This document shows, piece by piece, positions 1 through 64,000 of a DNA stretch of 64,000 nucleotides. Position 1 is the first letter of the stretch, and each line of letters begins with the position of its first letter. The notes below the pieces were generated by a model. That model searched no databases. It had not been told where the DNA came from and worked only from the letters and a program-made list of their open reading frames with translations. The stretch lies in the sequence record MW879344.1; one strand, given 5' to 3'. The translations under genes were made by a program, and so were the position numbers.

Positions 1-268
1 TATCTTCTCCTGAAGTCGCATAGTACTTCGCACTTTTTGTTCAATCACCTTTTTTCAAAAATGATAACATGAGGTTCAGGAAAATCTCGAAGGTACGTGA
101 AATCAAATACGAATTCTAAAAAATTTGGAGTACCCTCTAGACTTTTGCTGCGATCTCGAAAGTACAAAAAACATATAAGGAAGTGTGAAAATTTTATTGA
201 ATTGAAAAGTACTAAAGTACTATTTTGTACTGTACAAAAACACAGTACAAAATTAATTGAAATAAACC

Positions 269-297
269 TTGACGTGTTACGGGTGCGATGATATGAT
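269..297 (+). promoter_or_regulatory. sigma70-like promoter (extended -10) driving an ORF-less transcript
   Basis: TTGACG(269-274)-17 nt-TATGAT(292-297), preceded by TGn. Confidence 0.65.
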
Positions 298-303
298 GTA
301 TCC

Positions 304-566
304 AAGATGAAGAACACAGTTAGACACCTCTCTCGTTGACGCTGTATGAATCATCTAGTACTGGTAAATTGCCGAACATGTTGCCGCATGTTATTACTGG
401 TACGAAATGGGAATACCTTATTCCCCTCTCTCTTTCTCGCTATTGTTCAGGAAAGATTTAGTACTGAACGTTTGGAAGTAATACTGTACTAATTAGGATA
501 GTACTTTATAATGAGTTCTCATGAAGCACACGCTGGAGAATACATTATAAAGTACTATCCTTTTTT
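304..566 (+). ncRNA. Candidate structured RNA
   Basis: Lies between promoter 269-297 and hairpin+T6 at 495-566; internal stems with G-U wobbles (~357-408); no SD-led ORF. Confidence 0.35.
495..566 (+). terminator. Long hairpin/intrinsic terminator (19-bp perfect inverted repeat)
   Basis: AGGATAGTACTTTATAATG(495-513)/CATTATAAAGTACTATCCT(543-561), then T-run. Confidence 0.6.
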
Positions 567-667
567 GCATTGTACTATAAGAATAGAAGTACTGATAGAG
601 TACCTTTTGATAGATGGATTTGTTTTGAGGATTGTCTGAATTTTGGGTGTACTATCCCTATCTGCTA

Positions 668-795
668 TCTATAGATGGATAGACTTCTGGCAGTGTAGAT
701 GTATAGATGGTTGAACGTCTAGACAGCTATCCTTCTGGATGGCTAAATGTCTAGACTTCTAGATGGTTATCCCTCTAGACGTTTAGACGGCTAAA
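668..795. repeat. Degenerate 8-bp tandem array, 16 units, consensus ~YKKCTAGA
   Basis: Units in register: tctataga tggataga cttctggc agtgtaga tgtataga tggttgaa cgtctaga cagctatc cttctgga tggctaaa tgtctaga cttctaga tggttatc cctctaga cgtttaga cggctaaa. Confidence 0.7.
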
Positions 796-887
796 CGCTT
801 TTTTGTCTCGATTTTCCATTAGTTCCCCTTCCGCGTCTAGTTAGTACTAGGCAGAATCGAAAGGCGTCTTTTCGTGTTGACAGAGCT

Positions 888-916
888 ATATTATCAAACG
901 GTGATCCATTATGCAA
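888..916 (-). promoter_or_regulatory. Leftward sigma70-like promoter reading into the 8-bp array
   Basis: Minus strand TTGCAT-17-TAATAT. Confidence 0.5.
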
Positions 917-981
917 GGACTTTTTTCAATAAAAATAAATTTGACAAGTACAAACCGGATGTAGTACTATAATCACAACAA

Positions 982-1021
982 AGAGAAATTTGTAGCCCAC
1001 AGGGTGCCAAGATCCGCCTAT
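982..1021 (+). repeat. Promoter-proximal tripartite element, copy A
   Basis: AGAGAAAT..CCCACAGGGT..CTAT, 11 nt after -10 TACTAT(965-970); -35 TTGACA(941-946). Confidence 0.8.
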
Positions 1022-1056
1022 TAGAAATTAAATGCGAATGAGAATCATTACCGATT

Positions 1057-1097
1057 ATAGGTATATCTCCACACCCTCTGGGGTATCCGATTTCTCT
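1057..1097 (-). repeat. Tripartite element, copy A' (convergent with A)
   Basis: Minus strand AGAGAAAT..CCCCAGAGGGT..CTAT, 11 nt after TTGCAT-17-TATTAT (1109-1137). Confidence 0.8.
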
Positions 1098-1180
1098 CGT
1101 CTGAAATAATAATATCAAAGTACGGTATAAGATGCAAGGACTTTTTTCGTTTTTGGTGAAAATAGTTTAGATCGTTGTAT

Positions 1181-1325
1181 ACGTATAAAGGAAAGGATTT
1201 AAAAGGCGTACAGGTGGAGCGGGGCGAATGTATAGCAGTACTATATAAACGCCGTGTAATGGTTCCTATGCGTTATATGGGGGCGTGTACACGTATAAAG
1301 GAAAGAAACCATATAGCAGAACTAT
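1181..1325. repeat. Pair of short direct repeats in non-coding DNA
   Basis: ACGTATAAAGGAAAG at 1181-1195 and 1291-1305; TATAGCAG(T/A)ACTAT at 1231-1244 and 1312-1325. Confidence 0.6.
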
Positions 1326-1391
1326 TTTTAAAAAGATTGCATAAAGTACTTGCAAAGGTTTACCGGTATGATAATATCTATCTCGTCAACA

Positions 1392-1423
1392 CGACACCGC
1401 TCTTTAACAACTTGCTAGACAAT
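1392..1423 (+). promoter_or_regulatory. rrn-type boxA (NusB/NusE) antitermination site
   Basis: CGACACCGCTCTTTAACAACTTGCTAGACAAT vs E. coli rrn leader CGGCACTGCTCTTTAACAATTTATCAGACAAT (recalled from memory), 26/32 identical; boxA core GCTCTTTAACA exact; weak promoter TTGCAA(1350)/TAATAT(1372) upstream. Confidence 0.7.
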
Positions 1424-1479
1424 TACTTGATAGTGATTCTTCTCTTTAGAAATAAGGAAAAAGAAAAACAAAAAAGTAC

Positions 1480-1507
1480 TTGACAGCAAGAATGGAAAGT
1501 GTAGAAT
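1480..1507 (+). promoter_or_regulatory. sigma70-like promoter with A-rich UP element
   Basis: AAAAAGTAC-TTGACA-16-TAGAAT. Confidence 0.6.
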
Positions 1508-1514
1508 GTTGGTT

Positions 1515-1655
1515 ATCGAAAGGCGGTAAGGTTCGCCGGATGATAGGAAAGGGTAACAGGGCAAAATAAAGTACTGTTGCAGTGTGAAGCCGAAAGTGCT
1601 CACATAGCCTTATAAAAAGCTTACTAACTGTAAGTGACCTATCTACCGCCTAACG
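1515..1655 (+). ncRNA. Candidate multi-branched structured RNA (~140 nt)
   Basis: Closing stems AGGCGGTA(1521-28)/TACCGCCT(1644-51) and GATAGG(1542-47)/CCTATC(1638-43) enclose three hairpins, one with a GAAA tetraloop; own promoter; no ORF. Confidence 0.45.
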
Positions 1656-1784
1656 ATGTAACAAAAAAAGTTTCTAAGAAGTTGAAAAAAGTACTTGACG
1701 GATAGAAACGAAACGTAGTAATATGTGTTCAAGCCAAACGGCTTACCAAACAAACTAAACTAAACTTTTAAGAGGATTTAAATC

Positions 1785-2450
1785 ATGACTACTACCAACA
1801 ACGCAAAAGCTACCCGTATCACTCTGAACTCTATCGTTTTCGCCAATGCTCCAGTACTGGCAGCGGTTGCCGAAGGTGAACAGCCTCACAGCAAAGAAGT
1901 GATCGCACAGCACAAAACGCAGGTAGCGGAGTTTGTTGCAAATCAGGGTAAAGAACTGGCTGGCTACATTCTCGGCAAAGTTGAAACCCCTGACGTGATT
2001 CTGGCGATTCTGAAAGAAGCCGCTAAACAGGTTCCAGCAGTACAGAAACAACTGGCAGAAGAAGCCGCGAAAGCTGAAGCCGAAGCCGAAGCACAGCGTA
2101 AAAAAGACGCTGAAGCCGCTGAAGCGAAACGCAAAGCTGATGAAGAAGCACTTCAGGCCGAAAAAGATAAAATGTTGAAAATCCTTACTGATAGCGGTCT
2201 GGATCTGGAAATCGCTCAAACAATGGTCGCCGCTGGCCTGAAAGCAAAAGCACCAGCAAACGCACCGAAAAACAGCTACGAACGTGTAGCGGTAACGGTG
2301 AACGGCAAAGGCTATGATGTTCCAGTACGTGGGAACATGAGCGAAGAACTCAAAGCACTGGTTGCTAAAGACGGCGGGGATCGTGAAGCGTTTATCAACA
2401 AATACCGCAACGAACCAGCACCAGCAGCAGAAACCAACACCGCCGAATAA
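1785..2450 (+). CDS. Possible H-NS-like nucleoid/DNA-binding protein (221 aa)
   Basis: SD GAGGA; promoter TTGACG at 1695; Ala/Glu/Lys coiled coil, then LTDSGLDLE and a C-terminal TVNGKGYDVPVRGN..LKALVAKDG..EAFI resembling the H-NS DNA-binding domain; function tentative. Confidence 0.5.
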   Translation: MTTTNNAKATRITLNSIVFANAPVLAAVAEGEQPHSKEVIAQHKTQVAEFVANQGKELAGYILGKVETPDVILAILKEAAKQVPAVQKQLAEEAAKAEAEAEAQRKKDAEAAEAKRKADEEALQAEKDKMLKILTDSGLDLEIAQTMVAAGLKAKAPANAPKNSYERVAVTVNGKGYDVPVRGNMSEELKALVAKDGGDREAFINKYRNEPAPAAETNTAE

Positions 2451-2470
2451 TATCACGGCGTAACGCAAAA

Positions 2471-2490
2471 GGGGGCTAGTTAGCCCCCTA
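2471..2490 (+). terminator. GC-rich hairpin after the first gene
   Basis: GGGGGCTA-GT-TAGCCCCC; no clear U-run. Confidence 0.45.
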
Positions 2491-2562
2491 AGCCGTTCTA
2501 ACAGTACTGTAATGCAATCGGTTATAGTACTGTTAGAAACGCTTAAAACAGCGTACATTAAG

Positions 2563-2620
2563 GATTATCTGATAAATAAAAACGGTTGAAGTAATAACAA
2601 GCGTTTTTATAAGGATAATC
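2563..2620 (+). promoter_or_regulatory. SD-sequestering hairpin with late-promoter-like GATAAATA in the left arm
   Basis: GATTATCT/GGATAATC and TAAAAACG/CGTTTTTA stems; SD AAGGA at 2611-2615 partly paired. Confidence 0.5.
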
Positions 2621-2622
2621 AA

Positions 2623-3039
2623 ATGGGAAAACATTTATATAGGAAACCAGAACCCGCAAACGTTCAAGGCGTTTGCTGCGTAGAAGGTTGTAACAACTTA
2701 CAACAAGTAGTTAGAAAGGGCAAGTTTGGCCCATTGTGTTCACCTTGTGATCGTGCAAGGTACAACACAAAAGAAAAAGAGAAGTATGCAGGACTTACCA
2801 AATTATACGGACTAAGTAAAGAACAATATGATCTAATGTTGAGTGAGCAAAATCATTCTTGTTATATATGCGGTATAAAGGATATTGATTGCCCAAAATC
2901 AGTTTTACATGTAGATCATGATCACAGTACTGGAAAGATACGCGGTTTATTATGCCATCATTGCAATACTGGATTAGGACACTTTAAAGACAATGTAGAA
3001 CTGTTACAGAAAGCAATTGAGTACTTAAATCTTAATTGA
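2623..3039 (+). CDS. Endonuclease VII-family nuclease
   Basis: YGLSKEQYDLMLSEQNHSCYICG..LHVDHDHSTGKIRGLLCHHCNTGLGHFKDN: Zn-binding and His-Me motifs of the T4 gp49 family. Confidence 0.9.
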   Translation: MGKHLYRKPEPANVQGVCCVEGCNNLQQVVRKGKFGPLCSPCDRARYNTKEKEKYAGLTKLYGLSKEQYDLMLSEQNHSCYICGIKDIDCPKSVLHVDHDHSTGKIRGLLCHHCNTGLGHFKDNVELLQKAIEYLNLN

Positions 3040-3050
3040 GAGCGTAACAC

Positions 3051-3320
3051 ATGGAACTAAAACCAATTTCTGATCTGATTGATCGCAGTACTCGGATCGC
3101 CAGAACGATGACCGCCACCAGCCCGACAACATCGGTTTATAGTGGTTATCTGGCGTTTGTAGTTAATGGCGAATTAGTACAACGCAGGATCTACGATATG
3201 GCATATAATCATCTTTATGATTCTTGTATGTTCATAACTCACAAGAAAGTTAATTATGCCGTAAATCTTCCATGTAAGCCCCTTAGCGGTGCGTTTAACG
3301 CTGAATCACTAAAGGCATAA
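3051..3320 (+). CDS. Hypothetical protein
   Basis: ORF with SD-like GAG; followed by terminator 3331-3365. Confidence 0.6.
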   Translation: MELKPISDLIDRSTRIARTMTATSPTTSVYSGYLAFVVNGELVQRRIYDMAYNHLYDSCMFITHKKVNYAVNLPCKPLSGAFNAESLKA

Positions 3321-3330
3321 GGTAACATGT

Positions 3331-3365
3331 AAAACCGTGTAGGATCGTTCCTATGCGGTTTTTTT
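3331..3365 (+). terminator. Intrinsic terminator
   Basis: AAAACCGTGTAGGA/TCCTATGCGGTTTT + T-run. Confidence 0.7.
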
Positions 3366-3440
3366 ATTTGTCGAAAGTACTTGCAATAAGTTTTAAGTAC
3401 TGTAGAATATCCTATATCGAAACAACACGGAGTAAATGAA

Positions 3441-3665
3441 ATGAGATTAAGTAAACTGTTAGCGGAGTTGTCGAAGGTTGCAGAACTTGCGAAAGTACAC
3501 GGCAACAATGATCCCGATATTTCTTTTTGGCATGATGAAATTGAAACAATCGAACATTTAGAAGTATCATTCCCGCAAGATCTGGATGATGCCAGAATAC
3601 CGACTAAAGTACTATCGGCAACTGAGAAAGGAAACTTTTCATTTAGATTAGTACTACCAGAATAA
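3441..3665 (+). CDS. Hypothetical early protein
   Basis: SD GGAG; own promoter TTGCAA/TAGAAT 3381-3408. Confidence 0.75.
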   Translation: MRLSKLLAELSKVAELAKVHGNNDPDISFWHDEIETIEHLEVSFPQDLDDARIPTKVLSATEKGNFSFRLVLPE

Positions 3666-3723
3666 TCTTTACAAAAATGGGGTTGACAGCCAGCCCCAAA
3701 AAATGCAATAATATATACAAGCC

Positions 3724-3764
3724 AGAGAAATGGCGTAACCCACAGGGTGCAGAGATCCGTCCGT
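3724..3764 (+). repeat. Tripartite element, copy B
   Basis: AGAGAAAT..CCCACAGGGT..CCGT, 11 nt after TTGACA(3683)-18-AATAAT(3707-12). Confidence 0.8.
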
Positions 3765-3781
3765 AGAAAATTCAGTACTTA

Positions 3782-3822
3782 ATAGATATATCTCGGCACC
3801 CTCTAGGGTATCCGATTTCTCT
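3782..3822 (-). repeat. Tripartite element, copy B' (convergent with B)
   Basis: Minus strand AGAGAAAT..CCCTAGAGGGT..CTAT, 11 nt after TTGCTT-17-CATAAT. Confidence 0.8.
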
Positions 3823-3967
3823 CGTATGTAAGTATTATGCCAGTACTGAGAACATAAAGCAAGGGGTAAACGAAAATAAAAATTAAAATTCAAATGAAAA
3901 AAGTACTTGCATTAAGTTTTAAGTATTGTATACTTACCTTATCGAAACAAATGAAAGGATTTAAGAA

Positions 3968-4360
3968 ATGGAACGTAATGAGCAATTTAGATTAGTTCTT
4001 GAAGTACTGGAAAACATGCAAGCTTGTTTAGATGTTAATGATACATATGTGCGTATCAATGGCAAGAGTTTTAATCTTAATCGACATGCGGGGATCTGCT
4101 GGCATGTTCTCGCCTATACTCCTAATAGTGATTATTCAGGTATTGGGTTAGAATATCTTTCCCCGTTGTTTGTTAGTATGGGCTTACATCCTCATTATCC
4201 TGTAGAAATGCAGATCGTTAATGAGTTAGATCAAGCCCGTTGGATTCATTCAAAAGCAACAGATCAATATAATATCTTGGGCGAAGAAGGAAAGATCCGC
4301 CGTAAACTTTTAAAGGATTTGATTCAGTACTATAAAAAAGAGCTTGCAATTGAATCGTAA
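3968..4360 (+). CDS. Hypothetical early protein
   Basis: SD AAGGA; own promoter at ~3908-3935. Confidence 0.75.
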   Translation: MERNEQFRLVLEVLENMQACLDVNDTYVRINGKSFNLNRHAGICWHVLAYTPNSDYSGIGLEYLSPLFVSMGLHPHYPVEMQIVNELDQARWIHSKATDQYNILGEEGKIRRKLLKDLIQYYKKELAIES

Positions 4361-4399
4361 TACTGTATAATCTTTTATATCGAAACGGGAGATATAATC

Positions 4400-4855
4400 A
4401 TGAATAGCAAACAATTTCAAGATGCAACAAGAGAAGCCTTTTTGAAGTACTTCCCAAATGGCTACATTGGTATTTCTAAATTGTCAATTGGTGGCGGTTG
4501 TGGTATCTTCTGCGGGTTGATTGGTGACATTAATGATGTGGGCGGGAAGATCCGCATGAATGACCCAATGACAGTACGGGCATTCATTCATGATAATTTT
4601 TCATTCAATGACGAAACAACTGATTTAGAAAATGTTGTTATCGAATTCGATGGATCTTGGATCTCAGTACTTCCAGACAATCCACACAATTATTGTCAAT
4701 CTCACAAGGTGCCTAGTCGCAAGATTAACGCGGAGCCGTCAAAGGCATTAATTAATCTAGATAAGTACTTTAAACGCTTAAAGGATAGTGTAACCGAACA
4801 AGCTGGATTGAATCGTATTATTCAGCAAGAAAAGATCCCCGCAAAATATCTATAA
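4400..4855 (+). CDS. Hypothetical early protein
   Basis: SD GGGAG; own promoter. Confidence 0.8.
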   Translation: MNSKQFQDATREAFLKYFPNGYIGISKLSIGGGCGIFCGLIGDINDVGGKIRMNDPMTVRAFIHDNFSFNDETTDLENVVIEFDGSWISVLPDNPHNYCQSHKVPSRKINAEPSKALINLDKYFKRLKDSVTEQAGLNRIIQQEKIPAKYL

Positions 4856-4867
4856 TATATTGTCAAA

Positions 4868-4901
4868 AGTACTTGCATTAAAGTAGCGAGTACTTTACAA
4901 T
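4868..4901 (+). promoter_or_regulatory. Representative AGTACT-flanked sigma70 promoter
   Basis: AGTACT(4868)-TTGCAT(4873)-17-TACAAT(4896) with a second AGTACT at 4889; same layout at 3376, 5864, 7725, 8213, 11116, 13861, 16281. Confidence 0.75.
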
Positions 4902-4930
4902 AAGTTATCGTTAAGTGAGAGGATAAAAAA

Positions 4931-5065
4931 ATGTCAAAGATTGAAGCTTACAGAGCTGGACTGTATATGTTTACAGTACCGCCAGTAATAACCAACGCAT
5001 GGAAAGAAGTTGATTGGATCAATTTTATTGATTCTAATGGTAAATGGATGGTTCCTGTAGTATAA
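4931..5065 (+). CDS. Small hypothetical protein (44 aa, not in ORF track)
   Basis: SD GAGGA, MSKIEAYRAG...WMVPVV. Confidence 0.55.
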   Translation: MSKIEAYRAGLYMFTVPPVITNAWKEVDWINFIDSNGKWMVPVV

Positions 5066-5085
5066 TTTTAATTGAGGGTTTTACT

Positions 5086-5490
5086 ATGTTTTTACATGTA
5101 CGTGGTTTTGCTGGTGGCGGTTTCTGCTTTATGATTGATGATAAAGCGGTATCAGTACAAGAAGCATTGATCCAGAATGGTGGACGTTTCCACAAGGCAA
5201 CAATAAACGCATTGAACAGAAAGAACCTTTTTAATGAGTCAGATTTAAAAGCCTTTGAAGTACTGGCAGAATCATTACATAAAGGTTTAACGCCTTGCTC
5301 CATTCGTCAAATCCTGCGTAATGATTACGGGATCGACGTGTTAAAAACTGATTACCTTATGTTATCATCTTCTCAGGTTGAAGATCTTAAAACGGTTTAT
5401 AAGTACGCACGTTATAAGGTTCCTACGGGTTACGTATTGAAACATTCGCCAATGTACTACTTTTACAGGTATTTGAGCAACGTAAAATAA
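5086..5490 (+). CDS. Hypothetical early protein
   Basis: SD GAGGG before MFLHVRG. Confidence 0.75.
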   Translation: MFLHVRGFAGGGFCFMIDDKAVSVQEALIQNGGRFHKATINALNRKNLFNESDLKAFEVLAESLHKGLTPCSIRQILRNDYGIDVLKTDYLMLSSSQVEDLKTVYKYARYKVPTGYVLKHSPMYYFYRYLSNVK

Positions 5491-5495
5491 TTTAA

Positions 5496-5533
5496 AAAAG
5501 GGGTTGACTTCGGTCAGCCCTTTGTAGTACTAT
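5496..5533 (+). promoter_or_regulatory. Terminator-promoter cassette (PeSL-like)
   Basis: GGGGTTGAC-TTCG-GTCAGCCC-TTT hairpin containing -35 TTGACT(5504), -10 TACTAT(5528). Confidence 0.7.
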
Positions 5534-5544
5534 AGTATCACTCC

Positions 5545-5586
5545 AGCGAAATGGACTAACCCTATAGGGTGTAGTACTGTACCTAT
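5545..5586 (+). repeat. Tripartite element, copy C
   Basis: AGCGAAATGGACTAACCCTATAGGGT..CTAT, 11 nt after -10. Confidence 0.85.
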
Positions 5587-5679
5587 AATAAAAATAATTA
5601 AAATTCAAATGAAAAAGTACTTGCATTACGTATTGAGTCATGTATAATCATTATATCGAAAGCAAACGAGGATTTAACG

Positions 5680-5856
5680 ATGGATCATTTAATCGCATTA
5701 CTTAATGCCTTTTGTATTAAACATGGGTTAGTACCTGCTAGTGCCGATGAAATGCTAATCGAGTATTTGGGTACTGAAAATCCAGATCCTGCAATTGTTT
5801 CATGGTTACAAGCTTATATTGTACTGTGGGACTGTACAAGTGATTTAGGTTTATAA
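5680..5856 (+). CDS. Small hypothetical protein (58 aa, not in ORF track)
   Basis: SD GAGGA, own promoter; MDHLIALLN... Confidence 0.6.
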   Translation: MDHLIALLNAFCIKHGLVPASADEMLIEYLGTENPDPAIVSWLQAYIVLWDCTSDLGL

Positions 5857-5928
5857 TTAAAATAGTACTTGCAATAATATGTGAGTACTGTATAATTCTT
5901 TATATCGAAAACAAACGAGGATTTTTAA

Positions 5929-6357
5929 ATGAGAACATGTAAAGAGTGTGGTAATGATTGCAAGTTAGATGTAAATGAAATCGTTAACCATTATAACGAA
6001 GATGGGAAGATTGATTTTGATTTAGATGCGGATCATGTTGCAATTCCTGAATTAACCGACGCCGAAAGTAATATGCAAAATCCAGTACTACAAACGGCAT
6101 TCAATTTTTCCGGTGATGTACCTTGCATTAACTACGGGTTCAATTCTGGCGGTTATGAAAAATTCCAGTACTTTATTTGTGCTGATGGTGGTTGTTTAGG
6201 GATCGGGACTGTAATTAATGAGTTCCATAAAGTGAACTTTAATGATCCTGATGATAAGCAATGGTATATCGTAGGGGTTGAAGTTAATTACGAAAATACC
6301 GAACTGGTAGACGATCACACAGGGGATTACATACCAGCAGCATACAGCGAAAACTAA
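5929..6357 (+). CDS. Hypothetical early protein
   Basis: SD GAGGA; own promoter 5869-5896. Confidence 0.75.
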   Translation: MRTCKECGNDCKLDVNEIVNHYNEDGKIDFDLDADHVAIPELTDAESNMQNPVLQTAFNFSGDVPCINYGFNSGGYEKFQYFICADGGCLGIGTVINEFHKVNFNDPDDKQWYIVGVEVNYENTELVDDHTGDYIPAAYSEN

Positions 6358-6397
6358 ACAAAAGCAAAGGGGATCTATGATCCCCTTTTGAGGTTAT

Positions 6398-6661
6398 ATG
6401 AATTTACATTATTGTACCAGAAAATTAGTTGTTGCTTTTGATTGTAGTTCTGATAAAATACATTGTGTAATATACAGAAAGGGAACACCACGCACAGATC
6501 ACTGGAAAGTACTGCAATCCTATACAATGCAACGTAAAGGGTTTAAGCACCTTGATAGCAGGACACAAAAGGCATGTTTACGGCAAGTACTTAAAGTTAT
6601 GCGTAATCGTATTACACAGGCGTTACATGTTGCATTAACTACCAAGGATATGATAGAATGA
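6398..6661 (+). CDS. Hypothetical basic protein
   Basis: SD GAGG. Confidence 0.65.
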   Translation: MNLHYCTRKLVVAFDCSSDKIHCVIYRKGTPRTDHWKVLQSYTMQRKGFKHLDSRTQKACLRQVLKVMRNRITQALHVALTTKDMIE

Positions 6662-6825
6662 AATATGTAATCTATTATGATCGCAGTACTAAAAGCTGGT
6701 GGGGGTACTGGATTGATGAAAATGAAAATCAGTTAGGTGAAGCTGTTTTTGAATATCAAAAAGAAGATTGCCTGATACTCTTAGGAGAAGTCAAGGAAAA
6801 TCGTCGGAATTTAATTCAAAAATAA
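6658..6825 (+). CDS. Small hypothetical protein (55 aa, not in ORF track)
   Basis: ATGA overlap with upstream stop; MKYVIYYDRSTKSWWGYW. Confidence 0.55.
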   Translation: MKYVIYYDRSTKSWWGYWIDENENQLGEAVFEYQKEDCLILLGEVKENRRNLIQK

Positions 6826-6878
6826 ATGAAAAAAGTACTTGCATTCATGTGAGTACTTTTATATAATACTTACATCGA

Positions 6879-6920
6879 AGCGAAATTCGAATTGCCCACA
6901 GGGTGCGGAAGTATATCTAT
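6879..6920 (+). repeat. Tripartite element, copy D
   Basis: AGCGAAAT..CCCACAGGGT..CTAT, 11 nt after TTGCAT-17-TATAAT(6862-67). Confidence 0.85.
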
Positions 6921-7090
6921 AAAAAAGAATTAAAATTTAAATGAAAAAGTACTTGCATTAGATCGTGGATATGGTATTATAACTACATCGAAAGGCACTA
7001 AGGAAACAAATATGAAACGCTGGCATGAAGTACTGTTGTTCGTTTTGTTTATTCTGGTAACTTGTGTAAATTTTAATTGAGAGGTTCAAA

Positions 7091-7330
7091 ATGTCTTTAT
7101 ATAAAGTAGTAGTGAACTGTATTAGTGTTGGTATGGCTGGATCTCATACTCTGTTAGTATCTGGTGACTTCCCGCATATTAACGAGGCAAGAATAGGGAT
7201 CAATGAGTGGGCGGCTAATGAGTACGCCGGACGCTTAGATGTTAACGTAACATTTTTGAATCATTCAGATCAAATTTATGTTACTGATTTGAAATCATCA
7301 GATTATGATAAAGTTATTATAATGCGTTAA
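7091..7330 (+). CDS. Hypothetical protein
   Basis: SD GAGG. Confidence 0.7.
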   Translation: MSLYKVVVNCISVGMAGSHTLLVSGDFPHINEARIGINEWAANEYAGRLDVNVTFLNHSDQIYVTDLKSSDYDKVIIMR

Positions 7331-7432
7331 CTATATTATCAAAAGTACTGGACAAATCAACATCATTAGAGTATCATCTTTGTATCGAAGAAGATTGGTA
7401 TTGTTAATTAACTTTTAAGTGAGATATAATTA

Positions 7433-7711
7433 ATGAAAGCATACGAACATAAGACCATGACAGTTGCGGATCTTATTGCTAAACTGGAAAGTACTTATCC
7501 GAACAAAAACGCCGTTATCGTTGCGGATCTATGGGACGAAGACGATATTCGTGAAGTAGCACAGGATATTAATATTCAGCTCGACCGCGAAGAATGTCGA
7601 GTAGTAGCGGCTTATCTGGATGATACCGCAGATAAGACCAATGGTTATAATGATGATAACATTAAGTTAGCCATTTATCAAGTTATCAATTTGGGACTTA
7701 TTAATCCTTAA
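7433..7711 (+). CDS. Hypothetical protein
   Basis: SD GAGA; own promoter. Confidence 0.7.
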   Translation: MKAYEHKTMTVADLIAKLESTYPNKNAVIVADLWDEDDIREVAQDINIQLDREECRVVAAYLDDTADKTNGYNDDNIKLAIYQVINLGLINP

Positions 7712-7801
7712 CTATATTATCAAAAGTACTTGCAAATAGAAAGCGAGTACTTTATAATGAAGTTATTGAATCGGTACTTATTAACTAAGAGGAAGTATAT
7801 C

Positions 7802-8002
7802 ATGGCTCAAAAAGATCGTCGTTACTCAGTACAGGGTGAATTCACCGGAGCACCAAAGAAAGAGTTTGTTATTCGTTTCTGTGGTACGTTCGTTTCTGCT
7901 CATGCCACCCGCGATCTGGCTGATAAAGAAGTTGCCCGCCGCAAAGCTGAAATGGATACCCCGATGGTTAAATCGTCATGGTCAACAGTGGAGGCGGTAT
8001 AA
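7802..8002 (+). CDS. Hypothetical early protein
   Basis: SD GAGG before MAQKDRR; promoter 7730-7758. Confidence 0.75.
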   Translation: MAQKDRRYSVQGEFTGAPKKEFVIRFCGTFVSAHATRDLADKEVARRKAEMDTPMVKSSWSTVEAV

Positions 8003-8202
8003 TGTCAGTTGCTAAACACGCTACACGTGAATATAGCATTCACGACAAAGACACATCAGCATCAGACAATGGTTTATCACTGATCCGTGTTATTGAGTTA
8101 GTACCGGATCTGTCTAATGATGAATTGTGTAGCATCGTTGATCTGGAAGTGACAACCTCAATTGATATTAGTACTAATATCATTGTCATTCGCACGAAGT
8201 AA
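8002..8202 (+). CDS. Hypothetical protein
   Basis: TAATG coupling, SD GGAGG. Confidence 0.7.
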   Translation: MSVAKHATREYSIHDKDTSASDNGLSLIRVIELVPDLSNDELCSIVDLEVTTSIDISTNIIVIRTK

Positions 8203-8276
8203 ATTGATTAAAAGTACTTGCTTATTACTGGCGAGTACTTTATAATGGTTACACTATTAAGCGAGAGGATAACAAA

Positions 8277-8576
8277 ATGAAATTTACAGTACAAGTCGAA
8301 GGGGTTGATCTAGTATCAGTCGTCGCAGCATTACAAGAAGCCGCTAGACTTATCGAAGATGGGAATACTTCTGGATTTGATCGTAATGAAGATGGGAATT
8401 TTTATTTTGTAGAAGGCGATCAGCACTTGTTTAGTACTGGTGAATCATGTACAATGCATACAGCCGTTTGTGAAATGGTGGAGCGTTTACATCAAGGCAA
8501 TCATTATGATAATGATGAAGAACGGCAAGCTGATATTGATGTGATGAATAAATTACAAAAAGTAACAGGACGCTAA
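8277..8576 (+). CDS. Hypothetical early protein
   Basis: SD GAGGA; promoter 8218-8246; terminator AGTACTGG/CCAGTACT+T after. Confidence 0.75.
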   Translation: MKFTVQVEGVDLVSVVAALQEAARLIEDGNTSGFDRNEDGNFYFVEGDQHLFSTGESCTMHTAVCEMVERLHQGNHYDNDEERQADIDVMNKLQKVTGR

Positions 8577-8631
8577 ACAACAAGTACTGGTGAAATATCC
8601 AGTACTGTTTTTATATACAGCTTATTCTTTA

Positions 8632-8673
8632 ATAGATACATTTTCGCACCCTGTGGGTCAAAGACATTTCGCT
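8632..8673 (-). repeat. Tripartite element, copy E
   Basis: Minus strand AGCGAAAT..CCCACAGGGT..CTAT, 12 nt after TTGACA(8709-14)-17-TATTAT. Confidence 0.85.
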
Positions 8674-8802
8674 GTCTATGAAGTAATAATACAGTACTTT
8701 GGTAATGGTGTCAAGGATTAAATTAAAATTAAAACGAAAAAAAGCACTTGTAATTATCATGTAGTACTGTATAATCTTTTATATCGAAACGGGAGAATTG
8801 AA

Positions 8803-9105
8803 ATGAGATTTATCAAATACAGTTTGATAGGGTATTTTGGTATGGCATTACTTTGTACCGTACTTGTTATATGCATTACCGTATTAGATTATTTCGATGG
8901 TGATTTTTACGTTAAGTATATCTATGGTGGTTCACATTTCCGTTATGTAATTGAATTTGCATTACCTGCGATATTTAAAAGTAGCTTTTGGGGCGTACCG
9001 TGTGCTATACTGATAGCATGGAAAGTTGATCGTATCAAGGCGAATGATATGCATAACAATAGTATTAAAGAGCATTTTGGTATTGACTACCCTAAGAAGG
9101 ATTGA
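8803..9105 (+). CDS. Hypothetical membrane protein
   Basis: SD GGGAG; hydrophobic segments. Confidence 0.7.
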   Translation: MRFIKYSLIGYFGMALLCTVLVICITVLDYFDGDFYVKYIYGGSHFRYVIEFALPAIFKSSFWGVPCAILIAWKVDRIKANDMHNNSIKEHFGIDYPKKD

Positions 9106-9109
9106 TATA

Positions 9110-9355
9110 ATGAGTACCACATTGAAAGCACTGGTGTCATTATTATTCTCAGTACTGTTAACATTCTTATTGTTAACGGAGGCAAGAGATGGTATTGTAT
9201 GGCGGCTAACAATGTTAGCATATGAAATTGAAGATACTTGGTATTCTTTCTTGACATATGGTAGCAATGGGGTGTATGCTATATTTCTAGCTGGTATACT
9301 TTACATTTTATTTTGTTTAATGTTTGCTATGATGGGAGATAGTCATGAGAGTTGA
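9110..9355 (+). CDS. Hypothetical membrane protein
   Basis: SD AAGGA before MSTTLK; two hydrophobic helices. Confidence 0.65.
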   Translation: MSTTLKALVSLLFSVLLTFLLLTEARDGIVWRLTMLAYEIEDTWYSFLTYGSNGVYAIFLAGILYILFCLMFAMMGDSHES

Positions 9356-9385
9356 GCCAATCAGTAGAATTATTAAGTTAGCAAG

Positions 9386-9432
9386 TAGTACTGTCAAGAA
9401 TGAATATCCAAAAAATATTGTTGACAGTACTA
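9386..9432. promoter_or_regulatory. 12-bp inverted repeat carrying back-to-back TTGACA boxes
   Basis: TAGTACTGTCAA(9386-97)/TTGACAGTACTA(9421-32). Confidence 0.55.
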
Positions 9433-9509
9433 GCAGTACTGTGGTACATTTAGGTCAAGCAACAACGGGTTGCTATGATAAACGTGGTTTAATAAAATGA
9501 GGATTGAAA

Positions 9510-10367
9510 ATGGGTAAGCATATTTTTTGGGGTTGTTTAGGTCTGATTGGTTTACTCGCCATTGGTGCGTTGTTGGGTTCGTTCTATACGGTAGACCAAC
9601 AGGATCGCGGTGTAGTACTGACTAACGGTAAAATTACAGAAATTGCCGAGCCTGGTCTGAACTGGAAAAAGCCATTCGTTACATCGGTGATTGAAATTCC
9701 GGTAACTGGTCAGAACAAAAGTTATCCGAACCTTAAAGCGTACAGTCGCGATCAGCAGCCAGCAGATATGTCGGTTTCCGTATCGTTCGCCGTTCCAGCG
9801 GGTAAAGTGGGGGATCTGTATAGTACTTTCGGGACTATCGAAAACCTTACAGCACGTGTAATTGACCGTCAAGTACCGCAAGCAGTTGAAAACGTATTTG
9901 GTCAGTTTAACGCGATTACCGCCGTACAGGATCGTAATAAGTTAGTAACTAACTTAAACATTGCAATTAAAAAGGCGATGGAAAACTATCCAGTAATTAT
10001 TGAATCGGTACAGGTTGAAAACTTATCATTCAGCCCTGCATATGAAAAATCAATTGAAGAACGTATGCAAGCCGAGATTGCAGTAACTAAACGTGAGCAG
10101 GACTTTGCACAGGCTAAGATCTCTGCGTCAATCACGGTAGCCAACGCACAGGCCGAAGCTGATAGCCAGCTTGCTAAGGCAACAGCAGCAGCGAAAGCGA
10201 CACGCCTACAGGGTGAAGCTGATGCAGCAGCAATTAAGGCGAAGTCTGACGCACTTAGCAATAATCCGCAACTCGTACAGTTGGCAGCAGTTGACAAGTG
10301 GGATGGTGTACTACCTACGCAAATGGTTCCAGGTTCTACCGTTCCATTCGTGAATCTCAACAAGTAA
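9510..10367 (+). CDS. SPFH/band 7/prohibitin-family membrane protein
   Basis: N-terminal TM; YTVDQQDRGVVLTNGK..EPGLNWKKPF; coiled coil; LSNNPQLVQLAAVDKWDGVLP. Confidence 0.9.
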   Translation: MGKHIFWGCLGLIGLLAIGALLGSFYTVDQQDRGVVLTNGKITEIAEPGLNWKKPFVTSVIEIPVTGQNKSYPNLKAYSRDQQPADMSVSVSFAVPAGKVGDLYSTFGTIENLTARVIDRQVPQAVENVFGQFNAITAVQDRNKLVTNLNIAIKKAMENYPVIIESVQVENLSFSPAYEKSIEERMQAEIAVTKREQDFAQAKISASITVANAQAEADSQLAKATAAAKATRLQGEADAAAIKAKSDALSNNPQLVQLAAVDKWDGVLPTQMVPGSTVPFVNLNK

Positions 10368-10380
10368 TTGTATCACAAAA

Positions 10381-10405
10381 AGCCTCGCAAAGTCGAGGCT
10401 TTTTT
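10381..10405 (+). terminator. Intrinsic terminator
   Basis: AGCCTCG/CGAGGCT + T5. Confidence 0.75.
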
Positions 10406-10499
10406 ATTATGAACACAATTAAAATTCAAATGTAAAAGTACTTGTATTATATGGCTTATGCTGTTATAGTACTTATATCGAAGCACAGGAGATAATCAA

Positions 10500-10679
10500 A
10501 TGGAAGAACTATTGGAGTACTGGAAACGGTTTAGTAATGTACCAGTTAATAACAATGACGAGATAGAAGAAAGTTTCTTGCATTTTGATATTGGTACTGA
10601 TAGAATAGATGTGTGGCAATGGTTCGAAGCACAACATTCTGATTTTAATATATCAAAACTTTTAAGTGGAGAAGTATAA
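10500..10679 (+). CDS. Small hypothetical protein (59 aa, not in ORF track)
   Basis: SD AGGAG; IEESFLHFDIGTDRIDVWQWFE. Confidence 0.65.
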   Translation: MEELLEYWKRFSNVPVNNNDEIEESFLHFDIGTDRIDVWQWFEAQHSDFNISKLLSGEV

Positions 10680-11104
10680 TGAAAGTACTTTATATTAGTC
10701 AAGCCCCACAAGAAGTACAGAAAGCTTTTGGGCATGTACGGGCGTTGTTTCCTGATGTAAGTCAAGTACTTTATGATCAGGATTGTCGCTGGTGCTATGA
10801 AGGGGAAAACAATTACTTCCCTGATTTCGACACAAAAGAAGTTGATACAAATATACTTGAATCCGGTGCTGATTCACAGTATAATATTGAAGTACCAGTA
10901 CTTTACAAGATGTTTAAAGAAGTGCTGGTGGCTAAGTGTGAAGTACCAGATAAACCAACGGTAACACTTACACAGATCGACCATGATTTGTGGGAAGTAA
11001 ATGTAGGCGTGGCTGCACATACATGGGAAACTTTAGAATCTGGTTTAGCAGAATTTAAAGATTCGATTAATGAATATCAATTAAAAATTCCACGTTCTAT
11101 GTAA
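10679..11104 (+). CDS. Hypothetical protein
   Basis: TAATG coupling. Confidence 0.75.
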   Translation: MKVLYISQAPQEVQKAFGHVRALFPDVSQVLYDQDCRWCYEGENNYFPDFDTKEVDTNILESGADSQYNIEVPVLYKMFKEVLVAKCEVPDKPTVTLTQIDHDLWEVNVGVAAHTWETLESGLAEFKDSINEYQLKIPRSM

Positions 11105-11180
11105 TTATTACCAAAAGTACTTGACAGAAATTATCGAGTACTTTATAATAATCACATCAACCACACAAGAGGCACTAAAA

Positions 11181-11501
11181 ATGGAAAAGACAGTATATTG
11201 CGGCACAAGAACACTGGCACGTGAAGCAGCAAAAGAACTCAACGGCAAATTTAAAGATATGGGCAAAGATGCTCCATATGGTGAACGTTGGGTAGTACTG
11301 ATTGAAGTTCCAGACGTTCAAGAAGAAGTACATACTCAATTCGTTGATACTCTGCCAGAAGATGCAGTACGTGTACTGAATCAACCAACAGGCTTTAAAG
11401 GTGAACAGACGTTGAAGACTTCCAATAACAAGCCTGTACGGGTGTTGTGGCGTCGTTCTAAAGTTACTATGCGACTAGCCGCACATCTGGCGAAAGCTTA
11501 A
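11181..11501 (+). CDS. Hypothetical early protein
   Basis: SD GAGG before MEKTVYCG; promoter TTGACA(11121)-17-TATAAT. Confidence 0.8.
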   Translation: MEKTVYCGTRTLAREAAKELNGKFKDMGKDAPYGERWVVLIEVPDVQEEVHTQFVDTLPEDAVRVLNQPTGFKGEQTLKTSNNKPVRVLWRRSKVTMRLAAHLAKA

Positions 11502-11553
11502 CAGTAACCGATTGGGGGCGTTATATGCCCCCTTAATTAAGTGAGTACACTAC

Positions 11554-11796
11554 ATGAAAAAGGTTCAAGTAGATAGTACACAATTACGAATACATTTCAA
11601 GGCACAAACAAAAGTACTTGACAAAGCTATTCGTGTTGTGAAAGAATACAACACTGGTAAAGTAAGGCCAAGACGATTAGGGTGTGGATTGTTTTCAGTA
11701 CTGGATGTTTCCCGTAACGAGCGAATCGTTATTAAAGATAACACACTGAATCTAATGACGCATGAACAATATAATAAATTCGTTGAACGCCGTTGA
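11554..11796 (+). CDS. Small basic protein, possibly ParE/RelE-like fold
   Basis: RRLG..SVLDVSRNERIV..LMTHEQYN pattern; family call weak. Confidence 0.5.
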   Translation: MKKVQVDSTQLRIHFKAQTKVLDKAIRVVKEYNTGKVRPRRLGCGLFSVLDVSRNERIVIKDNTLNLMTHEQYNKFVERR

Positions 11797-11848
11797 CATA
11801 ATCCCCTAAATACGTATATAATAACTTATACGATTAGGGGATTTTATT

Positions 11849-12316
11849 ATGCCTGGAAAATTCAGATCCAAGAGTGGTGCTACACTAGCAGGACACTCTG
11901 ATAAATGGAGCGATGAGAATCGTTCAGCAAGTAGCCATGAAGCGGGGCAAGGCAGTAAAGGCAGTCGCAATCAAGGTACTGGCATTCAAGGAAAAATTAA
12001 CGCAATGCCATCACAGGGAATAGATACTTCCCGCATGGATAAATCAGAAAAGCTAAAGTACTTTAATTCATTAGGGTTACTACAGCCAGAACAAAAGCAA
12101 GAACTTTCTATAAAAACATGGCCTGATACTTTACGTAAAGTATTCAAAGACGAGCCAGTATATATCAAAGACATTACAGCCGCTTTAAAATCAGTACCGC
12201 AAGCAAACTACCCGCAAGCAGTACAAGCAGGATTCAACGCCACACAAGAGACAATGAATCAAACCGATGATGTTTATGACATATACGCCGCTATCATGCA
12301 AGCCATTCAGGGTTAA
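11849..12316 (+). CDS. Hypothetical protein with Gly/Ser/basic N-terminus
   Basis: SD AGGGGA inside hairpin AATCCCCTAA(11800-09)/TTAGGGGATT(11834-43); internal promoter TTGACA-18-TATAAT. Confidence 0.75.
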   Translation: MPGKFRSKSGATLAGHSDKWSDENRSASSHEAGQGSKGSRNQGTGIQGKINAMPSQGIDTSRMDKSEKLKYFNSLGLLQPEQKQELSIKTWPDTLRKVFKDEPVYIKDITAALKSVPQANYPQAVQAGFNATQETMNQTDDVYDIYAAIMQAIQG

Positions 12317-12384
12317 AAAAAAAGGGTTGACTTAGGTCAGCCCTTTTGCTATTGTATCAGTACTTAAACAAAAGGAACAAAATC

Positions 12385-12735
12385 ATGAGAAAACTTCTTT
12401 TAGCTACATTACTCTTTGCTGGTGCTGTAAACGCACAAACTTATGTTTGCAACACTTACACCGTATATCAGGGTGTTGGGAATGGTCAGTACAATAAAAT
12501 TGATAACAGTACGCCATCATTCAGTACTATCATCGAAACATCACGCGATGTAATTAAAGTGTATGTTAAAGGTGAAGAAAGTACGTATACCGAATTCTGG
12601 AAAGATTACAATGATTATCGTAATGATACCGGATTGATTAAACAGTCTGGTAATGAATTCGAAATCAAAACAGCGATTGAAGATCCTACAGGAACCGCAT
12701 ACATTCCAGTAAAAATAGAATACCATTGCAAATAA
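12385..12735 (+). CDS. Hypothetical exported protein
   Basis: SD AAGGA; signal peptide MRKLLLATLLFAGAVNA. Confidence 0.75.
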   Translation: MRKLLLATLLFAGAVNAQTYVCNTYTVYQGVGNGQYNKIDNSTPSFSTIIETSRDVIKVYVKGEESTYTEFWKDYNDYRNDTGLIKQSGNEFEIKTAIEDPTGTAYIPVKIEYHCK

Positions 12736-12788
12736 TTAAAATAAAGACTTGACTCGTTCAGGTCTTTTTTGTATACTATATTCAATCC

Positions 12789-12830
12789 AGCGAAATGGAC
12801 TAACCCTATAGGGTACATAAATGTATCTAT
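12789..12830 (+). repeat. Tripartite element, copy F
   Basis: AGCGAAATGGACTAACCCTATAGGGT..CTAT, 11 nt after TTGACT-17-TATACT. Confidence 0.85.
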
Positions 12831-12990
12831 TAGATATAGTACTGGATGTTTGTACAGTACTAAAAGAATTTAAAAATAAGATGAAAAAGTCCTTGCATTA
12901 AAATACAGATTTGCTATTATAACTACATCGAGAGGCGGCAATCTCTTGGTAAACAAACTTTAAAACATTTTAATTGAGAGAGAAATAAAC

Positions 12991-13323
12991 ATGGCTAACT
13001 TCAACGCACAGAACAAAGTAGATCGTACTCCTGCTCACACTTTAGAAGTAGGTACAATCGTAGTACACAACTACACTACATTCTGTCATGGTACTATTAC
13101 TGGCTATGCTCCAGATGGTGCTTACCATGTTTATTTCCCTACTGATATGGCACCTAACATGCCTAAGTATCAAGCTAACACAGTAGAAGCCACGCAAAAC
13201 CGTACCCGTACATTGACGGCTGGATCTGGTTTCTTTGTAAGCAAACACAAGTCATTCGCGTCTATTCGTGAACTACAACGCAAGTACCGCCAGAAAGGTG
13301 CTGCACTGGAAATGTTAGCATAA
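12991..13323 (+). CDS. Hypothetical early protein
   Basis: SD GAGAG; highly-expressed codon usage. Confidence 0.8.
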   Translation: MANFNAQNKVDRTPAHTLEVGTIVVHNYTTFCHGTITGYAPDGAYHVYFPTDMAPNMPKYQANTVEATQNRTRTLTAGSGFFVSKHKSFASIRELQRKYRQKGAALEMLA

Positions 13324-13395
13324 CAAATTAAAAAGGGGTTGACAATGTTCAGCCCCTTTGTTATAGTATTAGTACTTAAACGAGAGGATAACAAT

Positions 13396-13617
13396 ATGTT
13401 TACTGCATTAGAATCTTTGGTTAGAGAAGAAGTTTCGGAAGAAGAAGTAAAAGCAGGTTTAAAACTGCGTGATCTTTGCATCCAGAATGATCTGGATATT
13501 CCCGAAGTACTAATGACGTTGCATTACTTCAATGGTATTGAACCAAAATTAATCATTGACAAAGTATCAGCGTTAAACACGCCGTTACTTGAAAATGCAA
13601 TGCATGTACTGCATTAA
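13396..13617 (+). CDS. Hypothetical protein
   Basis: SD GAGGA before MFTALES. Confidence 0.7.
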   Translation: MFTALESLVREEVSEEEVKAGLKLRDLCIQNDLDIPEVLMTLHYFNGIEPKLIIDKVSALNTPLLENAMHVLH

Positions 13618-13789
13618 TGAAAACTATTATTAATGCAATCATTCTATCATTTATAATGATACTAGTACAACGTCAAACATCCTTCCCACTGCTTTGTATT
13701 ATAGCAGTACTGACAGGATTGTTAATTTATAAATGGTAAAAATAAAGGCTTGACACGTTCAAGCCTTTTTGTTATAGTACTATCAATCC

Positions 13790-13831
13790 AGCGAAATGGA
13801 CTAACCCTATAGGGTGTATAAATGTATCTAT
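13790..13831 (+). repeat. Tripartite element, copy G
   Basis: Identical 26-nt core, 11 nt after TTGACA-17-TATAGT. Confidence 0.85.
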
Positions 13832-13946
13832 AATAAAATAATTAAAATTTAAATGAAAAAAGTACTTGCAATAAGTTTTAAGTACTGTATAATGTTTTAC
13901 ATAGGGTAAGCAATACCGCTTACCCATATTAAGTGAGAGAATCAAA

Positions 13947-14522
13947 ATGAAATTTACTGAACTGAATGCTGAACAACAAGCTAGAGCAATTGAAGTACAT
14001 CGTGATATTAACGTAGATTATCAAGAATGGAATGATTTTGTTAAAGAAGAACATCATTCTAAACTTGAATTAGTTGGGTTCGATGGTGTAGAATCTGCTT
14101 ATTCTGGTTTTTGGTCACAAGGTGACGGTGCTAGTTTTACGGCTAGTTCATTAGATATTGAAAAGTTTTTACGTTCACAAAAACGCTGGACTTACTATCG
14201 TCCATTGCATGAAATGATTCGCATTAACGAATTGTGGGTTAAAGTTGTTCGTACTACACATCATTATTGTCACGAAAATACTACACAAGCAGAATTACAT
14301 GGTGAGCATTACATTGACTTAACTCCACGTCAAGAAAAATTATATGAAGAACTGGAAAAGGAAATAGATGCATATATAACTAATGCAGGTCAAGAATACT
14401 ATCGTGCTCTGAACAATGAATATAATGATCTAGTTTCAGATGAACAAGTCAAGGAAACAATAATAGCTAATGAAATGGAATTTGAAGAAGATCCACGCGA
14501 AAGCTGCGTAACTTATATCTAA
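13947..14522 (+). CDS. Hypothetical acidic early protein
   Basis: SD GAGAG; SGFWSQGDGASF motif. Confidence 0.8.
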   Translation: MKFTELNAEQQARAIEVHRDINVDYQEWNDFVKEEHHSKLELVGFDGVESAYSGFWSQGDGASFTASSLDIEKFLRSQKRWTYYRPLHEMIRINELWVKVVRTTHHYCHENTTQAELHGEHYIDLTPRQEKLYEELEKEIDAYITNAGQEYYRALNNEYNDLVSDEQVKETIIANEMEFEEDPRESCVTYI

Positions 14523-14860
14523 ATTCAAAATAGGGATTGACAAGTTCAATCCCTTTTGATACTATATCAGTACTGAAACGGAGTTATATGAAAAAGAAAT
14601 ATATAGTTCTGTACAGTACTTTAAACGAAGCTTACATTCAAGGCCAAAAAATGGAACGCATTGTTCAAGTACTGATTGTTATTTTATTCATTTTGTACTG
14701 GATACTGTAATGCGAATAATCAAGTACTACAATGGTGTAAGTATTAAAATGATTGATACCGATCATTTTGTAGTACAGAAAGGCCGTATAAAAATTACTT
14801 GCAAACGTGCCGTAATTGCATTATACTATTTCTATCAACTAATCATTAAGTGAGAAGAAA

Positions 14861-15196
14861 ATGAGAAAACCAAACGTAGAATTACTTTGCGATTCACATC
14901 ATGGCGTTTACATTCCGCAAATTATGATCCATCGTCTTAAAGACAATGGTTGGCGTAATATCCCACTTAATGCCGTGGAAGTACTTTCGCATCCAGATAA
15001 TGAAGATTATTGGGATACATGGAATCAAGTACTTGACAATGCTGAATGGCATGATGAATACACTACACAAGTCTTTAAGCTACATCATGATGGTGACTTG
15101 TGGGCGTATTGTGAAGCGTCAATGTCGCCTACAGAGTATCATAACATGTTCGGTGAATATCCTGAATGGTTCAATGAAGAACTCGAAGAAGCTTAA
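14861..15196 (+). CDS. Hypothetical acidic early protein
   Basis: SD-like GAGAAG; HHGVYIPQ..YWDTW..LHHDGDLW. Confidence 0.8.
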   Translation: MRKPNVELLCDSHHGVYIPQIMIHRLKDNGWRNIPLNAVEVLSHPDNEDYWDTWNQVLDNAEWHDEYTTQVFKLHHDGDLWAYCEASMSPTEYHNMFGEYPEWFNEELEEA

Positions 15197-15254
15197 AAGA
15201 ATTACAAAAAGTACTTGACTACGGTCAGGTACTTTGTTATAGTTATATTACTCC

Positions 15255-15296
15255 AGCGAAATGGACTAACCCTATAGGGTACAGTACTGTACCTAT
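15255..15296 (+). repeat. Tripartite element, copy H
   Basis: Identical core, 11 nt after TTGACT-17-TATAGT; flanks nearly identical to copy C for ~60 bp. Confidence 0.85.
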
Positions 15297-15408
15297 AATA
15301 AAAATAATTAAAAATTTAAATGAAAAAGTCCTTGCACAATAGAATACAGTCGGTATAATAGATACATAGGTTAAGGGAATGGCTCTTAACCAGATAGGAG
15401 TACTGAAA

Positions 15409-15807
15409 ATGACTTATACCAAAACCCCAGAACAGCAACTGTTGGATGATGCAATCAGAGCTGATCAGAAAACAGAAGTTGAAAAACGTATTGCAATTGA
15501 GCGTAAAATACTTCGGTTTGTGTTCAAGTATGTAATAAAATCCGGTATGTCAGTTTCTTGTTTTGATGGTGAAGAATGGTATTTGAAACGCTGTACTAAA
15601 ATCAATACTATCATGGAAGAAATCCAATCGGTTGATGAAGAAAGTTTCCGTTTCCGTAAAGAAGATGGCACTATCTTTGGCGGCATTGTATGCATTTATG
15701 GTAATGGTAATTATGGCTATGATGTAATCTCTGATAGTACTTACAATGATGAATTCAATGAATGGTATAAACCAATTGATGAGTACATTGATGGTCTTCA
15801 AAAATAA
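15409..15807 (+). CDS. Hypothetical early protein
   Basis: SD AGGAG before MTYTKTPEQ. Confidence 0.75.
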   Translation: MTYTKTPEQQLLDDAIRADQKTEVEKRIAIERKILRFVFKYVIKSGMSVSCFDGEEWYLKRCTKINTIMEEIQSVDEESFRFRKEDGTIFGGIVCIYGNGNYGYDVISDSTYNDEFNEWYKPIDEYIDGLQK

Positions 15808-15861
15808 TTAAAAATAGGGGTTGACGAGAATCAGCCCTTTTTGCTATAATAATTCCAATGA

Positions 15862-15903
15862 AGCGAAATTCTCTAACCCTATAGGGTGCGGAAGTGTATC
15901 TAT
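15862..15903 (+). repeat. Tripartite element, copy I
   Basis: AGCGAAATTCTCTAACCCTATAGGGT..CTAT, 11 nt after TATAAT(15845-50). Confidence 0.85.
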
Positions 15904-16024
15904 ATCTTTTAGTACTGTATATCTGTACAGCAAAAATAAATTAAAAATAAGATGAAAAACAGCTTGCAATGTAATGCTGGTGGATGTATTATATCTATAT
16001 CGAAACAGCAACGGGGTACAAGAA

Positions 16025-16264
16025 ATGGCTAATAAAGAATTTGAATTTAAAGTTAGAAAATGGTCAGATACTAATGCTAGACCATTTGATGTAGTACTGT
16101 TGGACTATCTCAAAAACAATCAGCATTATCAACCTAACGTTGAATTCAGTACTGAAGCCTTAGCCAATCAACATTTGGTTTCGTTGCAAAATTCAGTACT
16201 TAACAATCCTGATAGTGTTAACTTTATTCGTGATCATTGGCCTGTTGATGGCGGCATCGAATAA
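16025..16264 (+). CDS. Hypothetical protein
   Basis: SD GGGG before MANKEF. Confidence 0.7.
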   Translation: MANKEFEFKVRKWSDTNARPFDVVLLDYLKNNQHYQPNVEFSTEALANQHLVSLQNSVLNNPDSVNFIRDHWPVDGGIE

Positions 16265-16347
16265 AAATTTAAACGTAAAAAGTACTTGACTACATCAGTT
16301 GAGTACTTTAAAATAGAATCTTAATCAACGCAATAGGAAACGAAATC

Positions 16348-17241
16348 ATGAAAATGTACAAAGGTATCGCAGGTAAAGCAATCAAAGAAAACCGTCCACT
16401 GCTAAGATCAGAACTGGAACTGGTTGTTCCTTCTATCTTTTCAAGTACTGGACACGAATCACGTTCAGCACGGTTCGCACCTGTTGCAACAATTGACGTT
16501 GTTGACCGCTTAGCAAAGGAAGGTTATCAACCATTCTTTGCGATTCAGTCAAATGTACGCGACGAATCTAAACGTGAATTTACTAAACATATGCTGCGTT
16601 TCCGTCAGCATGATGGTAAAACATCCGGCGAATCTAATGAGATCATTCTCGTTAACGCCAACGATGGCACAAGTGCCTATCAATTGATGGCTGGTCAATT
16701 CCGTTTCGTTTGTGCTAATGGTCTAGTTATGGGCAACATGAAGCATAACACAAAGATCTATCACAAAGGTAACAACATCATGGATGACGTTATCGAGGGC
16801 GTTTACACTGTAGTAAAAGACTTTGATAACATCGAACGTTACAAACATGAAATGCAACGTATCCAGCTTAATGATGTAGAGCGTAAGACATTCGCCACCG
16901 CTGGCTACCTCATGAAAGAAGGTTTGCCAGAAAGTGGTTCACTGGATGACGCTGTTTATAACCCATTACAGTTGTTATCACGCAATGGCCTGAACAGCCT
17001 TGACCAGTACGATAACAGCTTATACAGTACTTTTAACACTGTACAGCAGCACTTAATTAACGGCGGTCAACGCTCATTCATGGAAGATCGTAACGGTCGT
17101 ACCCGCCGCCGTTCAAGCCGTGGAGTTACTAATATCAATAAGAACATTGACATTAATAGTAACTTATGGCAACTCGCTACTGCACTGGTAGAAAAGAATA
17201 CTAAGGTTGTGCATGATATTGTTGACGCACAATTATCATAA
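16348..17241 (+). CDS. DUF932/DUF945-family phage/plasmid protein
   Basis: PSIF..H.SRS.RF..V.T..V...L.KEGYQPF...S.VRD..KR.FTKHMLRFR; EIILVNANDGTSAYQLMAG.FRFVCANG. Confidence 0.85.
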   Translation: MKMYKGIAGKAIKENRPLLRSELELVVPSIFSSTGHESRSARFAPVATIDVVDRLAKEGYQPFFAIQSNVRDESKREFTKHMLRFRQHDGKTSGESNEIILVNANDGTSAYQLMAGQFRFVCANGLVMGNMKHNTKIYHKGNNIMDDVIEGVYTVVKDFDNIERYKHEMQRIQLNDVERKTFATAGYLMKEGLPESGSLDDAVYNPLQLLSRNGLNSLDQYDNSLYSTFNTVQQHLINGGQRSFMEDRNGRTRRRSSRGVTNINKNIDINSNLWQLATALVEKNTKVVHDIVDAQLS

Positions 17242-17262
17242 TAATTAAGTACTAAAATCATG

Positions 17263-17313
17263 TAAGGGGTTGACACTTGTCAGCCCCTTTTGCTATACTT
17301 CTTTTACACCAAC
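17263..17313 (+). repeat. 51-bp duplicated terminator-promoter cassette, copy 1
   Basis: 49/51 identical to 17681-17731; differs only in the hairpin loop. Confidence 0.85.
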
Positions 17314-17329
17314 CGGAAAGGAAAAACAA

Positions 17330-17677
17330 ATGTTAGATGTATACGTAAGATCAGATTTAGTTTCAAATGGTCGCAATGAGTTCGGTACTGAACAAGAAAA
17401 AACAGAGTACTATATCATTGCTGAATCATCAAGCGGTCAACGTATTAGATTAGATAGTGTATCAATTGTTAATAGAGAATACACTGATTCACAATGTACT
17501 GAGTACTTAGAACGTATCGTTACTAAAATTAAAAATCATTTAGCTGGTGGCGGAAAATTAAATCTAGATTACTGGTACGAAATTGATCCTTGCTATGGTT
17601 CACAACGTTACATTGATTTAGATAGTACTGGTTACTTCTATAAGCGTGAGAAACGCGAAGATTCTTATAAAAATTAA
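17330..17677 (+). CDS. Hypothetical protein
   Basis: SD AAGGA before MLDVYV. Confidence 0.75.
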   Translation: MLDVYVRSDLVSNGRNEFGTEQEKTEYYIIAESSSGQRIRLDSVSIVNREYTDSQCTEYLERIVTKIKNHLAGGGKLNLDYWYEIDPCYGSQRYIDLDSTGYFYKREKREDSYKN

Positions 17678-17680
17678 TAC

Positions 17681-17731
17681 TAAGGGGTTGACAATAGTCA
17701 GCCCCTTTTGCTATACTTCTTTTACACCAAC
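17681..17731 (+). repeat. 51-bp duplicated terminator-promoter cassette, copy 2
   Basis: See 17263-17313. Confidence 0.85.
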
Positions 17732-17744
17732 AAAGGAAAGTATT

Positions 17745-17963
17745 ATGACTATACAAGAAAGTAGTATGACTAGACAAGAAATAATTAAAGCGGCGAACAA
17801 AGTACTGTCATACAACCATCTCGAAATGATGGAAGCTATGGAAAGAGTACTAGGCACGTTTGGCGAAGATAATAAAGATGAATTCGCCGCTGTCTATGAT
17901 GAAGTACAGGATATTTTATATCCTCATGGTACTGGTGAAGATGCAGTATACTGCGAAAATTAA
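17745..17963 (+). CDS. Hypothetical protein
   Basis: SD AAGGA before MTIQES. Confidence 0.7.
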   Translation: MTIQESSMTRQEIIKAANKVLSYNHLEMMEAMERVLGTFGEDNKDEFAAVYDEVQDILYPHGTGEDAVYCEN

Positions 17964-18024
17964 TATTTGACAACCGCTGTCAGTACTGATATACTGGCAG
18001 CATATTAAACGAGAGGATACAATC

Positions 18025-18204
18025 ATGGTACAAGAAGATATGACTGAATTGCGTAAACGCTGGTATGATCTGGCACGTGCGGGTACTGCGATCACTGGTG
18101 ATAACAGAACGCTATTCAATACACTGGATGGCTGGCAGCGTCAAGAACTAAAGAATGCATATGTTCAGGGCATGACTGATGAAGTTCAGACATGGGATGA
18201 ATAA
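18025..18204 (+). CDS. Small hypothetical protein (59 aa, not in ORF track)
   Basis: SD GAGGA, own promoter; MVQEDMTELRKRW. Confidence 0.65.
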   Translation: MVQEDMTELRKRWYDLARAGTAITGDNRTLFNTLDGWQRQELKNAYVQGMTDEVQTWDE

Positions 18205-18258
18205 TTAAAAAGAAAGGCTTGACTTCGGTTGAGCCTTTTGCTATAGTACTATCAATGC

Positions 18259-18300
18259 AGCGAAATGCACTAACCCTATAGGGTGCCAAGATCCGCCCGT
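18259..18300 (+). repeat. Tripartite element, copy J
   Basis: AGCGAAATGCACTAACCCTATAGGGT..CCGT, 11 nt after TTGACT-17-TATAGT. Confidence 0.85.
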
Positions 18301-18391
18301 AAAATATATTAAAATTCAAATGAAAAAGTACTTGACTTATATCTACTGAAATTGTATTATGTATCTATTGAAAGCAAACGAGGGCAATACC

Positions 18392-18664
18392 ATGAGAGTT
18401 ACTACACTGATTAAGAAGCTGTTCGGTAAAGATTCAATCTCTGACTACATGGAAGTACTGGATGATGATGAAAAGAAATCAGTACTTGAGTACTACGCTA
18501 TTCAAATGGATGAAGATGCAAGCGAACCAGATTACTTTGTTAAGTACTGGCAGGATGGATTATATACTGTTAAAGATATTAACGGTAATGTTATCGTGCA
18601 TACATATAATGTGCGACTGCTAAAAGAAAAGTTAAAAGTACTTGCAAACAAGTCTAAGGTTTAG
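18392..18664 (+). CDS. Hypothetical protein
   Basis: SD GAGGG before MRVTTL. Confidence 0.7.
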   Translation: MRVTTLIKKLFGKDSISDYMEVLDDDEKKSVLEYYAIQMDEDASEPDYFVKYWQDGLYTVKDINGNVIVHTYNVRLLKEKLKVLANKSKV

Positions 18665-18720
18665 TATTATATATTCATCGGGAGGCAATACCGCTTCCCT
18701 TCTTAATCAGGAGCTTCACC

Positions 18721-19122
18721 ATGAACTTCACTACTAACTCTTTCAATGATGTACTGGTACTGGCTAAAACCTTCGGCGTTGCTGCACTGGATTATGCAGT
18801 ACAGAACAACACTATTAACATTGCATTCCCTGCACTGGTCAGAGAATGTAAGAGATGGGCAACTCGTCAAATCATTGAATTGCAGAATGTCAATGATGGC
18901 AACGTAGAGTACAGTATTGATGCTGTATTCAAGGCAGAGTTAGTACTGGATCAGTACGATACTAACCTGAATGACATTACTGTTGTTCGTACAGGGTTCG
19001 GTGCTTACACTAAGCCAGTGCGTCAGGCAATGCAGGACGGCGACATTAACGCTGATACATTAGAGTATATCCTTAATGATGTACGCCAGCGTAATGAAGC
19101 ACGTAAGGTGCTCGGCCTCTAA
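18721..19122 (+). CDS. Hypothetical early protein
   Basis: SD AGGAG; host-like codon usage. Confidence 0.8.
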   Translation: MNFTTNSFNDVLVLAKTFGVAALDYAVQNNTINIAFPALVRECKRWATRQIIELQNVNDGNVEYSIDAVFKAELVLDQYDTNLNDITVVRTGFGAYTKPVRQAMQDGDINADTLEYILNDVRQRNEARKVLGL

Positions 19123-19191
19123 CAAAGTACTTGACAATACATCAAGCCACTGGCATACTGTCGGTGGCTTTGTCTATTAGGAGATACCAAC

Positions 19192-19398
19192 ATGTTTAAT
19201 GTAGTAGGTTGTTTAGGCGTTACCATCGGTCAGGCTGATAGTATTGATACAGCTATCACTCTAGTACAGTCACAGATAACAGTGAGCGATAAGAAGCGTA
19301 CAGCTATGCGTAACGCACTGCAACGCCTCAAGGTAGGCCAGCAGTACCAGATAGACTACGGCGGCACAGGCTGCACCGTACAGCGTGTAGAAGGGTAA
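19192..19398 (+). CDS. Hypothetical protein
   Basis: SD AGGAG. Confidence 0.7.
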   Translation: MFNVVGCLGVTIGQADSIDTAITLVQSQITVSDKKRTAMRNALQRLKVGQQYQIDYGGTGCTVQRVEG

Positions 19399-19547
19399 GC
19401 AGTACTATGTTATACCCATTTTTATATTAATTCAAAAAATATCTTATACAAAATAAAAGTACTTGACTTTTAAAATGTATAAGGTATTGGTTAACTTTTC
19501 TGTATATAACGTTGAAGGACTATGCAAAATTTTTTTGCTTACTAAAG

Positions 19548-19595
19548 GCCAGTAATGCTTAGCACCCCTATAATCGGGGTATAGGTATTACTGGC
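19548..19595. other. Long GC-rich imperfect inverted repeat at the end of the early region
   Basis: GCCAGTAATGC..ACCCC-TATAATC-GGGGT..GTATTACTGGC. Confidence 0.55.
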
Positions 19596-19612
19596 TATAC
19601 TATTTGGAGTAA

Positions 19613-20185
19613 ATGATGGAATATGAAAAGATAAAAGAAATGTTTTTAAAAGTTTGGCCTATACTAATCCCACTCATGCCCCCATTAAATCAGTACAGTA
19701 CTCCTATTGATAATGAATACTTCGCGGAGTACATAACTTTCTCCCCGAATCATATCTTCAGGATATACGGTAATGGTGGTACTAAGTTATCTGACATACT
19801 ATTTGAAATCAGTTACAATACTGAAACGAAATACTTCAGTACTTTTACTGAGGACACTATACGTATTGCACACTGGAAGAAAGATTTACCTCGTTTCTAC
19901 GCCCTTCATGATCCAGATAACTCTAAGGAGAATGGTCAGGGATATACTTTCATCCAGTACCCATGTGATACTGATTATTTCTTTCAGAGGATGACAGTAC
20001 AAAATACGTTAGAATATGAAGAATATGAATTATGGGATACTGAAGTAATGGTTATGCAAGAAGTACTCTCTGACCATCCTGCATTAAGTATAGGTTTAGT
20101 ACTACGTGATGAGTATCTTACACCTGATGATGTAATTAAGATAGGAGTAGAGTTCTTTGAAAAGATGTGGGAAAATAAAAAATGA
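19613..20185 (+). CDS. Paralog family I protein
   Basis: YPCDTDYFFQRMTV motif. Confidence 0.75.
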   Translation: MMEYEKIKEMFLKVWPILIPLMPPLNQYSTPIDNEYFAEYITFSPNHIFRIYGNGGTKLSDILFEISYNTETKYFSTFTEDTIRIAHWKKDLPRFYALHDPDNSKENGQGYTFIQYPCDTDYFFQRMTVQNTLEYEEYELWDTEVMVMQEVLSDHPALSIGLVLRDEYLTPDDVIKIGVEFFEKMWENKK

Positions 20186-20841
20186 TTAAACTTATACAAT
20201 TCGTTAATGTATGTAAATCATTAATAGAATGGCATAGTTTACGGACTTCCAACACATCCATTGTTATGAATGATGATAGAATACAATTAAGTACTGGTAA
20301 TGAGTATCGTGTACTGTCAGGTGAATCTGGAGCTATTGCAACTAGGTTAGAATTTTATCTATCAGAATATAGACAGGATGTTACATTAGTACGATTATCG
20401 AGACATATGGATTTACACATAAAATTAAGAGATGATTATTATTTCTTAATGAATGAAGATAATCTTTTACAATTTGGCATACTCAAAGAAACTACTGGAG
20501 TATTGAGAAAGCTTGCTGAGTACCTTCCATTTCTCGATAAAGATACACCGTACAACCATGATACCTTAGAAGCTTTAGAGTTTCAGTACTTGACTAAGTA
20601 CAGTATTAATGAAGTACAAGCAATGATTGTTTATCATTTACTTCGAGAGTACAGGAAAGATTACCCAGCACATACATTAACTTCAAAGTACACTCCATCG
20701 TTAGCAATTAATTTTAAAGTACTTGAGGAATGCACAGTACAAGAGTTGCTAGAGATGAACAATCATATACGGAATAAAATAGATGAACTTCAACTTCAAG
20801 TACTATCCAAAATTGAAAGAAATATTAAAACTAATGTCTAA
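20182..20841 (+). CDS. Paralog family I protein
   Basis: TLEALEFQYLTKY. Confidence 0.75.
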   Translation: MIKLIQFVNVCKSLIEWHSLRTSNTSIVMNDDRIQLSTGNEYRVLSGESGAIATRLEFYLSEYRQDVTLVRLSRHMDLHIKLRDDYYFLMNEDNLLQFGILKETTGVLRKLAEYLPFLDKDTPYNHDTLEALEFQYLTKYSINEVQAMIVYHLLREYRKDYPAHTLTSKYTPSLAINFKVLEECTVQELLEMNNHIRNKIDELQLQVLSKIERNIKTNV

Positions 20842-21382
20842 GTTCAATACTAACATTACGGATGATATAGAGTATCGTGATGATATATTATCAGTAAGAT
20901 TGGTGAGAGTACGTGATGATCGTATGACATTTGATATACATGCAATTGGTTTTGATTATAATCATCCAGTACTTAGCATGACGTGGTGTTATAATAACGA
21001 TGTAGATATTTTTTCTAGATTTTTCTACAGTACAGATACATTTATAAGTGCAGTTTATAGTACTACTAATATGAGCAAGTTCCATTATGAAGTTAATGAA
21101 AGTATTCATGTAAAGAAGGTATGCAAGTTGGATTATCCTTTACGGGAAGAACAAGTGTTTCAGGAGTTGACTAGATTTAATTTACCGTCCGAAGAATCAA
21201 TTACGACATTCATGGATACATCTTATGAAGTACTGAATGGTAGTACTAAGTTTAGTTCTTTCTCTTTTCATCCACATAGTTTAGATGCAAAAAATGAAAC
21301 AGAGATGGATAATATGGTACAATCTATATTGGAAAGGTTAGAGAAGTTGTATCTTGAAAATGACGCAATTTTAAAAGACTAA
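20834..21382 (+). CDS. Paralog family I protein
   Basis: DYPLREEQVFQELTRF. Confidence 0.75.
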   Translation: MSKFNTNITDDIEYRDDILSVRLVRVRDDRMTFDIHAIGFDYNHPVLSMTWCYNNDVDIFSRFFYSTDTFISAVYSTTNMSKFHYEVNESIHVKKVCKLDYPLREEQVFQELTRFNLPSEESITTFMDTSYEVLNGSTKFSSFSFHPHSLDAKNETEMDNMVQSILERLEKLYLENDAILKD

Positions 21383-21467
21383 ATAAATGTTATCTTAAAA
21401 ATTGTTGTATAAAAAATAGTCAAAAAAAAATTTCCGCTTCTAATGATTGCTGTCAAGATAAAATGGC

Positions 21468-21495
21468 GGGGTCGAGGGGGCGGCGGGAGCGTGGG
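21468..21495 (+). other. G-quadruplex-like G-rich tract
   Basis: GGGG-TCGA-GGGGG-CGGC-GGG-AGCGT-GGG in an AT-rich intergenic region. Confidence 0.55.
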
Positions 21496-21503
21496 AAGTA
21501 ATT

Positions 21504-22100
21504 ATGGAATCGATGATAGTACTAAAAGATTTTTACGAAAAGTTTGCTGCACCGATAGCTGATGCTGGATTATTGAGTACTGCAAAGAACACCAAGACCT
21601 TAGAATGGGGAGGTCGAGTTAAAGGGTTAAGATATACATTTACCAGTACTGATTCTTATACAAGTGTTAAGTTAGTAGATGAAACTGATTATACCTTTGC
21701 ATTAGATGCAGTATGTTATCGTGAACAAAACGGTGCTATCAATGCAACTCGTACATTTTTCACGAGTCCTACATGGACAGAGATATACACTGGTACAGGA
21801 TTTAGTACTACAAAAATTAATGTATGTCACCGAGATGAAAGTGAATTTCGTCGGGACATGAACTATCCGATATTAGAAGAAGAATACTTTCAGAATAGTA
21901 CTATGATTGAATTAGAAGAAGAATCTTTCTATCAGTACTTCATGGGATTTGAACCAGCAGCTATAGAGTTATGTTTAAAATTCTCCCACGTTGATAATGG
22001 TGTAGAGTTAGCGAGGACAGTGCTAAATGATAATACTTTAATTAATAACATATTAATGCAATTGAATATTCTTATCATGACATATAAGAGACAAAAATGA
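21504..22100 (+). CDS. Paralog family I protein
   Basis: NYPILEEEYFQNSTM. Confidence 0.75.
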   Translation: MESMIVLKDFYEKFAAPIADAGLLSTAKNTKTLEWGGRVKGLRYTFTSTDSYTSVKLVDETDYTFALDAVCYREQNGAINATRTFFTSPTWTEIYTGTGFSTTKINVCHRDESEFRRDMNYPILEEEYFQNSTMIELEEESFYQYFMGFEPAAIELCLKFSHVDNGVELARTVLNDNTLINNILMQLNILIMTYKRQK

Positions 22101-22609
22101 GTGAGAAGATTTATAAACAGGCTAGAAAGTACTGTGATAAGTTTTTAAGATTACACAAAGTACTTTCTGGCGTACATGAGAAAATTAAAAAGAATTCGTG
22201 GAGAAATTCACCCTTTAGTACTAATCGGTACATGGTAAATCTAGACATTAATAAGACGGGAATTATAATGAAAATGGCTAGGGGAAAATATAATTCTTAT
22301 GAAGTACATTATCATCTAGCACCATATACACACAGAGATTCACAGCGTAGAAATAATTTTTATGTTATTACGGATCATACTAAATTTATACATTGTAGTA
22401 CTAAAACAGTTCAAGACTTACGTGATGTATCAGTTTATGATGAATGTTTAGCATTTCAATTAAGTACTGTATATACGGACAGTGAATTATTTGATTATTA
22501 TTGTTGTTCGATGTTACATACTGCGGGTTTTCGTGGAGCGTGTAGGACTAATGTTCATCATAGTACATGGAAAGCTTTATATCTACAAGCTTTAAGTATT
22601 GGTGGCTGA
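22097..22609 (+). CDS. Paralog family I protein
   Basis: DECLAFQLSTVY. Confidence 0.7.
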   Translation: MSEKIYKQARKYCDKFLRLHKVLSGVHEKIKKNSWRNSPFSTNRYMVNLDINKTGIIMKMARGKYNSYEVHYHLAPYTHRDSQRRNNFYVITDHTKFIHCSTKTVQDLRDVSVYDECLAFQLSTVYTDSELFDYYCCSMLHTAGFRGACRTNVHHSTWKALYLQALSIGG

Positions 22610-23198
22610 TATGCAAGAGTATAAAATTTTGACAGATATTGCTTCTGAACTATATAAGATTCGGAACAAAACAATAGAATATTCGGTATCTGATGGAATA
22701 GCTGCATCTTTATGGCCTGAGAGGAAGCCATTCACATCGTACACATTTAAAGTAAGCGGTCCATTAGAGACATATACATCTAAGTACTATAAATTTGTAT
22801 TAAGCAGTATGCACCATTCAGAAAACGCAGTTGCTTTTGCGGAGTTATGTACACTTGAGGTTTGTTTTGATACGGCTTGGTATATTAATAGTATCGATCA
22901 TCACAGGGGTAGAATATCATTAAACAATGTTAACATGGATGTTTTATCCATATGTCATGATAGTACTGACAATTCTGCTATGATAGTACTGAGAGATGAA
23001 GTAATTACAGAAGAATGGTTATTTCAATTAATGACTAAGTTTGATATTCCATTTTATGAAGACGTATTAGTACTGAACAGTATAAGGACGGATTTATTTA
23101 AATTTCCATATAATGTTAGTTTTTGTATAAGGTATTCAAAAGAACATTTACAGAATTTTTTGTTTAAGATTAAGGATTTTTTACATGACCAGAGCTGA
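22599..23198 (+). CDS. Paralog family I protein
   Basis: ITEEWLFQLMTKF. Confidence 0.75.
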   Translation: MVADMQEYKILTDIASELYKIRNKTIEYSVSDGIAASLWPERKPFTSYTFKVSGPLETYTSKYYKFVLSSMHHSENAVAFAELCTLEVCFDTAWYINSIDHHRGRISLNNVNMDVLSICHDSTDNSAMIVLRDEVITEEWLFQLMTKFDIPFYEDVLVLNSIRTDLFKFPYNVSFCIRYSKEHLQNFLFKIKDFLHDQS

Positions 23199-23754
23199 AT
23201 TAATTCAGAGTAGTACTATGTATCGTCTTCTTGGTGCTTATAAAATCTTCAAAGAGAAGGAAAAAAAGTACAAGGGGAAGTTATATAATTTTACTTTATA
23301 TGATTACAACGATAGTGGTTATGATTTAGAATGTTCGCATCATGGATTATATATTTGGCCTAATGGTGAAGACAGAGATGATAATCAAATCTTTAGTATT
23401 GAATGCTTGAAAGATGACCAATGGTGGGTTCAATCATTATTGAATGACTATGAGTTTTCTATTACTCCACGCGAGGCAGTTGAAATCAATGTTGGTGATC
23501 ATTTAGACCTTGACAAAAGCAACCTATATGTGTATAATCATCAGGATGAAGAAGAATTATTTGAGGAATATCCAGAAGAATGGTTTTTTCAACAACTGAC
23601 CGTACAGGACATAATTCCTTTTGAACAATTTAAAGAAGAAGTTAAGTTCTGTAAGAAAATACTTTCTCACGGTATAGATGAGTATGATAGAATCTTTATC
23701 TTTAATTTAGAGAAATTTAATATCAATCTGTTAGAAGGGTTTAAGGAAATATGA
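23185..23754 (+). CDS. Paralog family I protein
   Basis: YPEEWFFQQLTVQD. Confidence 0.75.
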   Translation: MTRAELIQSSTMYRLLGAYKIFKEKEKKYKGKLYNFTLYDYNDSGYDLECSHHGLYIWPNGEDRDDNQIFSIECLKDDQWWVQSLLNDYEFSITPREAVEINVGDHLDLDKSNLYVYNHQDEEELFEEYPEEWFFQQLTVQDIIPFEQFKEEVKFCKKILSHGIDEYDRIFIFNLEKFNINLLEGFKEI

Positions 23755-24179
23755 TAGTTTTCCATGCTAGTACTGTTCAGATTACAAACTTTTACATTCC
23801 TTACGGTGGATTACATTTAGGTGGTATGCACAGTGCTTTGGAATGTGCCTTACGGAAGGTCTATACAGGCCGTGAAGCTGGTATTGATGTGGATACGGTG
23901 TACATTCACCGTTGTTTTCTTAAAGCACTGAAGCCGTTTGAGGCTGATGATATGGGAAGTGATGCATCATGGAAGCGATTAAATCAAACATTAATAGCTA
24001 CTGCTACAGATTTCGATTGTATTAAATATACGAACAAGTACGAGGTTGACGTTGTTCCATCCTATTGTTTATTTGATGCGAGTTTAGTTGAAATCCTTGA
24101 TTGTAGTACTATGCATATGGATATGGCAGAAGATATATTACATGGGACATACACAGATGACTACCGGTACGAGTACTAA
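23751..24179 (+). CDS. Putative ADP-ribosyltransferase-fold protein (ART-PolyVal-like)
   Basis: VFHAS..F..GGLHLG..A; FDCIKYTNKYE..SYCLFD pattern. Confidence 0.5.
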   Translation: MIVFHASTVQITNFYIPYGGLHLGGMHSALECALRKVYTGREAGIDVDTVYIHRCFLKALKPFEADDMGSDASWKRLNQTLIATATDFDCIKYTNKYEVDVVPSYCLFDASLVEILDCSTMHMDMAEDILHGTYTDDYRYEY

Positions 24180-24732
24180 AGAAGTACTTTTAGATAAAGA
24201 GTTTCGAATTTCAATGAAGATGTTTGATTTCATGAAGAAGATAAATTTAATATTCATGAATGATTATAAAAATGAATTAGAAACTTCACACAGTATTAAT
24301 GTTGGTGATGATACAAGTTATACGCTAAAAATGATCAAAGATAAGGCATTTTACATTACCAGAACACGCTCAGAATTTTATTCACAAATATTATTACATG
24401 TTGAATATGAATCGTATTATACTGGAAGAAACTATTTTGGAGCAGGAAGAACGTACTTACATTTTTCACCACTATTGAATAGTGATTGTATAGTACAAGA
24501 TAGTGCTTATATTTTGAAGTACCCATATGATTTTGATGAGGCGGCACATTTTCAGGCAATGACACAGAATCATATAACTATTGAAGAAAATTACATGTAC
24601 GCATCTGAATTAATGAAAGCAGTACATTCAGATTCATTTATTTGGGCTGAAATAGTTACTTCTGAAATTGAAGAAGATGAGTACGAGTATTTTGAGAAAT
24701 TGATAAAATATTTCAGGGATTCGATATGCTAA
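24157..24732 (+). CDS. Paralog family I protein (start uncertain)
   Basis: YPYDFDEAAHFQAMTQ. Confidence 0.7.
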   Translation: MTTGTSTKEVLLDKEFRISMKMFDFMKKINLIFMNDYKNELETSHSINVGDDTSYTLKMIKDKAFYITRTRSEFYSQILLHVEYESYYTGRNYFGAGRTYLHFSPLLNSDCIVQDSAYILKYPYDFDEAAHFQAMTQNHITIEENYMYASELMKAVHSDSFIWAEIVTSEIEEDEYEYFEKLIKYFRDSIC

Positions 24733-25172
24733 ACATAATTGAAAACATTGATCCAATTAATTACATCATTCAGGATGTATTAAATAACATCAATGGATTA
24801 GAGTTAACTCCACGTAATAATTTTTATATTGGTGAAGGATACTCACTTGACATACAAGAAGTTCGTAAGAATTCGTATAAGTTAAAAGTACGAACAAATA
24901 ATTTACAAGATTTATGTAATATTGCGTTTGATAAGAAGAATCTTATTATTCGTTACAGTCCTGAGTTTTTCTTTGTACAAGAAGGTGCAGCGTTAAGCAC
25001 GAACTTGTTTGAGGGACTGTTTAGTTTAGAGGAACTACCTAATGCGTTCAGGAATAATAGTACTGTATTCGGATTAGGTGTAGAATTTGATCATGCTACA
25101 ATGATGGAAACCATTGAACTGTGCCGTAGAATTCGTGATGATTTCTTGCGGAAAATTGCTACGCAAAAATAA
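24726..25172 (+). CDS. Probable divergent paralog family I protein
   Basis: EELPNAFRNNSTVF. Confidence 0.65.
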   Translation: MLNIIENIDPINYIIQDVLNNINGLELTPRNNFYIGEGYSLDIQEVRKNSYKLKVRTNNLQDLCNIAFDKKNLIIRYSPEFFFVQEGAALSTNLFEGLFSLEELPNAFRNNSTVFGLGVEFDHATMMETIELCRRIRDDFLRKIATQK

Positions 25173-25191
25173 AAGACACTCATGGATGAGT

Positions 25192-25199
25192 TATAAATA
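25192..25199 (+). promoter_or_regulatory. T4-type late promoter
   Basis: TATAAATA upstream of ORF 25253. Confidence 0.5.
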
Positions 25200-25252
25200 C
25201 TTTTAGAGCACTAAAAGATGTGCTAAAAATACAAGTTCAAGGGAGTGAACAC

Positions 25253-25732
25253 ATGAATAATCTTATTCAAAAAGACAGCGGGCCGATTGATGATGTGATC
25301 ACTCAAGACGCTTTTGAAGTACATGGACTAATGTTTAATATTAAAGATATTGTGCAATGTCTGTTTTTGTGCAGTGCAACTATGCATGAATTTTTTAATA
25401 ACCCGATGTGTAATTGTTTTGCTGTTACTATTAACAGTAATGATAAATGGGTTATGGCTACACCCATGACAATGAATACTGAATTCAATGAATGTGTAAT
25501 GCGTAACAACAAAGAAAAAACTCCACAATCTGAAGTAGAAAAACTACGTAACACGTATACTAAACCCGATGAGAAACACATACTTATGTTTTTATCGAAG
25601 GGATATGTTATGGATAATTTTACTGTACAAGAGAGTTATCATGATTTTCTCTTTACAGAAGGTGAACCACATGTTATGATTACTGCGGAAGACATTGAGA
25701 GTCTAACATTAAAAAATCCTTACTTGGAGTAA
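25253..25732 (+). CDS. Hypothetical (probably late) protein
   Basis: SD GGGAG before MNNLIQ. Confidence 0.75.
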   Translation: MNNLIQKDSGPIDDVITQDAFEVHGLMFNIKDIVQCLFLCSATMHEFFNNPMCNCFAVTINSNDKWVMATPMTMNTEFNECVMRNNKEKTPQSEVEKLRNTYTKPDEKHILMFLSKGYVMDNFTVQESYHDFLFTEGEPHVMITAEDIESLTLKNPYLE

Positions 25733-25735
25733 AAA

Positions 25736-25903
25736 ATGGCGAAGTCAAAGAAGAAAGTACAAGAAGCACCTGATGTTCAAAATTTTGTTGCTAAACATAT
25801 GAATACTTTCAACAAAGCAAAAACTTTTGTAGATCAAAAGAAAGAATTTAAAAATGGTAAAACCAAACACAAAGGACGTGGCTATGAAGGCACGTCCTTT
25901 TAG
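25736..25903 (+). CDS. Small basic protein (55 aa, not in ORF track)
   Basis: SD GGAG; NFVAKH.NTFNKA.TFVDQKK..K.KHK pattern typical of small T4-like proteins. Confidence 0.7.
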   Translation: MAKSKKKVQEAPDVQNFVAKHMNTFNKAKTFVDQKKEFKNGKTKHKGRGYEGTSF

Positions 25904-25921
25904 CATTTCAGGGGTATACTA

Positions 25922-26791
25922 ATGTTAGATTTTAAAAAGCATTCAGTACAAGAAATATTGGATTACGCACGTGAACAAAATCGTAATACTGATACAAGAA
26001 GTTTTGTACTTGGGTATGATAACGAATGTAATGTAATGTTATTATCAAAATGGCAAGATATTGGTGATTGTAGAGCTAAGGTTTATCCTAAAGGATTTTC
26101 TGTACAGCGTGAACAGAAATATATCTTCTATTATAGTAAGTATAATAATTTTACAACTTATAGTTTTGAAAATGTTTCTTTCAGTACTAAGTACAATAAG
26201 AAAACCAAGACTGAAGAAATTAAAACTAAGATGTACAAATTAAGTAACAAGACTGTTGATATACAAACTGACAGTCAAACTTATACAACTACGTATGAAG
26301 ATTTACGTATTAAAGAACGATTATTCAGAAATGGGTGTAGTACAATTGATGTAGATTTTCCTATAGTACTTTATCAGAACGGTGTTGTTAGTAGTAGGAC
26401 TTTTGGTGGTACTCACATATATGAAAAATATAATAGTAAAGGCGTTTGTACTTTATGTAACTTTAGCTTTTACTATAAGGGAAATCATGCAACTGTTCAA
26501 ATGTATTATGATAAAAAGAAAGGTGCAACATTTTGGATGAATTCTGGTACGGGTAAAACACATTTATATGTAAGAGATAATATAAGAATTCCAGAAATTA
26601 AAGAAGCAGGTATTGAGTACTTGTTTAATGATTTGAATATGTGGAATATAGATTTACTTATGTTCGGTGCAGAAAATTTTGAATGTATAGAGTTCGCCAA
26701 AAAACATCTTATTCAATTACTCGACAAACATAAAAACCGTTTTGGTACAGCATTGGAAAAAATAAGGATACAGAGTGAAAAGAAAGATTAA
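25922..26791 (+). CDS. Hypothetical protein
   Basis: 289-aa ORF, SD GGGG. Confidence 0.8.
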   Translation: MLDFKKHSVQEILDYAREQNRNTDTRSFVLGYDNECNVMLLSKWQDIGDCRAKVYPKGFSVQREQKYIFYYSKYNNFTTYSFENVSFSTKYNKKTKTEEIKTKMYKLSNKTVDIQTDSQTYTTTYEDLRIKERLFRNGCSTIDVDFPIVLYQNGVVSSRTFGGTHIYEKYNSKGVCTLCNFSFYYKGNHATVQMYYDKKKGATFWMNSGTGKTHLYVRDNIRIPEIKEAGIEYLFNDLNMWNIDLLMFGAENFECIEFAKKHLIQLLDKHKNRFGTALEKIRIQSEKKD

Positions 26792-27098
26792 ATTCAAAGA
26801 TGGTGCTCCAAAATACATATGGCTCGGCAATCGTGGATTTCCTAACAAACATGAAGTACTGACATGGCATGATGAATCGATAATCCGAGTTAGTGATGCT
26901 CCTAGTTATCGTGGTGCATTGGAGAGAATTTATACCTTTAGTAAGCTTACTAACAATGAAACGGAAACTGCAAAATACGAATTCGCATTATGTCATTACT
27001 TAGATGATGAAGATGAGGACACGTTTTATCTTTTATTACAACCATTCAGTGAGTGGCATAAAATGATTGATATGGACAATAAAGATGAAACAACATAA
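26775..27098 (+). CDS. Hypothetical protein
   Basis: GTG start, SD AAGGA. Confidence 0.65.
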   Translation: MKRKIKFKDGAPKYIWLGNRGFPNKHEVLTWHDESIIRVSDAPSYRGALERIYTFSKLTNNETETAKYEFALCHYLDDEDEDTFYLLLQPFSEWHKMIDMDNKDETT

Positions 27099-27142
27099 TT
27101 TTTTTTGGTATAATATACGCACCTAAACATGAGGTATAAACA

Positions 27143-27538
27143 ATGAACAAAACGCATTCAACATCACTAAAAGCTATTACTGGTGTAATACTAATTAACA
27201 AAGACGGTGAAGATCATTTGTACTGCATTGATGATATGCAGCATACAAAGCACTTTACTATTGGTCAAATTTTCAATGCAGTACGAGTACTGTATGGTAA
27301 AGAAGTACATGAGTACGGTAAATTATGGCCTCACTATAAAGTTGATGAGGTAGTTTCGAATGATTGGAAAGCAATTCAGTCAGCAATGGAAAGTTGCACA
27401 TCAGATTATGATTTCCTAGTTGAAGCATGTAAACAGCTTAACGAGGAAGTACCTGAGATTGTACCACGAGATAAAGTACAACAACGTTTAGAAATGTATA
27501 AAGAGACAGTAATTAAGATTGCATCTCAAGCACAATAA
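27143..27538 (+). CDS. Hypothetical protein
   Basis: SD GAGG. Confidence 0.75.
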   Translation: MNKTHSTSLKAITGVILINKDGEDHLYCIDDMQHTKHFTIGQIFNAVRVLYGKEVHEYGKLWPHYKVDEVVSNDWKAIQSAMESCTSDYDFLVEACKQLNEEVPEIVPRDKVQQRLEMYKETVIKIASQAQ

Positions 27539-27559
27539 TTTATTATAAAGGAATATAAT

Positions 27560-27910
27560 ATGTCAAATGGAAGCGACAACAAATTCAATATGTTCGATGG
27601 TCTAGATGTAGAAAAAACTCGTAAAGTTCTTCACGATGAAGACCATGAAACAAGTACTGATGAAGTATCTGAAGTACCTGATGAAATTGTAAGTATTACA
27701 ATGAAGACAGATACTCGTAAGAAATATGCAGCAGCAGTTGTTGCACGTTCGCAGGAAGAATATGACACATATGTTATTGGTCATTATTTCGAAACACTAA
27801 TTCATCCAGAAACTAAGCAAGAGTACCAAGTTAAAGTTACTGTACTTAAACCTGAAGTTAATCCAATGGAATTAATGCGTCCTGCATACGCTTACAGTAC
27901 TAATCACTAA
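27560..27910 (+). CDS. Hypothetical acidic protein
   Basis: SD AAGGA; terminator follows. Confidence 0.75.
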   Translation: MSNGSDNKFNMFDGLDVEKTRKVLHDEDHETSTDEVSEVPDEIVSITMKTDTRKKYAAAVVARSQEEYDTYVIGHYFETLIHPETKQEYQVKVTVLKPEVNPMELMRPAYAYSTNH

Positions 27911-27954
27911 TAATAAAAAGGGGCTATATGCCCCTTTTCGCATAGGAAAAATAA

Positions 27955-28290
27955 ATGAGTACAGGTCAAATTGTTACGTTAGCTTATATGCTGGTAGGTA
28001 TTGTAGTAAGTTTATACATTGTATTATCGTATATTCGTGGTGTATTTGAGTACATAAAACAGTTATATACGGCTAGGTATGTAAAACCAAGGGAAATTAA
28101 AATACAATTCGGCAATAGTTTACATAGTACAAATTATGAACATTGGACAATTGTAATAGGAATTTCATTTCTACTAACTATTATGCATATTTTTTGTGCA
28201 TTATTTATATGGCCTGTATTCTCTGTGTGGTTGATTAGTTATACGATACGTGTGGCACGAGAAAAGAACTTTGGTTCTGGAGATTATTAA
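27955..28290 (+). CDS. Hypothetical membrane protein
   Basis: SD AGGA; two TM segments. Confidence 0.7.
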   Translation: MSTGQIVTLAYMLVGIVVSLYIVLSYIRGVFEYIKQLYTARYVKPREIKIQFGNSLHSTNYEHWTIVIGISFLLTIMHIFCALFIWPVFSVWLISYTIRVAREKNFGSGDY

Positions 28291-29063
28291 TGTTATCAAT
28301 TAAAGATTTAATAACATGTCAACGTACTTGGGATGATAAAATAAGAACAATCGCAAACATGATTGATCCTAAGTTACTATCCATTTTATCATATGAAGAC
28401 ATATTCAATGACAAGTACAAGGATGATACTCTACAAGAAAAATATACAGAAATAGTTTATCCATTAATTGTAGAGTATAAAAAAGAATTTAAAGAATTAA
28501 GAGACAAATATCTATTGGATTATATTAATGATATGGGTAATGTACTTGATTCATTGGGCTATTATGTCGATTCAGGTGAAGAAGCAGGTAATGTACTTGA
28601 TTCAATTACTAATGATTTCATTCCATGTGTTGAAATTGAACATGTATGGAATTATGTATACAATGAACTTCAGATAGATATTCATCGACCGTTTTGGGTA
28701 AGAAGTGGATACAGTTTAGTTGGTAATAATGAATATGTATCAGTAGAGAGTAATAGTTCTCCATCAAAATTTATTGAATACAATAGAAATAAATTTAATA
28801 GAAGTTATGGTGAAAAGCGAATAGATATATTTAAAAGATCGGTACGTCAGGCTGATGAACTATTTGATTATGATATTCATATTCAACCTCTTTCTAAATT
28901 CGAAGATGATAAATTACCTAACAATTATAATGATGCAGTACGTAGGCATTTAATTTTACGTCATGCATTAGAAAATCAAAATTTAATAGAAGACAATGCA
29001 CATTACATATCAAAGATTACAGAAGAAGGTGAAGTGCAGTTCTTGGTAACGGGATATTTTTAA
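28290..29063 (+). CDS. Hypothetical protein
   Basis: TAATG coupling, 257 aa. Confidence 0.8.
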   Translation: MLSIKDLITCQRTWDDKIRTIANMIDPKLLSILSYEDIFNDKYKDDTLQEKYTEIVYPLIVEYKKEFKELRDKYLLDYINDMGNVLDSLGYYVDSGEEAGNVLDSITNDFIPCVEIEHVWNYVYNELQIDIHRPFWVRSGYSLVGNNEYVSVESNSSPSKFIEYNRNKFNRSYGEKRIDIFKRSVRQADELFDYDIHIQPLSKFEDDKLPNNYNDAVRRHLILRHALENQNLIEDNAHYISKITEEGEVQFLVTGYF

Positions 29064-29848
29064 TGTTTTTAAAATTCTTTTTAACACTCAATAATTCAAC
29101 AGGTAGATTGGTTGGTGGAAATTCAGGAAAAAATAAATTACTAGTTAGTACTCATAACGATCACAAAAAGGAACGGCATGAGACTATAACATTTAACAAT
29201 GTACTAGATTCATTCATGCGTTCCATTGATAATCCTACTCGTTTCGACTTCGGTCTTAATCAGACTAGAGAAATATTAATCAACATTTCTGATGAAGCAA
29301 TGTTCCAATTAGAAACATTATCTGTACCAGAAAATTGTTATTGTACCTATAATTTAAATACTAAGTTAATTGGATTTGGTAACAATATGGCTGAAGCAGA
29401 AGAAGCGACACAGGAAGATAATTTTGGATGGGGATACAAATCTAAAAGTTCTAATAATGATTTATTCTTTAATTATTTTGTTGAGATGCCAACAGTACTA
29501 CCTTATAAATTTACTGTACCTGATGTATTTTATGAGCAAGTACTTCAAGAACTGAAACCATATATTGTTAATGAAAAACTTCATATATTCAAAGGATTCA
29601 GTGATTTTGTACTAAAGAGCAGTAAAGAAATAACTGAGTATTTTGATAATTATTATACTGAAGTTTATGATGAATCTAAGATACGTTCATTATCACCATT
29701 TAAGAAGTCCGAGATGCGTAAAGTGATTGAATGGTTCATGGAGGATGATATTGACATTGTAGCCAATAAAGAATCCTTAGCTATTGAGTATGGTACTATA
29801 GGTATTTTGTGTAGAAAAATAATGAATGTTTCTGGTGAAACGTTCTAA
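29063..29848 (+). CDS. Hypothetical protein
   Basis: TAATG coupling, 261 aa. Confidence 0.8.
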   Translation: MFLKFFLTLNNSTGRLVGGNSGKNKLLVSTHNDHKKERHETITFNNVLDSFMRSIDNPTRFDFGLNQTREILINISDEAMFQLETLSVPENCYCTYNLNTKLIGFGNNMAEAEEATQEDNFGWGYKSKSSNNDLFFNYFVEMPTVLPYKFTVPDVFYEQVLQELKPYIVNEKLHIFKGFSDFVLKSSKEITEYFDNYYTEVYDESKIRSLSPFKKSEMRKVIEWFMEDDIDIVANKESLAIEYGTIGILCRKIMNVSGETF

Positions 29849-29869
29849 AAAAATGTGTTATAATATATA

Positions 29870-30309
29870 GGACAGCAAGATAGCTGTCCTTTTTTAATTG
29901 AGAAAAACTCTGAATGGCCTTGTTAAACAAGGAAGTTTTAACCCTGATCCTATCGAAAAGTAGATGGCAGATGAGTAGATCATTCAGTACGAACAGCAAA
30001 AGAAACCCGTTAGAAGTACGTGCAGTCAATCAAATGCGACATAAGACACTGAGATCACGGCGATGCGGCTGTATAAAGCATGACAGTACTACATAAGTTC
30101 ATGCCTAGATAGACATATAGGATCGCACCTACCTAATGTATAAGGGAGTCAAAAATGCGATTGATTTATTACAATATAGATCCGTCCAGAATTTGACAAG
30201 TACTGAAGCTGTTCATGTAGCTTTTGTACTAAGTGTAGTAAGACTACGACCGTTGTATAGAACCGCGATAGGGAGAAACCGGACAACCCGCTTCCGCTCA
30301 ATTAAGAAA
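29870..30309 (+). ncRNA. Candidate large structured ncRNA (~420-440 nt)
   Basis: Extended -10 TGnTATAAT(29856-64); 13-bp closing stem TTTTTTAATTGAG(29890-902)/CTCAATTAAGAAA(30297-309) with a G-U pair; many internal stems; ~700-bp gap without a credible ORF. Confidence 0.55.
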
Positions 30310-30545
30310 TTCGTGACATGAAATTGCTATGACTATCATCGTCAGTTTTATTCTTCCCTCCCGATGGGGGGATGAAAATGCATCAACAAATCTCGTCAGT
30401 ACTATTAAGTAAGTAACTATAGAATGTAAATTCAGAATGAACGTAGTGCTAACGAAGTTCAGAATGAATTTACTGGAACATCACAAGATGTTCCTTGTAT
30501 AATGAGAATCAGCAAAGTACTGATTCTATGTAAAGTGAGATGTAA

Positions 30546-31073
30546 ATGAAAGTTGTATACAAATGCAAAAATACGGACACAGTACTTGATTCCGTAGATA
30601 TGAGTACGTTTAATGGTTATATTATTCAAGTGGAGAAAGGAAACAAAATCAGCAATATTACAGAAGTTTATAAGAATGTAGTACTTGCTAAGATTAGTTT
30701 ACGACCCTCCAAAACACCACTCATACACAAAGTTGAATACAATGGTCATATAGAATACCGTTACAATAACAACAATGTTAGTAGTGTTTATTATGAATTT
30801 AATGATAAAAAATATGGAGAGTACTTAAAATTTGATTTGAATGGAATACTTTTGGATAGGATTTTCTATTACGAAGGAAAGGATGTAACTTCAGATATAA
30901 TTCAATTTCTTGGTTACACTGATGATTTATCTTCATTTAAGAATTATGAATTTAAAGAAGATGAACTGTTTAACATCATGATGAAGTACGGTTTTTATTT
31001 TAGATTTCGCAATGAATCGGAACGGGATAGTTCTGAATTTGACCGTATCACAGAGTACTGTCAACACATATAA
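30546..31073 (+). CDS. Hypothetical protein with MORN-like segment
   Basis: YEFNDKKYGEYLKFDLNGILL..FYYEG; C-terminal EDELFNIMMKYG. Confidence 0.75.
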   Translation: MKVVYKCKNTDTVLDSVDMSTFNGYIIQVEKGNKISNITEVYKNVVLAKISLRPSKTPLIHKVEYNGHIEYRYNNNNVSSVYYEFNDKKYGEYLKFDLNGILLDRIFYYEGKDVTSDIIQFLGYTDDLSSFKNYEFKEDELFNIMMKYGFYFRFRNESERDSSEFDRITEYCQHI

Positions 31074-31081
31074 GGAAATAT

Positions 31082-31621
31082 ATGGAAGATAATGAAAAAC
31101 AACAATCAGTACATTTTAGTTCTGCATCTAATACATGGGATACTCCTGATGAATTTTATCAGAAACTAAATGCTGTTTGGAATTTCACATTAGATCCTGC
31201 TGCAATGGCAGAAACAGCTAAATGTGAAAAGTACTATACACCTGAAACTGATGGATTAGCTCACTCATGGAGTGGTGAAACTGTTTGGTGTAATCCCCCT
31301 TATGGTCGTGAAATAAAGAAATGGTTTAAAAAGTTCGATGAAGAATTCAAAGAAAATGGAACTACTATTATTGCATTACCACCAGCAAGAACAGATACTT
31401 TGTACTTTCACAAGTACGTACAAGAATCAGCAACAGCAATATGCTTTGTAAAAGGCCGATTAAAATTTGATAATAGAAATCTTCCTTCATGGACAGAAGA
31501 CGGTTCTCATAAAAAATCTGGTGCACCTTTTCCTAGTATGCTTGTTATATATGATAATGATTTAACAGACGATAAAATTAAAGTACTACAAGAATTAGGT
31601 TTCGTAGTGCGGCCTTGGTAA
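31082..31621 (+). CDS. Phage DNA N6-adenine methyltransferase (phage Dam-like family); specificity unknown
   Basis: WDTPDEFY..FTLDPAA; VWCNPPYG catalytic motif; PARTDT; GRLKF; APFPSM. Confidence 0.9.
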   Translation: MEDNEKQQSVHFSSASNTWDTPDEFYQKLNAVWNFTLDPAAMAETAKCEKYYTPETDGLAHSWSGETVWCNPPYGREIKKWFKKFDEEFKENGTTIIALPPARTDTLYFHKYVQESATAICFVKGRLKFDNRNLPSWTEDGSHKKSGAPFPSMLVIYDNDLTDDKIKVLQELGFVVRPW

Positions 31622-31627
31622 TTACTT

Positions 31628-32179
31628 ATGAATAAAACTTGTATAATGATGTATGGGAGAATGAATCCAGTACATTTAGGTCATGGCTTATTATTTGATG
31701 TATGTTTAAGTACCATGAATCAAATACCAAATTCTGAAATACGAATTTACATGAGCACTACTGTAGATAGTATAAGTAATCCTATTCCTCATTGTTTTAA
31801 AATGAATATGGTTCAAGATTACTTTCCAAGTATTTTTCCTTATATGCAACAGGCACAAGAAGGAACATTATTTGGTACATTAGAAAAGATAGATACTGAG
31901 TTTGATAATTTAGTACTAGTATGTGGTGAAGATAGATATGAACATTTTAATAATGTACTTCACAAATATAATGGTACTTTATATGAATTTGATGAATTAT
32001 CTGTTCGCACTTATGGTGGTCCTCGTGAGTATAATAAGTACAGTGCTACAAATTTGAGACAGGCTATACGAGATAATAATTACAAGGAATTTTGTACCTT
32101 CTTGCCTAATAGGGGTGAAGCTATGAATGAGAAGTACTACGAAATTATTTCTCATTTTATGGGAGTAAACAACTATTGA
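31628..32179 (+). CDS. HIGH-superfamily nucleotidyltransferase (cytidylyltransferase-like)
   Basis: GRMNPVHLGH, CGEDR, SATNLRQAI. Confidence 0.85.
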   Translation: MNKTCIMMYGRMNPVHLGHGLLFDVCLSTMNQIPNSEIRIYMSTTVDSISNPIPHCFKMNMVQDYFPSIFPYMQQAQEGTLFGTLEKIDTEFDNLVLVCGEDRYEHFNNVLHKYNGTLYEFDELSVRTYGGPREYNKYSATNLRQAIRDNNYKEFCTFLPNRGEAMNEKYYEIISHFMGVNNY

Positions 32180-32460
32180 TGCTTTATAAATTGAATCAAA
32201 TGTTTTGGGATGAGAATGAAAGTACTGGTTATAGGCATGTTAGTGTTGAATATAATGGTCGTGTACTAATGGCTGTAACCGCCCACAACGTGTCAAAGGT
32301 GTGGTCATCTAGGATTATTCCAATGGGATTTTCATTTGAACTGGATGAGGTAGAAGCGTTTTCAGGACTATTTGAAGTACTTCCTTCGTTGATGAAATTC
32401 ATGTGTACTGAATCATTAAGTTCAGAAGAAATGCAGAATTTTCTCTTGACAATCCAGTAA
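32179..32460 (+). CDS. Hypothetical protein
   Basis: TGATG coupling. Confidence 0.65.
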   Translation: MLYKLNQMFWDENESTGYRHVSVEYNGRVLMAVTAHNVSKVWSSRIIPMGFSFELDEVEAFSGLFEVLPSLMKFMCTESLSSEEMQNFLLTIQ

Positions 32461-32506
32461 AAGTATTATACAATCTATGAACAACAAAAATTAAGAAGGT
32501 AAATGA

Positions 32507-33088
32507 ATGAGCAGTTTAATGACCAAAACTTTTGCTAAGTACTTGCGTTTAGGAATCACACCTAGACCAGTTCGTGGTAATTGGAAAGATGGCGATTACA
32601 TGTATAGCATCTATCATGGTGATGTTCAGTACGCCATTGATGATACTGGAGACTATGAGATTGACCACGATGTTGATTATATCTTAGATTGTTTACAATC
32701 TAGAGCAACAATTATTGATCGTAATCACAAATTGATTAGTGAAATCTATGAGCATCTAATGGGTGTACTAGACACTGATATTTGGGTACGAGTTGGTGTA
32801 GGTATGCAGCTTAATGTTGTTTTTGGTTCAGTGGATGGAGAAATTGCTACGTTCATGATGGACTTTGAAGATATGGAAGCATTCAATAAGTTAGTTGAAG
32901 AAATCAAAGCTCAAATCTTGGAAGAAACAAATAAAGAACCGATAGTTGAACAATCAGACTATTTTACTTTAATCTTACATAACCGTGCGGATATTAAATT
33001 GTTCAAAGGTTACTATAACCCAAAAGTTCGTATCCATTTTATGGATGAGTTCGAAGATGATGACGGAGATGATGATGAAGAAGACTGA
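32507..33088 (+). CDS. Hypothetical acidic protein
   Basis: SD AAGG; own promoter TTGACA/TATACA. Confidence 0.75.
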   Translation: MSSLMTKTFAKYLRLGITPRPVRGNWKDGDYMYSIYHGDVQYAIDDTGDYEIDHDVDYILDCLQSRATIIDRNHKLISEIYEHLMGVLDTDIWVRVGVGMQLNVVFGSVDGEIATFMMDFEDMEAFNKLVEEIKAQILEETNKEPIVEQSDYFTLILHNRADIKLFKGYYNPKVRIHFMDEFEDDDGDDDEED

Positions 33089-33773
33089 TTACACAAAATT
33101 ACGTACTAAGATCCTTGGAATTATTGAGGGTCTAACGATGTTTGATAGCAAGTACTTTAACGTTCGCCGTGCCTTAGTGTATGCAGAACATGTACATTGC
33201 AATCAACGCCGAGATGGTACTCCTGAATTTTCACATCAACTTGAAATGCTTTCTCTAGCATTGAGTTTGCATAACTCTCTATTGAAACCATATGAAGTTT
33301 ATATGGCTATTATCATTCATGATACAATTGAGGATTATCCGCATACTCAACCAGAACTGGCTCAGATGTTTCCTGATGTAGTTAATTATAGTCGAATCTT
33401 ATCTAAATTTAATGATTCAGATTTAAGTACGTACTATAATTATTTTGCACAAATTGCAGCATGTGAAGTGTGTTCTGTTGTAAAATTGATTGACCGTATT
33501 CATAATCTTAGTACTGCACCTGGTGTATTCAGCACTGCAAAGATTGGAGAGTACTGTGACGAAGTAGATATGTATTTCCTTAGTATGATGCATATTGCAA
33601 AAAGTAATTTCAATCAACGAGAAGTATATGAAGTACTTAAATTTATTCTTCAAAATGAAGTCCGTACTATTCGTGCATTTTTACGTTTAGCGGAAGCAAA
33701 GGAAGAAGAAGAACGTAAGACAATCAGTGCATCTGAATTAGTCCAACGTCTAAAAAGGAATGAACGAAAATGA
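33075..33773 (+). CDS. RelA/SpoT-type HD hydrolase (small alarmone hydrolase, Mesh1-like)
   Basis: A..YAEHVH.NQRRDGTP.FSH; IIHDTIED; VKLIDRIHNL. Confidence 0.85.
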   Translation: MKKTDYTKLRTKILGIIEGLTMFDSKYFNVRRALVYAEHVHCNQRRDGTPEFSHQLEMLSLALSLHNSLLKPYEVYMAIIIHDTIEDYPHTQPELAQMFPDVVNYSRILSKFNDSDLSTYYNYFAQIAACEVCSVVKLIDRIHNLSTAPGVFSTAKIGEYCDEVDMYFLSMMHIAKSNFNQREVYEVLKFILQNEVRTIRAFLRLAEAKEEEERKTISASELVQRLKRNERK

Positions 33774-34825
33774 GTTTTGAAAAACAACGTAATATTATTA
33801 CACGTACACTAGGCGAAGATAATATTCGCCTTTTAACTACAACTAAAGCTATTTTAGCAGGTGGTGCAATAACTTCGATCTTTAGTGGAAAAGACATTAA
33901 TGATTTTGACATTTACTTTCGCAGAATAGAAGATTTAATTACATTTATTCGTAATGCTTATTGTGATGAAGACAATCTATCTGATGAAGAATTTGTAGAT
34001 TTAGCACCATTTTCATTAATCTGTACAAGCTATACTAATCGTAGTATTACTTTTAATGTTGATGAATTAAAGATTCAATTAATTCATTTTGATTATTTTG
34101 ATTCTATTCAGAAAATTTTTGATAGTTATGATTTCCATCATAATATGGGAGCATATGATTTCAGTACTTCAGAGTTTGTTCTGGATGAGCATTTCTTAAC
34201 AGATATTGCAGAACGTAGACTTACTTTTAATGCAGGTACTAAGTACCCAATTATGAGTACTTTGCGTGTTTCCAAATATGTTGATCGTGGATATAAGATT
34301 TCTAAGAAGGAAATGTTCAAGATTGCACTAGCAGTTGCTAAACTAAACATTGAATCATGGGAAGAATTAGAAGATCAGCTAAGTGGTTTTTATGGAATTG
34401 ATGTTCGTAAAATGTTTGATAAGACGCAAGAATTTAGTATTGATACTGCTATTGAAATGTTAGATTTAGTTGAAGAATTACCAGAGCAAAGTACTGATAT
34501 TCATCCTACATTGAAAGATCTTCTATTTAATATTGAAGGTTCTCCGATTAAAGACCAACGTATCTTTTTCAAACAAGTACAAGATAACGGGATAAATTTT
34601 GTGTCTTTACATAGTGGGACTGAAACATTTGGTACAGATCAAATAACCGCATGTGATGGTATGGCAGTATATTGTACTTTTGAAGAAGCGAACAGTACAT
34701 ATTTCTTCAGAAAAAATTTCCATATTGCTATTTTGCAATTAGTGGAAGGTGAAGTTGAAATGAAGGGTGATAGTCTAGTACTTACTGGTGCAGTAAAACT
34801 TTTGGGAACAAAGGAGCCAACTTAA
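33770..34825 (+). CDS. Nucleotidyltransferase, CCA-adding/poly(A) polymerase head-like
   Basis: LAGGAITSIFSGKDINDFDIYF (GG..DxD); YDFHHNMGAYD; ATGA overlap with the HD gene. Confidence 0.7.
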   Translation: MSFEKQRNIITRTLGEDNIRLLTTTKAILAGGAITSIFSGKDINDFDIYFRRIEDLITFIRNAYCDEDNLSDEEFVDLAPFSLICTSYTNRSITFNVDELKIQLIHFDYFDSIQKIFDSYDFHHNMGAYDFSTSEFVLDEHFLTDIAERRLTFNAGTKYPIMSTLRVSKYVDRGYKISKKEMFKIALAVAKLNIESWEELEDQLSGFYGIDVRKMFDKTQEFSIDTAIEMLDLVEELPEQSTDIHPTLKDLLFNIEGSPIKDQRIFFKQVQDNGINFVSLHSGTETFGTDQITACDGMAVYCTFEEANSTYFFRKNFHIAILQLVEGEVEMKGDSLVLTGAVKLLGTKEPT

Positions 34826-34992
34826 TGTGGTACTTAGAAGTTTGTCAAGATAATTCAGAAACATCGTATGAAACAGTGTTTACTGGATTATATAATACAA
34901 AGAAAGAAGCAGAGGATGAAGGAGCTACTTGGTTTAGGGGTTTAAAGATTATTAAATTCGTACCAATTAGGTCTGAAACCAAAACAGTTTAA
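34825..34992 (+). CDS. Small hypothetical protein (55 aa, not in ORF track)
   Basis: TAATG coupling, SD AGGAG. Confidence 0.55.
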   Translation: MWYLEVCQDNSETSYETVFTGLYNTKKEAEDEGATWFRGLKIIKFVPIRSETKTV

Positions 34993-35033
34993 GGGAGTAA
35001 TGTAGCAAGTTTATTCACAAGGAGTGTGGAGCG

Positions 35034-35765
35034 ATGGTAGATCGTATTAAATTTGCAACTGAAATGGCGAACGAGTTGAACATGGCTAATTTTCAGTCTT
35101 TAACATCCGTAATGGCAGAATACGCAACTGCTGGTGCGGTAGATGGTGTTCAATGTGGTCAAGCTAATATGTTAGCTGATGTATATAGTACTTTAAGTAG
35201 TACACAATATTCAGTAAAAACATATAAGGATGACTTTGTTTCGTTATATATGAACGGTGTAGTTCAAGAAGAACGTAGATATACTGATCCAATTATTGAA
35301 CGTAGAGTAGCGGGAGTTTCTGATCCTAATGGAGAACCGCATATTGTACTTCAGGAAGTACTTCAAGATATTCGTGAGAATGAAGAAAAGAGTAAAGACT
35401 TTTACTGTGTGCAAAACACTGAGACTGTATTACTTGGATATAGTGAAGATGATCAATATTTCTATTTTAGATTGACCGAAATGCCATATGAATATGAACC
35501 TCCTGCTATAGTAGATGTAAAATACTTTACGGATCGTAGCAAGAACTTTAATAAACATGTTGGTAACCGTACATCAATTGTTGGTTTCAATGAAGATGGT
35601 ATTCAGATTTATGAATGGGTACATCCTAATAACCAAACATACACGAGATGTTTGAAGAAGCGTTATTGTTTAGAAGATGCTGATTCATTCTATTTCAAAA
35701 TAGAAAAACAATCATATTCACGTCCTGATAATTCAGTACTAATGGGTATGGTTCATATTTGCTAA
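35034..35765 (+). CDS. Hypothetical protein
   Basis: SD GGAG; terminator follows. Confidence 0.75.
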   Translation: MVDRIKFATEMANELNMANFQSLTSVMAEYATAGAVDGVQCGQANMLADVYSTLSSTQYSVKTYKDDFVSLYMNGVVQEERRYTDPIIERRVAGVSDPNGEPHIVLQEVLQDIRENEEKSKDFYCVQNTETVLLGYSEDDQYFYFRLTEMPYEYEPPAIVDVKYFTDRSKNFNKHVGNRTSIVGFNEDGIQIYEWVHPNNQTYTRCLKKRYCLEDADSFYFKIEKQSYSRPDNSVLMGMVHIC

Positions 35766-35812
35766 CTAAAATGCCCTGATAGTATCGGGGCATTATTTTA
35801 TCTGGAATATTC

Positions 35813-36106
35813 ATGATAGATTTAAACAAAACGGATTATGTAACTATACTAATAGAGGCAGCTAAAATTCTGGATGGAACTTTAGTACAAAAACCTACTG
35901 GTGAAGTAATTTATACATTAGAAACTGAAAAACCCAATAAAACATATACTTATAATGATTGGGGTAGATATGAAAAAGAATACGGAATGGTTTACTTGAA
36001 GCATGAAAATGGTGTATACTATTCTTATCCAAAGAATAAAATGTTAAAAGTTACTATTTACAAGTACGATTTACAAAAATATATTGACGAAACGTGCGAA
36101 TATTGA
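35813..36106 (+). CDS. Hypothetical protein
   Basis: ORF in gene-dense strand. Confidence 0.65.
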   Translation: MIDLNKTDYVTILIEAAKILDGTLVQKPTGEVIYTLETEKPNKTYTYNDWGRYEKEYGMVYLKHENGVYYSYPKNKMLKVTIYKYDLQKYIDETCEY

Positions 36107-36167
36107 TTGACATGGGCTGTCAATCGGTGATATGATGTACATCTACTTAATTACGAGAGATAAAGAA

Positions 36168-37328
36168 ATGACTAATAAAACCAGTACAGAAATCATGTTT
36201 GATGATCTGATGACCTTGACTGCAAAAAACGATGCGTTTATGTGGAAAGACTTCACCTCTGTAGGTGGTGGTACTTTTCGTATCTTCTCTTATCGTCTTG
36301 CGAGTTATTCTGACTTTTTAGAGCGAAATGCTTTAGAATGTCGTGGCAGTATGTTCCTAATTAATGAAGATTGTACATATAATCGTGTTGCATCTCGGAC
36401 TCCACAAAAGTTCTTTAATGCATATGAAAATCCGTTCACTATGTATGATAAAAGTATTCTTAGTAATGAGATTGCGATTGTTATGGATAAGCTTGACGGT
36501 TCTATTATTAGTACTTTCATGGATGTAGATTATATTGTCCGTACTAAATCACATGCATCTTTAAATTCTGATCATGCTTTTAACAGTACTGCATTGCTTC
36601 ATAAAGATAAAGAATTTTACGAAGAAGTATATCAGGCAGAAATTTGCGGATATACGGTTAATATGGAGTATACATCTCCAGAGTTCCGTATTGTTCTTCC
36701 ATATCAAGAAGATGGTTTAACAGTATTAAATTTACGTCATCGCCATGATGGAACGTTGTTAATCGGTAAAGAATTGGAAGCTACATTCCCATTACTTTAT
36801 GCCCGTTCTGTATTTGCGAAGTACGGTGAAATTGACAGTACTTTCCCAATGCGTGAAACATTGTATGAAAGTATTGAAGCAGTTCGCTCTATGACTGACA
36901 TTGAGGGATATGTATTGATCCTTAAAGATGGTCGTATGTGCAAGATTAAAACTGATTGGTACAGTGCATTACATTTTACTAAGGATAGTATTAATGTTGA
37001 TTCTCGTCTGTACGAAGCAGTAATTAATGGTGGTTCTGACGATTTAAAACAAATGTTCGGTACTGATTTGTACAGTATGAAAAAGATTGAAAAAATGGAA
37101 CAGCTTGTTTTTTCTTGCTATAATAAGCTAGTACATGATGTTGAAACGTTCGTAGAAGCGAACAAACACATGGAACGAAAAGACTATGCTTTAAAAGTTC
37201 AGGCAGAATTACCAAATGAGCTTGGAAAACCAGGTCTAGCATTTAGTCTTTATAATTCTAAGCCCGTAGATTATAAAGGTACGATGTTAAAATACATGAA
37301 GGAAGTCCTTAAAGATTTCGAAGTTTAA
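36168..37328 (+). CDS. rnlA: RNA ligase 1 (T4 RnlA-like)
   Basis: FRIFSYR, ECRG, KFFN, DKLDGS adenylation motif, EGYV..KIKTDWY. Confidence 0.92.
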   Translation: MTNKTSTEIMFDDLMTLTAKNDAFMWKDFTSVGGGTFRIFSYRLASYSDFLERNALECRGSMFLINEDCTYNRVASRTPQKFFNAYENPFTMYDKSILSNEIAIVMDKLDGSIISTFMDVDYIVRTKSHASLNSDHAFNSTALLHKDKEFYEEVYQAEICGYTVNMEYTSPEFRIVLPYQEDGLTVLNLRHRHDGTLLIGKELEATFPLLYARSVFAKYGEIDSTFPMRETLYESIEAVRSMTDIEGYVLILKDGRMCKIKTDWYSALHFTKDSINVDSRLYEAVINGGSDDLKQMFGTDLYSMKKIEKMEQLVFSCYNKLVHDVETFVEANKHMERKDYALKVQAELPNELGKPGLAFSLYNSKPVDYKGTMLKYMKEVLKDFEV

Positions 37329-37356
37329 GGACGTAATAGCCTAACAAGGAGTAGTG

Positions 37357-37593
37357 ATGGCTAAACCGAAGTATAATTCAAAGAAGGGCGATGTACGAAC
37401 TCCTGAAGAACATAGAAAAATATTAGAAGAAATTGACGCTTTGCAAAGTGAACGCTCAAGGAAAGGAGTTGTGAAAAGTGCAAAGCGTCTTAAAAATACT
37501 TTTGGTGTTAGTAGTACTATGTATAAGAAGGAACGTAAGCCAAAAAACAAAAAACCAAAGATTTATGATTTAGGAAGATATGCACGTGAATAA
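37357..37593 (+). CDS. Small basic hypothetical protein
   Basis: SD AGGAG. Confidence 0.7.
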   Translation: MAKPKYNSKKGDVRTPEEHRKILEEIDALQSERSRKGVVKSAKRLKNTFGVSSTMYKKERKPKNKKPKIYDLGRYARE

Positions 37594-37810
37594 TCCTCGT
37601 AGAATTGATCTTACAAAGGTTATGTACCATGAACGTGAATTTTATCTTATTCCATCTAGCGTCCTAACCGTTTATGATAAAATCGAAATGGTAAGATACG
37701 TTAAAGCAATTGGTGATACAGCCTTTATTGTCGATGACGAAATGTACTTCGATGAGGGAGCATATTTCAACTTGACGATGAAGTACTGTGACAAATACGT
37801 ATTCATCTAA
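37580..37810 (+). CDS. Hypothetical protein
   Basis: SD AGGA. Confidence 0.65.
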   Translation: MHVNNPRRIDLTKVMYHEREFYLIPSSVLTVYDKIEMVRYVKAIGDTAFIVDDEMYFDEGAYFNLTMKYCDKYVFI

Positions 37811-37822
37811 AAGGAGATTTCC

Positions 37823-38047
37823 ATGAAAGTAGAAGTAGAACATAGTATTATTCAAGACATGTCGGTAATTAAATTTTTATCTTTAAAAGATTATCACCGA
37901 GCACTTGACTTTTTAGATACGAATGGGTTATCATGGACACCTCTTAAATATAGTTCTCGCTTAGACACCGCTAGTATACGTGTCAGTGAGGGCGTATTAA
38001 ACATCATTACAAATAAATTTGGAATAGGAAAATCATGCCAACATTAA
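37823..38047 (+). CDS. Hypothetical protein
   Basis: SD AGGAG. Confidence 0.65.
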   Translation: MKVEVEHSIIQDMSVIKFLSLKDYHRALDFLDTNGLSWTPLKYSSRLDTASIRVSEGVLNIITNKFGIGKSCQH

Positions 38048-38961
38048 CAGTAACAGTAGGACTTCCAGGATGTGGTAAAACCACTTGGGCGAACGAGCAA
38101 GTACGTACCGCACGGTCTAAGACTGTGAACGTAAATCTTGATGACCTTCGCCAAACAATGGCTGGTTCCCATAGTAACTACAAGTTCCGTAAAGACAACG
38201 AACAGTACGTGCAAGACGCACAGTACAGTGCAGCGGAACATGCAGCAGCTAATAACTGGAACATCATTGTATCCGACACGAACTTGAATCCTACAGTTCG
38301 TGGAAAGTGGAAAGAATTTGCCAAAAAGCATAATTACACTTATAAAGAACAAAGCTTCTTAGAAGAATTCAAGAAAGATAAAACTTTCTCTCATGATTTC
38401 TTTGCAGTTAAAGGTTTTGTTAAACAGTGTAAAGACCGCAACCTTATGCGTGAGAAATCTGTACCAGAAGATGTAATTGATGGTATGGCTGAAAAGTACT
38501 TCTATAGTGCAATGAAGGTTCAGACACCAACTTTACAAGATTTGGAAGAAGCGATCATTGTAGATATTGATGGTACTCTTGCACATATGGACGGTAAACG
38601 TGGCCCATACGAAGAAAATAAAGTACTTGTAGATTCACCAGATCCTGAAGTAATTTTGTCAGTACTGGCTGAAAAGAACTATTTGAATCGTAAAGTGATC
38701 ATCATGAGTGGTCGTCATGAAACTTGTCAAGAAGATACTGAGGCGTGGTTGCAGAAGTACGGAGTTCCATACGATCATATCTTCATGCGTAAAGCTGATG
38801 ACAACCGTTCAGATGATATTGTAAAGTACGAACTTTACATGGAAAATGTACACAACAAATTCAAAGTTGTAAAAGTCTTTGATGATCGCGATCAGGTGGT
38901 CGTAATGTGGCGGCGTTTGTTGGGTCTTAAAGTTTATCAGGTTGGTTTTGGTAACTTCTAA
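38035..38961 (+). CDS. pseT: Polynucleotide 5'-kinase/3'-phosphatase
   Basis: P-loop GLPGCGKT; HAD DIDGT; SGR, RKADDNRSD, FDDRDQVV. Confidence 0.95.
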   Translation: MPTLTVTVGLPGCGKTTWANEQVRTARSKTVNVNLDDLRQTMAGSHSNYKFRKDNEQYVQDAQYSAAEHAAANNWNIIVSDTNLNPTVRGKWKEFAKKHNYTYKEQSFLEEFKKDKTFSHDFFAVKGFVKQCKDRNLMREKSVPEDVIDGMAEKYFYSAMKVQTPTLQDLEEAIIVDIDGTLAHMDGKRGPYEENKVLVDSPDPEVILSVLAEKNYLNRKVIIMSGRHETCQEDTEAWLQKYGVPYDHIFMRKADDNRSDDIVKYELYMENVHNKFKVVKVFDDRDQVVVMWRRLLGLKVYQVGFGNF

Positions 38962-39015
38962 TATAAAGGGGATAGAAATATCCCCTATTTTAATTAAGAT
39001 AAAGGAGATTGTACT

Positions 39016-39213
39016 ATGTCAGTTAGTGTTATATATAGAATTAAAAAACTAAATCATGTAGATGATTATGATATTATTATCCATGAAGATAATTATTACT
39101 TTGAAAAAGGTACTACCCTTGTTCATGGTGGCGGTATTAGAGAAGTACTTGAACTAAAATATCCAACTGATAAGTTCAGAATTAATGTAGAAATTGCCAT
39201 TCATAGGGGTTAA
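39016..39213 (+). CDS. Hypothetical protein
   Basis: SD AGGAG. Confidence 0.65.
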   Translation: MSVSVIYRIKKLNHVDDYDIIIHEDNYYFEKGTTLVHGGGIREVLELKYPTDKFRINVEIAIHRG

Positions 39214-39217
39214 ATTA

Positions 39218-39478
39218 ATGTATACTATACAAGATAAAATGCTTATTAGAAGTATTGGTGATTTGATTATTTCAGATCCATCAATGTTTAAAACTATTTG
39301 CATTGGTGAAAATGTAACTACTATATTTCCACCAATGAAAGATTTAGTAGAGTATTTGTATAGTACTGATTATTTTGATTTAATTACTATTAAAAGTTTA
39401 GTTGATGATATTGATGATATATCTATTCGTAATATATTCCAATCAGCTATACGACAATGGAATAATTCTAATGGGTGA
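39218..39478 (+). CDS. Hypothetical protein
   Basis: SD AGGGG before MYTIQDK. Confidence 0.6.
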   Translation: MYTIQDKMLIRSIGDLIISDPSMFKTICIGENVTTIFPPMKDLVEYLYSTDYFDLITIKSLVDDIDDISIRNIFQSAIRQWNNSNG

Positions 39479-39671
39479 TGTTATACATATAAAAACCAAA
39501 ACACGTTGTCAAATATGTGGCGATGGTTATGCAGATGAAAATTTCATGATTGGTAGATGTTGTGGGCTTCCATTAATTGAAGTACCTTACACAAAAGAAG
39601 ATTATGAAAATGATCGTATTAGGCAAGAAATAATTCAAGATATTATGAATAAAAAATTTGATTGGGATTAA
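39471..39671 (+). CDS. Small protein with Cys pairs
   Basis: CQICG..RCCG. Confidence 0.6.
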   Translation: MGDVIHIKTKTRCQICGDGYADENFMIGRCCGLPLIEVPYTKEDYENDRIRQEIIQDIMNKKFDWD

Positions 39672-39674
39672 AAT

Positions 39675-39878
39675 ATGCTTAGAACTATCTATCTATTTTA
39701 TTACACCAGCTATGAAATAGTAGATCATGATGAAGATGGTGCAGTATATTCAAATGAACGTAACGATTTAGGAGCGTTCTACGATTTTCAAACAGGATTA
39801 GAGTACTATCAACATATGTACCCTAGTAAACAAATACAATATCAAACTATCCAGATAATGGATTCAATTGAGGAATAA
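39675..39878 (+). CDS. Hypothetical protein
   Basis: Contiguous ORF. Confidence 0.6.
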   Translation: MLRTIYLFYYTSYEIVDHDEDGAVYSNERNDLGAFYDFQTGLEYYQHMYPSKQIQYQTIQIMDSIEE

Positions 39879-39880
39879 TT

Positions 39881-40048
39881 ATGGGCTTTATTGCTTTTCT
39901 AATTTGGCTTTTTCTGATGGTGATTACCTTCATTAAAGCACGTGACTTCGGTCGTTCTAAGCTACTATGGGTTATTATTGGTTTAGTACTATCACCAATT
40001 CTAGCACTTATCGGTCTACTAATTTTGGGGAAATCTGATGACAATTGA
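39881..40048 (+). CDS. Small membrane protein (55 aa, not in ORF track)
   Basis: SD GAGGA; two TM segments, ARDFGRSKLLW..GLVLSPILALI. Confidence 0.6.
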   Translation: MGFIAFLIWLFLMVITFIKARDFGRSKLLWVIIGLVLSPILALIGLLILGKSDDN

Positions 40049-40439
40049 AATTAAACTAAACGATAAAACATATGAACTTCCAACTGATATTGATATTATG
40101 GATGAACCAGATGATGAACGTGTCATTAAACTAAGCCTTACTCGTGAAGGTATGACTGAAGGTATCTGGATCGTTATTCATGAAAAAGACCTAGAAGATT
40201 ATCAGAATAATGTAGTAGATGAAGAATATACCCGCGTATGCTCTCTATCTAATCATGCAGTTTGTGGTATTCCTTGGGGTGCATATGTTCCTTATAAACT
40301 TCAGGGTGGTGATCGACCGATTGCAGTATTTGAAGATATTATCAATACTGAAACTGATGAAGTCTTTTTCCCTGCTAAAGTACTAGCAGCTTACAAAGAA
40401 GCAAATCCAGAATCTGAAGAAGATTCAGAAGAAGAATAA
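40038..40439 (+). CDS. Hypothetical acidic protein
   Basis: EGIW..GIPWG; terminator follows. Confidence 0.75.
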   Translation: MTIEIKLNDKTYELPTDIDIMDEPDDERVIKLSLTREGMTEGIWIVIHEKDLEDYQNNVVDEEYTRVCSLSNHAVCGIPWGAYVPYKLQGGDRPIAVFEDIINTETDEVFFPAKVLAAYKEANPESEEDSEEE

Positions 40440-40486
40440 AGTAACATTCTAGCCGGAGAGATCCGGCTTTTTCTATAGGTATAGAT

Positions 40487-40840
40487 ATGAGCGAAAGACA
40501 ATTTGGTGGATACCAACGAGAACTAGAACTTCATGGTAGAATCGACAATTCAGATTCACGTGAATCATTTTATAGCAACTTAATGGTAATTTATGAACTA
40601 GTAGTAGATTTTGATGATGATTATTGGGAAGATGATGAAGATGCAGATCCCAATGACATGTTCAGAAATTACACATCATTAACTCCTGAAGTACTAGAAC
40701 ATATTCGTACTGGAATTAAAATCGATGGCGAAAGTGCTAGTGGTGAAATTGATTTCATGTTTGATATGTTAGAAGGGGGTGACATGAATGATTCATTCGG
40801 AACAGAAGGTTGGCGTCATCGTTTGGGATGGGATGAATGA
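40487..40840 (+). CDS. Hypothetical acidic protein
   Basis: SD AGGT. Confidence 0.7.
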   Translation: MSERQFGGYQRELELHGRIDNSDSRESFYSNLMVIYELVVDFDDDYWEDDEDADPNDMFRNYTSLTPEVLEHIRTGIKIDGESASGEIDFMFDMLEGGDMNDSFGTEGWRHRLGWDE

Positions 40841-41046
40841 CAGTACTTTCTATTGTATGCATCGTATATTGTATCGGTGCTCTACTAACATTTATAGTCG
40901 GTGGCTATGTATCAGGTTCATTTAAAGATGGAATATTTGGTATAATTTTCGCTGCCGCTTTTGCATTCTTTTGGTTCTATACTATTCCTGCAATGTTCTA
41001 TGAAGAATATGGTAGAGAACAAAGGAAGAAACGGAGAAAGAAATGA
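40837..41046 (+). CDS. Small membrane protein
   Basis: ATGA overlap; two TM segments. Confidence 0.65.
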   Translation: MTVLSIVCIVYCIGALLTFIVGGYVSGSFKDGIFGIIFAAAFAFFWFYTIPAMFYEEYGREQRKKRRKK

Positions 41047-41285
41047 AAAAATTATTAGCAGTATTAGTATTGGCATTTACCATAACTGGTTGTGATGGTA
41101 GTGCGGAAGACCGCACAGGAAATTATACATTACCATCTGGATTACAAGACTGTCAAATATATCGTCTTGCAGCAGATGGTATTGGAAAAACTTTATATGT
41201 AGTACGTTGTCCTAATTCAAACACATCAACTACCTTTAGTTCTGGAAAAAATGACTCCACTACTGTCTCAAATATTGGAGGTTAA
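41043..41285 (+). CDS. Putative lipoprotein
   Basis: Signal peptide with lipobox ITGC. Confidence 0.7.
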   Translation: MKKLLAVLVLAFTITGCDGSAEDRTGNYTLPSGLQDCQIYRLAADGIGKTLYVVRCPNSNTSTTFSSGKNDSTTVSNIGG

Positions 41286-41286
41286 T

Positions 41287-41643
41287 ATGTCTAAAGTTTA
41301 TGTAGCACTTGATGGTACTGAATTTAGTACAAAGGAAGCAGTATTAGAATACCAAAAGCTATCTGAATTAGCAGGTGTTGAATATACTGAAAAACGTAAA
41401 GAATTTTTAATTCTTCGAAATCTATCATTAAATGCATTGGATGCAGTACTTCAGTTTCAAGAAGAATGTCCACATGAATATGTAACTCTTAAAGCATGTT
41501 CAGATACTGGAAATTATGATCGTTCTCAAGATTCATATTGGTATGAAATACGCTGTAAATGTTGTGAAAAATATTGGACAGAAGATCAGTCAGATTCTCA
41601 ATATAGAGGTTCTAGTGATTCTAAAGTTGAAAGGATACGATAA
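41287..41643 (+). CDS. Hypothetical protein with Cys cluster
   Basis: SD GGAGG; CPH..CKCC. Confidence 0.7.
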   Translation: MSKVYVALDGTEFSTKEAVLEYQKLSELAGVEYTEKRKEFLILRNLSLNALDAVLQFQEECPHEYVTLKACSDTGNYDRSQDSYWYEIRCKCCEKYWTEDQSDSQYRGSSDSKVERIR

Positions 41644-41894
41644 TGATTGTAGCAATGCATATTACAAGTGAATCGTGTGATCACTATTTGGAATTATTTG
41701 TTGATAAAACAGTAGAGCAAATAAAAGAAGAATTATATGACAATATGGAAATGTATGAACCAGTTAGTGATTATGCAGTAACCTTTGATGATAGTACTAC
41801 AAAATCTGAAAGAAAAGAAGTAAATGATATGCTATCAGATTGGTATGATGATTCATGGAATCGGGATGAAGATGACGGTGATGAAGATGAATAA
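41643..41894 (+). CDS. Hypothetical acidic protein
   Basis: TAATG coupling. Confidence 0.65.
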   Translation: MIVAMHITSESCDHYLELFVDKTVEQIKEELYDNMEMYEPVSDYAVTFDDSTTKSERKEVNDMLSDWYDDSWNRDEDDGDEDE

Positions 41895-42141
41895 AGAAAA
41901 GGTAGGAATAGAATTCACTCTACTTAATAGTTGGGAAGGGTGGGATGAACATGGTGTAGCTGATTTATATTTTTATGATGTAAAGCTAAAGCCAGAAGTA
42001 TTTGGTGAAGATTTTCTTAAACAATACGAAGGTAAGAAAATGGATTTAGGTATGTACCTTTCTATTTCAGTTATTGAAGTATATGTGGAAGGTGAAGATG
42101 AACCAGTACTAATTAAAGACGTGAAGTTGAGTCTAATCTGA
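41887..42141 (+). CDS. Hypothetical protein
   Basis: Overlaps upstream stop. Confidence 0.65.
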   Translation: MNKEKVGIEFTLLNSWEGWDEHGVADLYFYDVKLKPEVFGEDFLKQYEGKKMDLGMYLSISVIEVYVEGEDEPVLIKDVKLSLI

Positions 42142-42174
42142 GTCGTAGACTCAGTTTTAATTGAGGAAATAATA

Positions 42175-42771
42175 ATGAACAAAGAACAAATTGAACAAGA
42201 GATTTCTGATTTAACAAACCGTAATACTGAAATTCGTACAATTATCAATCCATATGAAACTGAATTAAGTTCTAATTGGGAACGTATAGAACGTTTAAAT
42301 GATCGTTTAAGTGCTATTGTTTCCTCTCAGTTGGAAACGGAAGAAGAACAAATCCCTTACTTCTTACAGGCAGAAAATGGCATGGAACACTACCGTAAGA
42401 GTCAACAATTTTTTGATTCTATGGGTTTCATGAGTAGCGGTTATTACCCTGAAACAAATCAAAAATGTTTGCAAATTGTCTTGTATAAAGACCGTTGTCG
42501 TGATACAATGATGAAAGATTCAATCAAAAAAGTACTTCCATTTATTTTACCTGCTCAAGATGATACAGTAGGTGAGGTAAAACGGTTTGGTTTATTTGAA
42601 CATACTCTTTCAGAAGGTGGATCTTATAATGTTCGTTATGTTGTAAGTACTGGTGAATGGCAATTAACCATAATGCGTTGGAGTCGGTTTAGTGTAGTAT
42701 ATTATAATACTGATTTAGATGCATTTATTGAATATTGTTCACAGAATCATTATTATACGGAAGAATATTAA
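42175..42771 (+). CDS. Hypothetical protein with N-terminal coiled coil
   Basis: SD GAGG. Confidence 0.8.
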   Translation: MNKEQIEQEISDLTNRNTEIRTIINPYETELSSNWERIERLNDRLSAIVSSQLETEEEQIPYFLQAENGMEHYRKSQQFFDSMGFMSSGYYPETNQKCLQIVLYKDRCRDTMMKDSIKKVLPFILPAQDDTVGEVKRFGLFEHTLSEGGSYNVRYVVSTGEWQLTIMRWSRFSVVYYNTDLDAFIEYCSQNHYYTEEY

Positions 42772-42772
42772 T

Positions 42773-43024
42773 ATGATATTATTTGCTATTCTATATTCAA
42801 TAGGTTTTATTTTTACTATTTTGTATTATATTGTTTATAACATAAATTGTGTCGAGAATGGAGAAGTTTCATTCAGTGATATTATTTTTTGTTCAGTACT
42901 ATCATCAGTTGGATGGTTGTTAGTTCCAATGATTGGATTGGCTGAATTAATTGAAAAAAATTATGGTGAAGGTATTAGTAAATTTTTTAATACTCCACTA
43001 TTTAAATCTAAGGATGTAACATGA
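42773..43024 (+). CDS. Membrane protein
   Basis: Two TM segments. Confidence 0.65.
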   Translation: MILFAILYSIGFIFTILYYIVYNINCVENGEVSFSDIIFCSVLSSVGWLLVPMIGLAELIEKNYGEGISKFFNTPLFKSKDVT

Positions 43025-43800
43025 GTCATGTAAAAGTTCTGGATATTCCAGATGAAAAAAATGTTTACATCATTGGTGATATTCACGGTAATTTTGATTT
43101 ATTTCAAAAAACGCTGCACGAAATAGGAATCACCGATGATGATGTACTAATTAGCGTTGGTGACCTAGTTGATAGAGGTCGCAATAATGCAAAAATGCTA
43201 TTTGAGTTTTTGAATAAAGAAAATAGACATATGGTACTTGGAAATCACGAAGATATGATGATGCGTGGGCGTACTAGTAGAGAATGGTATTTCAACTGGT
43301 TGCAAAACGGTGGACAAACAACATTAGATGAAATTGGTGCACCAGGTATCGACCATTTCTGTACTTTATTAGAAGATGTTCCACATTTAATTGAAGTAAA
43401 CCATCGTGGATATAAATTAGGTATTGCACATGCGGGAATACCACATTATCCAAGTATTAATGATTGGGAAACTATTAAACAATGGACTGAAGATAATGGT
43501 GAATATCGTTATCAACTTCTATGGGATCGTGATGCAATTCAAATGGCAAGATATGATTTTGAACTTTCTGAAAAAGAAAAATTAGAACGTATCGTGGCTG
43601 GGGTTGATTATGTAATTCATGGTCATACTGGTGTTCCACACAAAGTTGCTTTTGGTAATCGTGTGTGGATTGATACTCAATTCCGTAGTGGTCAATTTAC
43701 TATTGCAACAATGGACGATGATCATCTGATGAAGTACTATACTATAGTTCCAGATGAATGGGGTTCAGATGTTGGTTATGAAATAAGGGAAACAAAATAA
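43021..43800 (+). CDS. Ser/Thr protein phosphatase (PphA/NinI-like metallophosphoesterase)
   Basis: GDIHG, GDLVDRG, GNHE, HAG, HGHT..IDT. Confidence 0.9.
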   Translation: MSHVKVLDIPDEKNVYIIGDIHGNFDLFQKTLHEIGITDDDVLISVGDLVDRGRNNAKMLFEFLNKENRHMVLGNHEDMMMRGRTSREWYFNWLQNGGQTTLDEIGAPGIDHFCTLLEDVPHLIEVNHRGYKLGIAHAGIPHYPSINDWETIKQWTEDNGEYRYQLLWDRDAIQMARYDFELSEKEKLERIVAGVDYVIHGHTGVPHKVAFGNRVWIDTQFRSGQFTIATMDDDHLMKYYTIVPDEWGSDVGYEIRETK

Positions 43801-44282
43801 TGCGTTTATACAGTATCACAAATATGTATACCGATGGAATTCATGCAGGTATTCAAACACAGCATAGTACAGTAAGACTATTTGTAAAATATGACAAATC
43901 TAGAGGTGATTATTTCCCACAAGAAGATATGTTATATGATTGGGCATATGATCATGAAACTACTGTAGTACTAAATGGTGGTATGCATGATTCACTTATG
44001 GAAGTACTAAATCAATTGCAAGAATGGGAACGCCATAATGCAAATGAAGTACTACCATTTGCTCCATTTTTTGAACCAGGTATTAATAATGCATTAACTA
44101 GTATCAGTATTATTATGCCACAAGATGCAATTGATTTTATGTCTGAAATTCGTGCAAAGAAACCACGAAATGATGTTATGACTCCAGAGTATACAGAGTT
44201 GTATCATAATATTCATGTAGCTTACGGGCGTCATGCATTTAAACTATTTGAACTAGTTGCATTCCTACCACTTGCAAAATAA
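43800..44282 (+). CDS. Peptidyl-tRNA hydrolase 2-like phage protein
   Basis: GIHAGIQTQH..W..DHETTVVLNGG..FFEPGINNALTSI. Confidence 0.55.
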   Translation: MRLYSITNMYTDGIHAGIQTQHSTVRLFVKYDKSRGDYFPQEDMLYDWAYDHETTVVLNGGMHDSLMEVLNQLQEWERHNANEVLPFAPFFEPGINNALTSISIIMPQDAIDFMSEIRAKKPRNDVMTPEYTELYHNIHVAYGRHAFKLFELVAFLPLAK

Positions 44283-44292
44283 GGTAAATCAA

Positions 44293-45525
44293 ATGAGTAC
44301 TAAAATTCCTGAGAAGTTTTATGTTTCGCGTGTATATCGTAGTGCAGAAGAAATTCTAGGTTTCATGGTTGTGGCTGATAATGAAAGTACTAAAACTTTC
44401 CAGAAAGCCAAAGAAAGGGCTGATGGATGGACACGACATAATAAGAATCCGCTGGATGCTATCTATGTGGACAACAAACCACGTTCTGGTTTCCGTTTAG
44501 TTACAAATGTAAGTCGTTATAGTACTTCCAATGTGGTATGGCGTATTATGCACCCTGAAGGTTTTGAATTTGAAATCACTTCTGATAACATGTGTGATCT
44601 TTTAGAAACTAATACTATTGTTGAAGGTGAATTCCAAGATGAATTATTCTTCACACACAATCGTAAATTAGTTAATCAGAAGACTAAACTCTTTGCTGAA
44701 ATGATTCGCCAAGAAGAAAAGAAAAAAGCCACAATTGAGAAAGTTAAAGAACTAGAACCTGGATGTTTAATTAGTGTACCGAATCAGTACAGTTATCGTA
44801 ATCCACCACCGCCACCAGATAAGTATGTGTATTGTGGTAAGTTCCATTCTATTACAGTTAATCGTAATAAGCCTATGGTTCTTGGTGCAAAAAGCTCACT
44901 ACGTTATGTGGTTCGTGAAGTTAGTACTGGTAATTATTACTGTCTATCTAAAATTTCTGATGCATTTACCCCACTTGAACATTATGCAGATATTGATCGT
45001 GAAAAAGTCATTAATGAATTTAATGAACAAATCCGCAGTGATAAAGTTCAAATTGTACGTTATTATCAATCTGGTTATGTTGATAATGCAATTGAACCTT
45101 TGTTAATTAATGATAAGCCATTTACAAAAGATAAATTAAAAATGGAATTCATTAAACAACCTATGAAAGATATTTCAGTAATTGATGATACAAAAATCTA
45201 TGTTTATAATGAACAACGAGTTTTTGGATTCGGACTTATGAATAATGGTGGTCATTGGTATGTTAGCACAGATAAAAATGCGTACAGTAATCATAGCATG
45301 GTAGCTTCTAAACTATTAGTATATCCAATTTCTTCTATTAATGAACAAAATGTTCCACAAATCTCAGTGGATTTATCTGAACATAAAGGAATTGATCATT
45401 ATAGTAGTAGTGGTAATGTATTTGGTGTACGTGATCGTTATGGTCGTAGTGGTAGTAAACCAGAACTACGTCACGTTGATATTCCAGAAAACATTGAAGT
45501 AGGATATTACACACTAGGGGAATAA
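44293..45525 (+). CDS. Hypothetical protein (410 aa)
   Basis: SD AAGG before MSTKIP. Confidence 0.85.
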   Translation: MSTKIPEKFYVSRVYRSAEEILGFMVVADNESTKTFQKAKERADGWTRHNKNPLDAIYVDNKPRSGFRLVTNVSRYSTSNVVWRIMHPEGFEFEITSDNMCDLLETNTIVEGEFQDELFFTHNRKLVNQKTKLFAEMIRQEEKKKATIEKVKELEPGCLISVPNQYSYRNPPPPPDKYVYCGKFHSITVNRNKPMVLGAKSSLRYVVREVSTGNYYCLSKISDAFTPLEHYADIDREKVINEFNEQIRSDKVQIVRYYQSGYVDNAIEPLLINDKPFTKDKLKMEFIKQPMKDISVIDDTKIYVYNEQRVFGFGLMNNGGHWYVSTDKNAYSNHSMVASKLLVYPISSINEQNVPQISVDLSEHKGIDHYSSSGNVFGVRDRYGRSGSKPELRHVDIPENIEVGYYTLGE

Positions 45526-45552
45526 TATTCCCCACCGTTATAAGGAAATAAC

Positions 45553-46968
45553 ATGTCAGTACTTGATATTATTTTAAAAATTAAAAAAACAGCCAGTACT
45601 AATTCGAAGAAAGATATTCTTAAAGAAAATATTGATAATGAAGATTTAAAGCGTGTAATTAAACTCGCCCTTGAACCTTCTATTGTTAGTGGTATTAAGA
45701 AAATTCCAGAACCAATTACTACTGACAAAAATCTTACTCTTTCTGAAGCTCTAACCTCATTAGATGCACTTTACTCTCGTACTGTAACTGGTAATGCAGC
45801 CCGTCAATTTCTTGGTGAACTATTAGGTTCAGTAAATGAATTTGATGCAGACATTATTCGCCGCGTAGTACTAAAGAATTTAGATTGTGGTATTCAAGAA
45901 AAAAATGCTAATGATGTATTTGGTAAACAATTTATCAAAGATGAACCTTATATGAGGTGTTCATTAGTAGATGAAAAAACTGTTAAGAATATTACATCTT
46001 TCAAAACTCATGGATATGCAGTTATTGAAACAAAAATGGATGGTCAATATCTTAACAGTACTATTGTAAATGATTCATTATTGTGTACCTCACGTAATGG
46101 TAAAATTTATGATTTTCTTGGCATGAAAGATGAAGATATGATTCGTCTAGCAAAAAATGTTCAAGCATTGGATTCCCGATTCAGTTCTGGTGTAGTGTTT
46201 AATGGTGAATGTTTAATCATGGGTGATGATGGTAAAGTAGTTAACCGTGAAACTGGTAATGGTATTATTCAGAAAGCTGGTAAGGATACAATGTCCGATT
46301 CAGAAGCAATGCGTGTAGTGTTTGTATTGTGGGATGTTATACCATATGATGCATTTTGTAATGGTATTTGGGAAGTTGAAAGACAAGAACGCCGTGAACT
46401 ATTAGAGAAAGCAATTAGTACGTTGGAATCAGAATTTGTTCGTTTAGTACATTATCGTAAAGTAAAAGATATTGGAGAAGCTTTTGATTTTAATACTGAA
46501 ATGATTGATGCTGGTGAAGAAGGTTCAGTACTAAAATGTGAAAGTGGTATATGGAAATCTCACACCTCACCAAAACAATTGAAAATGAAATTGAAGATGC
46601 AATTTGATTTACGTATTATTGGTTTCAATGAAGGTGAAGGTAAACGTAAAGGAATGCTTGGTGCAATTCTTTTAGAATCTGAAGATGGAGTTATCACCGT
46701 TGGATGTGGTACGGGAATCAAAGAAAAAGATAACGAGTGGACATTCCAAAGTATTTGGGATAAACGTGATGAGTTGATGGGAAAAATCGTAATGGTTGAA
46801 AGCACCTCATTAACAAAAGATAAGCGTACTGGTAAAATGAGTATCTTCCTACCATCTTTCCAAGAATTCCGATTCGATAAAGATGTAGCTGATACATATG
46901 AACGTATTCTTGAAATTCGTGAATCTGCTGTACATGTTCTTCGTGAAAAATTGGCAAGGTTAGAATGA
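45553..46968 (+). CDS. lig: ATP-dependent DNA ligase (T4 gp30-like)
   Basis: ETKMDG, SRNGK, FNGEC, EEGSVLK, KMKLK, OB-fold with LPSF. Confidence 0.95.
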   Translation: MSVLDIILKIKKTASTNSKKDILKENIDNEDLKRVIKLALEPSIVSGIKKIPEPITTDKNLTLSEALTSLDALYSRTVTGNAARQFLGELLGSVNEFDADIIRRVVLKNLDCGIQEKNANDVFGKQFIKDEPYMRCSLVDEKTVKNITSFKTHGYAVIETKMDGQYLNSTIVNDSLLCTSRNGKIYDFLGMKDEDMIRLAKNVQALDSRFSSGVVFNGECLIMGDDGKVVNRETGNGIIQKAGKDTMSDSEAMRVVFVLWDVIPYDAFCNGIWEVERQERRELLEKAISTLESEFVRLVHYRKVKDIGEAFDFNTEMIDAGEEGSVLKCESGIWKSHTSPKQLKMKLKMQFDLRIIGFNEGEGKRKGMLGAILLESEDGVITVGCGTGIKEKDNEWTFQSIWDKRDELMGKIVMVESTSLTKDKRTGKMSIFLPSFQEFRFDKDVADTYERILEIRESAVHVLREKLARLE

Positions 46969-47342
46969 TAATTTACACTAAAAGTACTTATATGGAGCCT
47001 AGACAGGCTCTATATTTTGTTCCATATTTGGATAAACATAGTTCATTACATGGTATTATTGATACAAAATTAATTTTTCAAAGTGATTTTATATCAATCA
47101 TAGATATTGATAAAAACGCACACAAAGTAATGAAAAATAGGTACGAACCACTTGACAGCATGTGGAATTCTGGTACACTATTATCTCGAATCCGAGATGA
47201 AATTCAAATAGGTTCAGAGACTGAAGGGGCGGCATATTCTTATAGTCGTAAATTCAAGTACAGTAATAAATTTGATATTTCATTGTGCGAAAACTTTGAA
47301 GAATATATAAAGGCTCTCTATGAAATTCACAGAAATTTCTGA
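46965..47342 (+). CDS. Hypothetical protein
   Basis: ATGA overlap. Confidence 0.65.
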   Translation: MIIYTKSTYMEPRQALYFVPYLDKHSSLHGIIDTKLIFQSDFISIIDIDKNAHKVMKNRYEPLDSMWNSGTLLSRIRDEIQIGSETEGAAYSYSRKFKYSNKFDISLCENFEEYIKALYEIHRNF

Positions 47343-48123
47343 TATTCACGGCGAAATTGATTTTATTAAAGAATTACCAGATCAAAAAGATACTATTCTT
47401 TTGATTCCTGGTGATATTCATGAAGTAAAAACATACTCTGCGTATCGTTCTATTGTAGAAGTACTTGTTAATAAGTACAAAGATGTTGTTATGGTTCCAG
47501 GAAACCACGAATATTACCGTAGTAACATAACTAAAGTACATCGTAAATTAAAAGAACTTGATGATGAGTTTAGTAATTTTCATTTCCTACAAGATGACTT
47601 TCGGGTATTCGAAGATGGAACTGATAAAGTACTTGTTCTTGGTGGTACATTGTGGACTGATTTTGATGGTGGAAATCCGTTAAGTAAGATTATGGCAAAA
47701 TCAATGATGAATGATTATCGCTATATTCGTCATGGGACTCCTGAATATTATTGGGGTCGTAAATTGATTCCTGATGACGTTGAATTTTTCCATTACAAAA
47801 CCAAACAATTTATCAAAAATTGTGTTGACAAACACCGTGAAATGTGCGATAATCTAAAAATAGTGGTGATGACCCACCATGCACCAAGTTTTCAAAGTGT
47901 TGATTCACGGTATGCGAATGACAGTTCGAACGGGTTTTATTGTTCTAACATGGATTACTATGTTGGTGATATTAATGCCAACGTTTGGGTACATGGTCAT
48001 GTACATTCATCTCATGATTATATGATTGGTGATACCCGTATTATTTGTAATCCACGTGGTTATGGAAATGTTCACACAAATGAAAATAAAAAATTTGACA
48101 GTACTCTAACATTTGAGGTATAA
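47320..48123 (+). CDS. Calcineurin-like metallophosphoesterase
   Basis: SDIHG, GDI, GNHEYY, THHAP, HGHVH. Confidence 0.9.
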   Translation: MKFTEISDIHGEIDFIKELPDQKDTILLIPGDIHEVKTYSAYRSIVEVLVNKYKDVVMVPGNHEYYRSNITKVHRKLKELDDEFSNFHFLQDDFRVFEDGTDKVLVLGGTLWTDFDGGNPLSKIMAKSMMNDYRYIRHGTPEYYWGRKLIPDDVEFFHYKTKQFIKNCVDKHREMCDNLKIVVMTHHAPSFQSVDSRYANDSSNGFYCSNMDYYVGDINANVWVHGHVHSSHDYMIGDTRIICNPRGYGNVHTNENKKFDSTLTFEV

Positions 48124-48125
48124 TC

Positions 48126-48551
48126 ATGGGTAGTTCAGATTCGTTAATCAAACTAATGTCAATGGTTGCTAATAAAACACAAGTAACTATTAACGATCAA
48201 GCCATGTCATTTAGTGAAATGACCATCAAGAGAACATCTGATGGTGGAACTGTTGTTATGATTGATGGTGTTCCGGCTATCGGTGATGATGTAGTCATTA
48301 ACATTGAAGTAAATGGTGATGTTGAATCTATTATGTTAGGTTCAGGTACAATTACTTGTGCCAATGTTACCAATGGTATTAAAACAGTTTCAGGGGATGT
48401 ATTCTGTGAGAATGTTCATGGGAATATTACCAGTACATCAGGGGATGTACAATGTGATGATGTAGCTGGGAACGTAAGTACTGTTTCTGGTGATGTAGAT
48501 TGTGACGATATTGGCGGGAACGCAAGTACAATATCTGGCGACATTAACTAA
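48126..48551 (+). CDS. Beta-solenoid protein (DUF4097-like SGDV repeats)
   Basis: Repeated T.SGDV.C..V.GN units. Confidence 0.7.
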   Translation: MGSSDSLIKLMSMVANKTQVTINDQAMSFSEMTIKRTSDGGTVVMIDGVPAIGDDVVINIEVNGDVESIMLGSGTITCANVTNGIKTVSGDVFCENVHGNITSTSGDVQCDDVAGNVSTVSGDVDCDDIGGNASTISGDIN

Positions 48552-48563
48552 TAAGGATAAATT

Positions 48564-49223
48564 ATGACTACTAATACTATTTCTATTCCATACGTACTAG
48601 AGCGTTCTAGTGAAGGTGAACGTTCTTATGATCTAGCATCTCGTATGATGCAAGACCGCATCATCATGATTGACCATCAATTTGATGAAGCAATGGCACA
48701 CGTTGTTAAAATGCAGTTAATGTATCTTGATGCACGTAGTAGTCAACCAATTTCTATCTACATTTCAAGTCCTGGTGGTTCAGTACATGACGGTCTTGGT
48801 ATTCGTGATGTAATTGGTAACTGTCGTTCACCTATCAAAACTATTGTTATGGGATATGCTGCAAGTATGGGATGCTATCTACAATCAGTTTGTGGTACTA
48901 AAGGCCAACGTCTTGCTGGACAAAACGCTTTTATCATGGCACACCAAGTATCCAGTGGTACTAAAGGTCTAGTAACTGATCAAGAAATTGCATTGAATCA
49001 TACTAAATCTTTGAACAAACTACTAACTTCACAAATTGCTGAAGCATGTGGTGTCTCTCATGAACAATTCCTAAAAGATTGTGATCGTGATTTGTGGCTA
49101 AATGCAGAAGAAGCTCTTAACTATGGTGAGTTCGGATTCATCGATGGTATTTTGGTTGGTGAACGTAATGAAAAAGGTCAATACAAAGTTAAACGCCGTA
49201 ATGACGTGATTGATTGGGTATAA
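48564..49223 (+). CDS. clpP: ClpP protease proteolytic subunit
   Basis: IPYV.E..ERSYD..SR..DRII; SPGG; AASMG (Ser), HQ (His), DRD (Asp) triad intact. Confidence 0.95.
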   Translation: MTTNTISIPYVLERSSEGERSYDLASRMMQDRIIMIDHQFDEAMAHVVKMQLMYLDARSSQPISIYISSPGGSVHDGLGIRDVIGNCRSPIKTIVMGYAASMGCYLQSVCGTKGQRLAGQNAFIMAHQVSSGTKGLVTDQEIALNHTKSLNKLLTSQIAEACGVSHEQFLKDCDRDLWLNAEEALNYGEFGFIDGILVGERNEKGQYKVKRRNDVIDWV

Positions 49224-49226
49224 CGA

Positions 49227-49514
49227 ATGTCTAAAAAACTAATTCGTGGGGGAGAAGTCCCCCAATCTGCTGAAGTATTAAGTACTTCAGAATTTATGGA
49301 TGTTGCACTGGAACAAATTTCCAGTACTGCATTATCAGTAAAGGGTTCCAACGAAGCTGAACCAGTTCTAACAGCTATGTCAGATATTTTGGATTTAATG
49401 TGTTCGTTCTTAAAAGCAAAGAATATTGAACCAACCGCATTATTTGAACATGCAGAAGTACTAAGGGAAACAGAAGGAACTTTCGAAAAGAAAGTAGCAG
49501 TAACTAAGGAGTAA
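49227..49514 (+). CDS. Hypothetical protein
   Basis: Contiguous ORF. Confidence 0.7.
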   Translation: MSKKLIRGGEVPQSAEVLSTSEFMDVALEQISSTALSVKGSNEAEPVLTAMSDILDLMCSFLKAKNIEPTALFEHAEVLRETEGTFEKKVAVTKE

Positions 49515-49518
49515 TACA

Positions 49519-49965
49519 ATGGCTAATAACGATCAATACAAAACAGGGTATGATTTCTTTCAGAAAAGTACTGAACTTCTATCCCCTGAACAGTTGAAAC
49601 AAATGCACCCTCTATTTCGTCGTGGGTATCGTACTGCACAAGAAGATTTGATGAAGAAATCAAATAAAACATTCCCAACAGTACTTAGTGATATTCCACG
49701 TAGACCTGTAACATTTGTTCCTGACGTGAAAGATATTCTCGCGGCTACTCGTCGCCCTCGTATGAATAAACTACATCTTCCACAAATGGAACCAATTTTG
49801 AATCTATTAGTATCATCTGTAGAACGTGAAAAAGATAAAATTACACGTTATGCTGATGTTGTTCGTCTAGTTGATGAGAAATTTAATATTATTTTACAGT
49901 ACGGTTATGATAGTGGTGTTCTAAATGAGCATGATTTAAAGCAGTATAACTACGACCCAAAGTAA
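49519..49965 (+). CDS. Hypothetical protein
   Basis: SD AGGAG. Confidence 0.75.
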   Translation: MANNDQYKTGYDFFQKSTELLSPEQLKQMHPLFRRGYRTAQEDLMKKSNKTFPTVLSDIPRRPVTFVPDVKDILAATRRPRMNKLHLPQMEPILNLLVSSVEREKDKITRYADVVRLVDEKFNIILQYGYDSGVLNEHDLKQYNYDPK

Positions 49966-50012
49966 TTAAAAAGGCCACTTAACTGTGGCCTTAAATATTT
50001 TAAGGATTATTT

Positions 50013-50564
50013 GTGAGATTACAACCTTATACACCAGAACAAACAGATCAACTACTAGCAGATATTAAATTTATTGCAACACATGCAGTAATTGTAAATG
50101 TTGAAGCAGTGGAAATTCTAGAAAAGAAATATGCAGAGTACTTAGAGCATTTTCGATGGACACTTTTTAAGTGGAAACCATTAGATAAAAAAGGATTTGT
50201 AGAATCATTGTATATCTATAAATCTTATATTATTGAAAACAATCCATCTGATGGATATTCACGAAGTACTTTTCAAGAACACTTTTTGAATGAACCAAGT
50301 AAATTTTATCGTGGTGAAACATTTCATTTTCGTTTATATCAACACCAATTAGAAAAATATGGTGTACCATTAATTACAGAAGATGAAAATAAAATAATTA
50401 AGATTGCATCAGAATTAACTGATTTCATGTTCGATTATGACTTTCATAAAAAATACTCAGTACTTGTAAATTATGCACATCGACCGTTTGAATTTGATGA
50501 AGTAGATATTGGTTGGATTGAAAGAGTAAAGCGTTATAAGAAATTAGTGGAGTCTAATCTATGA
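50013..50564 (+). CDS. Paralog family II protein
   Basis: C-terminal YAHRPFEFDEVD. Confidence 0.75.
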   Translation: MRLQPYTPEQTDQLLADIKFIATHAVIVNVEAVEILEKKYAEYLEHFRWTLFKWKPLDKKGFVESLYIYKSYIIENNPSDGYSRSTFQEHFLNEPSKFYRGETFHFRLYQHQLEKYGVPLITEDENKIIKIASELTDFMFDYDFHKKYSVLVNYAHRPFEFDEVDIGWIERVKRYKKLVESNL

Positions 50565-51088
50565 ATTACCAATTATCAGAAGAACAAAGTCGTGATGTTA
50601 TATTGCAGTTAGAAAATTATATTCCCATAATTAATAAACTAAATGAAGTTGCATATAATTTCATGATGAATTATTATAAAACCTATGTTACTAATGGTCA
50701 ATATTTTTTTGGATATATGTCGGAAGATAAGTTTTTCAAAAAGTTAGGTTCAAGAAGTGAATTTTTTGCTGTATATATGGAAGATGAAAATATTCATAGA
50801 GTGAGAGCAAGTACTCTTTTTATGGGATTTAATAATAAATTTTTGCGTAAACATGGAATTATTATTGAACCAGTTGATGCAGAAGTTATTTTTGAATCAG
50901 TTGCCTGTCCACGTCAAGATGCTTCTATTATTAATAAAGTACGAACTTTACAACATTTCCTTTCTGAATATGCAAATGTTCCGTTCAAGTTAGGTACAGA
51001 AGAATTAGAATTATATGAAAGAATTAAAACTGTAAATGCGAAACGTATAAAAGTACTTTCAGATGTTGGAGTAGAATATGATTTATAA
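50561..51088 (+). CDS. Paralog family II protein
   Basis: YANVPFKLGTEE. Confidence 0.75.
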   Translation: MNYQLSEEQSRDVILQLENYIPIINKLNEVAYNFMMNYYKTYVTNGQYFFGYMSEDKFFKKLGSRSEFFAVYMEDENIHRVRASTLFMGFNNKFLRKHGIIIEPVDAEVIFESVACPRQDASIINKVRTLQHFLSEYANVPFKLGTEELELYERIKTVNAKRIKVLSDVGVEYDL

Positions 51089-51572
51089 AAAATTATCACC
51101 AAGAGAAACATCTATTTGGATTAAAAACATTAATAAAGTTATAGACTTGAATGAACAGCTAATGATAATGGTTCGTGCTCGTTATAATTTTATGGATGCT
51201 GAATATCAAGAAAAGTACTATTCAGGTTGGAAAAGATTCTTTTATGAAAGTCGTTGTCATATTGTTTTTGGTAATATATACCAACATGGATCTTGGTTCT
51301 TTAAACTAAACAAGATGACTCCTTGGACTCGTGCTGAATTGAATATGGATTATCATACTGATAACTATTATGAAAATTGGAAGCGTAAGCTAAAAATGAC
51401 AAAAGAACGTTGGACTAAATATGCAGAACAACCATTCCAAGTTGAAGAAAAGGATGTAATCTTTTATCAGGAAATGGTAGAATTTCACCAAAAAACAATT
51501 AAAATTGCCGAAAAGCTAGGGATAGAATATGAAACATACAACTTGGATGAAGATCGCAAAGATAGTTGCTGA
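51078..51572 (+). CDS. Paralog family II protein
   Basis: YAEQPFQVEEKD. Confidence 0.75.
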   Translation: MIYKKLSPRETSIWIKNINKVIDLNEQLMIMVRARYNFMDAEYQEKYYSGWKRFFYESRCHIVFGNIYQHGSWFFKLNKMTPWTRAELNMDYHTDNYYENWKRKLKMTKERWTKYAEQPFQVEEKDVIFYQEMVEFHQKTIKIAEKLGIEYETYNLDEDRKDSC

Positions 51573-51999
51573 TGAAAGTAAATGTATTTCTCAACATGTT
51601 GGTGCGGTTATTGTAAAAAATGACCGTATTGTAAGTACTGGATATAATGGAACACCATCTAAGCAACAAAACTGTTGTGATGCAAATTCTCATTTAGTCA
51701 ATGACGGGTTTCAAGATTGGGTATCAGATGATGCCCGACATGAGCACCACTCATGGAGCCAGCTTCACGAGCTACATGCAGAGCACAATGCTCTTTTGTA
51801 TGCAAATCCCCTTGACAGAGATGGAGCAACGTTGTATTGTACTCTACAGCCTTGCTTTGTGTGTTCATTGCTCATTGCGGGATCGGGAATTAAACGTGTG
51901 ATTTATGAGACTGAATATCATCGTACACCAGTAGAAGCACTTGACGTTTTGAAAAATGCTGGTATAATTGTTGAAAGACTTTCGGACATTGAGGAATAA
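51529..51999 (+). CDS. cd: dCMP deaminase
   Basis: STGYNG, HAEHNAL, PCFVC. Confidence 0.92.
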   Translation: MKHTTWMKIAKIVADESKCISQHVGAVIVKNDRIVSTGYNGTPSKQQNCCDANSHLVNDGFQDWVSDDARHEHHSWSQLHELHAEHNALLYANPLDRDGATLYCTLQPCFVCSLLIAGSGIKRVIYETEYHRTPVEALDVLKNAGIIVERLSDIEE

Positions 52000-52002
52000 A
52001 AA

Positions 52003-52275
52003 ATGAAATTGATTATCTTTTTTGCTATTGCCCTTATCGTATTTGCTATTTTAGCAATGATCATAAAGTCCACATTAGATAGCAAAGATGTGTCTTATGG
52101 TAAAAAGAAAAACACTCGTAACTTTAAGGTTCGCTTTGATGCGGCTGCGGAAAAGTACTATATTGTGAACGAGCTTCAAACGCATGACGAACCCGTTGTT
52201 AATTGGTTAGGTAAACGTGTCATGTACAAAGAAAAGCCAAAAGCAGAATTTGTAACTGAAAAATTGAATGCATAA
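52003..52275 (+). CDS. Membrane-anchored hypothetical protein
   Basis: SD GAGGA; N-terminal TM. Confidence 0.7.
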   Translation: MKLIIFFAIALIVFAILAMIIKSTLDSKDVSYGKKKNTRNFKVRFDAAAEKYYIVNELQTHDEPVVNWLGKRVMYKEKPKAEFVTEKLNA

Positions 52276-52300
52276 AAAAGGAGCCTATGGCTCCTTTTTT
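52274..52300. terminator. Bidirectional intrinsic terminator
   Basis: AAAAAAGGAGCC-TAT-GGCTCCTTTTTT between convergent genes. Confidence 0.8.
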
Positions 52301-52320
52301 GTTTTTAAGTAATTGTAAAA

Positions 52321-53226
52321 TTAAGCAGTTACTGTTACGACACAAGTATCGGTTTTAGAACCGTCAGTTGTTGTCACAGTAATAGTACTTGTACCAACTG
52401 CTACAGCAGTAATTAAACCACTTGAGCTAACAGTTGCTGTTGCTGGAGTACCAGAAACATAAGTTACTGCCTTATTACTTGCAGTAGATGGGGCAATAGT
52501 TGCAGTTAGTTGTTGGGTTGTAGTTCCAGCTAGGCTTAGAGATACAGTTTTTGGTGCTAGGGTAACTCCAGTTACAGCAGTGGTCACAGTTACTACACAA
52601 GTATCGGTTTTAGAACCGTCTGATGTTGTAGCAGTGATTGTTGCAGAACCATTAGCTACAGCAGTAACCAATCCAGTACTTGAAACAGTAGCCTTTGTTG
52701 TATCATCAGAAGACCATGCAATAGATTTATCGGTTGCATCAGATGGTGCCACCGAAGCATCTAGTTGAGAAGTAGCCCCAACTTTTAGTGCAAGTGTATC
52801 AGGAGTTACAGTTACTCCAGTTACAGCCACAGGGTCTTGACCCTGACCTTGATAGTTAGTTAAGAATACTGCACTACCATCTTGTAGAACAACTTTGTTT
52901 AGAAGCAAGCGAACTGCGAAACCTACAACATCACCAGCAGTATCTTTAATGCTAATGCAGAAAGTTCCATTAGCTAAGTTATCAGCTATATCAGAATTAG
53001 AATCCGCCGGATCTAAATCTACACCGGTTTTATCTACACCAGTAATTTTTACGAAAGGATAAACGGTTGCACCGTCAGCAGAAAGCAAATCAAACATATT
53101 GATTGAACGTTGCTTACTGATGCGTACATTTGTTAATTTAGTACCATCGGCTAGAACAGCAGCATCAACGTTGATGCCATCTACACCGAATGGTGACTTA
53201 TTACGACCAGCAATTGGTTTTCCCAT
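52321..53226 (-). CDS. Virion-associated protein with two Ig-like (Big_2) domains
   Basis: VAVTGVTV.P..L.VG.T.QL.A.V.P..A.DK...W.S; GSKTDTCVVTVT twice; SD AGGAG; late-like GATAAATA/TATAAATG upstream; only credible minus-strand gene. Confidence 0.9.
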   Translation of the reverse strand: MGKPIAGRNKSPFGVDGINVDAAVLADGTKLTNVRISKQRSINMFDLLSADGATVYPFVKITGVDKTGVDLDPADSNSDIADNLANGTFCISIKDTAGDVVGFAVRLLLNKVVLQDGSAVFLTNYQGQGQDPVAVTGVTVTPDTLALKVGATSQLDASVAPSDATDKSIAWSSDDTTKATVSSTGLVTAVANGSATITATTSDGSKTDTCVVTVTTAVTGVTLAPKTVSLSLAGTTTQQLTATIAPSTASNKAVTYVSGTPATATVSSSGLITAVAVGTSTITVTTTDGSKTDTCVVTVTA

Positions 53227-53418
53227 AATTAATCTCCTAGAGAATCATTTATATAATAATATTTATCCAGCCAAGGACTAATATATATTTATTAGGATTT
53301 CCTTGACATAAATGTGAAGATTTGATATACTCTTTTGGTCTTAGAGACAATTAAATCTGAAGTATTTACTGAAAAAAAGTTGAAACATCAGAAAAAAATC
53401 TGTTATAATATAAACATC

Positions 53419-53462
53419 AAAGCGATGTAGCTTTGGCAACAATGACTAAGGGAGTCTTAGAA
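53419..53462 (+). promoter_or_regulatory. Conserved two-hairpin 5' leader, copy 1 (NMNAT gene)
   Basis: AAAGCGATGTAGCTTT-N10-ACTAAGGGAGTCTTAGA; promoter TTGAAA(53380)-18-TATAAT(53404). Confidence 0.7.
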
Positions 53463-54530
53463 ATGAAAAATGAAAAAGTATATGTATATATTGGTCGCTT
53501 CCAAATGGCACATAAAGGCCATGAGGAAACAATTAAACATGCACTAGAAAATGCAGACCGTTTGGTAATTCTTGTTGGTTCGTCTGACCTTGCACGTGAT
53601 CCTAAAAATCCGTTCAGTTTCACAGAACGTCAACAGGTACTGGATGCTATGAGTACTCGTTTAGCACAAGAAGAATGGGCTAAAGGGCGTTCGGTTAAGA
53701 TTAACATCTTACCAATCCACGATTACGTTTATAACAACAGCAAATGGTTAAAAGAAGTACATGAACAGGTTAAATCTGTAACTGTCAGTTCTGATATTAC
53801 TATTACTGGTTGTCAGAAAGAAGCTGACGAAAGTACTTTCTATTTGAACTTCTTTCCACAATGGAAACAGGATTTCATTGAAGAACTTAAAGTTGATGAA
53901 GCAACTATCAACAGTACTGAGATTCGCAATCAATTCTTCAGTACTAAACAAGTTCCAACGATTCTTCCAGAGGAAACTCAAGAGTTCCTAGAGAAGTTCA
54001 TGCACACTAAACCAATGGTGTTTGATAATTTGATTGGTGAATTTAACTTCATTAATCGTTATCGTTCTGAAATGATCGAAAAGTTACCATTTAAAACTAT
54101 CCCATTTATTACTGGTGATGCTTTGGTAATTTGTGCTGGTCATGTTCTATTGGTTAAACGCCGCACATTCCCAGGAAAAGGTCTATATGCACTTCCTGGT
54201 GGATTCTTCGATTCTGAACAAGATGGTGATCAAGTAGATGCCGCGATTCGTGAATTAAAAGAAGAAACCAAAATTGATGTTCCAGTAAAAGTACTTTATG
54301 GTTCTATCCGTGAAAGTATGGAATTCGGTGATAAAAACCGTTCTCTACGCTGGCGTATCATTACTAAGTGTGCGTACATCCAACTTCAGGACAATACTTT
54401 ACCAAAAGTAAAAGGTGCTGATGATGCTGAAAAAGCATTCTGGATGCCACTTGGTGATTTGGTTAACAACCGTGATAAATTCTTTGAAGACCATTTGAGT
54501 ATCATTGATACTTTCTTAGGTATTCTGTAA
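53463..54530 (+). CDS. nadM: Bifunctional NMN adenylyltransferase / ADP-ribose Nudix hydrolase (NadM-Nudix, NatV-like)
   Basis: GRFQMAHKGH, NPF, NSTEIR; Nudix GLYALPGG..AAIRELKEET; FFEDH. Confidence 0.92.
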   Translation: MKNEKVYVYIGRFQMAHKGHEETIKHALENADRLVILVGSSDLARDPKNPFSFTERQQVLDAMSTRLAQEEWAKGRSVKINILPIHDYVYNNSKWLKEVHEQVKSVTVSSDITITGCQKEADESTFYLNFFPQWKQDFIEELKVDEATINSTEIRNQFFSTKQVPTILPEETQEFLEKFMHTKPMVFDNLIGEFNFINRYRSEMIEKLPFKTIPFITGDALVICAGHVLLVKRRTFPGKGLYALPGGFFDSEQDGDQVDAAIRELKEETKIDVPVKVLYGSIRESMEFGDKNRSLRWRIITKCAYIQLQDNTLPKVKGADDAEKAFWMPLGDLVNNRDKFFEDHLSIIDTFLGIL

Positions 54531-54538
54531 GAAATATT

Positions 54539-54561
54539 GGAGTACTTCGGTACTCCATTTT
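54539..54561 (+). terminator. Intrinsic terminator with UUCG loop
   Basis: TGGAGTAC-TTCG-GTACTCCA-TTTT. Confidence 0.75.
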
Positions 54562-54573
54562 AAGTGAGGTCTA

Positions 54574-55095
54574 ATGCTTTACTGTCAACCGAATAGTTTT
54601 TATGATGAAATGATGTATGTATCAGAAAATAATGAGAGATTTTTAAAGAAACTCGCATTGACAGAATACAAAATACCTGATACAGTGCTAAATCTTGAAC
54701 CTATTGGATACCTAATAAAAATAGTTCTTACTGAACCAGATTTTTATGGCAATGATAAAATTATTGCATTACGAACTTTTGGTGTTAATGATTCATTAAC
54801 AATGACACCAAATTGTACTTATATGAGTGTTTATTATGCAATGATTGCAGAAGGTTCATTACTTATATCTAAACCAACCACTTCATATGTTTATATGAAT
54901 GATGAAGGTGAAACGATATATAAGACTTCTGATGAGTATGGTGATGAATATCATTACCGAATAGAAGATATTGCAAAAAGTAAAAGTAATGATATATATG
55001 CATTAGATGCTTATGTATATTATAGCTCTAGGTTATTTCGTCCAGATAATATCATGGCGAAAATACCAACATTTTTATTAAAAAACATGGCATAA
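54574..55095 (+). CDS. Hypothetical protein
   Basis: SD GAGG. Confidence 0.7.
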   Translation: MLYCQPNSFYDEMMYVSENNERFLKKLALTEYKIPDTVLNLEPIGYLIKIVLTEPDFYGNDKIIALRTFGVNDSLTMTPNCTYMSVYYAMIAEGSLLISKPTTSYVYMNDEGETIYKTSDEYGDEYHYRIEDIAKSKSNDIYALDAYVYYSSRLFRPDNIMAKIPTFLLKNMA

Positions 55096-55107
55096 GCCAT
55101 CAACCTG

Positions 55108-55150
55108 AAAGCGTTGTAGCTTTCACACCTATACTAAGGGAGTCTTAGAT
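55108..55150 (+). promoter_or_regulatory. Conserved two-hairpin 5' leader, copy 2 (NAMPT gene)
   Basis: AAAGCGTTGTAGCTTT-N9-ACTAAGGGAGTCTTAGA. Confidence 0.7.
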
Positions 55151-56629
55151 ATGAAAAACTTAAATGTAAACTTTATTCTTAATGTTGATTCTTACAAAAC
55201 TGGTCACGGTTTTATGATGAAAGATGGCGTTGTAGCTCTCGAATCAAACATCATTGCCCGTAAACCATCCAAATTCACTACACATGTTGTGATGATGGGT
55301 ATTCAGTACTACCTACAAGAGTACTTGGATATTGTTATCACTGTAGATGACATTGACGAAGCAGAACATGAAACAAACCAACGTGGTGATGATTTTGATC
55401 GCGGCTTTTGGGAGCATATTGTAGAAGTGCATGGTGGTAAAATTCCATTGCATATTCGTGCTATTCCAGAAGGTACATTGGTTCCTGTTGGTTGTCCTTT
55501 GGTACGTTCTTTCAGTACTGATGAACGTGTAGCAGTTATTGCAAGCTACATTGAAACTCAGTTACAACGTGCAATTTGGTTCCCAACAACTGTTGCAAGT
55601 AATGCTCGTAGCATTAAAGAATTTTTAGCAGATACTATGGAACGTCATGCTGGTCATCGTTTTGTAGATTATCATCTTCATAACTTCGGGGATCGTGGTG
55701 CATCAAGTTTCGAATCAGCAATTCTTGCTGGTATGTCACATGCAACTGTATTCAGTGGTTCTGATTGTTTATCTGCTAACCGTTACATCAAACATTACTA
55801 TAATACTGACAAATCATATTTGACCAGTGTTACTGCAAGTGAACATAGTGCAACTTGTTCTAACTCTGATGCAGACAAACGTGATGACTTCAATATGGCA
55901 GTCAAAATGGTTCGTTTGTGGGAGAAGAAAGTTGACAAGTACATTGCAAATGGTTCTGTTGGTGTACCACCAATTGTTTCAGTAGTAATCGATACTTACG
56001 ATGCGTACCGTTTCGTTCGTGATTATATCGGTACTCGGTTAAAAGCGACAATTGAAGAAATCGGGAAACGTTGCCCTGGTGCTAAACTTGTTATGCGTCC
56101 AGATAGTGGCGACCCAACAACTATGCCAATCGAAATCATCGAACTATTGATGGAAAAATTTGGTAGTACTGTAAATGCACAGGGATTCAAAGTACTTCCA
56201 GCATTTATCGGTGTTATCCAAGGTGATGGCATCAATGAAACCAGTATTCGTCAGATTGTTTCTAATCTAGATGACAAAAAACTTTCTATTGAAAACCTTG
56301 TTTTCGGTATGGGTGGTAAACTTGTTCATCCTGAAGCTGGTCGTGATACTTATTCTTTCGCAATGAAAGGATCTGCACAGCAACTTGAAGATGGTACTTG
56401 GGAAGATTTATTCAAAGACCCAATTACCGATGTTGGTAAACGTTCTCTCCGTGGTCGTGTAACGACTTATGAATGCACCAATACTCACAAAATCATTGCT
56501 GAGCGAATTGAATTACAAGAAGTCAATCCATTTTTGAAAGATATGATGGTTGATATGTACATTGACGGTGTTATCATGAATCTTAGTACTTTTGATGAAG
56601 TACGGGAACGTGCTAATAAAGGTCTATAA
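55151..56629 (+). CDS. nadV: Nicotinamide phosphoribosyltransferase (NadV/NAMPT)
   Basis: DSYKTGH, LHNFGDRG, ASEHS, VIDTYD, RPDSGDP, IQGDG, FGMGG..RDT..FAMK. Confidence 0.93.
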   Translation: MKNLNVNFILNVDSYKTGHGFMMKDGVVALESNIIARKPSKFTTHVVMMGIQYYLQEYLDIVITVDDIDEAEHETNQRGDDFDRGFWEHIVEVHGGKIPLHIRAIPEGTLVPVGCPLVRSFSTDERVAVIASYIETQLQRAIWFPTTVASNARSIKEFLADTMERHAGHRFVDYHLHNFGDRGASSFESAILAGMSHATVFSGSDCLSANRYIKHYYNTDKSYLTSVTASEHSATCSNSDADKRDDFNMAVKMVRLWEKKVDKYIANGSVGVPPIVSVVIDTYDAYRFVRDYIGTRLKATIEEIGKRCPGAKLVMRPDSGDPTTMPIEIIELLMEKFGSTVNAQGFKVLPAFIGVIQGDGINETSIRQIVSNLDDKKLSIENLVFGMGGKLVHPEAGRDTYSFAMKGSAQQLEDGTWEDLFKDPITDVGKRSLRGRVTTYECTNTHKIIAERIELQEVNPFLKDMMVDMYIDGVIMNLSTFDEVRERANKGL

Positions 56630-56721
56630 TATTTTGGGGGCTTTTGCCCCCTTCTTTTTAAGTTAAATAGAGTTATTAAAAGACAAATATAATCAATTTT
56701 ATAATTGAAAATGAGAAAAAT

Positions 56722-56922
56722 ATGAATATTTTTATGGCAGTACTAAGCATTTTCTGCTATATCTTTATAGGTTATCTGGCCTATCATGATCACAGAGAAA
56801 AGTTTAAAGAAGAACCAAATAAGAAAGTTAAGAAAGTACTTTATGCTACAACAGCGATAACATTATATGTTTTAATCGGATTCTTTTTAGCAGTACTTTT
56901 GTACTTGATTTTAACCATGTAA
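56722..56922 (+). CDS. Small membrane protein
   Basis: Two TM segments. Confidence 0.6.
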   Translation: MNIFMAVLSIFCYIFIGYLAYHDHREKFKEEPNKKVKKVLYATTAITLYVLIGFFLAVLLYLILTM

Positions 56923-56931
56923 GGGAGTATA

Positions 56932-57378
56932 ATGGCTGGAAAAGGATTTGTGGGTCTATCACTGGATATTGACCAAGCTAAAGAAATTCAAAGAATATTT
57001 AAAATTGCTGGTGTAGATTGCTTGACACCATCAAAATTTCATGTTACTGTTATGTACGATGAAGACGAGCCGGAAATTGATGTTCTTCCGAATGACAAAA
57101 AATATTCTGCAACTATTACTGGCGTTGAACGTCTTGGTAAAGTAGGTTCAAAATATGAAGCTATTGCACTAATATTGGAATCATCTGAAATTAGTCAACG
57201 GCATAAAGAACTAAAAAACGCTGGATTTAAACATAAATTTCCAGATTTTAAATGTCATATGAGTGTACTTTATCAACCATCAGATACCGATTTGGATTTG
57301 ATTGAATTGATATATAAACTTGGGGTATTACCAGAAGAATTGACATTTGGTAATGAACATTTAGGTAATACAAAATAA
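56932..57378 (+). CDS. acb1: 2H phosphoesterase, T4 gp57B/Acb1-like (anti-CBASS candidate)
   Basis: HVTV and HMSV 2H motifs with Acb1-like spacing; ALILES..RH..K..GFKHKFPDF..H.S..Y matches the gp57B pattern. Confidence 0.75.
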   Translation: MAGKGFVGLSLDIDQAKEIQRIFKIAGVDCLTPSKFHVTVMYDEDEPEIDVLPNDKKYSATITGVERLGKVGSKYEAIALILESSEISQRHKELKNAGFKHKFPDFKCHMSVLYQPSDTDLDLIELIYKLGVLPEELTFGNEHLGNTK

Positions 57379-57388
57379 GTAGGTTGTT

Positions 57389-57604
57389 ATGAAAAACGAC
57401 TTGAGCGATAATGAAAAACGACTGTACAGCGGGGCGTGGGTAGATGAACATTCTTGTGCAAATAATAAAGTGACATGTATACGTTGCTTTGGTAGTTACA
57501 TTATACGTGAAGCCCCACGCTCAGTACCAGGAACTGATGGATATTATATTAAAGAACCACAGTGTCCTCATTGTAAATGTCGTTTATATTTTTCACATCT
57601 ATAG
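57389..57604 (+). CDS. Small Zn-ribbon protein
   Basis: CIRC..CPHC. Confidence 0.65.
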   Translation: MKNDLSDNEKRLYSGAWVDEHSCANNKVTCIRCFGSYIIREAPRSVPGTDGYYIKEPQCPHCKCRLYFSHL

Positions 57605-57612
57605 GAATACAA

Positions 57613-58404
57613 ATGGAACTCGAAAGCTTTCTTTTAAATCGTGGACAACCACGCCTAGTATTTGCAACTGGTGCTGGATTATCAAAAGAATCTGGTATTA
57701 ATACTTTCCGTGACGCTGACGATGAAGGCTTGTGGGATCAGTACAATGTGGATGAGATTTGTAATATTGCAACTTTCCATATTAATTATCAAAAAGTACA
57801 TCATTTTTATAATATGCTTCGTGTAAATTTAGCAAATGTTGAACCAAATATTGGTCACCATATAATTGCTGAATACCAACAACTATATGGTCATGACCGT
57901 GTATTACATATTACTGCTAATGTTGATGATTTGGCAGAACGTGCTGGCGGTACAGCTATGCATGTTCATGGTAAACTGACTGAAGTGGTAGAACCATATA
58001 GTACCAATAGTGAGGATTATGAAGTACTGACCGTTGGTTATGAGAATTTCACCCCAACACCAGGAATTATTTCTAAACCAAATATTGTAATGTTTGGAGA
58101 AGGTTACTGGTTCACCGATGGTGTACGTAAACCAATTTATGATGATCTATATCGAGTACTTGATAATTTAACGTCACAAGATACCGTTATTATTATTGGA
58201 TCATCTGATACTGTAATTCCTTGGTCTGTGTATGTTGGTTTAGCTACACCTGCTGAAACACTTAATGTGAATCCAGAAGCCCATGAAAAAGATGATTACT
58301 TTACTTATAATATGTACCAACCAATAAGTAATTCAGTAACAATGATCGATCAGTACGTTCATTCCCGTATGGATCGTCCTGATTATAGCAATGAAGAATA
58401 CTAA
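57613..58404 (+). CDS. Sir2-family NAD-dependent enzyme (no Zn-binding cysteines)
   Basis: GAGLSKESGINTFRD, TANVDDL.ERAG, HVHG, KPNIVMFGE, IGSS. Confidence 0.9.
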   Translation: MELESFLLNRGQPRLVFATGAGLSKESGINTFRDADDEGLWDQYNVDEICNIATFHINYQKVHHFYNMLRVNLANVEPNIGHHIIAEYQQLYGHDRVLHITANVDDLAERAGGTAMHVHGKLTEVVEPYSTNSEDYEVLTVGYENFTPTPGIISKPNIVMFGEGYWFTDGVRKPIYDDLYRVLDNLTSQDTVIIIGSSDTVIPWSVYVGLATPAETLNVNPEAHEKDDYFTYNMYQPISNSVTMIDQYVHSRMDRPDYSNEEY

Positions 58405-58413
58405 GGTTATTTT

Positions 58414-59322
58414 ATGATAGGTTATGAAGAAATTGAATTTGGTACACGCTCAGATCGTTTTGACTGTGTATTCGTGTGGATTTACGCACGTAATTGCACC
58501 CCGTATACTGGCTACCCTTATAATGACATTCCAAATGTTAGTCTAGTACTAACAGAATTGCGATATGACGGTTTATTTGGAGCAGTGGGTGGAGCAGTAG
58601 AAGCAGATGATTTGAATCTAGAAGTTGCAGTACATCGTGAAGCAATGGAAGAAATTGCATATGATTTGCCTATTGAACGTTTAGAACCTCTGGCAACATA
58701 TAAAAATAAAATGAGTGGTTCTCATATTCATAGTTTCTCATTAGAAGTAACTTATGAAGAACTGCTTGAAATACGCAAGAACGCATATAACGGCGAGCAT
58801 TTTAATGCTGAGAATGCAGGTATTAATTTACTTCATATTTGTCGGTACTTAAAAGGTGGAAAAGTCGAATGTGGTTGGAATACAATTCTTGAACAGAATT
58901 TTGTTAGTACTTCTAAATTAGAACTAATGAAACTTGCTCGTACTAAAAATCTTGTCATTAATTATGTTGATGACAGTAAAGCTCATACGGGTTCTTACAA
59001 GATGTTTATTGATGATCTTCGTGATGTTGAACAGTACTATCCAAATGAAGAATTTGTTGTGGTACGTACATATCAAGAAGCTGTTCAATATGTAAAAGAA
59101 CATGGTATGCCATCTTTTGTGTCATTTGATCATGATTTGGGTGATACTGTTAACAAAGATGAAGAAACAGGATATACATTTGCTAAGTACTTAGTGGATT
59201 ATATGATGGATAATCGGATTGCAGTACCTTTCGAATATCATGTTCATAGTGCAAATCCAGTTGGTGCCATGAATATTATGTCCTATTTGGAAAACGCATT
59301 TAAATTTATTCGGAGTTTATAA
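58414..59322 (+). CDS. NUDT16-like Nudix hydrolase fused to a cyclic-phosphate-processing receiver-like domain
   Basis: ELRYDGLFGAVGG..REAMEEI; C-terminal MFIDDLRD..VVRTY..SFDHDLG..TGY..HSANPVG. Confidence 0.75.
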   Translation: MIGYEEIEFGTRSDRFDCVFVWIYARNCTPYTGYPYNDIPNVSLVLTELRYDGLFGAVGGAVEADDLNLEVAVHREAMEEIAYDLPIERLEPLATYKNKMSGSHIHSFSLEVTYEELLEIRKNAYNGEHFNAENAGINLLHICRYLKGGKVECGWNTILEQNFVSTSKLELMKLARTKNLVINYVDDSKAHTGSYKMFIDDLRDVEQYYPNEEFVVVRTYQEAVQYVKEHGMPSFVSFDHDLGDTVNKDEETGYTFAKYLVDYMMDNRIAVPFEYHVHSANPVGAMNIMSYLENAFKFIRSL

Positions 59323-59624
59323 TGAAACGCATGTTTTGGTCAGCATTGTTAGCTGCATTTATAGTTTGGGTAATTTCTTGGGCGGTAACTTCAGGTAAAA
59401 GTACTGAACACCAAAACGTATATTATAATACTGGACAAATTGTTGCATTGGGTCAATGTAAAGGTGGAGAATGTTCATACCAATATAAAGATAATACTGG
59501 CTCATTGCAATATGCAACATCATCAAAACCAGTTAGTTTAGGCCAACTGGTATATCAAGAATGTTGGTACGAGGAAGCAAAAGGAGATCGCTGCTACGTC
59601 GAGTACCAACCTAGCAAAAATTAA
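59322..59624 (+). CDS. Membrane-anchored hypothetical protein
   Basis: TAATG coupling; N-terminal TM. Confidence 0.7.
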   Translation: MKRMFWSALLAAFIVWVISWAVTSGKSTEHQNVYYNTGQIVALGQCKGGECSYQYKDNTGSLQYATSSKPVSLGQLVYQECWYEEAKGDRCYVEYQPSKN

Positions 59625-59696
59625 TGGTATTTTAGAGTATTAAATACTATTAGTTAATACAAAGTGTTATGCACACAAACTATAAAAAGGATGTTT

Positions 59697-61151
59697 ATGA
59701 AACGATATGTTCTTGACACAAACGTGATTCTTAGTGACCCACATGCAATTCTTGCATTTGAAGGTTCACATGTTATTCTTCCATTCACAGTACTAGAAGA
59801 ATTAGATTCCATTAAGAGTCGCAAAGTTGATATTAGTAGAGATGCACGTGTTGCGGTTCGCAATATTAGTGCTATTCTTGAAGGTGCAACTCATGAAGAA
59901 ATTGCCACCACTGGTGTTCCAATTTCACGTACTCACACCAATATTCACGAGGATACCCGTCTTTTTGTTCTAACCATTGAAGAACTTGATGCAATTAAAA
60001 CATTAACTGGAACTACTTCAGATGATGTTGAATATGCAAAAAATGAAACTCTACGTAATAGCACTGTACCAGATGATAAAATTATTCTAGTTGCAAAACT
60101 AAGTAATTCTGTACTAGTAACTCGTGATATTAATATGCGAATTAAAGCACTTGCATATGGTGTTGAAGTTCAAGATTATCGTCATGATGTAACAATCGAA
60201 GATTCTGATTTGATTCATACTGGTCACCATGAAGTTGAAGGTTCTATTTGGGATCGCCTTGGTACTGTTTATTCTGAACAACATGGCACCAAACTATTAC
60301 ACTTCGTACCAAAGGATCAAGTTGATTTCCTACCACCAAATATTTGTGTAGGCGATTTCGTTTATGACGAAGCTGATGTACTTTTTGTTTATGAAGGTGA
60401 AGGTGCACGTTTAGATGAGAATGATGAACCAATTGATGATGAGCAATATGTTGCCTTTATTGATGTTGGGCAATCTTCTGCACTAAATCGTAAAGTTTGG
60501 CATATCAAAGCTAAAAATATCCAACAAGCTATGGCAATTAACAGTATTATGGATAGTGATGTTCATATTACAGTACTATTAGGTTCAGCAGGTACTGGTA
60601 AGACTCTAATTACAATGGCATGTGCGTTAGATCTAGTAATGGAACTAAAGCATAAAAACAAACGTTATGAACGTATTATTTTCTCCAAAACCCAAGATTC
60701 CCAATTCGAAGATATTGGTTTCTTACCAGGTACTGAAATGGAAAAAGTAATGCCATTCTGTGGTGCGGCAGTTGACGCATTGGAATATCTACACAAAGAT
60801 GATGCAAATCCTCAAGGATCAATCGATGAGATTTTAAAACGTAATAAGTTTCAATTCAAAGCATTGAACTTCGTTCGTGGACGTAGTTTCATTAATACAA
60901 TTCTTATTGTAGATGAATTCCAAAATATTACTCCTGCACAAGCAAAAACCATTTTGACTCGTGCTGGTGAGAACTGTAAAGTAATCATTATGGGTAACTT
61001 ATCTCAGATTGACAATAAGTTTGTAAGTCCAACTAATAGTGGATTAACTTATGTTACTGAGAAGTTCAAAGATTGGGAAGGTTGTAGAATCATTGAACTA
61101 GAAGGTGTTGTTCGTTCACCACTAGCTGCTTTTGCAGAAGAAAATCTATAA
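59697..61151 (+). CDS. phoH: PhoH-family ATPase with N-terminal PIN domain
   Basis: VLDTNVIL, EELD, PDDKI, VTRDINMR; GSAGTGKT; RGRS; DEFQN; TRAGE; RSPLA. Confidence 0.93.
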   Translation: MKRYVLDTNVILSDPHAILAFEGSHVILPFTVLEELDSIKSRKVDISRDARVAVRNISAILEGATHEEIATTGVPISRTHTNIHEDTRLFVLTIEELDAIKTLTGTTSDDVEYAKNETLRNSTVPDDKIILVAKLSNSVLVTRDINMRIKALAYGVEVQDYRHDVTIEDSDLIHTGHHEVEGSIWDRLGTVYSEQHGTKLLHFVPKDQVDFLPPNICVGDFVYDEADVLFVYEGEGARLDENDEPIDDEQYVAFIDVGQSSALNRKVWHIKAKNIQQAMAINSIMDSDVHITVLLGSAGTGKTLITMACALDLVMELKHKNKRYERIIFSKTQDSQFEDIGFLPGTEMEKVMPFCGAAVDALEYLHKDDANPQGSIDEILKRNKFQFKALNFVRGRSFINTILIVDEFQNITPAQAKTILTRAGENCKVIIMGNLSQIDNKFVSPTNSGLTYVTEKFKDWEGCRIIELEGVVRSPLAAFAEENL

Positions 61152-61198
61152 TATTGTTGGGGATACTTATGTATCCCCTTTTTATTAAGGAAGAATAT

Positions 61199-61633
61199 AT
61201 GGAAATATATCTATCAGGAATAGTACTGAAATTAAATGAACCAAATCATAATGGTAGAATTTATTCACAGAAAGAAGTTTCAAAAAATATTAGTAATTTG
61301 CAAACTGATATATTAAGCGGGTCATTGCTTTCTGAAATTGATCCACTTGAGAGAACTACAACTATTAATTTAGATAATGTCGGTGGTTTAGTTGCACGGT
61401 TAGAAATTGTAAATGATAACTTAGAAAGTACTGTTCAAATATTACCAACGGTTCGAGGCCAGCAGCTTATTAGAATGTTGGAAGGTAATGGTGAAGTATT
61501 TTTAAGTTCTCGCGGTACTGGTCAAATTGATAGTGATGGAAATGTTACTAATTATGAATTAATTACAGTTGATATTTTACCATTCCACCTATGCGACGAC
61601 CCCGATAAAATTTGCAAAGTGATAGTGAAATAA
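61199..61633 (+). CDS. T4 gp21-like prohead protease paralog, possibly inactive
   Basis: NHNGRIYS, SSRGTG, ITVDI; SEIDP where active enzymes have GEL.HP. Confidence 0.65.
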   Translation: MEIYLSGIVLKLNEPNHNGRIYSQKEVSKNISNLQTDILSGSLLSEIDPLERTTTINLDNVGGLVARLEIVNDNLESTVQILPTVRGQQLIRMLEGNGEVFLSSRGTGQIDSDGNVTNYELITVDILPFHLCDDPDKICKVIVK

Positions 61634-61693
61634 TTGAAACAGCAGTGAAAATTGTGGTATAATGTACCCATAACAAAAGAGAAGGAAACAAAG

Positions 61694-61948
61694 ATGGCTA
61701 AGCAAAACGATAAAGATGTAAAAAGTACCCGCAAAGAACTTATGTACAAAAACGAGCAGCTTGAGAATCTATTAGAGCTACGCCGCAAGGGTATTCTAAC
61801 CCGTCAGCAGTTCCGTCTATTGACCTTTGATAAAGGTCTACAGGGCAGCACCAAGGGTTCTCCACTAATCGAAGTGTTCGAGTTGGAGAAACAAGGAAAG
61901 GGTAAACCAGTCCTTGTCCAAAAAGTTCGTCAATGGACTCGCACTTAA
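61694..61948 (+). CDS. Small basic protein with own sigma70 promoter
   Basis: TTGAAA(61634)-18-TATAAT(61658); SD AAGGA. Confidence 0.75.
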   Translation: MAKQNDKDVKSTRKELMYKNEQLENLLELRRKGILTRQQFRLLTFDKGLQGSTKGSPLIEVFELEKQGKGKPVLVQKVRQWTRT

Positions 61949-62076
61949 TTTCTGGCCTGTTTTGATATAAACAACATAAATAAGTTTACAATAATAAAAA
62001 TATTTTTGACTCCATGTTGTTTATATTACATTCTTTTAAGGCCACGCAATGTGGCCTTTTTTATTGGAAAAATAAA

Positions 62077-62802
62077 ATGATTAACAAAGAAGAAGTAAGT
62101 AAAGCAGCACGAGAAATTGTTCATCACATTATTCTAGATAATATCTATGGATATTTCGAAGAATTAGGTACACCAAATATTGTTGTGTACGGTTCATTCA
62201 TCGAAATGACTTCTGGTTTTGATGTGAAGCCAAATGATATTGATGTTACGATTGTACTTGATGGGGAGTTACCTGAACCACGTCATAAATCATTCTATTT
62301 AAACTTTGTTGAACTACCAATTAATGTAGAGTATATGAGTCGTGAATCATTTCAAAAAGAATTGCATTCATTTCAACCAAAGTACTTTATGTGCACAGCT
62401 ACTCCTGAACTAAGTGAAGAAATTGATTCTGTATGGAAGAATAAAGAAATTCACGAAGTACGTTCTGGTATAAGTTCAGTAACTTCCAAAGCCTTTGATA
62501 AAGGTCGTAAAAAACTACTAGTTGAAGATGACTATGATGAAGTACTAGGATTAAAAAATATCTATCATGCGTTTAAGTTTCCAATTTATGCTAAATGGCA
62601 TTTCTATCCAGAATTGGCTGAACGTGATTATATTACAGACATTCAGTACTTGAATGAGATTCATAAAGGAATTTATGAGGCTTACAATAATAGTACTGGC
62701 ACATTAGAAGAACGTTGTGCGGCGGTTGTACAATTTGCTAAACCACATCATTTATCATTGATGACTGGCTTCCGCATACTATTTCCTAAAAAGGTAGAAT
62801 AA
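62077..62802 (+). CDS. Pol-beta-superfamily nucleotidyltransferase
   Basis: VVYGS..NDIDVTIV. Confidence 0.7.
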   Translation: MINKEEVSKAAREIVHHIILDNIYGYFEELGTPNIVVYGSFIEMTSGFDVKPNDIDVTIVLDGELPEPRHKSFYLNFVELPINVEYMSRESFQKELHSFQPKYFMCTATPELSEEIDSVWKNKEIHEVRSGISSVTSKAFDKGRKKLLVEDDYDEVLGLKNIYHAFKFPIYAKWHFYPELAERDYITDIQYLNEIHKGIYEAYNNSTGTLEERCAAVVQFAKPHHLSLMTGFRILFPKKVE

Positions 62803-63014
62803 TGATAGTGTTTATAATTATTGGAATGGTTTTATTATTTCTATTTGGCCTCGCTGCTATTATTGGAAGTGTTATTATTCCAATGTATGTATGTGCATGG
62901 ACAGGAAAAGTATCAAAGGGTGAGATTGCAATCAGTATTATAATGTTTGTAATTGGTGCATTTTCATGGTACTATGTGTTTTCTCATATGAGTCTCAACA
63001 TAGGTATTAGTTAA
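62802..63014 (+). CDS. Small membrane protein
   Basis: TAATG coupling; two TM segments. Confidence 0.6.
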   Translation: MIVFIIIGMVLLFLFGLAAIIGSVIIPMYVCAWTGKVSKGEIAISIIMFVIGAFSWYYVFSHMSLNIGIS

Positions 63015-63151
63015 TGGGTGAAATTATTTTTGCATTAATTGAATGTTTAGTTGAATTAATGTGTATGGGTGCAGCAGGATTTTGGATTGTTATGTGTATT
63101 TTAGCAATTGCTGCTGTTGCTGGTTTTGGTTATTGGGCATATATTTGTTAA
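63014..63151 (+). CDS. Small membrane protein (45 aa, not in ORF track)
   Basis: TAATG coupling; hydrophobic. Confidence 0.5.
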   Translation: MGEIIFALIECLVELMCMGAAGFWIVMCILAIAAVAGFGYWAYIC

Positions 63152-63228
63152 GGAATTAAAATGATATTACTTATAAAAGGGCGAATGACTTTCCGATTAT
63201 GAATTTTTAATCATAATAAGGAGGACAT

Positions 63229-63771
63229 ATGTTCTTTAAGCAAAAATTTAAAATCTGCTATGATAATGGCAATTTCGTAGAAGTTGATGATTTATTAGGA
63301 TATATTGGTTACACTTACGGTGCAGCCGAAGCATTCTACCAAAGAATGAAATTCACTGTTAAAATTGATAAAAGTAGCTTCTGGTCATATTCACATTCAA
63401 GTATGAATGATTTGGTTCAAACATTTTACTTATTCACTGAAAACAATATCATGATTTCTCCTGAATTGTTTAAAGGTGAGTACTTAAAATATCGTAATCT
63501 AGAAACTCAAATTTGGCACAGAAATCGTTTATATTCAATGAAACAATGGCGTCATTTCAATTATCGTCGCAGTCATACGACTACCTATGATCGTCGTATG
63601 GAAACTATCGCAGAACGCCGAGCTATTGCTGGTGTTGTGAAAGAAGAAGGTGAACCAGAATTTCGTGGTCGCCGCCGTTGTATTCCTAATCCGTGGGATG
63701 ATATAATGGCTCGTCGCAGTCTTTCTTGGAAAGATTGTACAAAAAGAAAACGTCAATATAAAGGAAGCTAA
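63229..63771 (+). CDS. Hypothetical basic protein
   Basis: SD AGGAGG; C-terminal PNPWDD..SWKDCTKRKRQY. Confidence 0.75.
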   Translation: MFFKQKFKICYDNGNFVEVDDLLGYIGYTYGAAEAFYQRMKFTVKIDKSSFWSYSHSSMNDLVQTFYLFTENNIMISPELFKGEYLKYRNLETQIWHRNRLYSMKQWRHFNYRRSHTTTYDRRMETIAERRAIAGVVKEEGEPEFRGRRRCIPNPWDDIMARRSLSWKDCTKRKRQYKGS

Positions 63772-63798
63772 ATGCTTCCTTTTTTCTTAGGAAAAATC

Positions 63799-64000
63799 AT
63801 GAACTCTGATGATCTATTACAAGCACGAACATTACTAAATGAACTTACTGTTGAAGGTCGAAGCTTTGCTGCAACTCGTTATATGTTTAATAACGAACCA
63901 TCATACCAAGATAACAAATATTCATCTGAATTAATTAACTGGATGAATACAAATAATCTAATAGTACTATCCAGTACTTACGATTTAGATTCCTACTATA
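63799..64000 (+). CDS. Partial ORF running off the window
   Basis: SD AGGA before MNSDDLLQAR; open to 64000. Confidence 0.55.
   Translation, partial: MNSDDLLQARTLLNELTVEGRSFAATRYMFNNEPSYQDNKYSSELINWMNTNNLIVLSSTYDLDSYY

Follow-up and report, generated by a model that had tools for sequence, protein, structure and literature searches.

For 30 years highly iterated palindromes, known to us essentially from cyanobacteria, have posed an unsolved problem. HIP1 (GCGATCGC) and the alternate palindromes of cyanobacteria are short, occur in at least 10-fold excess, about once per few hundred bp, and are found in all reading frames as well as between genes. The distribution of HIP1 is periodic over 10–90 kb (Xu et al. 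2018, PMC5861425) and sequences one base away from it deviate mostly at the outer positions, around a methylated core (Elhai 2015, PMC4390886). How are such sites kept? Elhai proposed methylation-directed repair or recombination (PMC4390886), and selection on HIP1 was inferred by Xu, Lawrence and Durand from the same kind of conservation evidence as is given here (2018, PMC5861425). The hexamer AGTACT, analysed in the first 64 kb of the 358 kb genome of Erwinia jumbo phage pEa_SNUABM_49 (MW879344.1; this 64 kb stretch is referred to here as the window), behaves like a viral counterpart of HIP1. It shares with HIP1 its short length, its large excess, a frequency of one copy per few hundred bp and the presence in all reading frames as well as between genes, together with positions conserved beyond background, outer-biased one-mismatch variants and a genome with orphan methyltransferases (MTases). 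HIP1 is 15–300 times more abundant than expected; AGTACT exceeds the first-order expectation 15.6-fold in the window and 10.8-fold in the whole genome.

The window holds 282 copies of AGTACT against 18.1 ± 4.2 (maximum 28) in dinucleotide-preserving shuffles, which places it 63 SD above them, and AGTACT is the sole outlier among all hexamers, at 13 times the zero-order expectation. The copies form a dispersed, unstranded array from 22 to 63980, at about 4.4 per kb; the GTAC cores, which include them, number 651 where 201 were expected. Genome-wide there are 1,065 copies (about 98 expected), roughly one per 336 bp, spread across the whole genome with Poisson-like short-range spacing (gap CV 0.98); for a period of 10–90 kb a genome of 358 kb offers little power. 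The enrichment is real and stronger than a sequence-only reading of the window had stated; the 12 copies counted there by hand in a 1.55 kb coding stretch (19697–21247, plus strand) are exact, with about 0.4 expected, and the G+C content given as about 32% is actually about 34.7%. Five GTAC cores, two of them AGTACT, are also clustered in 45 bp of non-coding leader (205–250, unstranded). Which bases matter? In the window, variants mismatched at an outer position reach 2.4–2.8 times expectation, those that break the core 0.74–1.26 times, and no specific one-mismatch neighbour is depleted. Information outside the hexamer amounts to only about 0.12 bit: G is disfavoured at −1, there is no preference at −2 or −3 across the genome, and the preference at −1 is, on both strands, the mirror image of that at +1. 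A polar chromosome signal such as Chi or KOPS was considered and rejected, as AGTACT is its own reverse complement, its flanks are mirror-symmetric and strand asymmetry is absent.

Is the excess visible beneath the protein code? Under within-gene synonymous shuffling the window retains 223 coding copies against 55 ± 6, about four-fold in each frame, and the whole genome 855 against 209 ± 12.5 (3.6–5.5-fold per frame), so the codon and amino-acid correction asked for in the sequence-only reading leaves the excess standing; six control palindromes treated likewise across the genome give 0.8–1.3-fold. AGTACT occupies all three frames and non-coding DNA, where its density is at least that of coding DNA; 921 of 1,059 classifiable sites (87%) lie within ORFs and the metagene profile is flat. 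The pressure has distorted the phage proteome: Ser-Thr dipeptides stand at 1.54-fold (Thr-Ser at 1.02-fold) and Val-Leu at 1.3-fold, 61% of Ser-Thr dipeptides are encoded by AGTACT where 15% would be expected, and the Tyr codon is TAC in 80% of AGTACT-matching contexts and in 25% of cases elsewhere.

Comparison with relatives shows that AGTACT is the best-conserved common hexamer, with 72% of sites kept against 35% in the comparison with Yen9-04 and 49% against 23% with GAP32, across 20–27% nucleotide divergence. Of the synonymous third positions, 91% are conserved inside the sites and 72% elsewhere (p = 2e-11); in non-coding DNA the sites reach 78% against 43% (p = 3e-5), and bare GTAC is not conserved above background. 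AGTACT is maintained by a force on the double-stranded hexamer itself, which fixes synonymous codons and inflates Ser-Thr and Val-Leu. Every Rak2-like phage sampled carries the enrichment, at 8–17-fold in samples of at least 20 kb (Eneladus-, Mimas-, Asterius- and Alcyoneusvirus, Munch, and metagenomic clade contigs) and 6–7-fold in two shorter clade fragments; it is absent from the outgroups PA5oct, Atu_ph07, T4 and one relative with a ligase of 27% identity. Hyper-abundant, frame-independent, positionally conserved, clade-wide and with a HIP1-like variant bias, AGTACT qualifies as a genuine highly iterated palindrome, one that belongs to the enterobacterial Rak2-like jumbo-phage clade, and on this point the sequence-only reading is fully upheld.

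What is the site for? Of the 64 hexamer palindromes, 28 are absent from the 358 kb genome, and GCGC, which the host carries at 7 per kb, is found 0 times where 215 copies would be expected. The phage DNA therefore appears exposed to restriction, and 1,065 ScaI-type sites are nonetheless tolerated. The density of AGTACT is 3 per kb in the phage and 0.06 per kb in the host sample (100 kb of E. coli K-12), a difference of about 50-fold. It rises to 6.0–6.8 per kb at 1–19500 of the window (unstranded), a zone whose homologue in phage CBB is the terminal direct repeat of 22,456 bp: position 1 of the window aligns with position 1 of CBB, where this repeat has its left end, and CBB itself has 7.25 copies per kb at 1–4 kb. 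We favour, with a probability of roughly 40%, a selected ‘self’ mark on double-stranded DNA, read by a putative restriction-modification-type enzyme or binding protein. A clade-specific, dyad-symmetric protein of that type would recognise AGTACT, with a sharp specificity of 6 bp and only a weak rule of no G at −1. This putative reader probably modifies or protects the site, which would make AGTACT the one palindrome that the phage can afford. Protection does not by itself account for the enrichment; the abundance of the mark (3 per kb in the phage and 6–7 in the terminal repeat, against 0.06 in the host) may itself be selected as the label of ‘self’. We infer these three parts: a protein reader, modification of the site, and a density that serves self-recognition or protection. 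RaK2 DNA has been reported as heavily methylated (PMC3622015), and the literature searched contained no methylome for any clade member.

Which enzyme could modify AGTACT? Two MTases were found, an N4-cytosine-type enzyme, which is missing in sub-clades that still have the enrichment, and a candidate modifier of the Dam family (PF05869, E = 3.5e-27), a DNA N6-adenine MTase encoded at 31082–31621 on the plus strand. The latter gene is the middle one of a conserved triad: 9 bp upstream lies a clade-restricted ORF of 175 aa (30546–31073, plus strand) and downstream a cytidylyltransferase-like nucleotidyltransferase (31628–32179, plus strand). The same three-gene synteny and the Dam-family gene occur in every clade member sampled, with no loss variants seen, making it the only MTase found in all sub-clades sampled. 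The sequence-only reading had made this enzyme a candidate cause: it would methylate GTAC or AGTACT, and methylation-directed mismatch repair or recombination would create and preserve the sites. Its constant presence, the outer-biased variants around GTAC, which recall those of HIP1 around a methylated core (PMC4390886), and the fact that restriction pressure, which removed 28 other palindromes, must somehow spare AGTACT all speak for this proposal. Inside the clade the gene is universal, so the suggested correlation with MTase presence cannot discriminate there; outside the clade the gene does not predict the motif. A Lactococcus phage whose MTase, at about 50% identity, ranks among the closest outside homologues has 0 copies of AGTACT where 9.5 would be expected, and 63 unrelated viral contigs that carry the closest such homologues have 120 against 204, a mild avoidance, and no iterated palindrome. 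As far as is known, characterised members of the phage Dam family methylate GATC, and the score of this enzyme falls under the NCBIfam equivalog cut-off, so no function can be assigned at family level. A Vsr- or MutH-like repair partner is not found next to the gene, the confident structure model of the 175-aa ORF matches no known fold and nothing nuclease-like, and the bare GTAC core is not conserved. The role of the MTase in making sites has thus gained no positive support, and we consider it unlikely rather than refuted, since specificity can change at 50% identity and no other MTase is present in all sub-clades sampled.

Could the sites accumulate without any function? Positional conservation and a terminal density peak would also follow from a drive in which biased gene conversion or heteroduplex repair favours AGTACT, most strongly in terminal repeats that recombine in every cycle. 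Density is indeed highest in the terminal-repeat homologue and the adjoining right end whatever the sequence conservation, G+C is raised in the same terminal zone, gains specific to one lineage (16 and 14) outnumber losses (10 and 5), and two recent insertions are poor in the motif. On the other side, breakpoints between close relatives show no significant association with AGTACT sites, the cost of hundreds of altered dipeptides argues for a compensating benefit, and we know of no enzyme with this specificity. The conservation of positions over 20–27% divergence also weighs against it; in the case of HIP1, Xu et al. took such conservation as evidence against replenishment by biased repair (PMC5861425). 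Functionless drive is a somewhat less probable origin than the MTase.

A role in RNA or transcription, in which AGUACU would be selected for terminator or regulatory hairpins or for marking promoters, has real structures behind it, and the five described in the sequence-only reading all exist. The inverted repeats given there as about 495–561, 2496–2538 and 9386–9432 fold with z-scores of −10.2, −8.5 and −4.2: the first is a long hairpin at 479–577 (−34.3 kcal/mol) with AGTACT in both arms (500–505 and 551–556), the second a hairpin at 2489–2545 with CAGTACTG in both arms, and the third has the arms TAGTACTGTCAA and TTGACAGTACTA. The two terminator stems carry AGTACT or GTAC, one at 8583–8606 with the stem AGTACTGG/CCAGTACT followed by a T-run, the other at 54538–54557 with a UUCG loop, arms GGAGTAC and GTACTCC and a U-rich tail (z = −2.6); all five are on the plus strand. 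AGTAC is moreover fused to the −35 box of 14 early promoters of the composite form AGTAC-TTGACA-N16-TAGAAT (for example 1475–1507, plus strand; the other 13 start at 1690, 3376, 5864, 7344, 7725, 11116, 11613, 13861, 15210, 16281, 18327, 18637 and 19126), and it occurs at 4.4% of strong sigma-70-like sites against 0.3% expected. Hairpins and promoters nevertheless cover only a few percent of the sites, most of which lie in ORFs with a flat metagene profile, and mirror-symmetric flanks fit duplex DNA and not single-stranded RNA. Close pairs of AGTACT are not in excess in the window (34 gaps of at most 40 nt against about 45 under a Poisson model). We regard an RNA-level or promoter-level explanation of the array as very improbable, and the site as a hairpin building block was rejected, closely spaced inverted pairs being only a handful and 87% of sites intragenic.

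Even less probable is a binding platform for a host nucleoid protein such as SlmA. The SlmA-binding sequence (SBS), the 12-bp GTGAGTACTCAC (Tonthat et al. 2011, PMC3020112), is like AGTACT a palindrome with AGTACT at its centre, distributed over enterobacterial chromosomes, and all known hosts of the clade are Enterobacterales, which encode SlmA. The important positions are, however, opposite: SlmA requires G1, T2, A4 and G5 and tolerates central changes (PMC3020112), whereas in the phage motif the GTAC core is strict, the outer GT..AC is missing, no preference is seen at −2/−3 and G is disfavoured at −1. In the 358 kb genome the exact SBS occurs 0 times, a version with at most one mismatch once and GAGTACTC only 5 times, and SlmA, the one concrete host candidate compared, was rejected as the reader. 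A protein-binding platform in the wider sense, the alternative given in the sequence-only reading, may still apply. Finally, the idea that the excess is a side effect of amino-acid composition, of codon usage or of repeated genes has next to no chance and is already refuted by synonymous shuffling: the codons AGT, ACT and GTA are common in the genome, but a four-fold excess per frame is left, codon choice depends on context, non-coding DNA is just as rich, the sites are scattered genome-wide and outgroups of similar G+C lack the enrichment.

How does the proposed sequence-based ‘self’ mark sit among known systems? AGTACT differs from HIP1 in being a 6-mer and not an 8-mer, A+T-rich and not G+C-rich, and carried by a lytic virus instead of a cellular chromosome; 28 other hexamer palindromes have been lost from its genome, it is densest at the genome termini, its cognate MTase is only a candidate and its inner core GTAC is not conserved alone. 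It would be a second, independent highly iterated palindrome, in a virus that is small, replicates fast and lends itself to genetics, and clade members grow on laboratory E. coli, which makes questions of the HIP type testable. It also shows how far DNA-level pressure can reach into a viral proteome, with hundreds of extra Ser-Thr and Val-Leu dipeptides, and the excess combined with the purge offers a simple signature for finding this clade in metagenomes. The uptake sequences (DUS/USS) of Neisseria and Pasteurellaceae resemble the proposed role, being dense, genome-wide, selected oligomers that mark self DNA, but they are non-palindromic, 9–12 nt long and read by the uptake apparatus, whereas AGTACT is palindromic and its reader putative. 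The GATC/Dam/SeqA/MutH system of enterobacteria likewise uses a palindromic, methylated, genome-wide mark for strand discrimination and origin sequestration, and site density matters; its readers are known and GATC is near expectation in E. coli (1.17-fold in a 100 kb K-12 sample), in contrast to about 11-fold for AGTACT. T4 offers the viral parallel, as a large virulent phage that marks its own DNA with hydroxymethylcytosine and is nuclease-immune; hydroxymethylcytosine pathway genes have not been reported for the clade (PMC5259590, PMC3622015). The case bears on how jumbo phages without hypermodification cope with restriction. A speculative, and on balance unlikely, reading is that sequence content replaces base hypermodification as a self/non-self code of Rak2-like phages, made of AGTACT saturation and the exclusion of GCGC and 27 more hexamer palindromes. 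With such a code, sequence alone could direct phage enzymes to attack or silence the DNA of the host, and to recognise, protect or process that of the phage. T4 uses base chemistry for this purpose; Rak2-like phages would use sequence content.

In the window, one hexamer stands apart from all the rest: AGTACT, with 282 copies where dinucleotide-preserving shuffles give 18.1 ± 4.2. GTAC is present 651 times (201 expected). The whole genome holds 1,065 copies of the hexamer (about 98 expected), a density of 2.97 per kb. The sequence-only reading had counted 12 copies in 19697-21247, which is exact, and the hairpins and inverted repeats that it quoted are all real. Could codon or amino-acid usage produce such numbers? 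The check was to shuffle synonymous codons within each gene, which alters neither the encoded protein nor the codon usage of that gene. The excess survived, as 223 copies versus 55 ± 6 in the window and 855 versus 209 ± 12.5 genome-wide, which rules out a codon or amino-acid artefact. It amounts to 3.6-5.5-fold in every frame, with six control palindromes at 0.8-1.3x, and non-coding DNA is at least as rich in AGTACT as coding DNA. Codon choice depends on context: AGT-ACT writes 61% of Ser-Thr dipeptides (15% expected), GTA-CTN writes 58% of Val-Leu dipeptides (20% expected), and TAC is used for Tyr in 80% of xAG-Tyr-Txx contexts versus 25% elsewhere. The pressure for AGTACT has altered proteins too, as Ser-Thr is over-represented 1.54-fold (Thr-Ser 1.02) and Val-Leu 1.34-fold (Leu-Val 0.96). 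The outgroup phages show no such codon-context or dipeptide bias.

Are the sites also kept over time? When the window is aligned to Yersinia phage fHe-Yen9-04 (Yen9-04; ~79% identity) and to GAP32 (~73%), AGTACT is the best-conserved common hexamer, at 72% versus 35% and 49% versus 23%, respectively. Synonymous third positions are 91% conserved in sites and 72% conserved in identical codons elsewhere (p = 2e-11); for TAC the figures are 85% and 44%. Non-coding sites are conserved at 78% versus 43% (p = 3e-5), or 72% versus 28% against GAP32. These alignments indicate that AGTACT sites are actively maintained. GTAC cores that are not part of AGTACT show no more than background conservation; GTAC was thus rejected as the primary conserved unit, and the maintained unit is the hexamer. 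Turnover runs both ways: with GAP32 as outgroup, 45 sites are shared by the three genomes, 16 and 14 are lineage-specific and 10 and 5 were lost, the differences between genomes being mostly transitions at G2/C5. Enrichment of GTAC cores rises from 1.4-2.1x with no correct flank to 2.4-2.8x with one A/T flank and 13x with both, and core-breaking one-mismatch variants stand at 0.74-1.26x. Beyond the hexamer there is ~0.12 bit at position -1 (C/A favoured, G disfavoured) and at most 0.04 bit elsewhere, alike at coding and non-coding sites; an extended 14-bp footprint was dropped, with no more than 0.13 bit outside the hexamer. The flank preferences mirror each other on the two strands in all sub-clades, which, together with the scarcity of information outside the hexamer, suggests a dyad-symmetric reading of duplex DNA, sharply confined to 6 bp, of the kind practised by restriction-modification enzymes. 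Spacing of the sites is Poisson-like (CV 0.98), their metagene profile is flat and gene length has no effect.

The window matches positions 1-64,000 of MW879344.1 at 100% identity, the full genome of 358,049 bp being that of Erwinia phage pEa_SNUABM_49 (pEa49), a jumbo myovirus of the genus Eneladusvirus, with Serratia phage BF and Yen9-04. The wider Rak2-like group comprises Eneladusvirus, Mimasvirus (GAP32, CBB, XbC2), Asteriusvirus (phAPEC6/121Q-type), Alcyoneusvirus (RaK2, K64-1) and Salmonella phage Munch. AGTACT is enriched in every clade member sampled: 16x in both pEa47 and Yen9-04, 17.5x in GAP32, 15x in CBB and 12x in XbC2 among the mimasviruses, and 10x in phAPEC6, 12x in K64-1 and 10x in Munch. 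In clade contigs from IMG/VR the figures are 8-15x at the methyltransferase (MTase) locus and 6-14x where the ligase lies. No enrichment shows in PA5oct, Atu_ph07, T4 or a contig with a 27%-identical ligase, so the enterobacterial Rak2-like clade has it as a derived trait. In the window at 19613-25172, some ten ORFs of similar size (142-219 aa) follow one another in tandem, probably as a paralogous family; they have counterparts in GAP32, CBB and XbC2 and a longer run in K64-1. Inside a large tRNA cluster of pEa49, an annotated tRNA with a CTA anticodon ('tRNA-Pyl'; L006:26410-26485, genome 290,410-290,485) is a possible amber suppressor.

The pEa49 genome (358 kb) has been purged of other palindromes. 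Of the 64 hexamer palindromes, 28 do not occur at all, where 4-93 copies of each are expected; GATATC occurs once (106 expected), and the tetramer GCGC is missing (215 expected). Nearly all of these absences recur across the Rak2-like clade (L008-L012, L014 and L015, the relatives' sequences), and none of them is found in PA5oct, Atu_ph07 or T4, where counts are normal. Some G+C-rich palindromes, CACGTG (81 versus 42), GTGCAC and ACCGGT, escape the purge, of which no published mention was found. The absolute loss of GCGC might be due to a GCGC nuclease encoded by the phage and not to host restriction. The purge makes the DNA look strongly exposed to restriction, and 1,065 ScaI-type sites are all the more remarkable for it. 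A 100 kb stretch of E. coli K-12 contains just 6 AGTACT (0.06 per kb, O/E 0.66) but 7.2 GCGC per kb, so that these two words separate phage from host DNA almost perfectly. Across the whole pEa49 genome there are 16 copies of the E. coli Chi octamer GCTGGTGG and 12 of its complement, versus ~1.5 expected each; the orientation is unfit for end protection, and a codon effect of GCT-GGT is the probable reason.

What would keep such a word? The reading that we prefer, at a probability of roughly 40%, is that a putative clade-specific protein of restriction-modification type reads AGTACT on duplex DNA, probably with modification or protection of the site, and that selection favours its high density as a mark of self.

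The sequence-only reading had suggested that the N6A-MTase at 31082-31621 may methylate GTAC/AGTACT, with a methylation-directed repair or recombination process creating the sites. On the METHYLTRANSFERASE question, PF05869 (E = 3.5e-27) places this ORF in the Dam family of phage enzymes; its score lies under the NCBIfam equivalog cut-off. A paper on Hia5-type non-specific adenine MTases gave no support for taking these as its relatives, since they are Dam/DpnM-like. The phage MTase gene lies in a triad (30546-32179) with a 175-aa ORF and a cytidylyltransferase-like nucleotidyltransferase, the same in every clade genome examined. No loss variant was found in the clade, which makes the within-clade correlation of gene and motif uninformative. 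Outside the clade the association is negative: AGTACT is missing (9.5 expected) from a Lactococcus 936-group phage whose homologue is 50% identical, and the 63 viral contigs that carry the closest homologues (44-55% identity) have 120 AGTACT versus 204, GTAC at expectation and no iterated palindrome of any kind. Repair of the Vsr type should deplete one-mismatch neighbours, and none is specifically depleted. The MTase as cause lacks support, and the MTase-plus-repair model is a live but less probable reading. The 175-aa ORF upstream is restricted to the clade; its model (pLDDT 82) predicts a beta-hairpin-repeat and a helical domain and, though confident, has no structural match that would make it a nuclease or reader.

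Is another MTase responsible? A second one (PF01555, SPPY motif) lies beyond the window at L002:22969-23829 (genome 86,969-87,829), its best solved relative being the N4-cytosine MTase M.PvuII. Found only in Eneladus- and Mimasvirus (85-100% identity), it was rejected as the general cause, since Asterius-, Alcyoneus- and Munch-type phages have the motif without it. Its target must differ from the canonical PvuII site, as the genome has no CAGCTG. Linked restriction genes gave no clue to its specificity, as its homologues stand alone in prophages or mobile elements, orphans with no informative neighbours, and a 187-aa neighbour, with genus-level homologues only, is not a conserved partner in a restriction-modification cassette. 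In Yen9-04, a lineage-specific insertion upstream of the DNA ligase (L008:39746-41031), not in pEa49, carries a 'type II DNA modification methyltransferase' (g080) and a small ORF, and is motif-poor (2 AGTACT in 1.3 kb). According to published work, only methylation-insensitive enzymes cut RaK2 DNA (PMC3622015), and phAPEC6 encodes N6A and C5 MTases (PMC7247149). Full-text searches and the CBB, Eneladusvirus, RaK2 and phAPEC6 papers yielded no methylome, no earlier description and no mention of AGTACT.

Also live, though a little less probable, is a functionless conversion drive, which would be strongest in recombinogenic terminal repeats. AGTACT density is 6-7 per kb over 1-20 kb, ~2-3 in mid-genome and rises again over the last ~45 kb. 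Aligned and unaligned DNA are equally dense within each zone, which rules out sequence constraint as the cause of the gradient. Homology between the window and CBB reaches to the very first bases, position 1 of one matching position 1 of the other; in CBB this is the left boundary of a terminal repeat of 22,456 bp, which read depth and PFGE support (PMC5259590). The densest zone is therefore the terminally redundant end, and it is the early-gene region as well. The first 4 kb of CBB have 7.25 AGTACT per kb. Five of 12 indel or replacement breakpoints lie within 20 bp of AGTACT versus 21% expected, a sample too small to judge. We conjecture a link between the dense termini and DNA entry or end protection. 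G+C runs in parallel with AGTACT density, at 37% in 1-20000 (the terminal-repeat homologue), 31-35% in the next 40 kb and, rising again, 35-36% over the genome's final 15 kb. The non-coding leader (1-1750), probably the physical left end, has 15 AGTACT, iterated TCTAGAC/TAGATGG units at ~660-790 (spacings 8-32 bp) and duplicated promoter-like blocks of 38-40 nt; it could be an origin, packaging site or injection-control region.

A role at the RNA or hairpin level is minor at best, as close AGTACT pairs show no excess that would make hairpin pairing the driver, and binding of host SlmA was set aside because its site GTGAGTACTCAC shares the core, yet its critical bases are the opposite ones to those of the phage motif, and the genome has no exact copy.

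How does AGTACT compare with known systems? Fourteen early promoters of sigma-70 type in 1475-19160 have AGTAC fused to the -35 box (A-tract + AGTAC-TTGACA-N16-18-TATAAT), and genome-wide 4.4% of strong sigma-70-like sites are so built versus 0.3% expected; the class is real, yet it takes up only ~2% of AGTACT sites. Some of these promoters are embedded in terminator-like hairpins (e.g. 15208-15235), an arrangement that recalls the promoter/stem-loop cassettes of T4-type phages, which mediate module shuffling. The likeness to HIP1, the highly iterated palindrome of cyanobacteria, held on every sequence-level criterion that was tested, and by these criteria the evidence supports AGTACT as a HIP-type iterated palindrome. 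What is new here is such a palindrome in a virus, set in an otherwise palindrome-free genome.

Follow-up and report, generated by a model that had tools for sequence, protein, structure and literature searches.

Promoter-early stem-loop (PeSL) cassettes have been described in T4-type phages (Arbiol 2010, PMC2839356; Comeau 2014, PMC4122927). They join a terminator-like stem-loop to a sigma70-like early promoter, are repeated across the hyperplastic early region at the borders of gene-module gains, losses and swaps, and end in the served gene's Shine-Dalgarno sequence and start codon. The window analyzed here, 64,000 nucleotides of sequence record MW879344.1, is the left end of the genome of pEa_SNUABM_49, a RaK2-like Erwinia jumbo phage, and the repeated site that it carries is a cassette in which a host sigma70 early promoter precedes a non-coding RNA module of ~55 nt. 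The cassette promoter is often of the PeSL type, its -35 hexamer lying in the hairpin that terminates the preceding unit, and its form AAAGGGG-TTGAC...GTCA-CCCCTTT matches the KVP40/nt-1 form A3-4 G3-loop-C3 T3-4. The cassette differs from PeSL in that its promoter leads into a conserved structured ncRNA and only then to a second promoter serving the gene, and in that some copies (A', D) have another promoter type. The promoter half is an already known cassette type, while the transcribed RNA module is new. The sequence-only reading had assigned the motif to no described family, which holds for the RNA module (no match in Rfam, no description found in the literature, and no mention in the genome papers on CBB, fEgEco12 and Eneladusvirus) but not for the promoter half, which is PeSL (PMC2839356, PMC4122927).

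Attenuators such as the trp and his leaders (pairing 1:2 versus 2:3) share with the cassette a central strand near the promoter, here GGGU, that has two exclusive partners of similar stability; they differ in that the cassette lacks a terminator hairpin, U-tract, conserved leader peptide or ligand-binding core. The lambda nut (boxA/boxB) and HK022 put sites are short structured RNAs just past early promoters, with covarying hairpins, that are active while attached to RNA polymerase (RNAP). The cassette likewise has a short structured RNA near an early promoter and covarying hairpins, but nut and put occur about twice per genome and are not antisense, are unrelated in sequence and fold (the module having no Rfam match), and contain a boxA, which was not found inside the module. 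Moreover, neither an arginine-rich N-like protein nor an RNA-binding domain was found among the 45 annotated proteins scanned in the first ~21 kb. In the Pseudomonas jumbo phage PA5oct, a distant relative, gene-less regions of the long direct terminal repeat (DTR) are also transcribed, yielding two abundant ncRNAs that are highly expressed throughout infection and account for 2-5% of phage reads (PMC7318152); these are, however, present once each, with lengths of 236 and 451 nt, and our covariance model found no similarity in PA5oct (best E = 0.56).

Copies and Promoters of the Cassette

The window contains 12 occurrences of the motif GAAAT-N11-13-AGGGT, whereas shuffles give 0.35 on average and 0 of 100 attain that number. 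A covariance model searched over the 64 kb with filters off returned the same 12 sites (E <= 1.3e-6; next match E = 0.12), confirming the twelve copies first recognized from the sequence alone in both position and strand. The T at +8 after AGGGT, followed by CTAT (10 copies) or CCGT (2), was also present in 12/12. All copies lie within the early region, a putative DTR (1..19563) whose end was placed where homology to the end of the annotated 22,456-bp repeat of CBB runs out, at ~19,563. This repeat of probably ~19.6 kb compares with 20,030 bp in Muenster and 20,993 bp in fEgEco12, and GC content falls beyond ~20 kb of the window.

Copy A (941..1027, plus strand; E 3e-9) has the promoter TTGACA-18-TACTAT (941-970), a predicted +1 at ~977, hairpin 1 ACAAA/TTTGT, the segment GCCC-ACA-GGGT and a helix-3 arm at 1015-1019, and it converges with copy A' (1051..1137, minus strand; TTGCAT-17-TATTAT; +1 ~1102; E 1.3e-6). 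Copy B (3683..3770, plus; TTGACA-18-AATAAT; +1 ~3719; hairpin 1 GCCA/TGGC) converges with copy B' (3776..3862, minus; +1 ~3827), which is antisense to genes 4 to 1. The predicted distances between the two starts are 126 and 109 bp, in agreement with the convergent arrangement noted earlier, and the antisense orientation of copy E also holds (8626..8714, minus; TTGACA-17-TATTAT; +1 ~8679). This copy runs into a palindromic terminator-like hairpin at 8583..8606, located between gene 17 and copy E and called on both strands. The remaining copies are on the plus strand. Copy C (5504..5592; +1 ~5540) has its -35 within a terminator-like hairpin and the gene's own promoter downstream (5621-5648), and copy D (6839..6926; +1 ~6874; hairpin 1 TCGAA/TTCGA) has a AAAAAGTACTTGCA-type promoter and the next promoter at 6953-6980. 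The -35 lies within a hairpin in copies F (12749..12836; hairpin 12743-12767; +1 ~12784), G (13750..13837; hairpin 13744-13768; +1 ~13785; next promoter 13866-13893; 79 bits), H (15215..15302; hairpin 15208-15235; +1 ~15250; next promoter 15332-15359) and I (15821..15909; hairpin 15816-15839; +1 ~15857; next promoter 15964-15992). Copy J (18219..18306; +1 ~18254) has hairpin 1 TGCA/TGCA and the next promoter at 18332-18360. Copies F, G, H, I and J all fall inside 5.5 kb, each re-initiating past a terminator.

The fixed promoter phasing proposed previously was reproduced: the -10 hexamer ends 11 nt upstream of AG(C/A)GAAAT (12 nt in E), so that the canonical +1 is an A in 12/12 copies. Of 59 copies from seven sources, 50 start 5-6 nt past a -10 hexamer and 52 reach a promoter score of at least 9/12, compared with 4.7% of random positions. 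These promoters are gene-less, as had been suggested, since they lie 124-815 nt from the next start codon with a second promoter intervening, whereas ordinary promoters lie at 23-56 nt. Transcription from about one-quarter of the copies would run antisense. In Muenster, the copy at 11967(-) forms a stand-alone unit consisting of a 12/12 promoter, the element, 13 nt and then a GC hairpin with CTTTTTCTTT, and the copy at 4989(-), like copy E of the window, faces a terminator. Because the cassette precedes a gene's own promoter or faces another copy or a terminator, the RNA itself, rather than a leader needed for gene expression, appears to be its product. Most rightward copies have no terminator after them, so their transcripts should continue into the next gene. 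The view of a dedicated promoter-coupled non-coding system confined to early, terminal-repeat DNA is upheld.

Conservation Among RaK2-Like Phages

In total, 68 copies were found in eight genomes representing 4/4 RaK2-like genera, with 5-12 copies per region scanned, and all of them lie within the terminal repeat. Copies are syntenic and the convergent pairs keep conserved positions, which among the compared relatives fall ~0.3-1.2 kb and 3.2-4.3 kb inside the left end, and the 50-nt core of copy E is identical in Yen9-04. Among the 80 IMG/VR loci scanned (675 kb in total), the model gave no matches in the 77 unrelated ones.

Folding of the RNA Module

The element had been read as a tripartite block with a mini-hairpin or palindrome in the middle. 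That hairpin is present, but the block comprises several hairpins, two of which compete for one strand, a two-state RNA fold that had been missed. Hairpin 1 (H1) is located at the 5' end, preceded by 2-3 unpaired nt in most copies, and combines a short, variable, covarying stem with a purine-rich loop. At its inner three pairs 0 cells are unpaired and double substitutions are frequent (CG 31, GC 16, AU 3, and others), and more than 20 different H1 stems form when folded independently of the model. Nine copies have no H1. Downstream, GGGU(G) can pair either with the upstream (A/G)CCC (H2) or with a downstream Y-R-Y-Y-Y (H3). H2 shows the compensated variants CCT/AGG and CTC/GAG and tolerates loops of 3 or 4 nt. 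H3 pairing reaches 97.9%, compared with 32-60% when the partner is slid, and its partner positions have 88 transitions and 6 transversions against 74 and 92 at neighboring positions (Fisher p = 9e-17). All five H3 pairs form in 59/68 copies, whereas the opposite strand offers only 2-3 of 5 in most copies; H3 can form in the sense RNA only. The mean energies of H2 (-4.2 kcal/mol) and H3 (-4.0 kcal/mol) show about equal stability. These pairing patterns indicate that the element acts as RNA; single-sequence folding energies, on the other hand, are weak.

The U in GG-N8-U-G/C/A is invariant in 68/68 copies. Of the consensus proposed earlier, the A of AGGGT and GAAAT are invariant in pEa_SNUABM_49 but not outside that genome: the E. 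coli-phage copies carry CCC-ACC-GGG, H1 loops differ in other genera, and the GAAAU position, a hairpin loop, is occupied elsewhere by GAAAC, AGAUAA, AGAACAA, AGAGCAA or GUGUAA.

Possible Functions of the Module

We tentatively favor a module that serves as an abundant immediate-early small RNA, or as a 5' module, binding a protein mainly in trans. Minutes after infection, host RNAP would initiate at the strong cassette promoters of both terminal-repeat copies, the transcript is predicted to start with pppA and to form H1 after 2-3 nt, and a small RNA or 5' module of about 55-110 nt, protected by its 5' hairpin, would be made in many copies, its ends, abundance and any processing being predictions from the DNA. 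The H2/H3 switch and the invariant tail bases, such as the U at +8, may provide the protein recognition site by which these RNAs would bind or titrate a host or early phage factor, chiefly in trans. The abundant DTR ncRNAs of PA5oct are a precedent, and the stand-alone units also speak for this reading. However, 5-12 dispersed, individually conserved and syntenic copies fit cis-regulatory signals better than a trans-acting RNA, and a two-state fold is likewise typical of cis-acting leaders. The read-through expected of most rightward copies, the weak single-sequence folding energies and the absence of an RNA-binding domain or arginine-rich N-like protein among the 45 proteins scanned also count against it. 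The main rival, possible but rather doubtful, is a cis-acting pause or antitermination device, in which the nascent module would pause or reprogram its own RNAP (by a pause, or by factor loading as at nut, put or ops) or set the fate of the transcript, with the H2-to-H3 exchange as a timer. The E. coli consensus pause is G-11 G-10 ... Y-1 G+1, which GG-N8-U-G/C/A fits with its U in 68/68; besides, the module lies strictly at the 5' end of the transcript, its three competing segments resemble the 1:2/2:3 hairpins of attenuators, the copies are numerous, syntenic and each conserved, and terminators ahead of leftward copies could be read through. Nevertheless, a processive mechanism would need no re-starts after terminators such as those of F-J, no U-tract or fourth segment occurs downstream, and none of the 45 proteins scanned has a domain resembling Q, N or NusG. 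Antiterminator loading, one of the roles suggested beforehand, could still apply but is made less likely by the five copies in 5.5 kb, the antisense quarter of copies and the presence of a separate single-copy rrn-type boxA at 1399-1410. A 5'-terminal hairpin stabilizes E. coli mRNAs, as in the ompA 5' UTR, and the mere 2-3 unpaired nt ahead of H1 in most copies would suit a simple 5' stabilizer shielding read-through early mRNAs from 5'-end-dependent decay, but this is unlikely, as it leaves unexplained the conserved H2/H3 switch, the invariant tail bases, the downstream promoters, the convergent pairs, the terminator-facing copies and the nine copies without H1.

A translation-start mimic or minigene is very unlikely. 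GGGUG complements CACCU of the 16S 3' end; an NUG lies five nt on and could start an ORF of 1-3 codons (e.g., AUG-UAU-CUA-UAA), the resulting minigene trapping ribosomes or a rare tRNA, as reportedly proposed for the lambda bar minigenes. To this extent the statement that no Shine-Dalgarno or ORF follows needs qualification: there is no conserved ORF, but GGGTG + 5 nt + NTG does resemble a Shine-Dalgarno sequence and start codon. The middle T of the triplet is invariant, it is ATG, GTG or TTG in 31/68 copies (each of the 7 listed Muenster copies starts canonically), and a stop follows exactly three codons in 21/68 and the start codon directly in 4. Yet 37/68 carry ATC, ATA, GTA, GTC, CTG, CTA or TTA, the peptide is not conserved, and both folds pair GGGUG; a coding reading was rejected on the 1-2 nt variation in spacing, the canonical start in only 31/68 and the ORF lengths of 1-40 codons. 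The proposed link of GAAAU to the type III toxin ToxN, as a decoy or pseudo-ToxI, is hardly credible. ToxIN occurs in genera that are among the hosts and GAAAT is present in 12/12 copies of pEa_SNUABM_49, but the loop motif is replaced or missing in other genera and in the nine copies without H1, GAAAU sits in a loop closed by its own U, and neither a tandem 34-36-nt ToxI-like array nor, in the 45 proteins scanned, a ToxN domain was found. A role at the DNA level or in priming, as R-loop primers at origins, in pulling the genome into the cell, or as a CCC-N3-4-GGG operator, is highly improbable. The terminal-repeat location and the convergent pairs, whose positions near the left end are conserved, would suit it, but cumulative GC skew shows no switch, 5-12 would be a large number of origins, the leftward copies would work against a pull inward, neither symmetric double changes nor a spacing of either 3 or 4 nt would be acceptable in an operator, and H3 pairing is one-strand only, with G.U pairs; the earlier proposals of R-loop origins and RNAP-driven DNA entry found no support. 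It is also quite unlikely that the repeats serve chiefly for recombination, as an extended PeSL or "mobile regulatory" cassette kept by early-module shuffling with a functionless RNA, given that homology needs no compensatory stem changes, one-strand transition-only variation or two-state energetics. The promoter half does match PeSL, and under the favored trans-acting RNA the cassette could double as a crossover point for swaps of early gene modules. Like PeSLs, the copies lie where gene modules are exchanged: syntenic blocks begin at 13739, 15816 and 18211 of the window, exactly at element promoters, and Yen9-04 has a single copy with matching flanks in place of F to I, a 3-kb module gained or lost via recombination between copies.

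Element copies and the terminal repeat

The repeated element of pEa_SNUABM_49, a sigma70 promoter joined to a predicted non-coding RNA of ~55 nt, proved to be real and discrete; it is a conserved structured RNA module, not described before, that is fused to early promoters of the PeSL type (promoter-early stem-loop cassettes of T4-type phages) and to related early promoters in the terminal repeats of RaK2-like jumbo phages. The window matches the start of this phage (MW879344.1) with 100% identity over its first 20 kb. The phage is a 358-kb Eneladusvirus, a RaK2/CBB-like jumbo phage whose relatives have Serratia, Yersinia, Pectobacterium, Cronobacter, Klebsiella and E. coli as hosts. Its annotated genes in the window are all "hypothetical" and none of them overlaps the element sites. 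Considering that homology to the end of the CBB terminal repeat, annotated as 22,456 bp, ceases at window position ~19,563, and that the terminal repeats of Muenster and fEgEco12 measure 20,030 and 20,993 bp, the direct terminal repeat (DTR) was taken to span window 1 to ~19.56 kb.

The sequence-only reading had listed 12 copies, each at a fixed distance from its promoter, and their positions and strands were all recovered. For the pattern GAAAT-N11-13-AGGGT, 12 occurrences were counted where 0.35 were expected, and a covariance model built on eight ungapped copies and run without filters across all 64 kb returned exactly these 12 sites (E <= 1.3e-6; next best hit, E = 0.12). The phasing proved equally regular, with an A at the canonical +1 lying 5 nt 5' of AG(C/A)GAAAT in 12 of 12 copies (6 nt in the antisense copy E).

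Comparative support for RNA structure

Covariation among the copies supports the folding of the predicted module transcript, in which three helices (H1, H2 and H3) find support in the compared sequences. H1, the 5' hairpin, is a stem of 3-5 bp around a G(C/A)GAAA loop; in the inner three pairs of the stem no cell is unpaired and double substitutions are numerous (43-50 comparable sequences), more than 20 different stems fold unaided by the model, and syntenic copies of the window phage and Yen9-04 each retain their own stem. H2 has the form (A/G)CCC-loop-GGGU, accepts loops of 3 or 4 nt, and occurs in compensated variants (CCU/AGG in Yen9-04 and CBB; CUC/GAG in XbC2 and Kaldavass). This tolerance of loop length, together with the compensated variants, disfavors a duplex-DNA operator.

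In H3, GGGUG is matched by a Y-R-Y-Y-Y partner located 9-13 nt downstream. The helix is 97.9% paired, a figure that drops to 32-60% if the partner is shifted by 1-3 columns, and the minority bases at the five partner positions comprise 88 transitions and 6 transversions, against 74 transitions and 92 transversions at neighboring variable positions (Fisher p = 9e-17). All five pairs are available in 59 of the 68 copies, whereas the complementary strand would give two or three in most; H3 depends on G.U pairs and forms in the sense transcript only. Since one GGGU serves both H2 and H3, and the two helices are nearly isoenergetic (means of -4.2 and -4.0 kcal/mol, H3 being the more stable in 37/68 copies), the module would be composed of a 5' hairpin followed by a two-state switch. 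The CCC arm begins 19-22 nt past the predicted +1 throughout the 68 copies, save nine that lack H1, where the distance is 14-16 nt and the leader is A-rich and unstructured. The structural case rests on comparative evidence because single-sequence folding energies are unimpressive alone (z-scores of -0.1 to -2.6, unconvincing by themselves). RNAalifold on a MAFFT alignment overlooked H1 due to gap placement, and blind mutual information mostly returned subfamily linkage.

Distribution in related phages

The model found 12 hits in pEa_SNUABM_49 (Erwinia), 9 in fHe-Yen9-04 (Yersinia), 7 in Muenster (Klebsiella), 8 in XbC2 (recorded as a Xanthomonas phage), 9 in CBB (Pectobacterium), 9 in Kaldavass (Erwinia), at least 9 in the true DTR of fEgEco12 (E. 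coli) and 5 within a 9-kb stretch of a 360-kb IMG/VR contig. All copies lie within the terminal repeat or the left ~20 kb, and model hits were absent from Muenster 20-40 kb and window 19-64 kb. A 14-base core pattern matched at least 119 IMG/VR loci, with true copies in 3 of the 80 examined; the covariance model, applied to these 80 loci (675 kb), gave no hits in the 77 unrelated ones. Likewise, the model detected no similarity to the element in the DTR non-coding RNAs of PA5oct, and a region of fEgEco12 matched by the promoter half only contained no copies. The SPFH protein, considered as an anchor for the region, is absent from the E. coli and Klebsiella phages.

Across genera, convergent pairs repeatedly occupy positions ~0.3-1.2 kb and ~3.2-4.3 kb from the left end, to which CBB adds a third pair near 20.8 kb. 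A few diverged partners of such pairs in CBB and XbC2 fall below the model threshold and are visible by eye only.

Promoters, genomic settings and relation to PeSL cassettes

The cassette occurs in three settings: 5' of a gene's own promoter; as two copies face to face, with predicted start sites 126 and 109 bp apart in the two pairs of the window (A/A' and B/B'); and as a leftward copy facing a palindromic terminator, as in copy E (hairpin 8583-8606) and in Muenster at 4989(-) and 11967(-). In the last of these, a 12/12 promoter leads into the element, and a GC hairpin followed by CTTTTTCTTT comes 13 nt later; from this arrangement it looks like a compact small RNA gene of ~100 nt. In Kaldavass, a 30-aa "hypothetical protein" is annotated at 14004-14096, directly over an element copy, and this CDS call is probably spurious.

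Several traits of PeSL cassettes are found here. The promoters are sigma70-like and early, all 12 window copies scoring 8-11 of 12 with spacers of 17-18 nt, and 52 of 59 copies across genomes score at least 9. A stem-loop or terminator upstream of or overlapping the promoter is also present, with terminator-like hairpins carrying the -35 at 12743-12767, 13744-13768, 15208-15235 and 15816-15839, and similar ones visible by eye at copies C and J; copies A', B' and D have no such hairpin and use the AAAAAGTMCTTGCA promoter type. Moreover, the cassettes mark plastic boundaries of gain, loss or swap, as homology blocks between genomes start exactly at element promoters (window 13739, 15816 and 18211). 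Where the window has copies F to I, Yen9-04 has a single copy with matching flanks, a difference that reads as gain or loss of a 3-kb module by recombination between copies. PeSLs have also been reported at module-swap boundaries in T4-type phages (PMC2839356; PMC4122927). A blastn search with the promoter half matched KVP40-like Vibrio and Aeromonas phages, consistent with PeSL, and this half, a terminator-like hairpin carrying the -35, fits the PeSL type of T4-type phages.

Two differences set the cassette apart. A PeSL ends in the Shine-Dalgarno and start codon of the gene it serves, whereas the element lacks both and its promoter lies 124-815 nt from the next CDS, with a second promoter between, so the earlier description of these promoters as gene-less was accurate; for ordinary promoters of the region, the distance to the following start codon is 23-56 nt. 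Furthermore, the definition of PeSL includes no transcribed structured element, unlike the cassette described here.

In most cases the second promoter is of a separate class, AAATGAAAAAGTMCTTGCA-N-TATAAT. Gene-serving promoters of this class were observed at 5621-5648, 6953-6980, 13866-13893, 15332-15359, 15964-15992 and 18332-18360, and further sites at 1480, 7349, 7730, 11121, 16286, 19131 and others. Their predicted transcripts share an A-rich leader (AUCGAAAG...), like that of the element copies without H1. The annotated start of gene 35 (15974) falls within its own predicted promoter (15964-15992), and translation more plausibly starts at an ATG that follows a GGGG ~50 nt further downstream.

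Comparison with known families and search for a partner protein

A cmscan against Rfam 15 over window 1-22000 (E <= 1) gave no match at the 12 sites; its two weak hits, to the rimP leader (33.6 bits) and asX2, lie at 10359-10435 (-) and merely mirror a GC hairpin with a U-tract terminator. The claim that the motif belongs to no described family therefore stands for the transcribed element, which has no Rfam match, but not for the promoter half, which fits PeSL. The element is absent from the genome papers of CBB, Eneladusvirus and fEgEco12, and our literature search found no transcriptome for any phage carrying it. ARAGORN predicted no tRNA or tmRNA gene in the 64 kb. A CsrA sponge was rejected given that GGA occurs in just about half of the copies, and a sigma-dependent pause through A-GGG-T since the A is not universal. 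For RNA anti-CRISPR activity or mimicry of host RNA, a fEgEco12 copy searched by blastn (word size 11, E <= 1) against 5,426 complete E. coli genomes, CRISPR arrays included, had no match.

Candidate partners were sought with Pfam and PHROGs among the 45 annotated proteins of the first ~21 kb and with a charge/arginine screen of 42 DTR proteins. Neither approach yielded an RNA-binding candidate, and no N-like arginine-rich protein was present among the 42 (charge, arginine runs) or the 45 scanned with Pfam. Meaningful E-values were obtained for DUF932, Band_7, Endonuclease_7, a ParE-like toxin domain and DUF5484. Three small DTR proteins, g03, g37 and g25, are common to all six genomes compared (g25 at 11554-11796, the others at 3051-3320 and 17330-17677). 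Gene product g25 is a ParE/RelE superfamily member (PF24732, E 9e-13; pI 10.4) with a Muenster homologue annotated as a YafQ-like ribonuclease toxin; this ParE/RelE-like protein is the sole basic protein common to all genera.

Possible function and alternative explanations

From promoter quality and phasing, we infer that host RNAP transcribes the module. Our leading reading, held tentatively and at somewhat less than an even chance, is that the module RNA is an end product in its own right, an abundant small RNA or 5' module of the immediate-early phase that would offer a protein-recognition site. The 5' hairpin would shield this RNA, the H2/H3 switch and the invariant tail bases would form the site recognized by the protein, and the RNA would act largely in trans. 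In favor of this reading, the cassettes have no gene of their own, occur in either orientation, include stand-alone promoter-element-terminator units and show no need for a downstream gene. The main alternative, which we regard as unlikely, is a cis-acting co-transcriptional device such as a pause or factor-loading site; it is favored by the constant 5' position of the module, by competing helices that resemble an attenuator, by the many copies that are each conserved individually, and by a GG-N8-U-G similar to the consensus pause. A scan for intrinsic terminators and attenuators showed no terminator-like site at any module, the tails reading CUAUAAUAAAA... and not a GC hairpin directly followed by a U-tract. 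Processive antitermination is opposed by the high copy density, the existence of antisense copies, the missing U-tract and the separate presence of a canonical boxA. A nut-type site would combine a GCUCUUUAACAA-like boxA with an adjacent boxB hairpin, but none of the modules contains a sense-strand boxA match at up to 3 mismatches, and boxA-like matches overall were at chance level (82 vs 89.6 expected).

The remaining explanations carry less weight. A translation-start mimic or minigene is suggested by GGGUG + 5 nt + NUG, which looks like a Shine-Dalgarno and start codon, but no conserved ORF follows; a small protein-coding gene was rejected on the basis of 1-2-nt spacing differences between copies, canonical starts in only 31/68, ORFs of 1-40 codons and a peptide that is not conserved. 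DNA-level or priming roles are also lesser possibilities. A T7-like or N4-like phage-RNAP promoter, for which a resemblance of TAACCCTATAGGGT was no more than a lead, was set aside since covariation and G.U pairs indicate RNA. A decoy of ToxN, proposed earlier from the GAAAU motif, fails because GAAAU is not conserved outside the genus of the window phage and there is no ToxI-like array (no tandem 34-36-nt array was found, and none of the 45 proteins scanned has a ToxN domain). A plain 5' stabilizer and a purely recombinational cassette, the latter in keeping with the F-to-I difference, are likewise lesser possibilities.

RaK2-like jumbo phages infect E. coli, Klebsiella, Erwinia, Pectobacterium, Serratia, Yersinia and Cronobacter, and nearly all of their early genes have no known function. 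Here a compact RNA module is defined with which the predicted transcripts of strong host-type promoters begin; comparison of 68 copies clearly supports its structure of three helices, and it is conserved in four genera. It is eligible for submission as a new RNA family, provides a landmark for terminal-repeat annotation that helps avert spurious small CDS calls on top of it, and extends the PeSL idea of a mobile regulatory cassette to jumbo phages, where the cassette also includes a transcribed RNA. Since E. coli phages carry the element, the usual E. coli tools (RNAP, genetics and RNA pull-downs) can be used to test its function. On a bolder reading, which we consider somewhat improbable, the module would represent a new class of phage immediate-early RNA, a multi-copy, promoter-fused two-state switch confined to RaK2-like terminal repeats that captures or reprograms a central host machine in the first minutes of infection. 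RNAP, the anti-Shine-Dalgarno end of the ribosome, Hfq and the degradosome are candidate targets. Such an RNA-based layer of takeover or anti-defense would differ from nut/put sites, small RNA regulators, ToxI mimics and RNA anti-CRISPRs, and, if the RNA does target a core host factor, would constitute a new mode of early host takeover.

Other features of the left end

The sequence at 1399-1410 (+) agrees exactly with the boxA consensus of rRNA operons, GCTCTTTAACAA, for which 0.015 matches are expected in the window. It lies ~22 nt past the -10 of its own promoter (1350-1376), after a small hairpin, and is syntenic and exact in Yen9-04, while CBB, XbC2 and Kaldavass carry it with one mismatch (GCTCTTTAAAAA); none was found at the syntenic place in Muenster and fEgEco12. 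This boxA may be a site at which Nus factors act in antitermination of the rightward early unit.

The hexamer AGTACT is ~20-fold over-represented, with 128 observed vs 6.2 expected in 1-20 kb and 154 vs 11.9 in 20-64 kb, and GGTACC does not occur in the window. AGTACT sites are found in promoters, -10 regions, small hairpins 3' of elements and the H3 loop of copies C and H. The leftmost ~1.7 kb (window 1-1785) is without annotated genes, and the left ~1.1-1.8 kb of the relatives compared is almost gene-free as well; in the window this segment contains the first convergent pair, more promoters, the boxA and a 24-bp tandem repeat (732-796, 2.7 copies).

Follow-up and report, generated by a model that had tools for sequence, protein, structure and literature searches.

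Antitermination driven by BoxA is a textbook feature of lambda-like temperate phages, which combine it with the N protein, and of rRNA, suhB and CRISPR transcripts in cells. For antitermination of the rrn type, boxA alone is sufficient. On rrn operons, BoxA RNA binds NusB-NusE and, together with NusA, NusG, SuhB and S4, gives rise to a fast, Rho-resistant RNA polymerase (PMC12360218). Among gammaproteobacteria, BoxA follows the consensus GYTCTTTAANA (Baniulyte et al. 2017, PMC5725501), and it also acts at suhB (PMC5725501). Furthermore, Salmonella and Vibrio CRISPR arrays carry a stand-alone BoxA upstream (Stringer et al. 2020, as cited in bioRxiv 10.64898/2026.07.09.737519), and that preprint reports BoxA to be common in CRISPR leaders and to promote complete transcription of the array. 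Precedents for a stand-alone BoxA ahead of untranslated RNA are consequently available at rRNA, suhB and CRISPR arrays (PMC5725501; PMC12360218; bioRxiv 10.64898/2026.07.09.737519). While this type of element is well known and its stand-alone uses are known in cells, its occurrence in a virulent jumbo phage, considered here, appears to be new: a full-text literature search found no report of boxA in jumbo or virulent phages, and the genome paper of the jumbo phage CBB (PMC5259590) is silent on it.

The window analysed here is the first 64 kb (64,000 nt) of the genome of Erwinia phage pEa_SNUABM_49 (hereafter pEa49; MW879344.1, 358,049 bp, 34% G+C, Eneladusvirus), a virulent jumbo phage which, like its relatives, is a Rak2-like virulent jumbo myovirus. 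Over the first 6 kb of the window, Serratia phage BF and sister Erwinia phages share ~99% identity, Yersinia phages fHe-Yen9-03 and fHe-Yen9-04 share 81-83%, and the Mimasvirus members CBB, GAP32 and XbC2 together with Erwinia phage Kaldavass share a patchy 71-80%. The leader, from the first early promoter (P1) to the start codon of gene 1, was aligned across eight lineages (pEa49, Yen9-04, CBB, GAP32, XbC2, Kaldavass, L055 and L068), L055 and L068 being jumbo-phage contigs from IMG/VR (355 and 358 kb). Because RpoD-like early promoters with UP elements are predicted in this phage group, alongside phage sigma factors, in the CBB genome paper (PMC5259590), host RNA polymerase is taken as the relevant enzyme. 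Elsewhere in the genome, a tRNA with anticodon CTA annotated at MW879344.1 290410-290485 (locus L251 26410-26485) is labelled tRNA-Pyl and would be of the amber suppressor type; it sits among ~40 phage tRNAs interspersed with small ORFs. The features of the first early unit, in window coordinates, are as follows.

1350..1377, + strand: early promoter P1, with a -35 hexamer TTGCAA (1350-1355), a 16-nt spacer and an extended -10, TG-n-TAATAT (1369-1377)
1398..1411, + strand: BoxA element CGCTCTTTAACAAC, at ~+15 to +28 of the predicted P1 transcript
1399-1409, + strand: consensus core GCTCTTTAACA, fitting GYTCTTTAANA
1412..1423, + strand: rrn-like flank TTGCTAGACAAT, resembling TTATCAGACAAT of Enterobacterales rrn leaders
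1424..1479, + strand: leader spacer between boxA and P2, unstructured and poorly conserved, with no boxB-like hairpin and no boxC
1480..1507, + strand: early promoter P2 (TTGACA, 16 nt, TAGAAT; 11/12 in the promoter scan), found in all lineages, downstream of boxA
1514..1658, + strand: structured non-coding RNA of ~145 nt, beginning at the P2 transcript start and read through by P1 transcripts
1695..1724, + strand: early promoter P3 (TTGACG, 18 nt, TAATAT; 9/12)
1785..2450, + strand: gene 1, 221 aa, phrog_20181, the first ORF of the P1/P2/P3 unit
2623..3039, + strand: endonuclease VII-family gene (Pfam PF02945, E = 4.8e-25)
3051..3320, + strand: gene 3, 89 aa, phrog_14550
3331..3370, + strand: strong intrinsic terminator, a 14-bp stem followed by a T-run

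The original prediction held that 1392-1423 matches, at 26/32 positions and through the whole boxA core, an E. coli rrn leader string. Both parts were confirmed: the string given there is exactly the rrnB leader of E. coli K-12 in NC_000913.3 (cggcactgctctttaacaatttatcagacaat; locus L001 412-443), and the phage 32-mer CGACACCGCTCTTTAACAACTTGCTAGACAAT on the + strand agrees with it at 26/32 positions, including 12/12 over the 12-nt core GCTCTTTAACAA. Short AT-rich motifs recur at 34% G+C, and GYTCTTTAANA is matched four times in the window and nine times in the whole genome versus ~4.3 matches expected from composition, which lends some weight to a chance resemblance without function. Set against this, the 1399 site is the sole intergenic, sense-strand and promoter-proximal consensus match in the genome, the other eight of the nine lying antisense to + strand ORFs or within ORFs, and the longer form GCTCTTTAAMAA has a single occurrence in the 358,049-bp genome, at this site. 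Further BoxA copies were sought genome-wide, including ahead of the tRNA-rich region, and none was found. The site itself is non-coding, since no CDS is annotated over it and indels between lineages break the reading frame; within the leader, no ORF is kept among the eight lineages and none covers the boxA site.

Alignment of the eight diverged lineages showed that, within the 445-nt non-coding leader, conservation is highest in the core CGCTCTTTAA[C/A]AAC. Ten of the 11 columns of the block TCTTTAACAAC are invariant, versus 24% of columns across the leader, where mean column identity is 59%, and the block also outranks the promoter hexamers in conservation. Conservation in related phages had been proposed as a check on the element, and the core is indeed kept throughout, with GYTCTTTAANA fitted by 8/8 lineages and the sole variable column falling on the consensus N (C in three lineages, A in five). 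The C variant (AACAA; pEa49, Yen9-04 and L068) has a 12-nt core identical to the E. coli leader boxA, and the A variant (AAAAA; CBB, GAP32, XbC2, Kaldavass and L055), GCTCTTTAAAAA, is exactly the boxA of the E. coli 16S-23S spacer. Also fixed is the distance from the -10 to boxA, at 21-22 nt in 8/8 lineages. To judge from these alignments, the core is under strong purifying selection. The sequence next to it is more variable: the pEa49 flank is identical to that of E. coli rrnB at 14/20 positions (binomial p ~7e-5), and the corresponding figures are 11/20 in Yen9-04 and 8-9/20 in the remaining lineages. Given the single GCTCTTTAAMAA copy, the 14/20 flank match and the retention of the core in eight lineages whose leaders average only 59% identity, the resemblance goes beyond chance, and a fortuitous match, to which we assign a negligible probability, is effectively refuted by the conservation of the sequence. 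The predicted BoxA signal is shared by a clade of Rak2-like jumbo phages comprising Eneladusvirus, Mimasvirus and two metagenomic lineages. Among the more distant Rak2-like phages Munch, EJP2 and Hallingskeid, no sense-strand BoxA was found in the stretches around the gene-1 homologues, which for Munch and EJP2 include the record start.

Comparison with the rrn leaders of candidate hosts, a second check proposed for the element, showed a shared core. Enterobacterales rrn leaders, including those of Pantoea, Serratia and Pectobacterium, read CAC[T/C]GCTCTTTAACAATTTATCAGACAAT; those of Erwiniaceae, Serratia and Pectobacterium carry the same core and AGACAAT as the phage, with a differing stretch in between, and Pantoea leaders L166 and L168 carry CACCGCTC, as the phage does. 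Because Enterobacterales rrn leaders carry this core, the host machinery would see the same core on the phage transcript. Direct capture of the element from a host rrn leader was also considered, and none is visible, a search of 185,579 species genomes of bacteria and archaea having returned no copy of the exact phage 26-mer.

The string CGCTCTTTAAMAACYTG was present in at least 117 IMG/VR viral contigs. Among the 118 matches listed, three fall within stop-free frames of at least 600 nt, 39 have a promoter-like site no more than 90 nt upstream, and 76 have strong structure downstream; at the level of sequence, the pattern among these listed matches is that of lambdoid nut sites. Many temperate-phage contigs among the matches listed carry the same CGCTCTTTAACAACYTG as the jumbo phages, and some small-phage leaders, again among the matches listed, share the CA-rich pre-boxA string catcaacacgaaacac with jumbo phages. 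The jumbo-phage element follows a practice widespread among phages, that of putting boxA into the early leader, but lacks the boxB partner. These matches also bear on the proposal that the 14-mer acts as DNA, either bound by a phage or host DNA-binding protein or serving as a promoter-proximal element, its likeness to BoxA being coincidental. Conservation alone cannot separate a DNA from an RNA function, and promoters and repeats are frequent in this region. The motif, however, is not palindromic, its orientation and promoter distance are fixed, the tolerated substitution falls on the consensus N and reproduces two natural rrn variants, and the same 17-mer recurs, among the matches listed, in the early leaders of many unrelated phages. 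A DNA-level site appears improbable on this evidence.

Beyond the core, the likeness to an rrn leader is limited. The similarity around AGACAAT noted originally is present in pEa49 but is not conserved outside the pEa49/BF group. Likewise, the hairpin assigned to the boxB position (1383-1394) does exist as a stem of 3-4 bp (~-1.9 kcal/mol), but it is absent in 4/8 lineages; it is located at or before the predicted transcript start. RNAalifold applied to the whole P1 transcript recovered no conserved pairing between boxA and P2, hence no nut-type boxB, and the 60 nt downstream of boxA have a minimum free energy of only -8 to -13 kcal/mol. Searches for boxC (TGTGTGGG) within 70 nt of boxA gave a best match of 4-5/8 in every phage lineage, whereas the rrnB control returned 8/8 at +14 downstream of boxA. 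For a leader-trailer helix around the structured RNA, RNAalifold on the whole P1 transcript yielded only the closing stem of that RNA. A complementarity found by hand between CAACUUGCUAGA and UCUAAGAAGUUG had raised the idea of a mini-rrn operon, which was dropped when RNAalifold did not recover the pairing. Since AGACAAT is lineage-specific and a conserved boxB, a boxC and a leader-trailer helix are all absent, the element is not a full rrn-leader mimic, and its original description as a near-exact one was overstated; only the boxA core is conserved.

Examination of the promoters placed boxA within the phage's own early transcription programme. P1, from which transcription is predicted to start near 1384, had been described as a weak promoter. 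This was only partly right: with 8/12 hexamer matches (4/6 for each hexamer) P1 falls under the promoter scan's listing threshold of 9, and it is a real consensus match, with hexamers conserved in the eight lineages, that belongs to the phage's own early class. It shares the motif AAAGTACTTG with P2 and P3, and as the leftmost rightward member of the AAGTnCTTG class it justifies the earlier placement of the element at the head of the early region. AAGTnCTTG accompanied by a -10 occurs in 30 + strand copies genome-wide, 22 of the 30 at 1.3-19.1 kb, and 11/30 class members have TTGCAA or TTGCAT as their -35 hexamer. These early promoters cluster within the first 19 kb, in agreement with the length of the terminal repeat predicted for the relative CBB (22 kb). 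The boxA-bearing P1 is the first inward-facing promoter and lies ~1.4 kb from where the predicted terminal repeat of CBB begins.

This promoter arrangement also informs the suggestion, included in the original prediction, that the phage uses boxA to shut off host rRNA synthesis, with an abundant P1 leader RNA acting as a sponge that titrates NusB-NusE off the host rrn operons. Lying very close to the 5' end of an early transcript, a perfect BoxA would be accessible at once. The host, however, has seven very active rrn operons with two boxA sites each; the phage has a single copy per genome, transcribed from a P1 (8/12) that scores under both P2 (11/12) and P3 (9/12), and no stabilising structure surrounds it. 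With one genomic copy behind one non-consensus promoter, the sponge is disfavoured, and we consider it very improbable.

Three tandem rightward promoters thus precede gene 1, and P1 transcripts cross ~400 nt of untranslated RNA, with ~375 nt between boxA and the nearest real start codon; from P3, the leader of gene 1 is 60 nt long. The structured RNA at 1514-1658 forms ~45 pairs by RNAalifold, which predicted 62 pairs, 13 of them compensatory, for the whole P1 transcript in seven lineages. Rfam searches with the leader and this RNA returned no family at gathering or permissive thresholds, only chance-level matches. CBB and GAP32 annotate small CDSs over the structured RNA, which are probably spurious. 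As the structured RNA is conserved, has many covarying pairs and lies ~115 nt downstream of boxA, an order that resembles that of boxA and then rRNA, Nus factors tethered to BoxA might act as a folding chaperone, holding the 5' end near the polymerase and thereby aiding folding or processing of the RNA. In L068, however, this RNA is almost wholly deleted and replaced by a short hairpin, with P1 and boxA unchanged; the RNA is also served directly by P2, which is stronger than P1 and lies downstream of boxA, and the 3' flank of the RNA is not connected to the boxA region by a leader-trailer helix. A chaperone function appears to us to have a low probability. More generally, because L068 retains P1 and boxA without that RNA, boxA is not there only for the structured RNA, and the originally proposed role in transcribing it is weakened as a dedicated one.

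Another alternative draws on suhB and hisG, where BoxA regulates negatively: Nus factors at BoxA would cause early termination and so spare P2 and P3 from occlusion by transcription from P1. BoxA does enhance Rho-dependent termination in some contexts (PMC5725501; PMC12360218). The suhB mechanism, however, needs repression of translation at a start codon near boxA, and the leader holds no conserved ORF; since the nearest start codon is ~375 nt away, suhB-like repression is unlikely, and negative regulation as a whole strikes us as quite improbable.

Further features surround the unit. An inverted repeat, GTTTCTA (1669-1675) and TAGAAAC (1702-1708), brackets the UP element and -35 of P3 and covaries between lineages (in CBB, GATTCAG ... 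CTGAATC); it could form an RNA hairpin in read-through transcripts or constitute a pair of operator half-sites. The endonuclease VII gene is an insertion relative to fHe-Yen9-04, in which it is absent between g001 and g002, and is likely a mobile homing-type endonuclease. With the exception of this insertion, gene 1 and its neighbours returned no informative family from Pfam or PHROGs. Upstream of P1, two members of the early promoter class that point leftwards (GAAAAAAGTCCTTGCAT, 17 nt, TAATAT or TATTAT) lie within a 40-nt direct repeat on the - strand at ~927-888 and ~1148-1109, making the 2-kb non-coding region a dense divergent promoter hub, which separates leftward genes at the genome end from the rightward early region. 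Additional rightward sigma-70-like promoters are located in non-coding DNA at 269-297 and 941-970, and a terminator-like hairpin at 409-425, ~110 nt past the first of these, suggests additional small RNAs. Iteron-like repeats TCTAGAC and TAGATGG in an 8-nt phase (spacings 8, 16, 24 and 32) occupy 669-795, and the stretch conserved furthest among relatives is 636-1034 (~80% in GAP32, XbC2 and Kaldavass), a region that could be an origin, a packaging site or a protein-binding array. Also upstream of P1 is a direct repeat, TGTAyACGTATAAAGGAAAG, with copies at 1176-1195 and 1286-1305 that are 95% identical and 110 nt apart; its ATAAGGAAGGAAA part is also found in XbC2 and Kaldavass, and it may be a regulator binding site.

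Given a sense-strand BoxA consensus ~15 nt into the P1 transcript together with the purifying selection acting on it, recruitment of the Nus machinery is the best reading of the element. We consider it reasonably probable that the leader of the first rightward early promoter carries a functional, stand-alone and N-independent BoxA RNA signal of the rrn type. Once ~30-40 nt of RNA had emerged, host NusB-NusE(S10) would bind boxA, and NusA, NusG and SuhB would join, such that host RNA polymerase would become the Rho-resistant, fast form found on rRNA operons. The converted polymerase would then cross the ~400 nt of untranslated sequence, comprising the leader, P2, the structured RNA and P3, before transcribing the first early operon, and may also continue further into the ~19-kb early region. 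Several observations count against antitermination. A scan of C and G content in windows revealed no clear C-rich, G-poor rut-like stretch in the leader, and the terminator at 3331-3362, which is likely the end of the first early operon unless read through, may end the unit after ~2 kb. Dependence of the operon on P1 may be doubtful, as transcripts from P2 and P3, both downstream of boxA, would not contain it. The absence of boxB and boxC, and of the motif near gene 1 of Munch, EJP2 and Hallingskeid, points in the same direction.

An extended form of this proposal, in which a virulent jumbo clade hijacks ribosomal antitermination without an N-like protein and BoxA makes a fast, Rho-proof 'pioneer' polymerase across the leader and much of the ~19-kb early region, is in our estimate unlikely. 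Such a polymerase would possibly help early take-over of the genome or DNA entry and, if real, would represent the first described case of a lytic phage with a stand-alone antitermination signal of the rrn type. If the element is functional, Rak2-like phages, which depend on host RNA polymerase, would solve the Rho problem of a first, largely untranslated transcript via the ribosomal system. It would place a viral example among the growing number of BoxA targets outside rRNA and, through host nusB/nusE alleles or a few point mutations in the core, allow early transcription to be manipulated by simple genetics in a phage group that is used against fire blight.

These features can be placed alongside the known systems. 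The BoxA of the rrnB leader and spacer is, like the phage site, promoter-proximal and followed by untranslated structured RNA, and begins, as estimated from sequence, ~+33 from rrnB P2 versus ~+15 in the phage. Both rrn promoters lie upstream of boxA, whereas two of the three tandem phage promoters lie downstream, and the boxB hairpin, boxC, leader-trailer helix and rRNA of the rrn arrangement are all missing from the phage unit. Lambda nutR (CGCTCTTA, 10 nt, GCCCTGAAAAAGGGC) likewise belongs to a phage early leader, and its boxA starts with CGCTCTT as in the jumbo phage. There, however, boxB stands 3' of boxA, while no boxB hairpin follows the jumbo-phage boxA; the lambda core is a weaker 8-mer, in contrast to the full rrn consensus of the jumbo-phage core; and the jumbo phage, virulent and with a genome of 358 kb, is unlike the lambdoids. 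None of the five ORFs scanned at 1785-4357 with Pfam and PHROGs was assigned to an N-like family, N proteins being small and divergent. The BoxA of the suhB 5'-UTR (PMC5725501) has the same consensus as the phage site and is one of the Nus complex targets outside rRNA, but it lies <50 nt from the start codon and represses, whereas the phage BoxA is ~375 nt from the first start codon. CRISPR leaders, like the phage, have a single BoxA heading a long untranslated transcript, and bioRxiv 10.64898/2026.07.09.737519 proposes that this BoxA blocks Rho without an extra factor of the phage type. Downstream of the CRISPR BoxA is a repeat array, and downstream of the phage BoxA are a ~400-nt leader, a structured RNA and protein-coding early genes; the former is a cellular signal, the latter a viral one.
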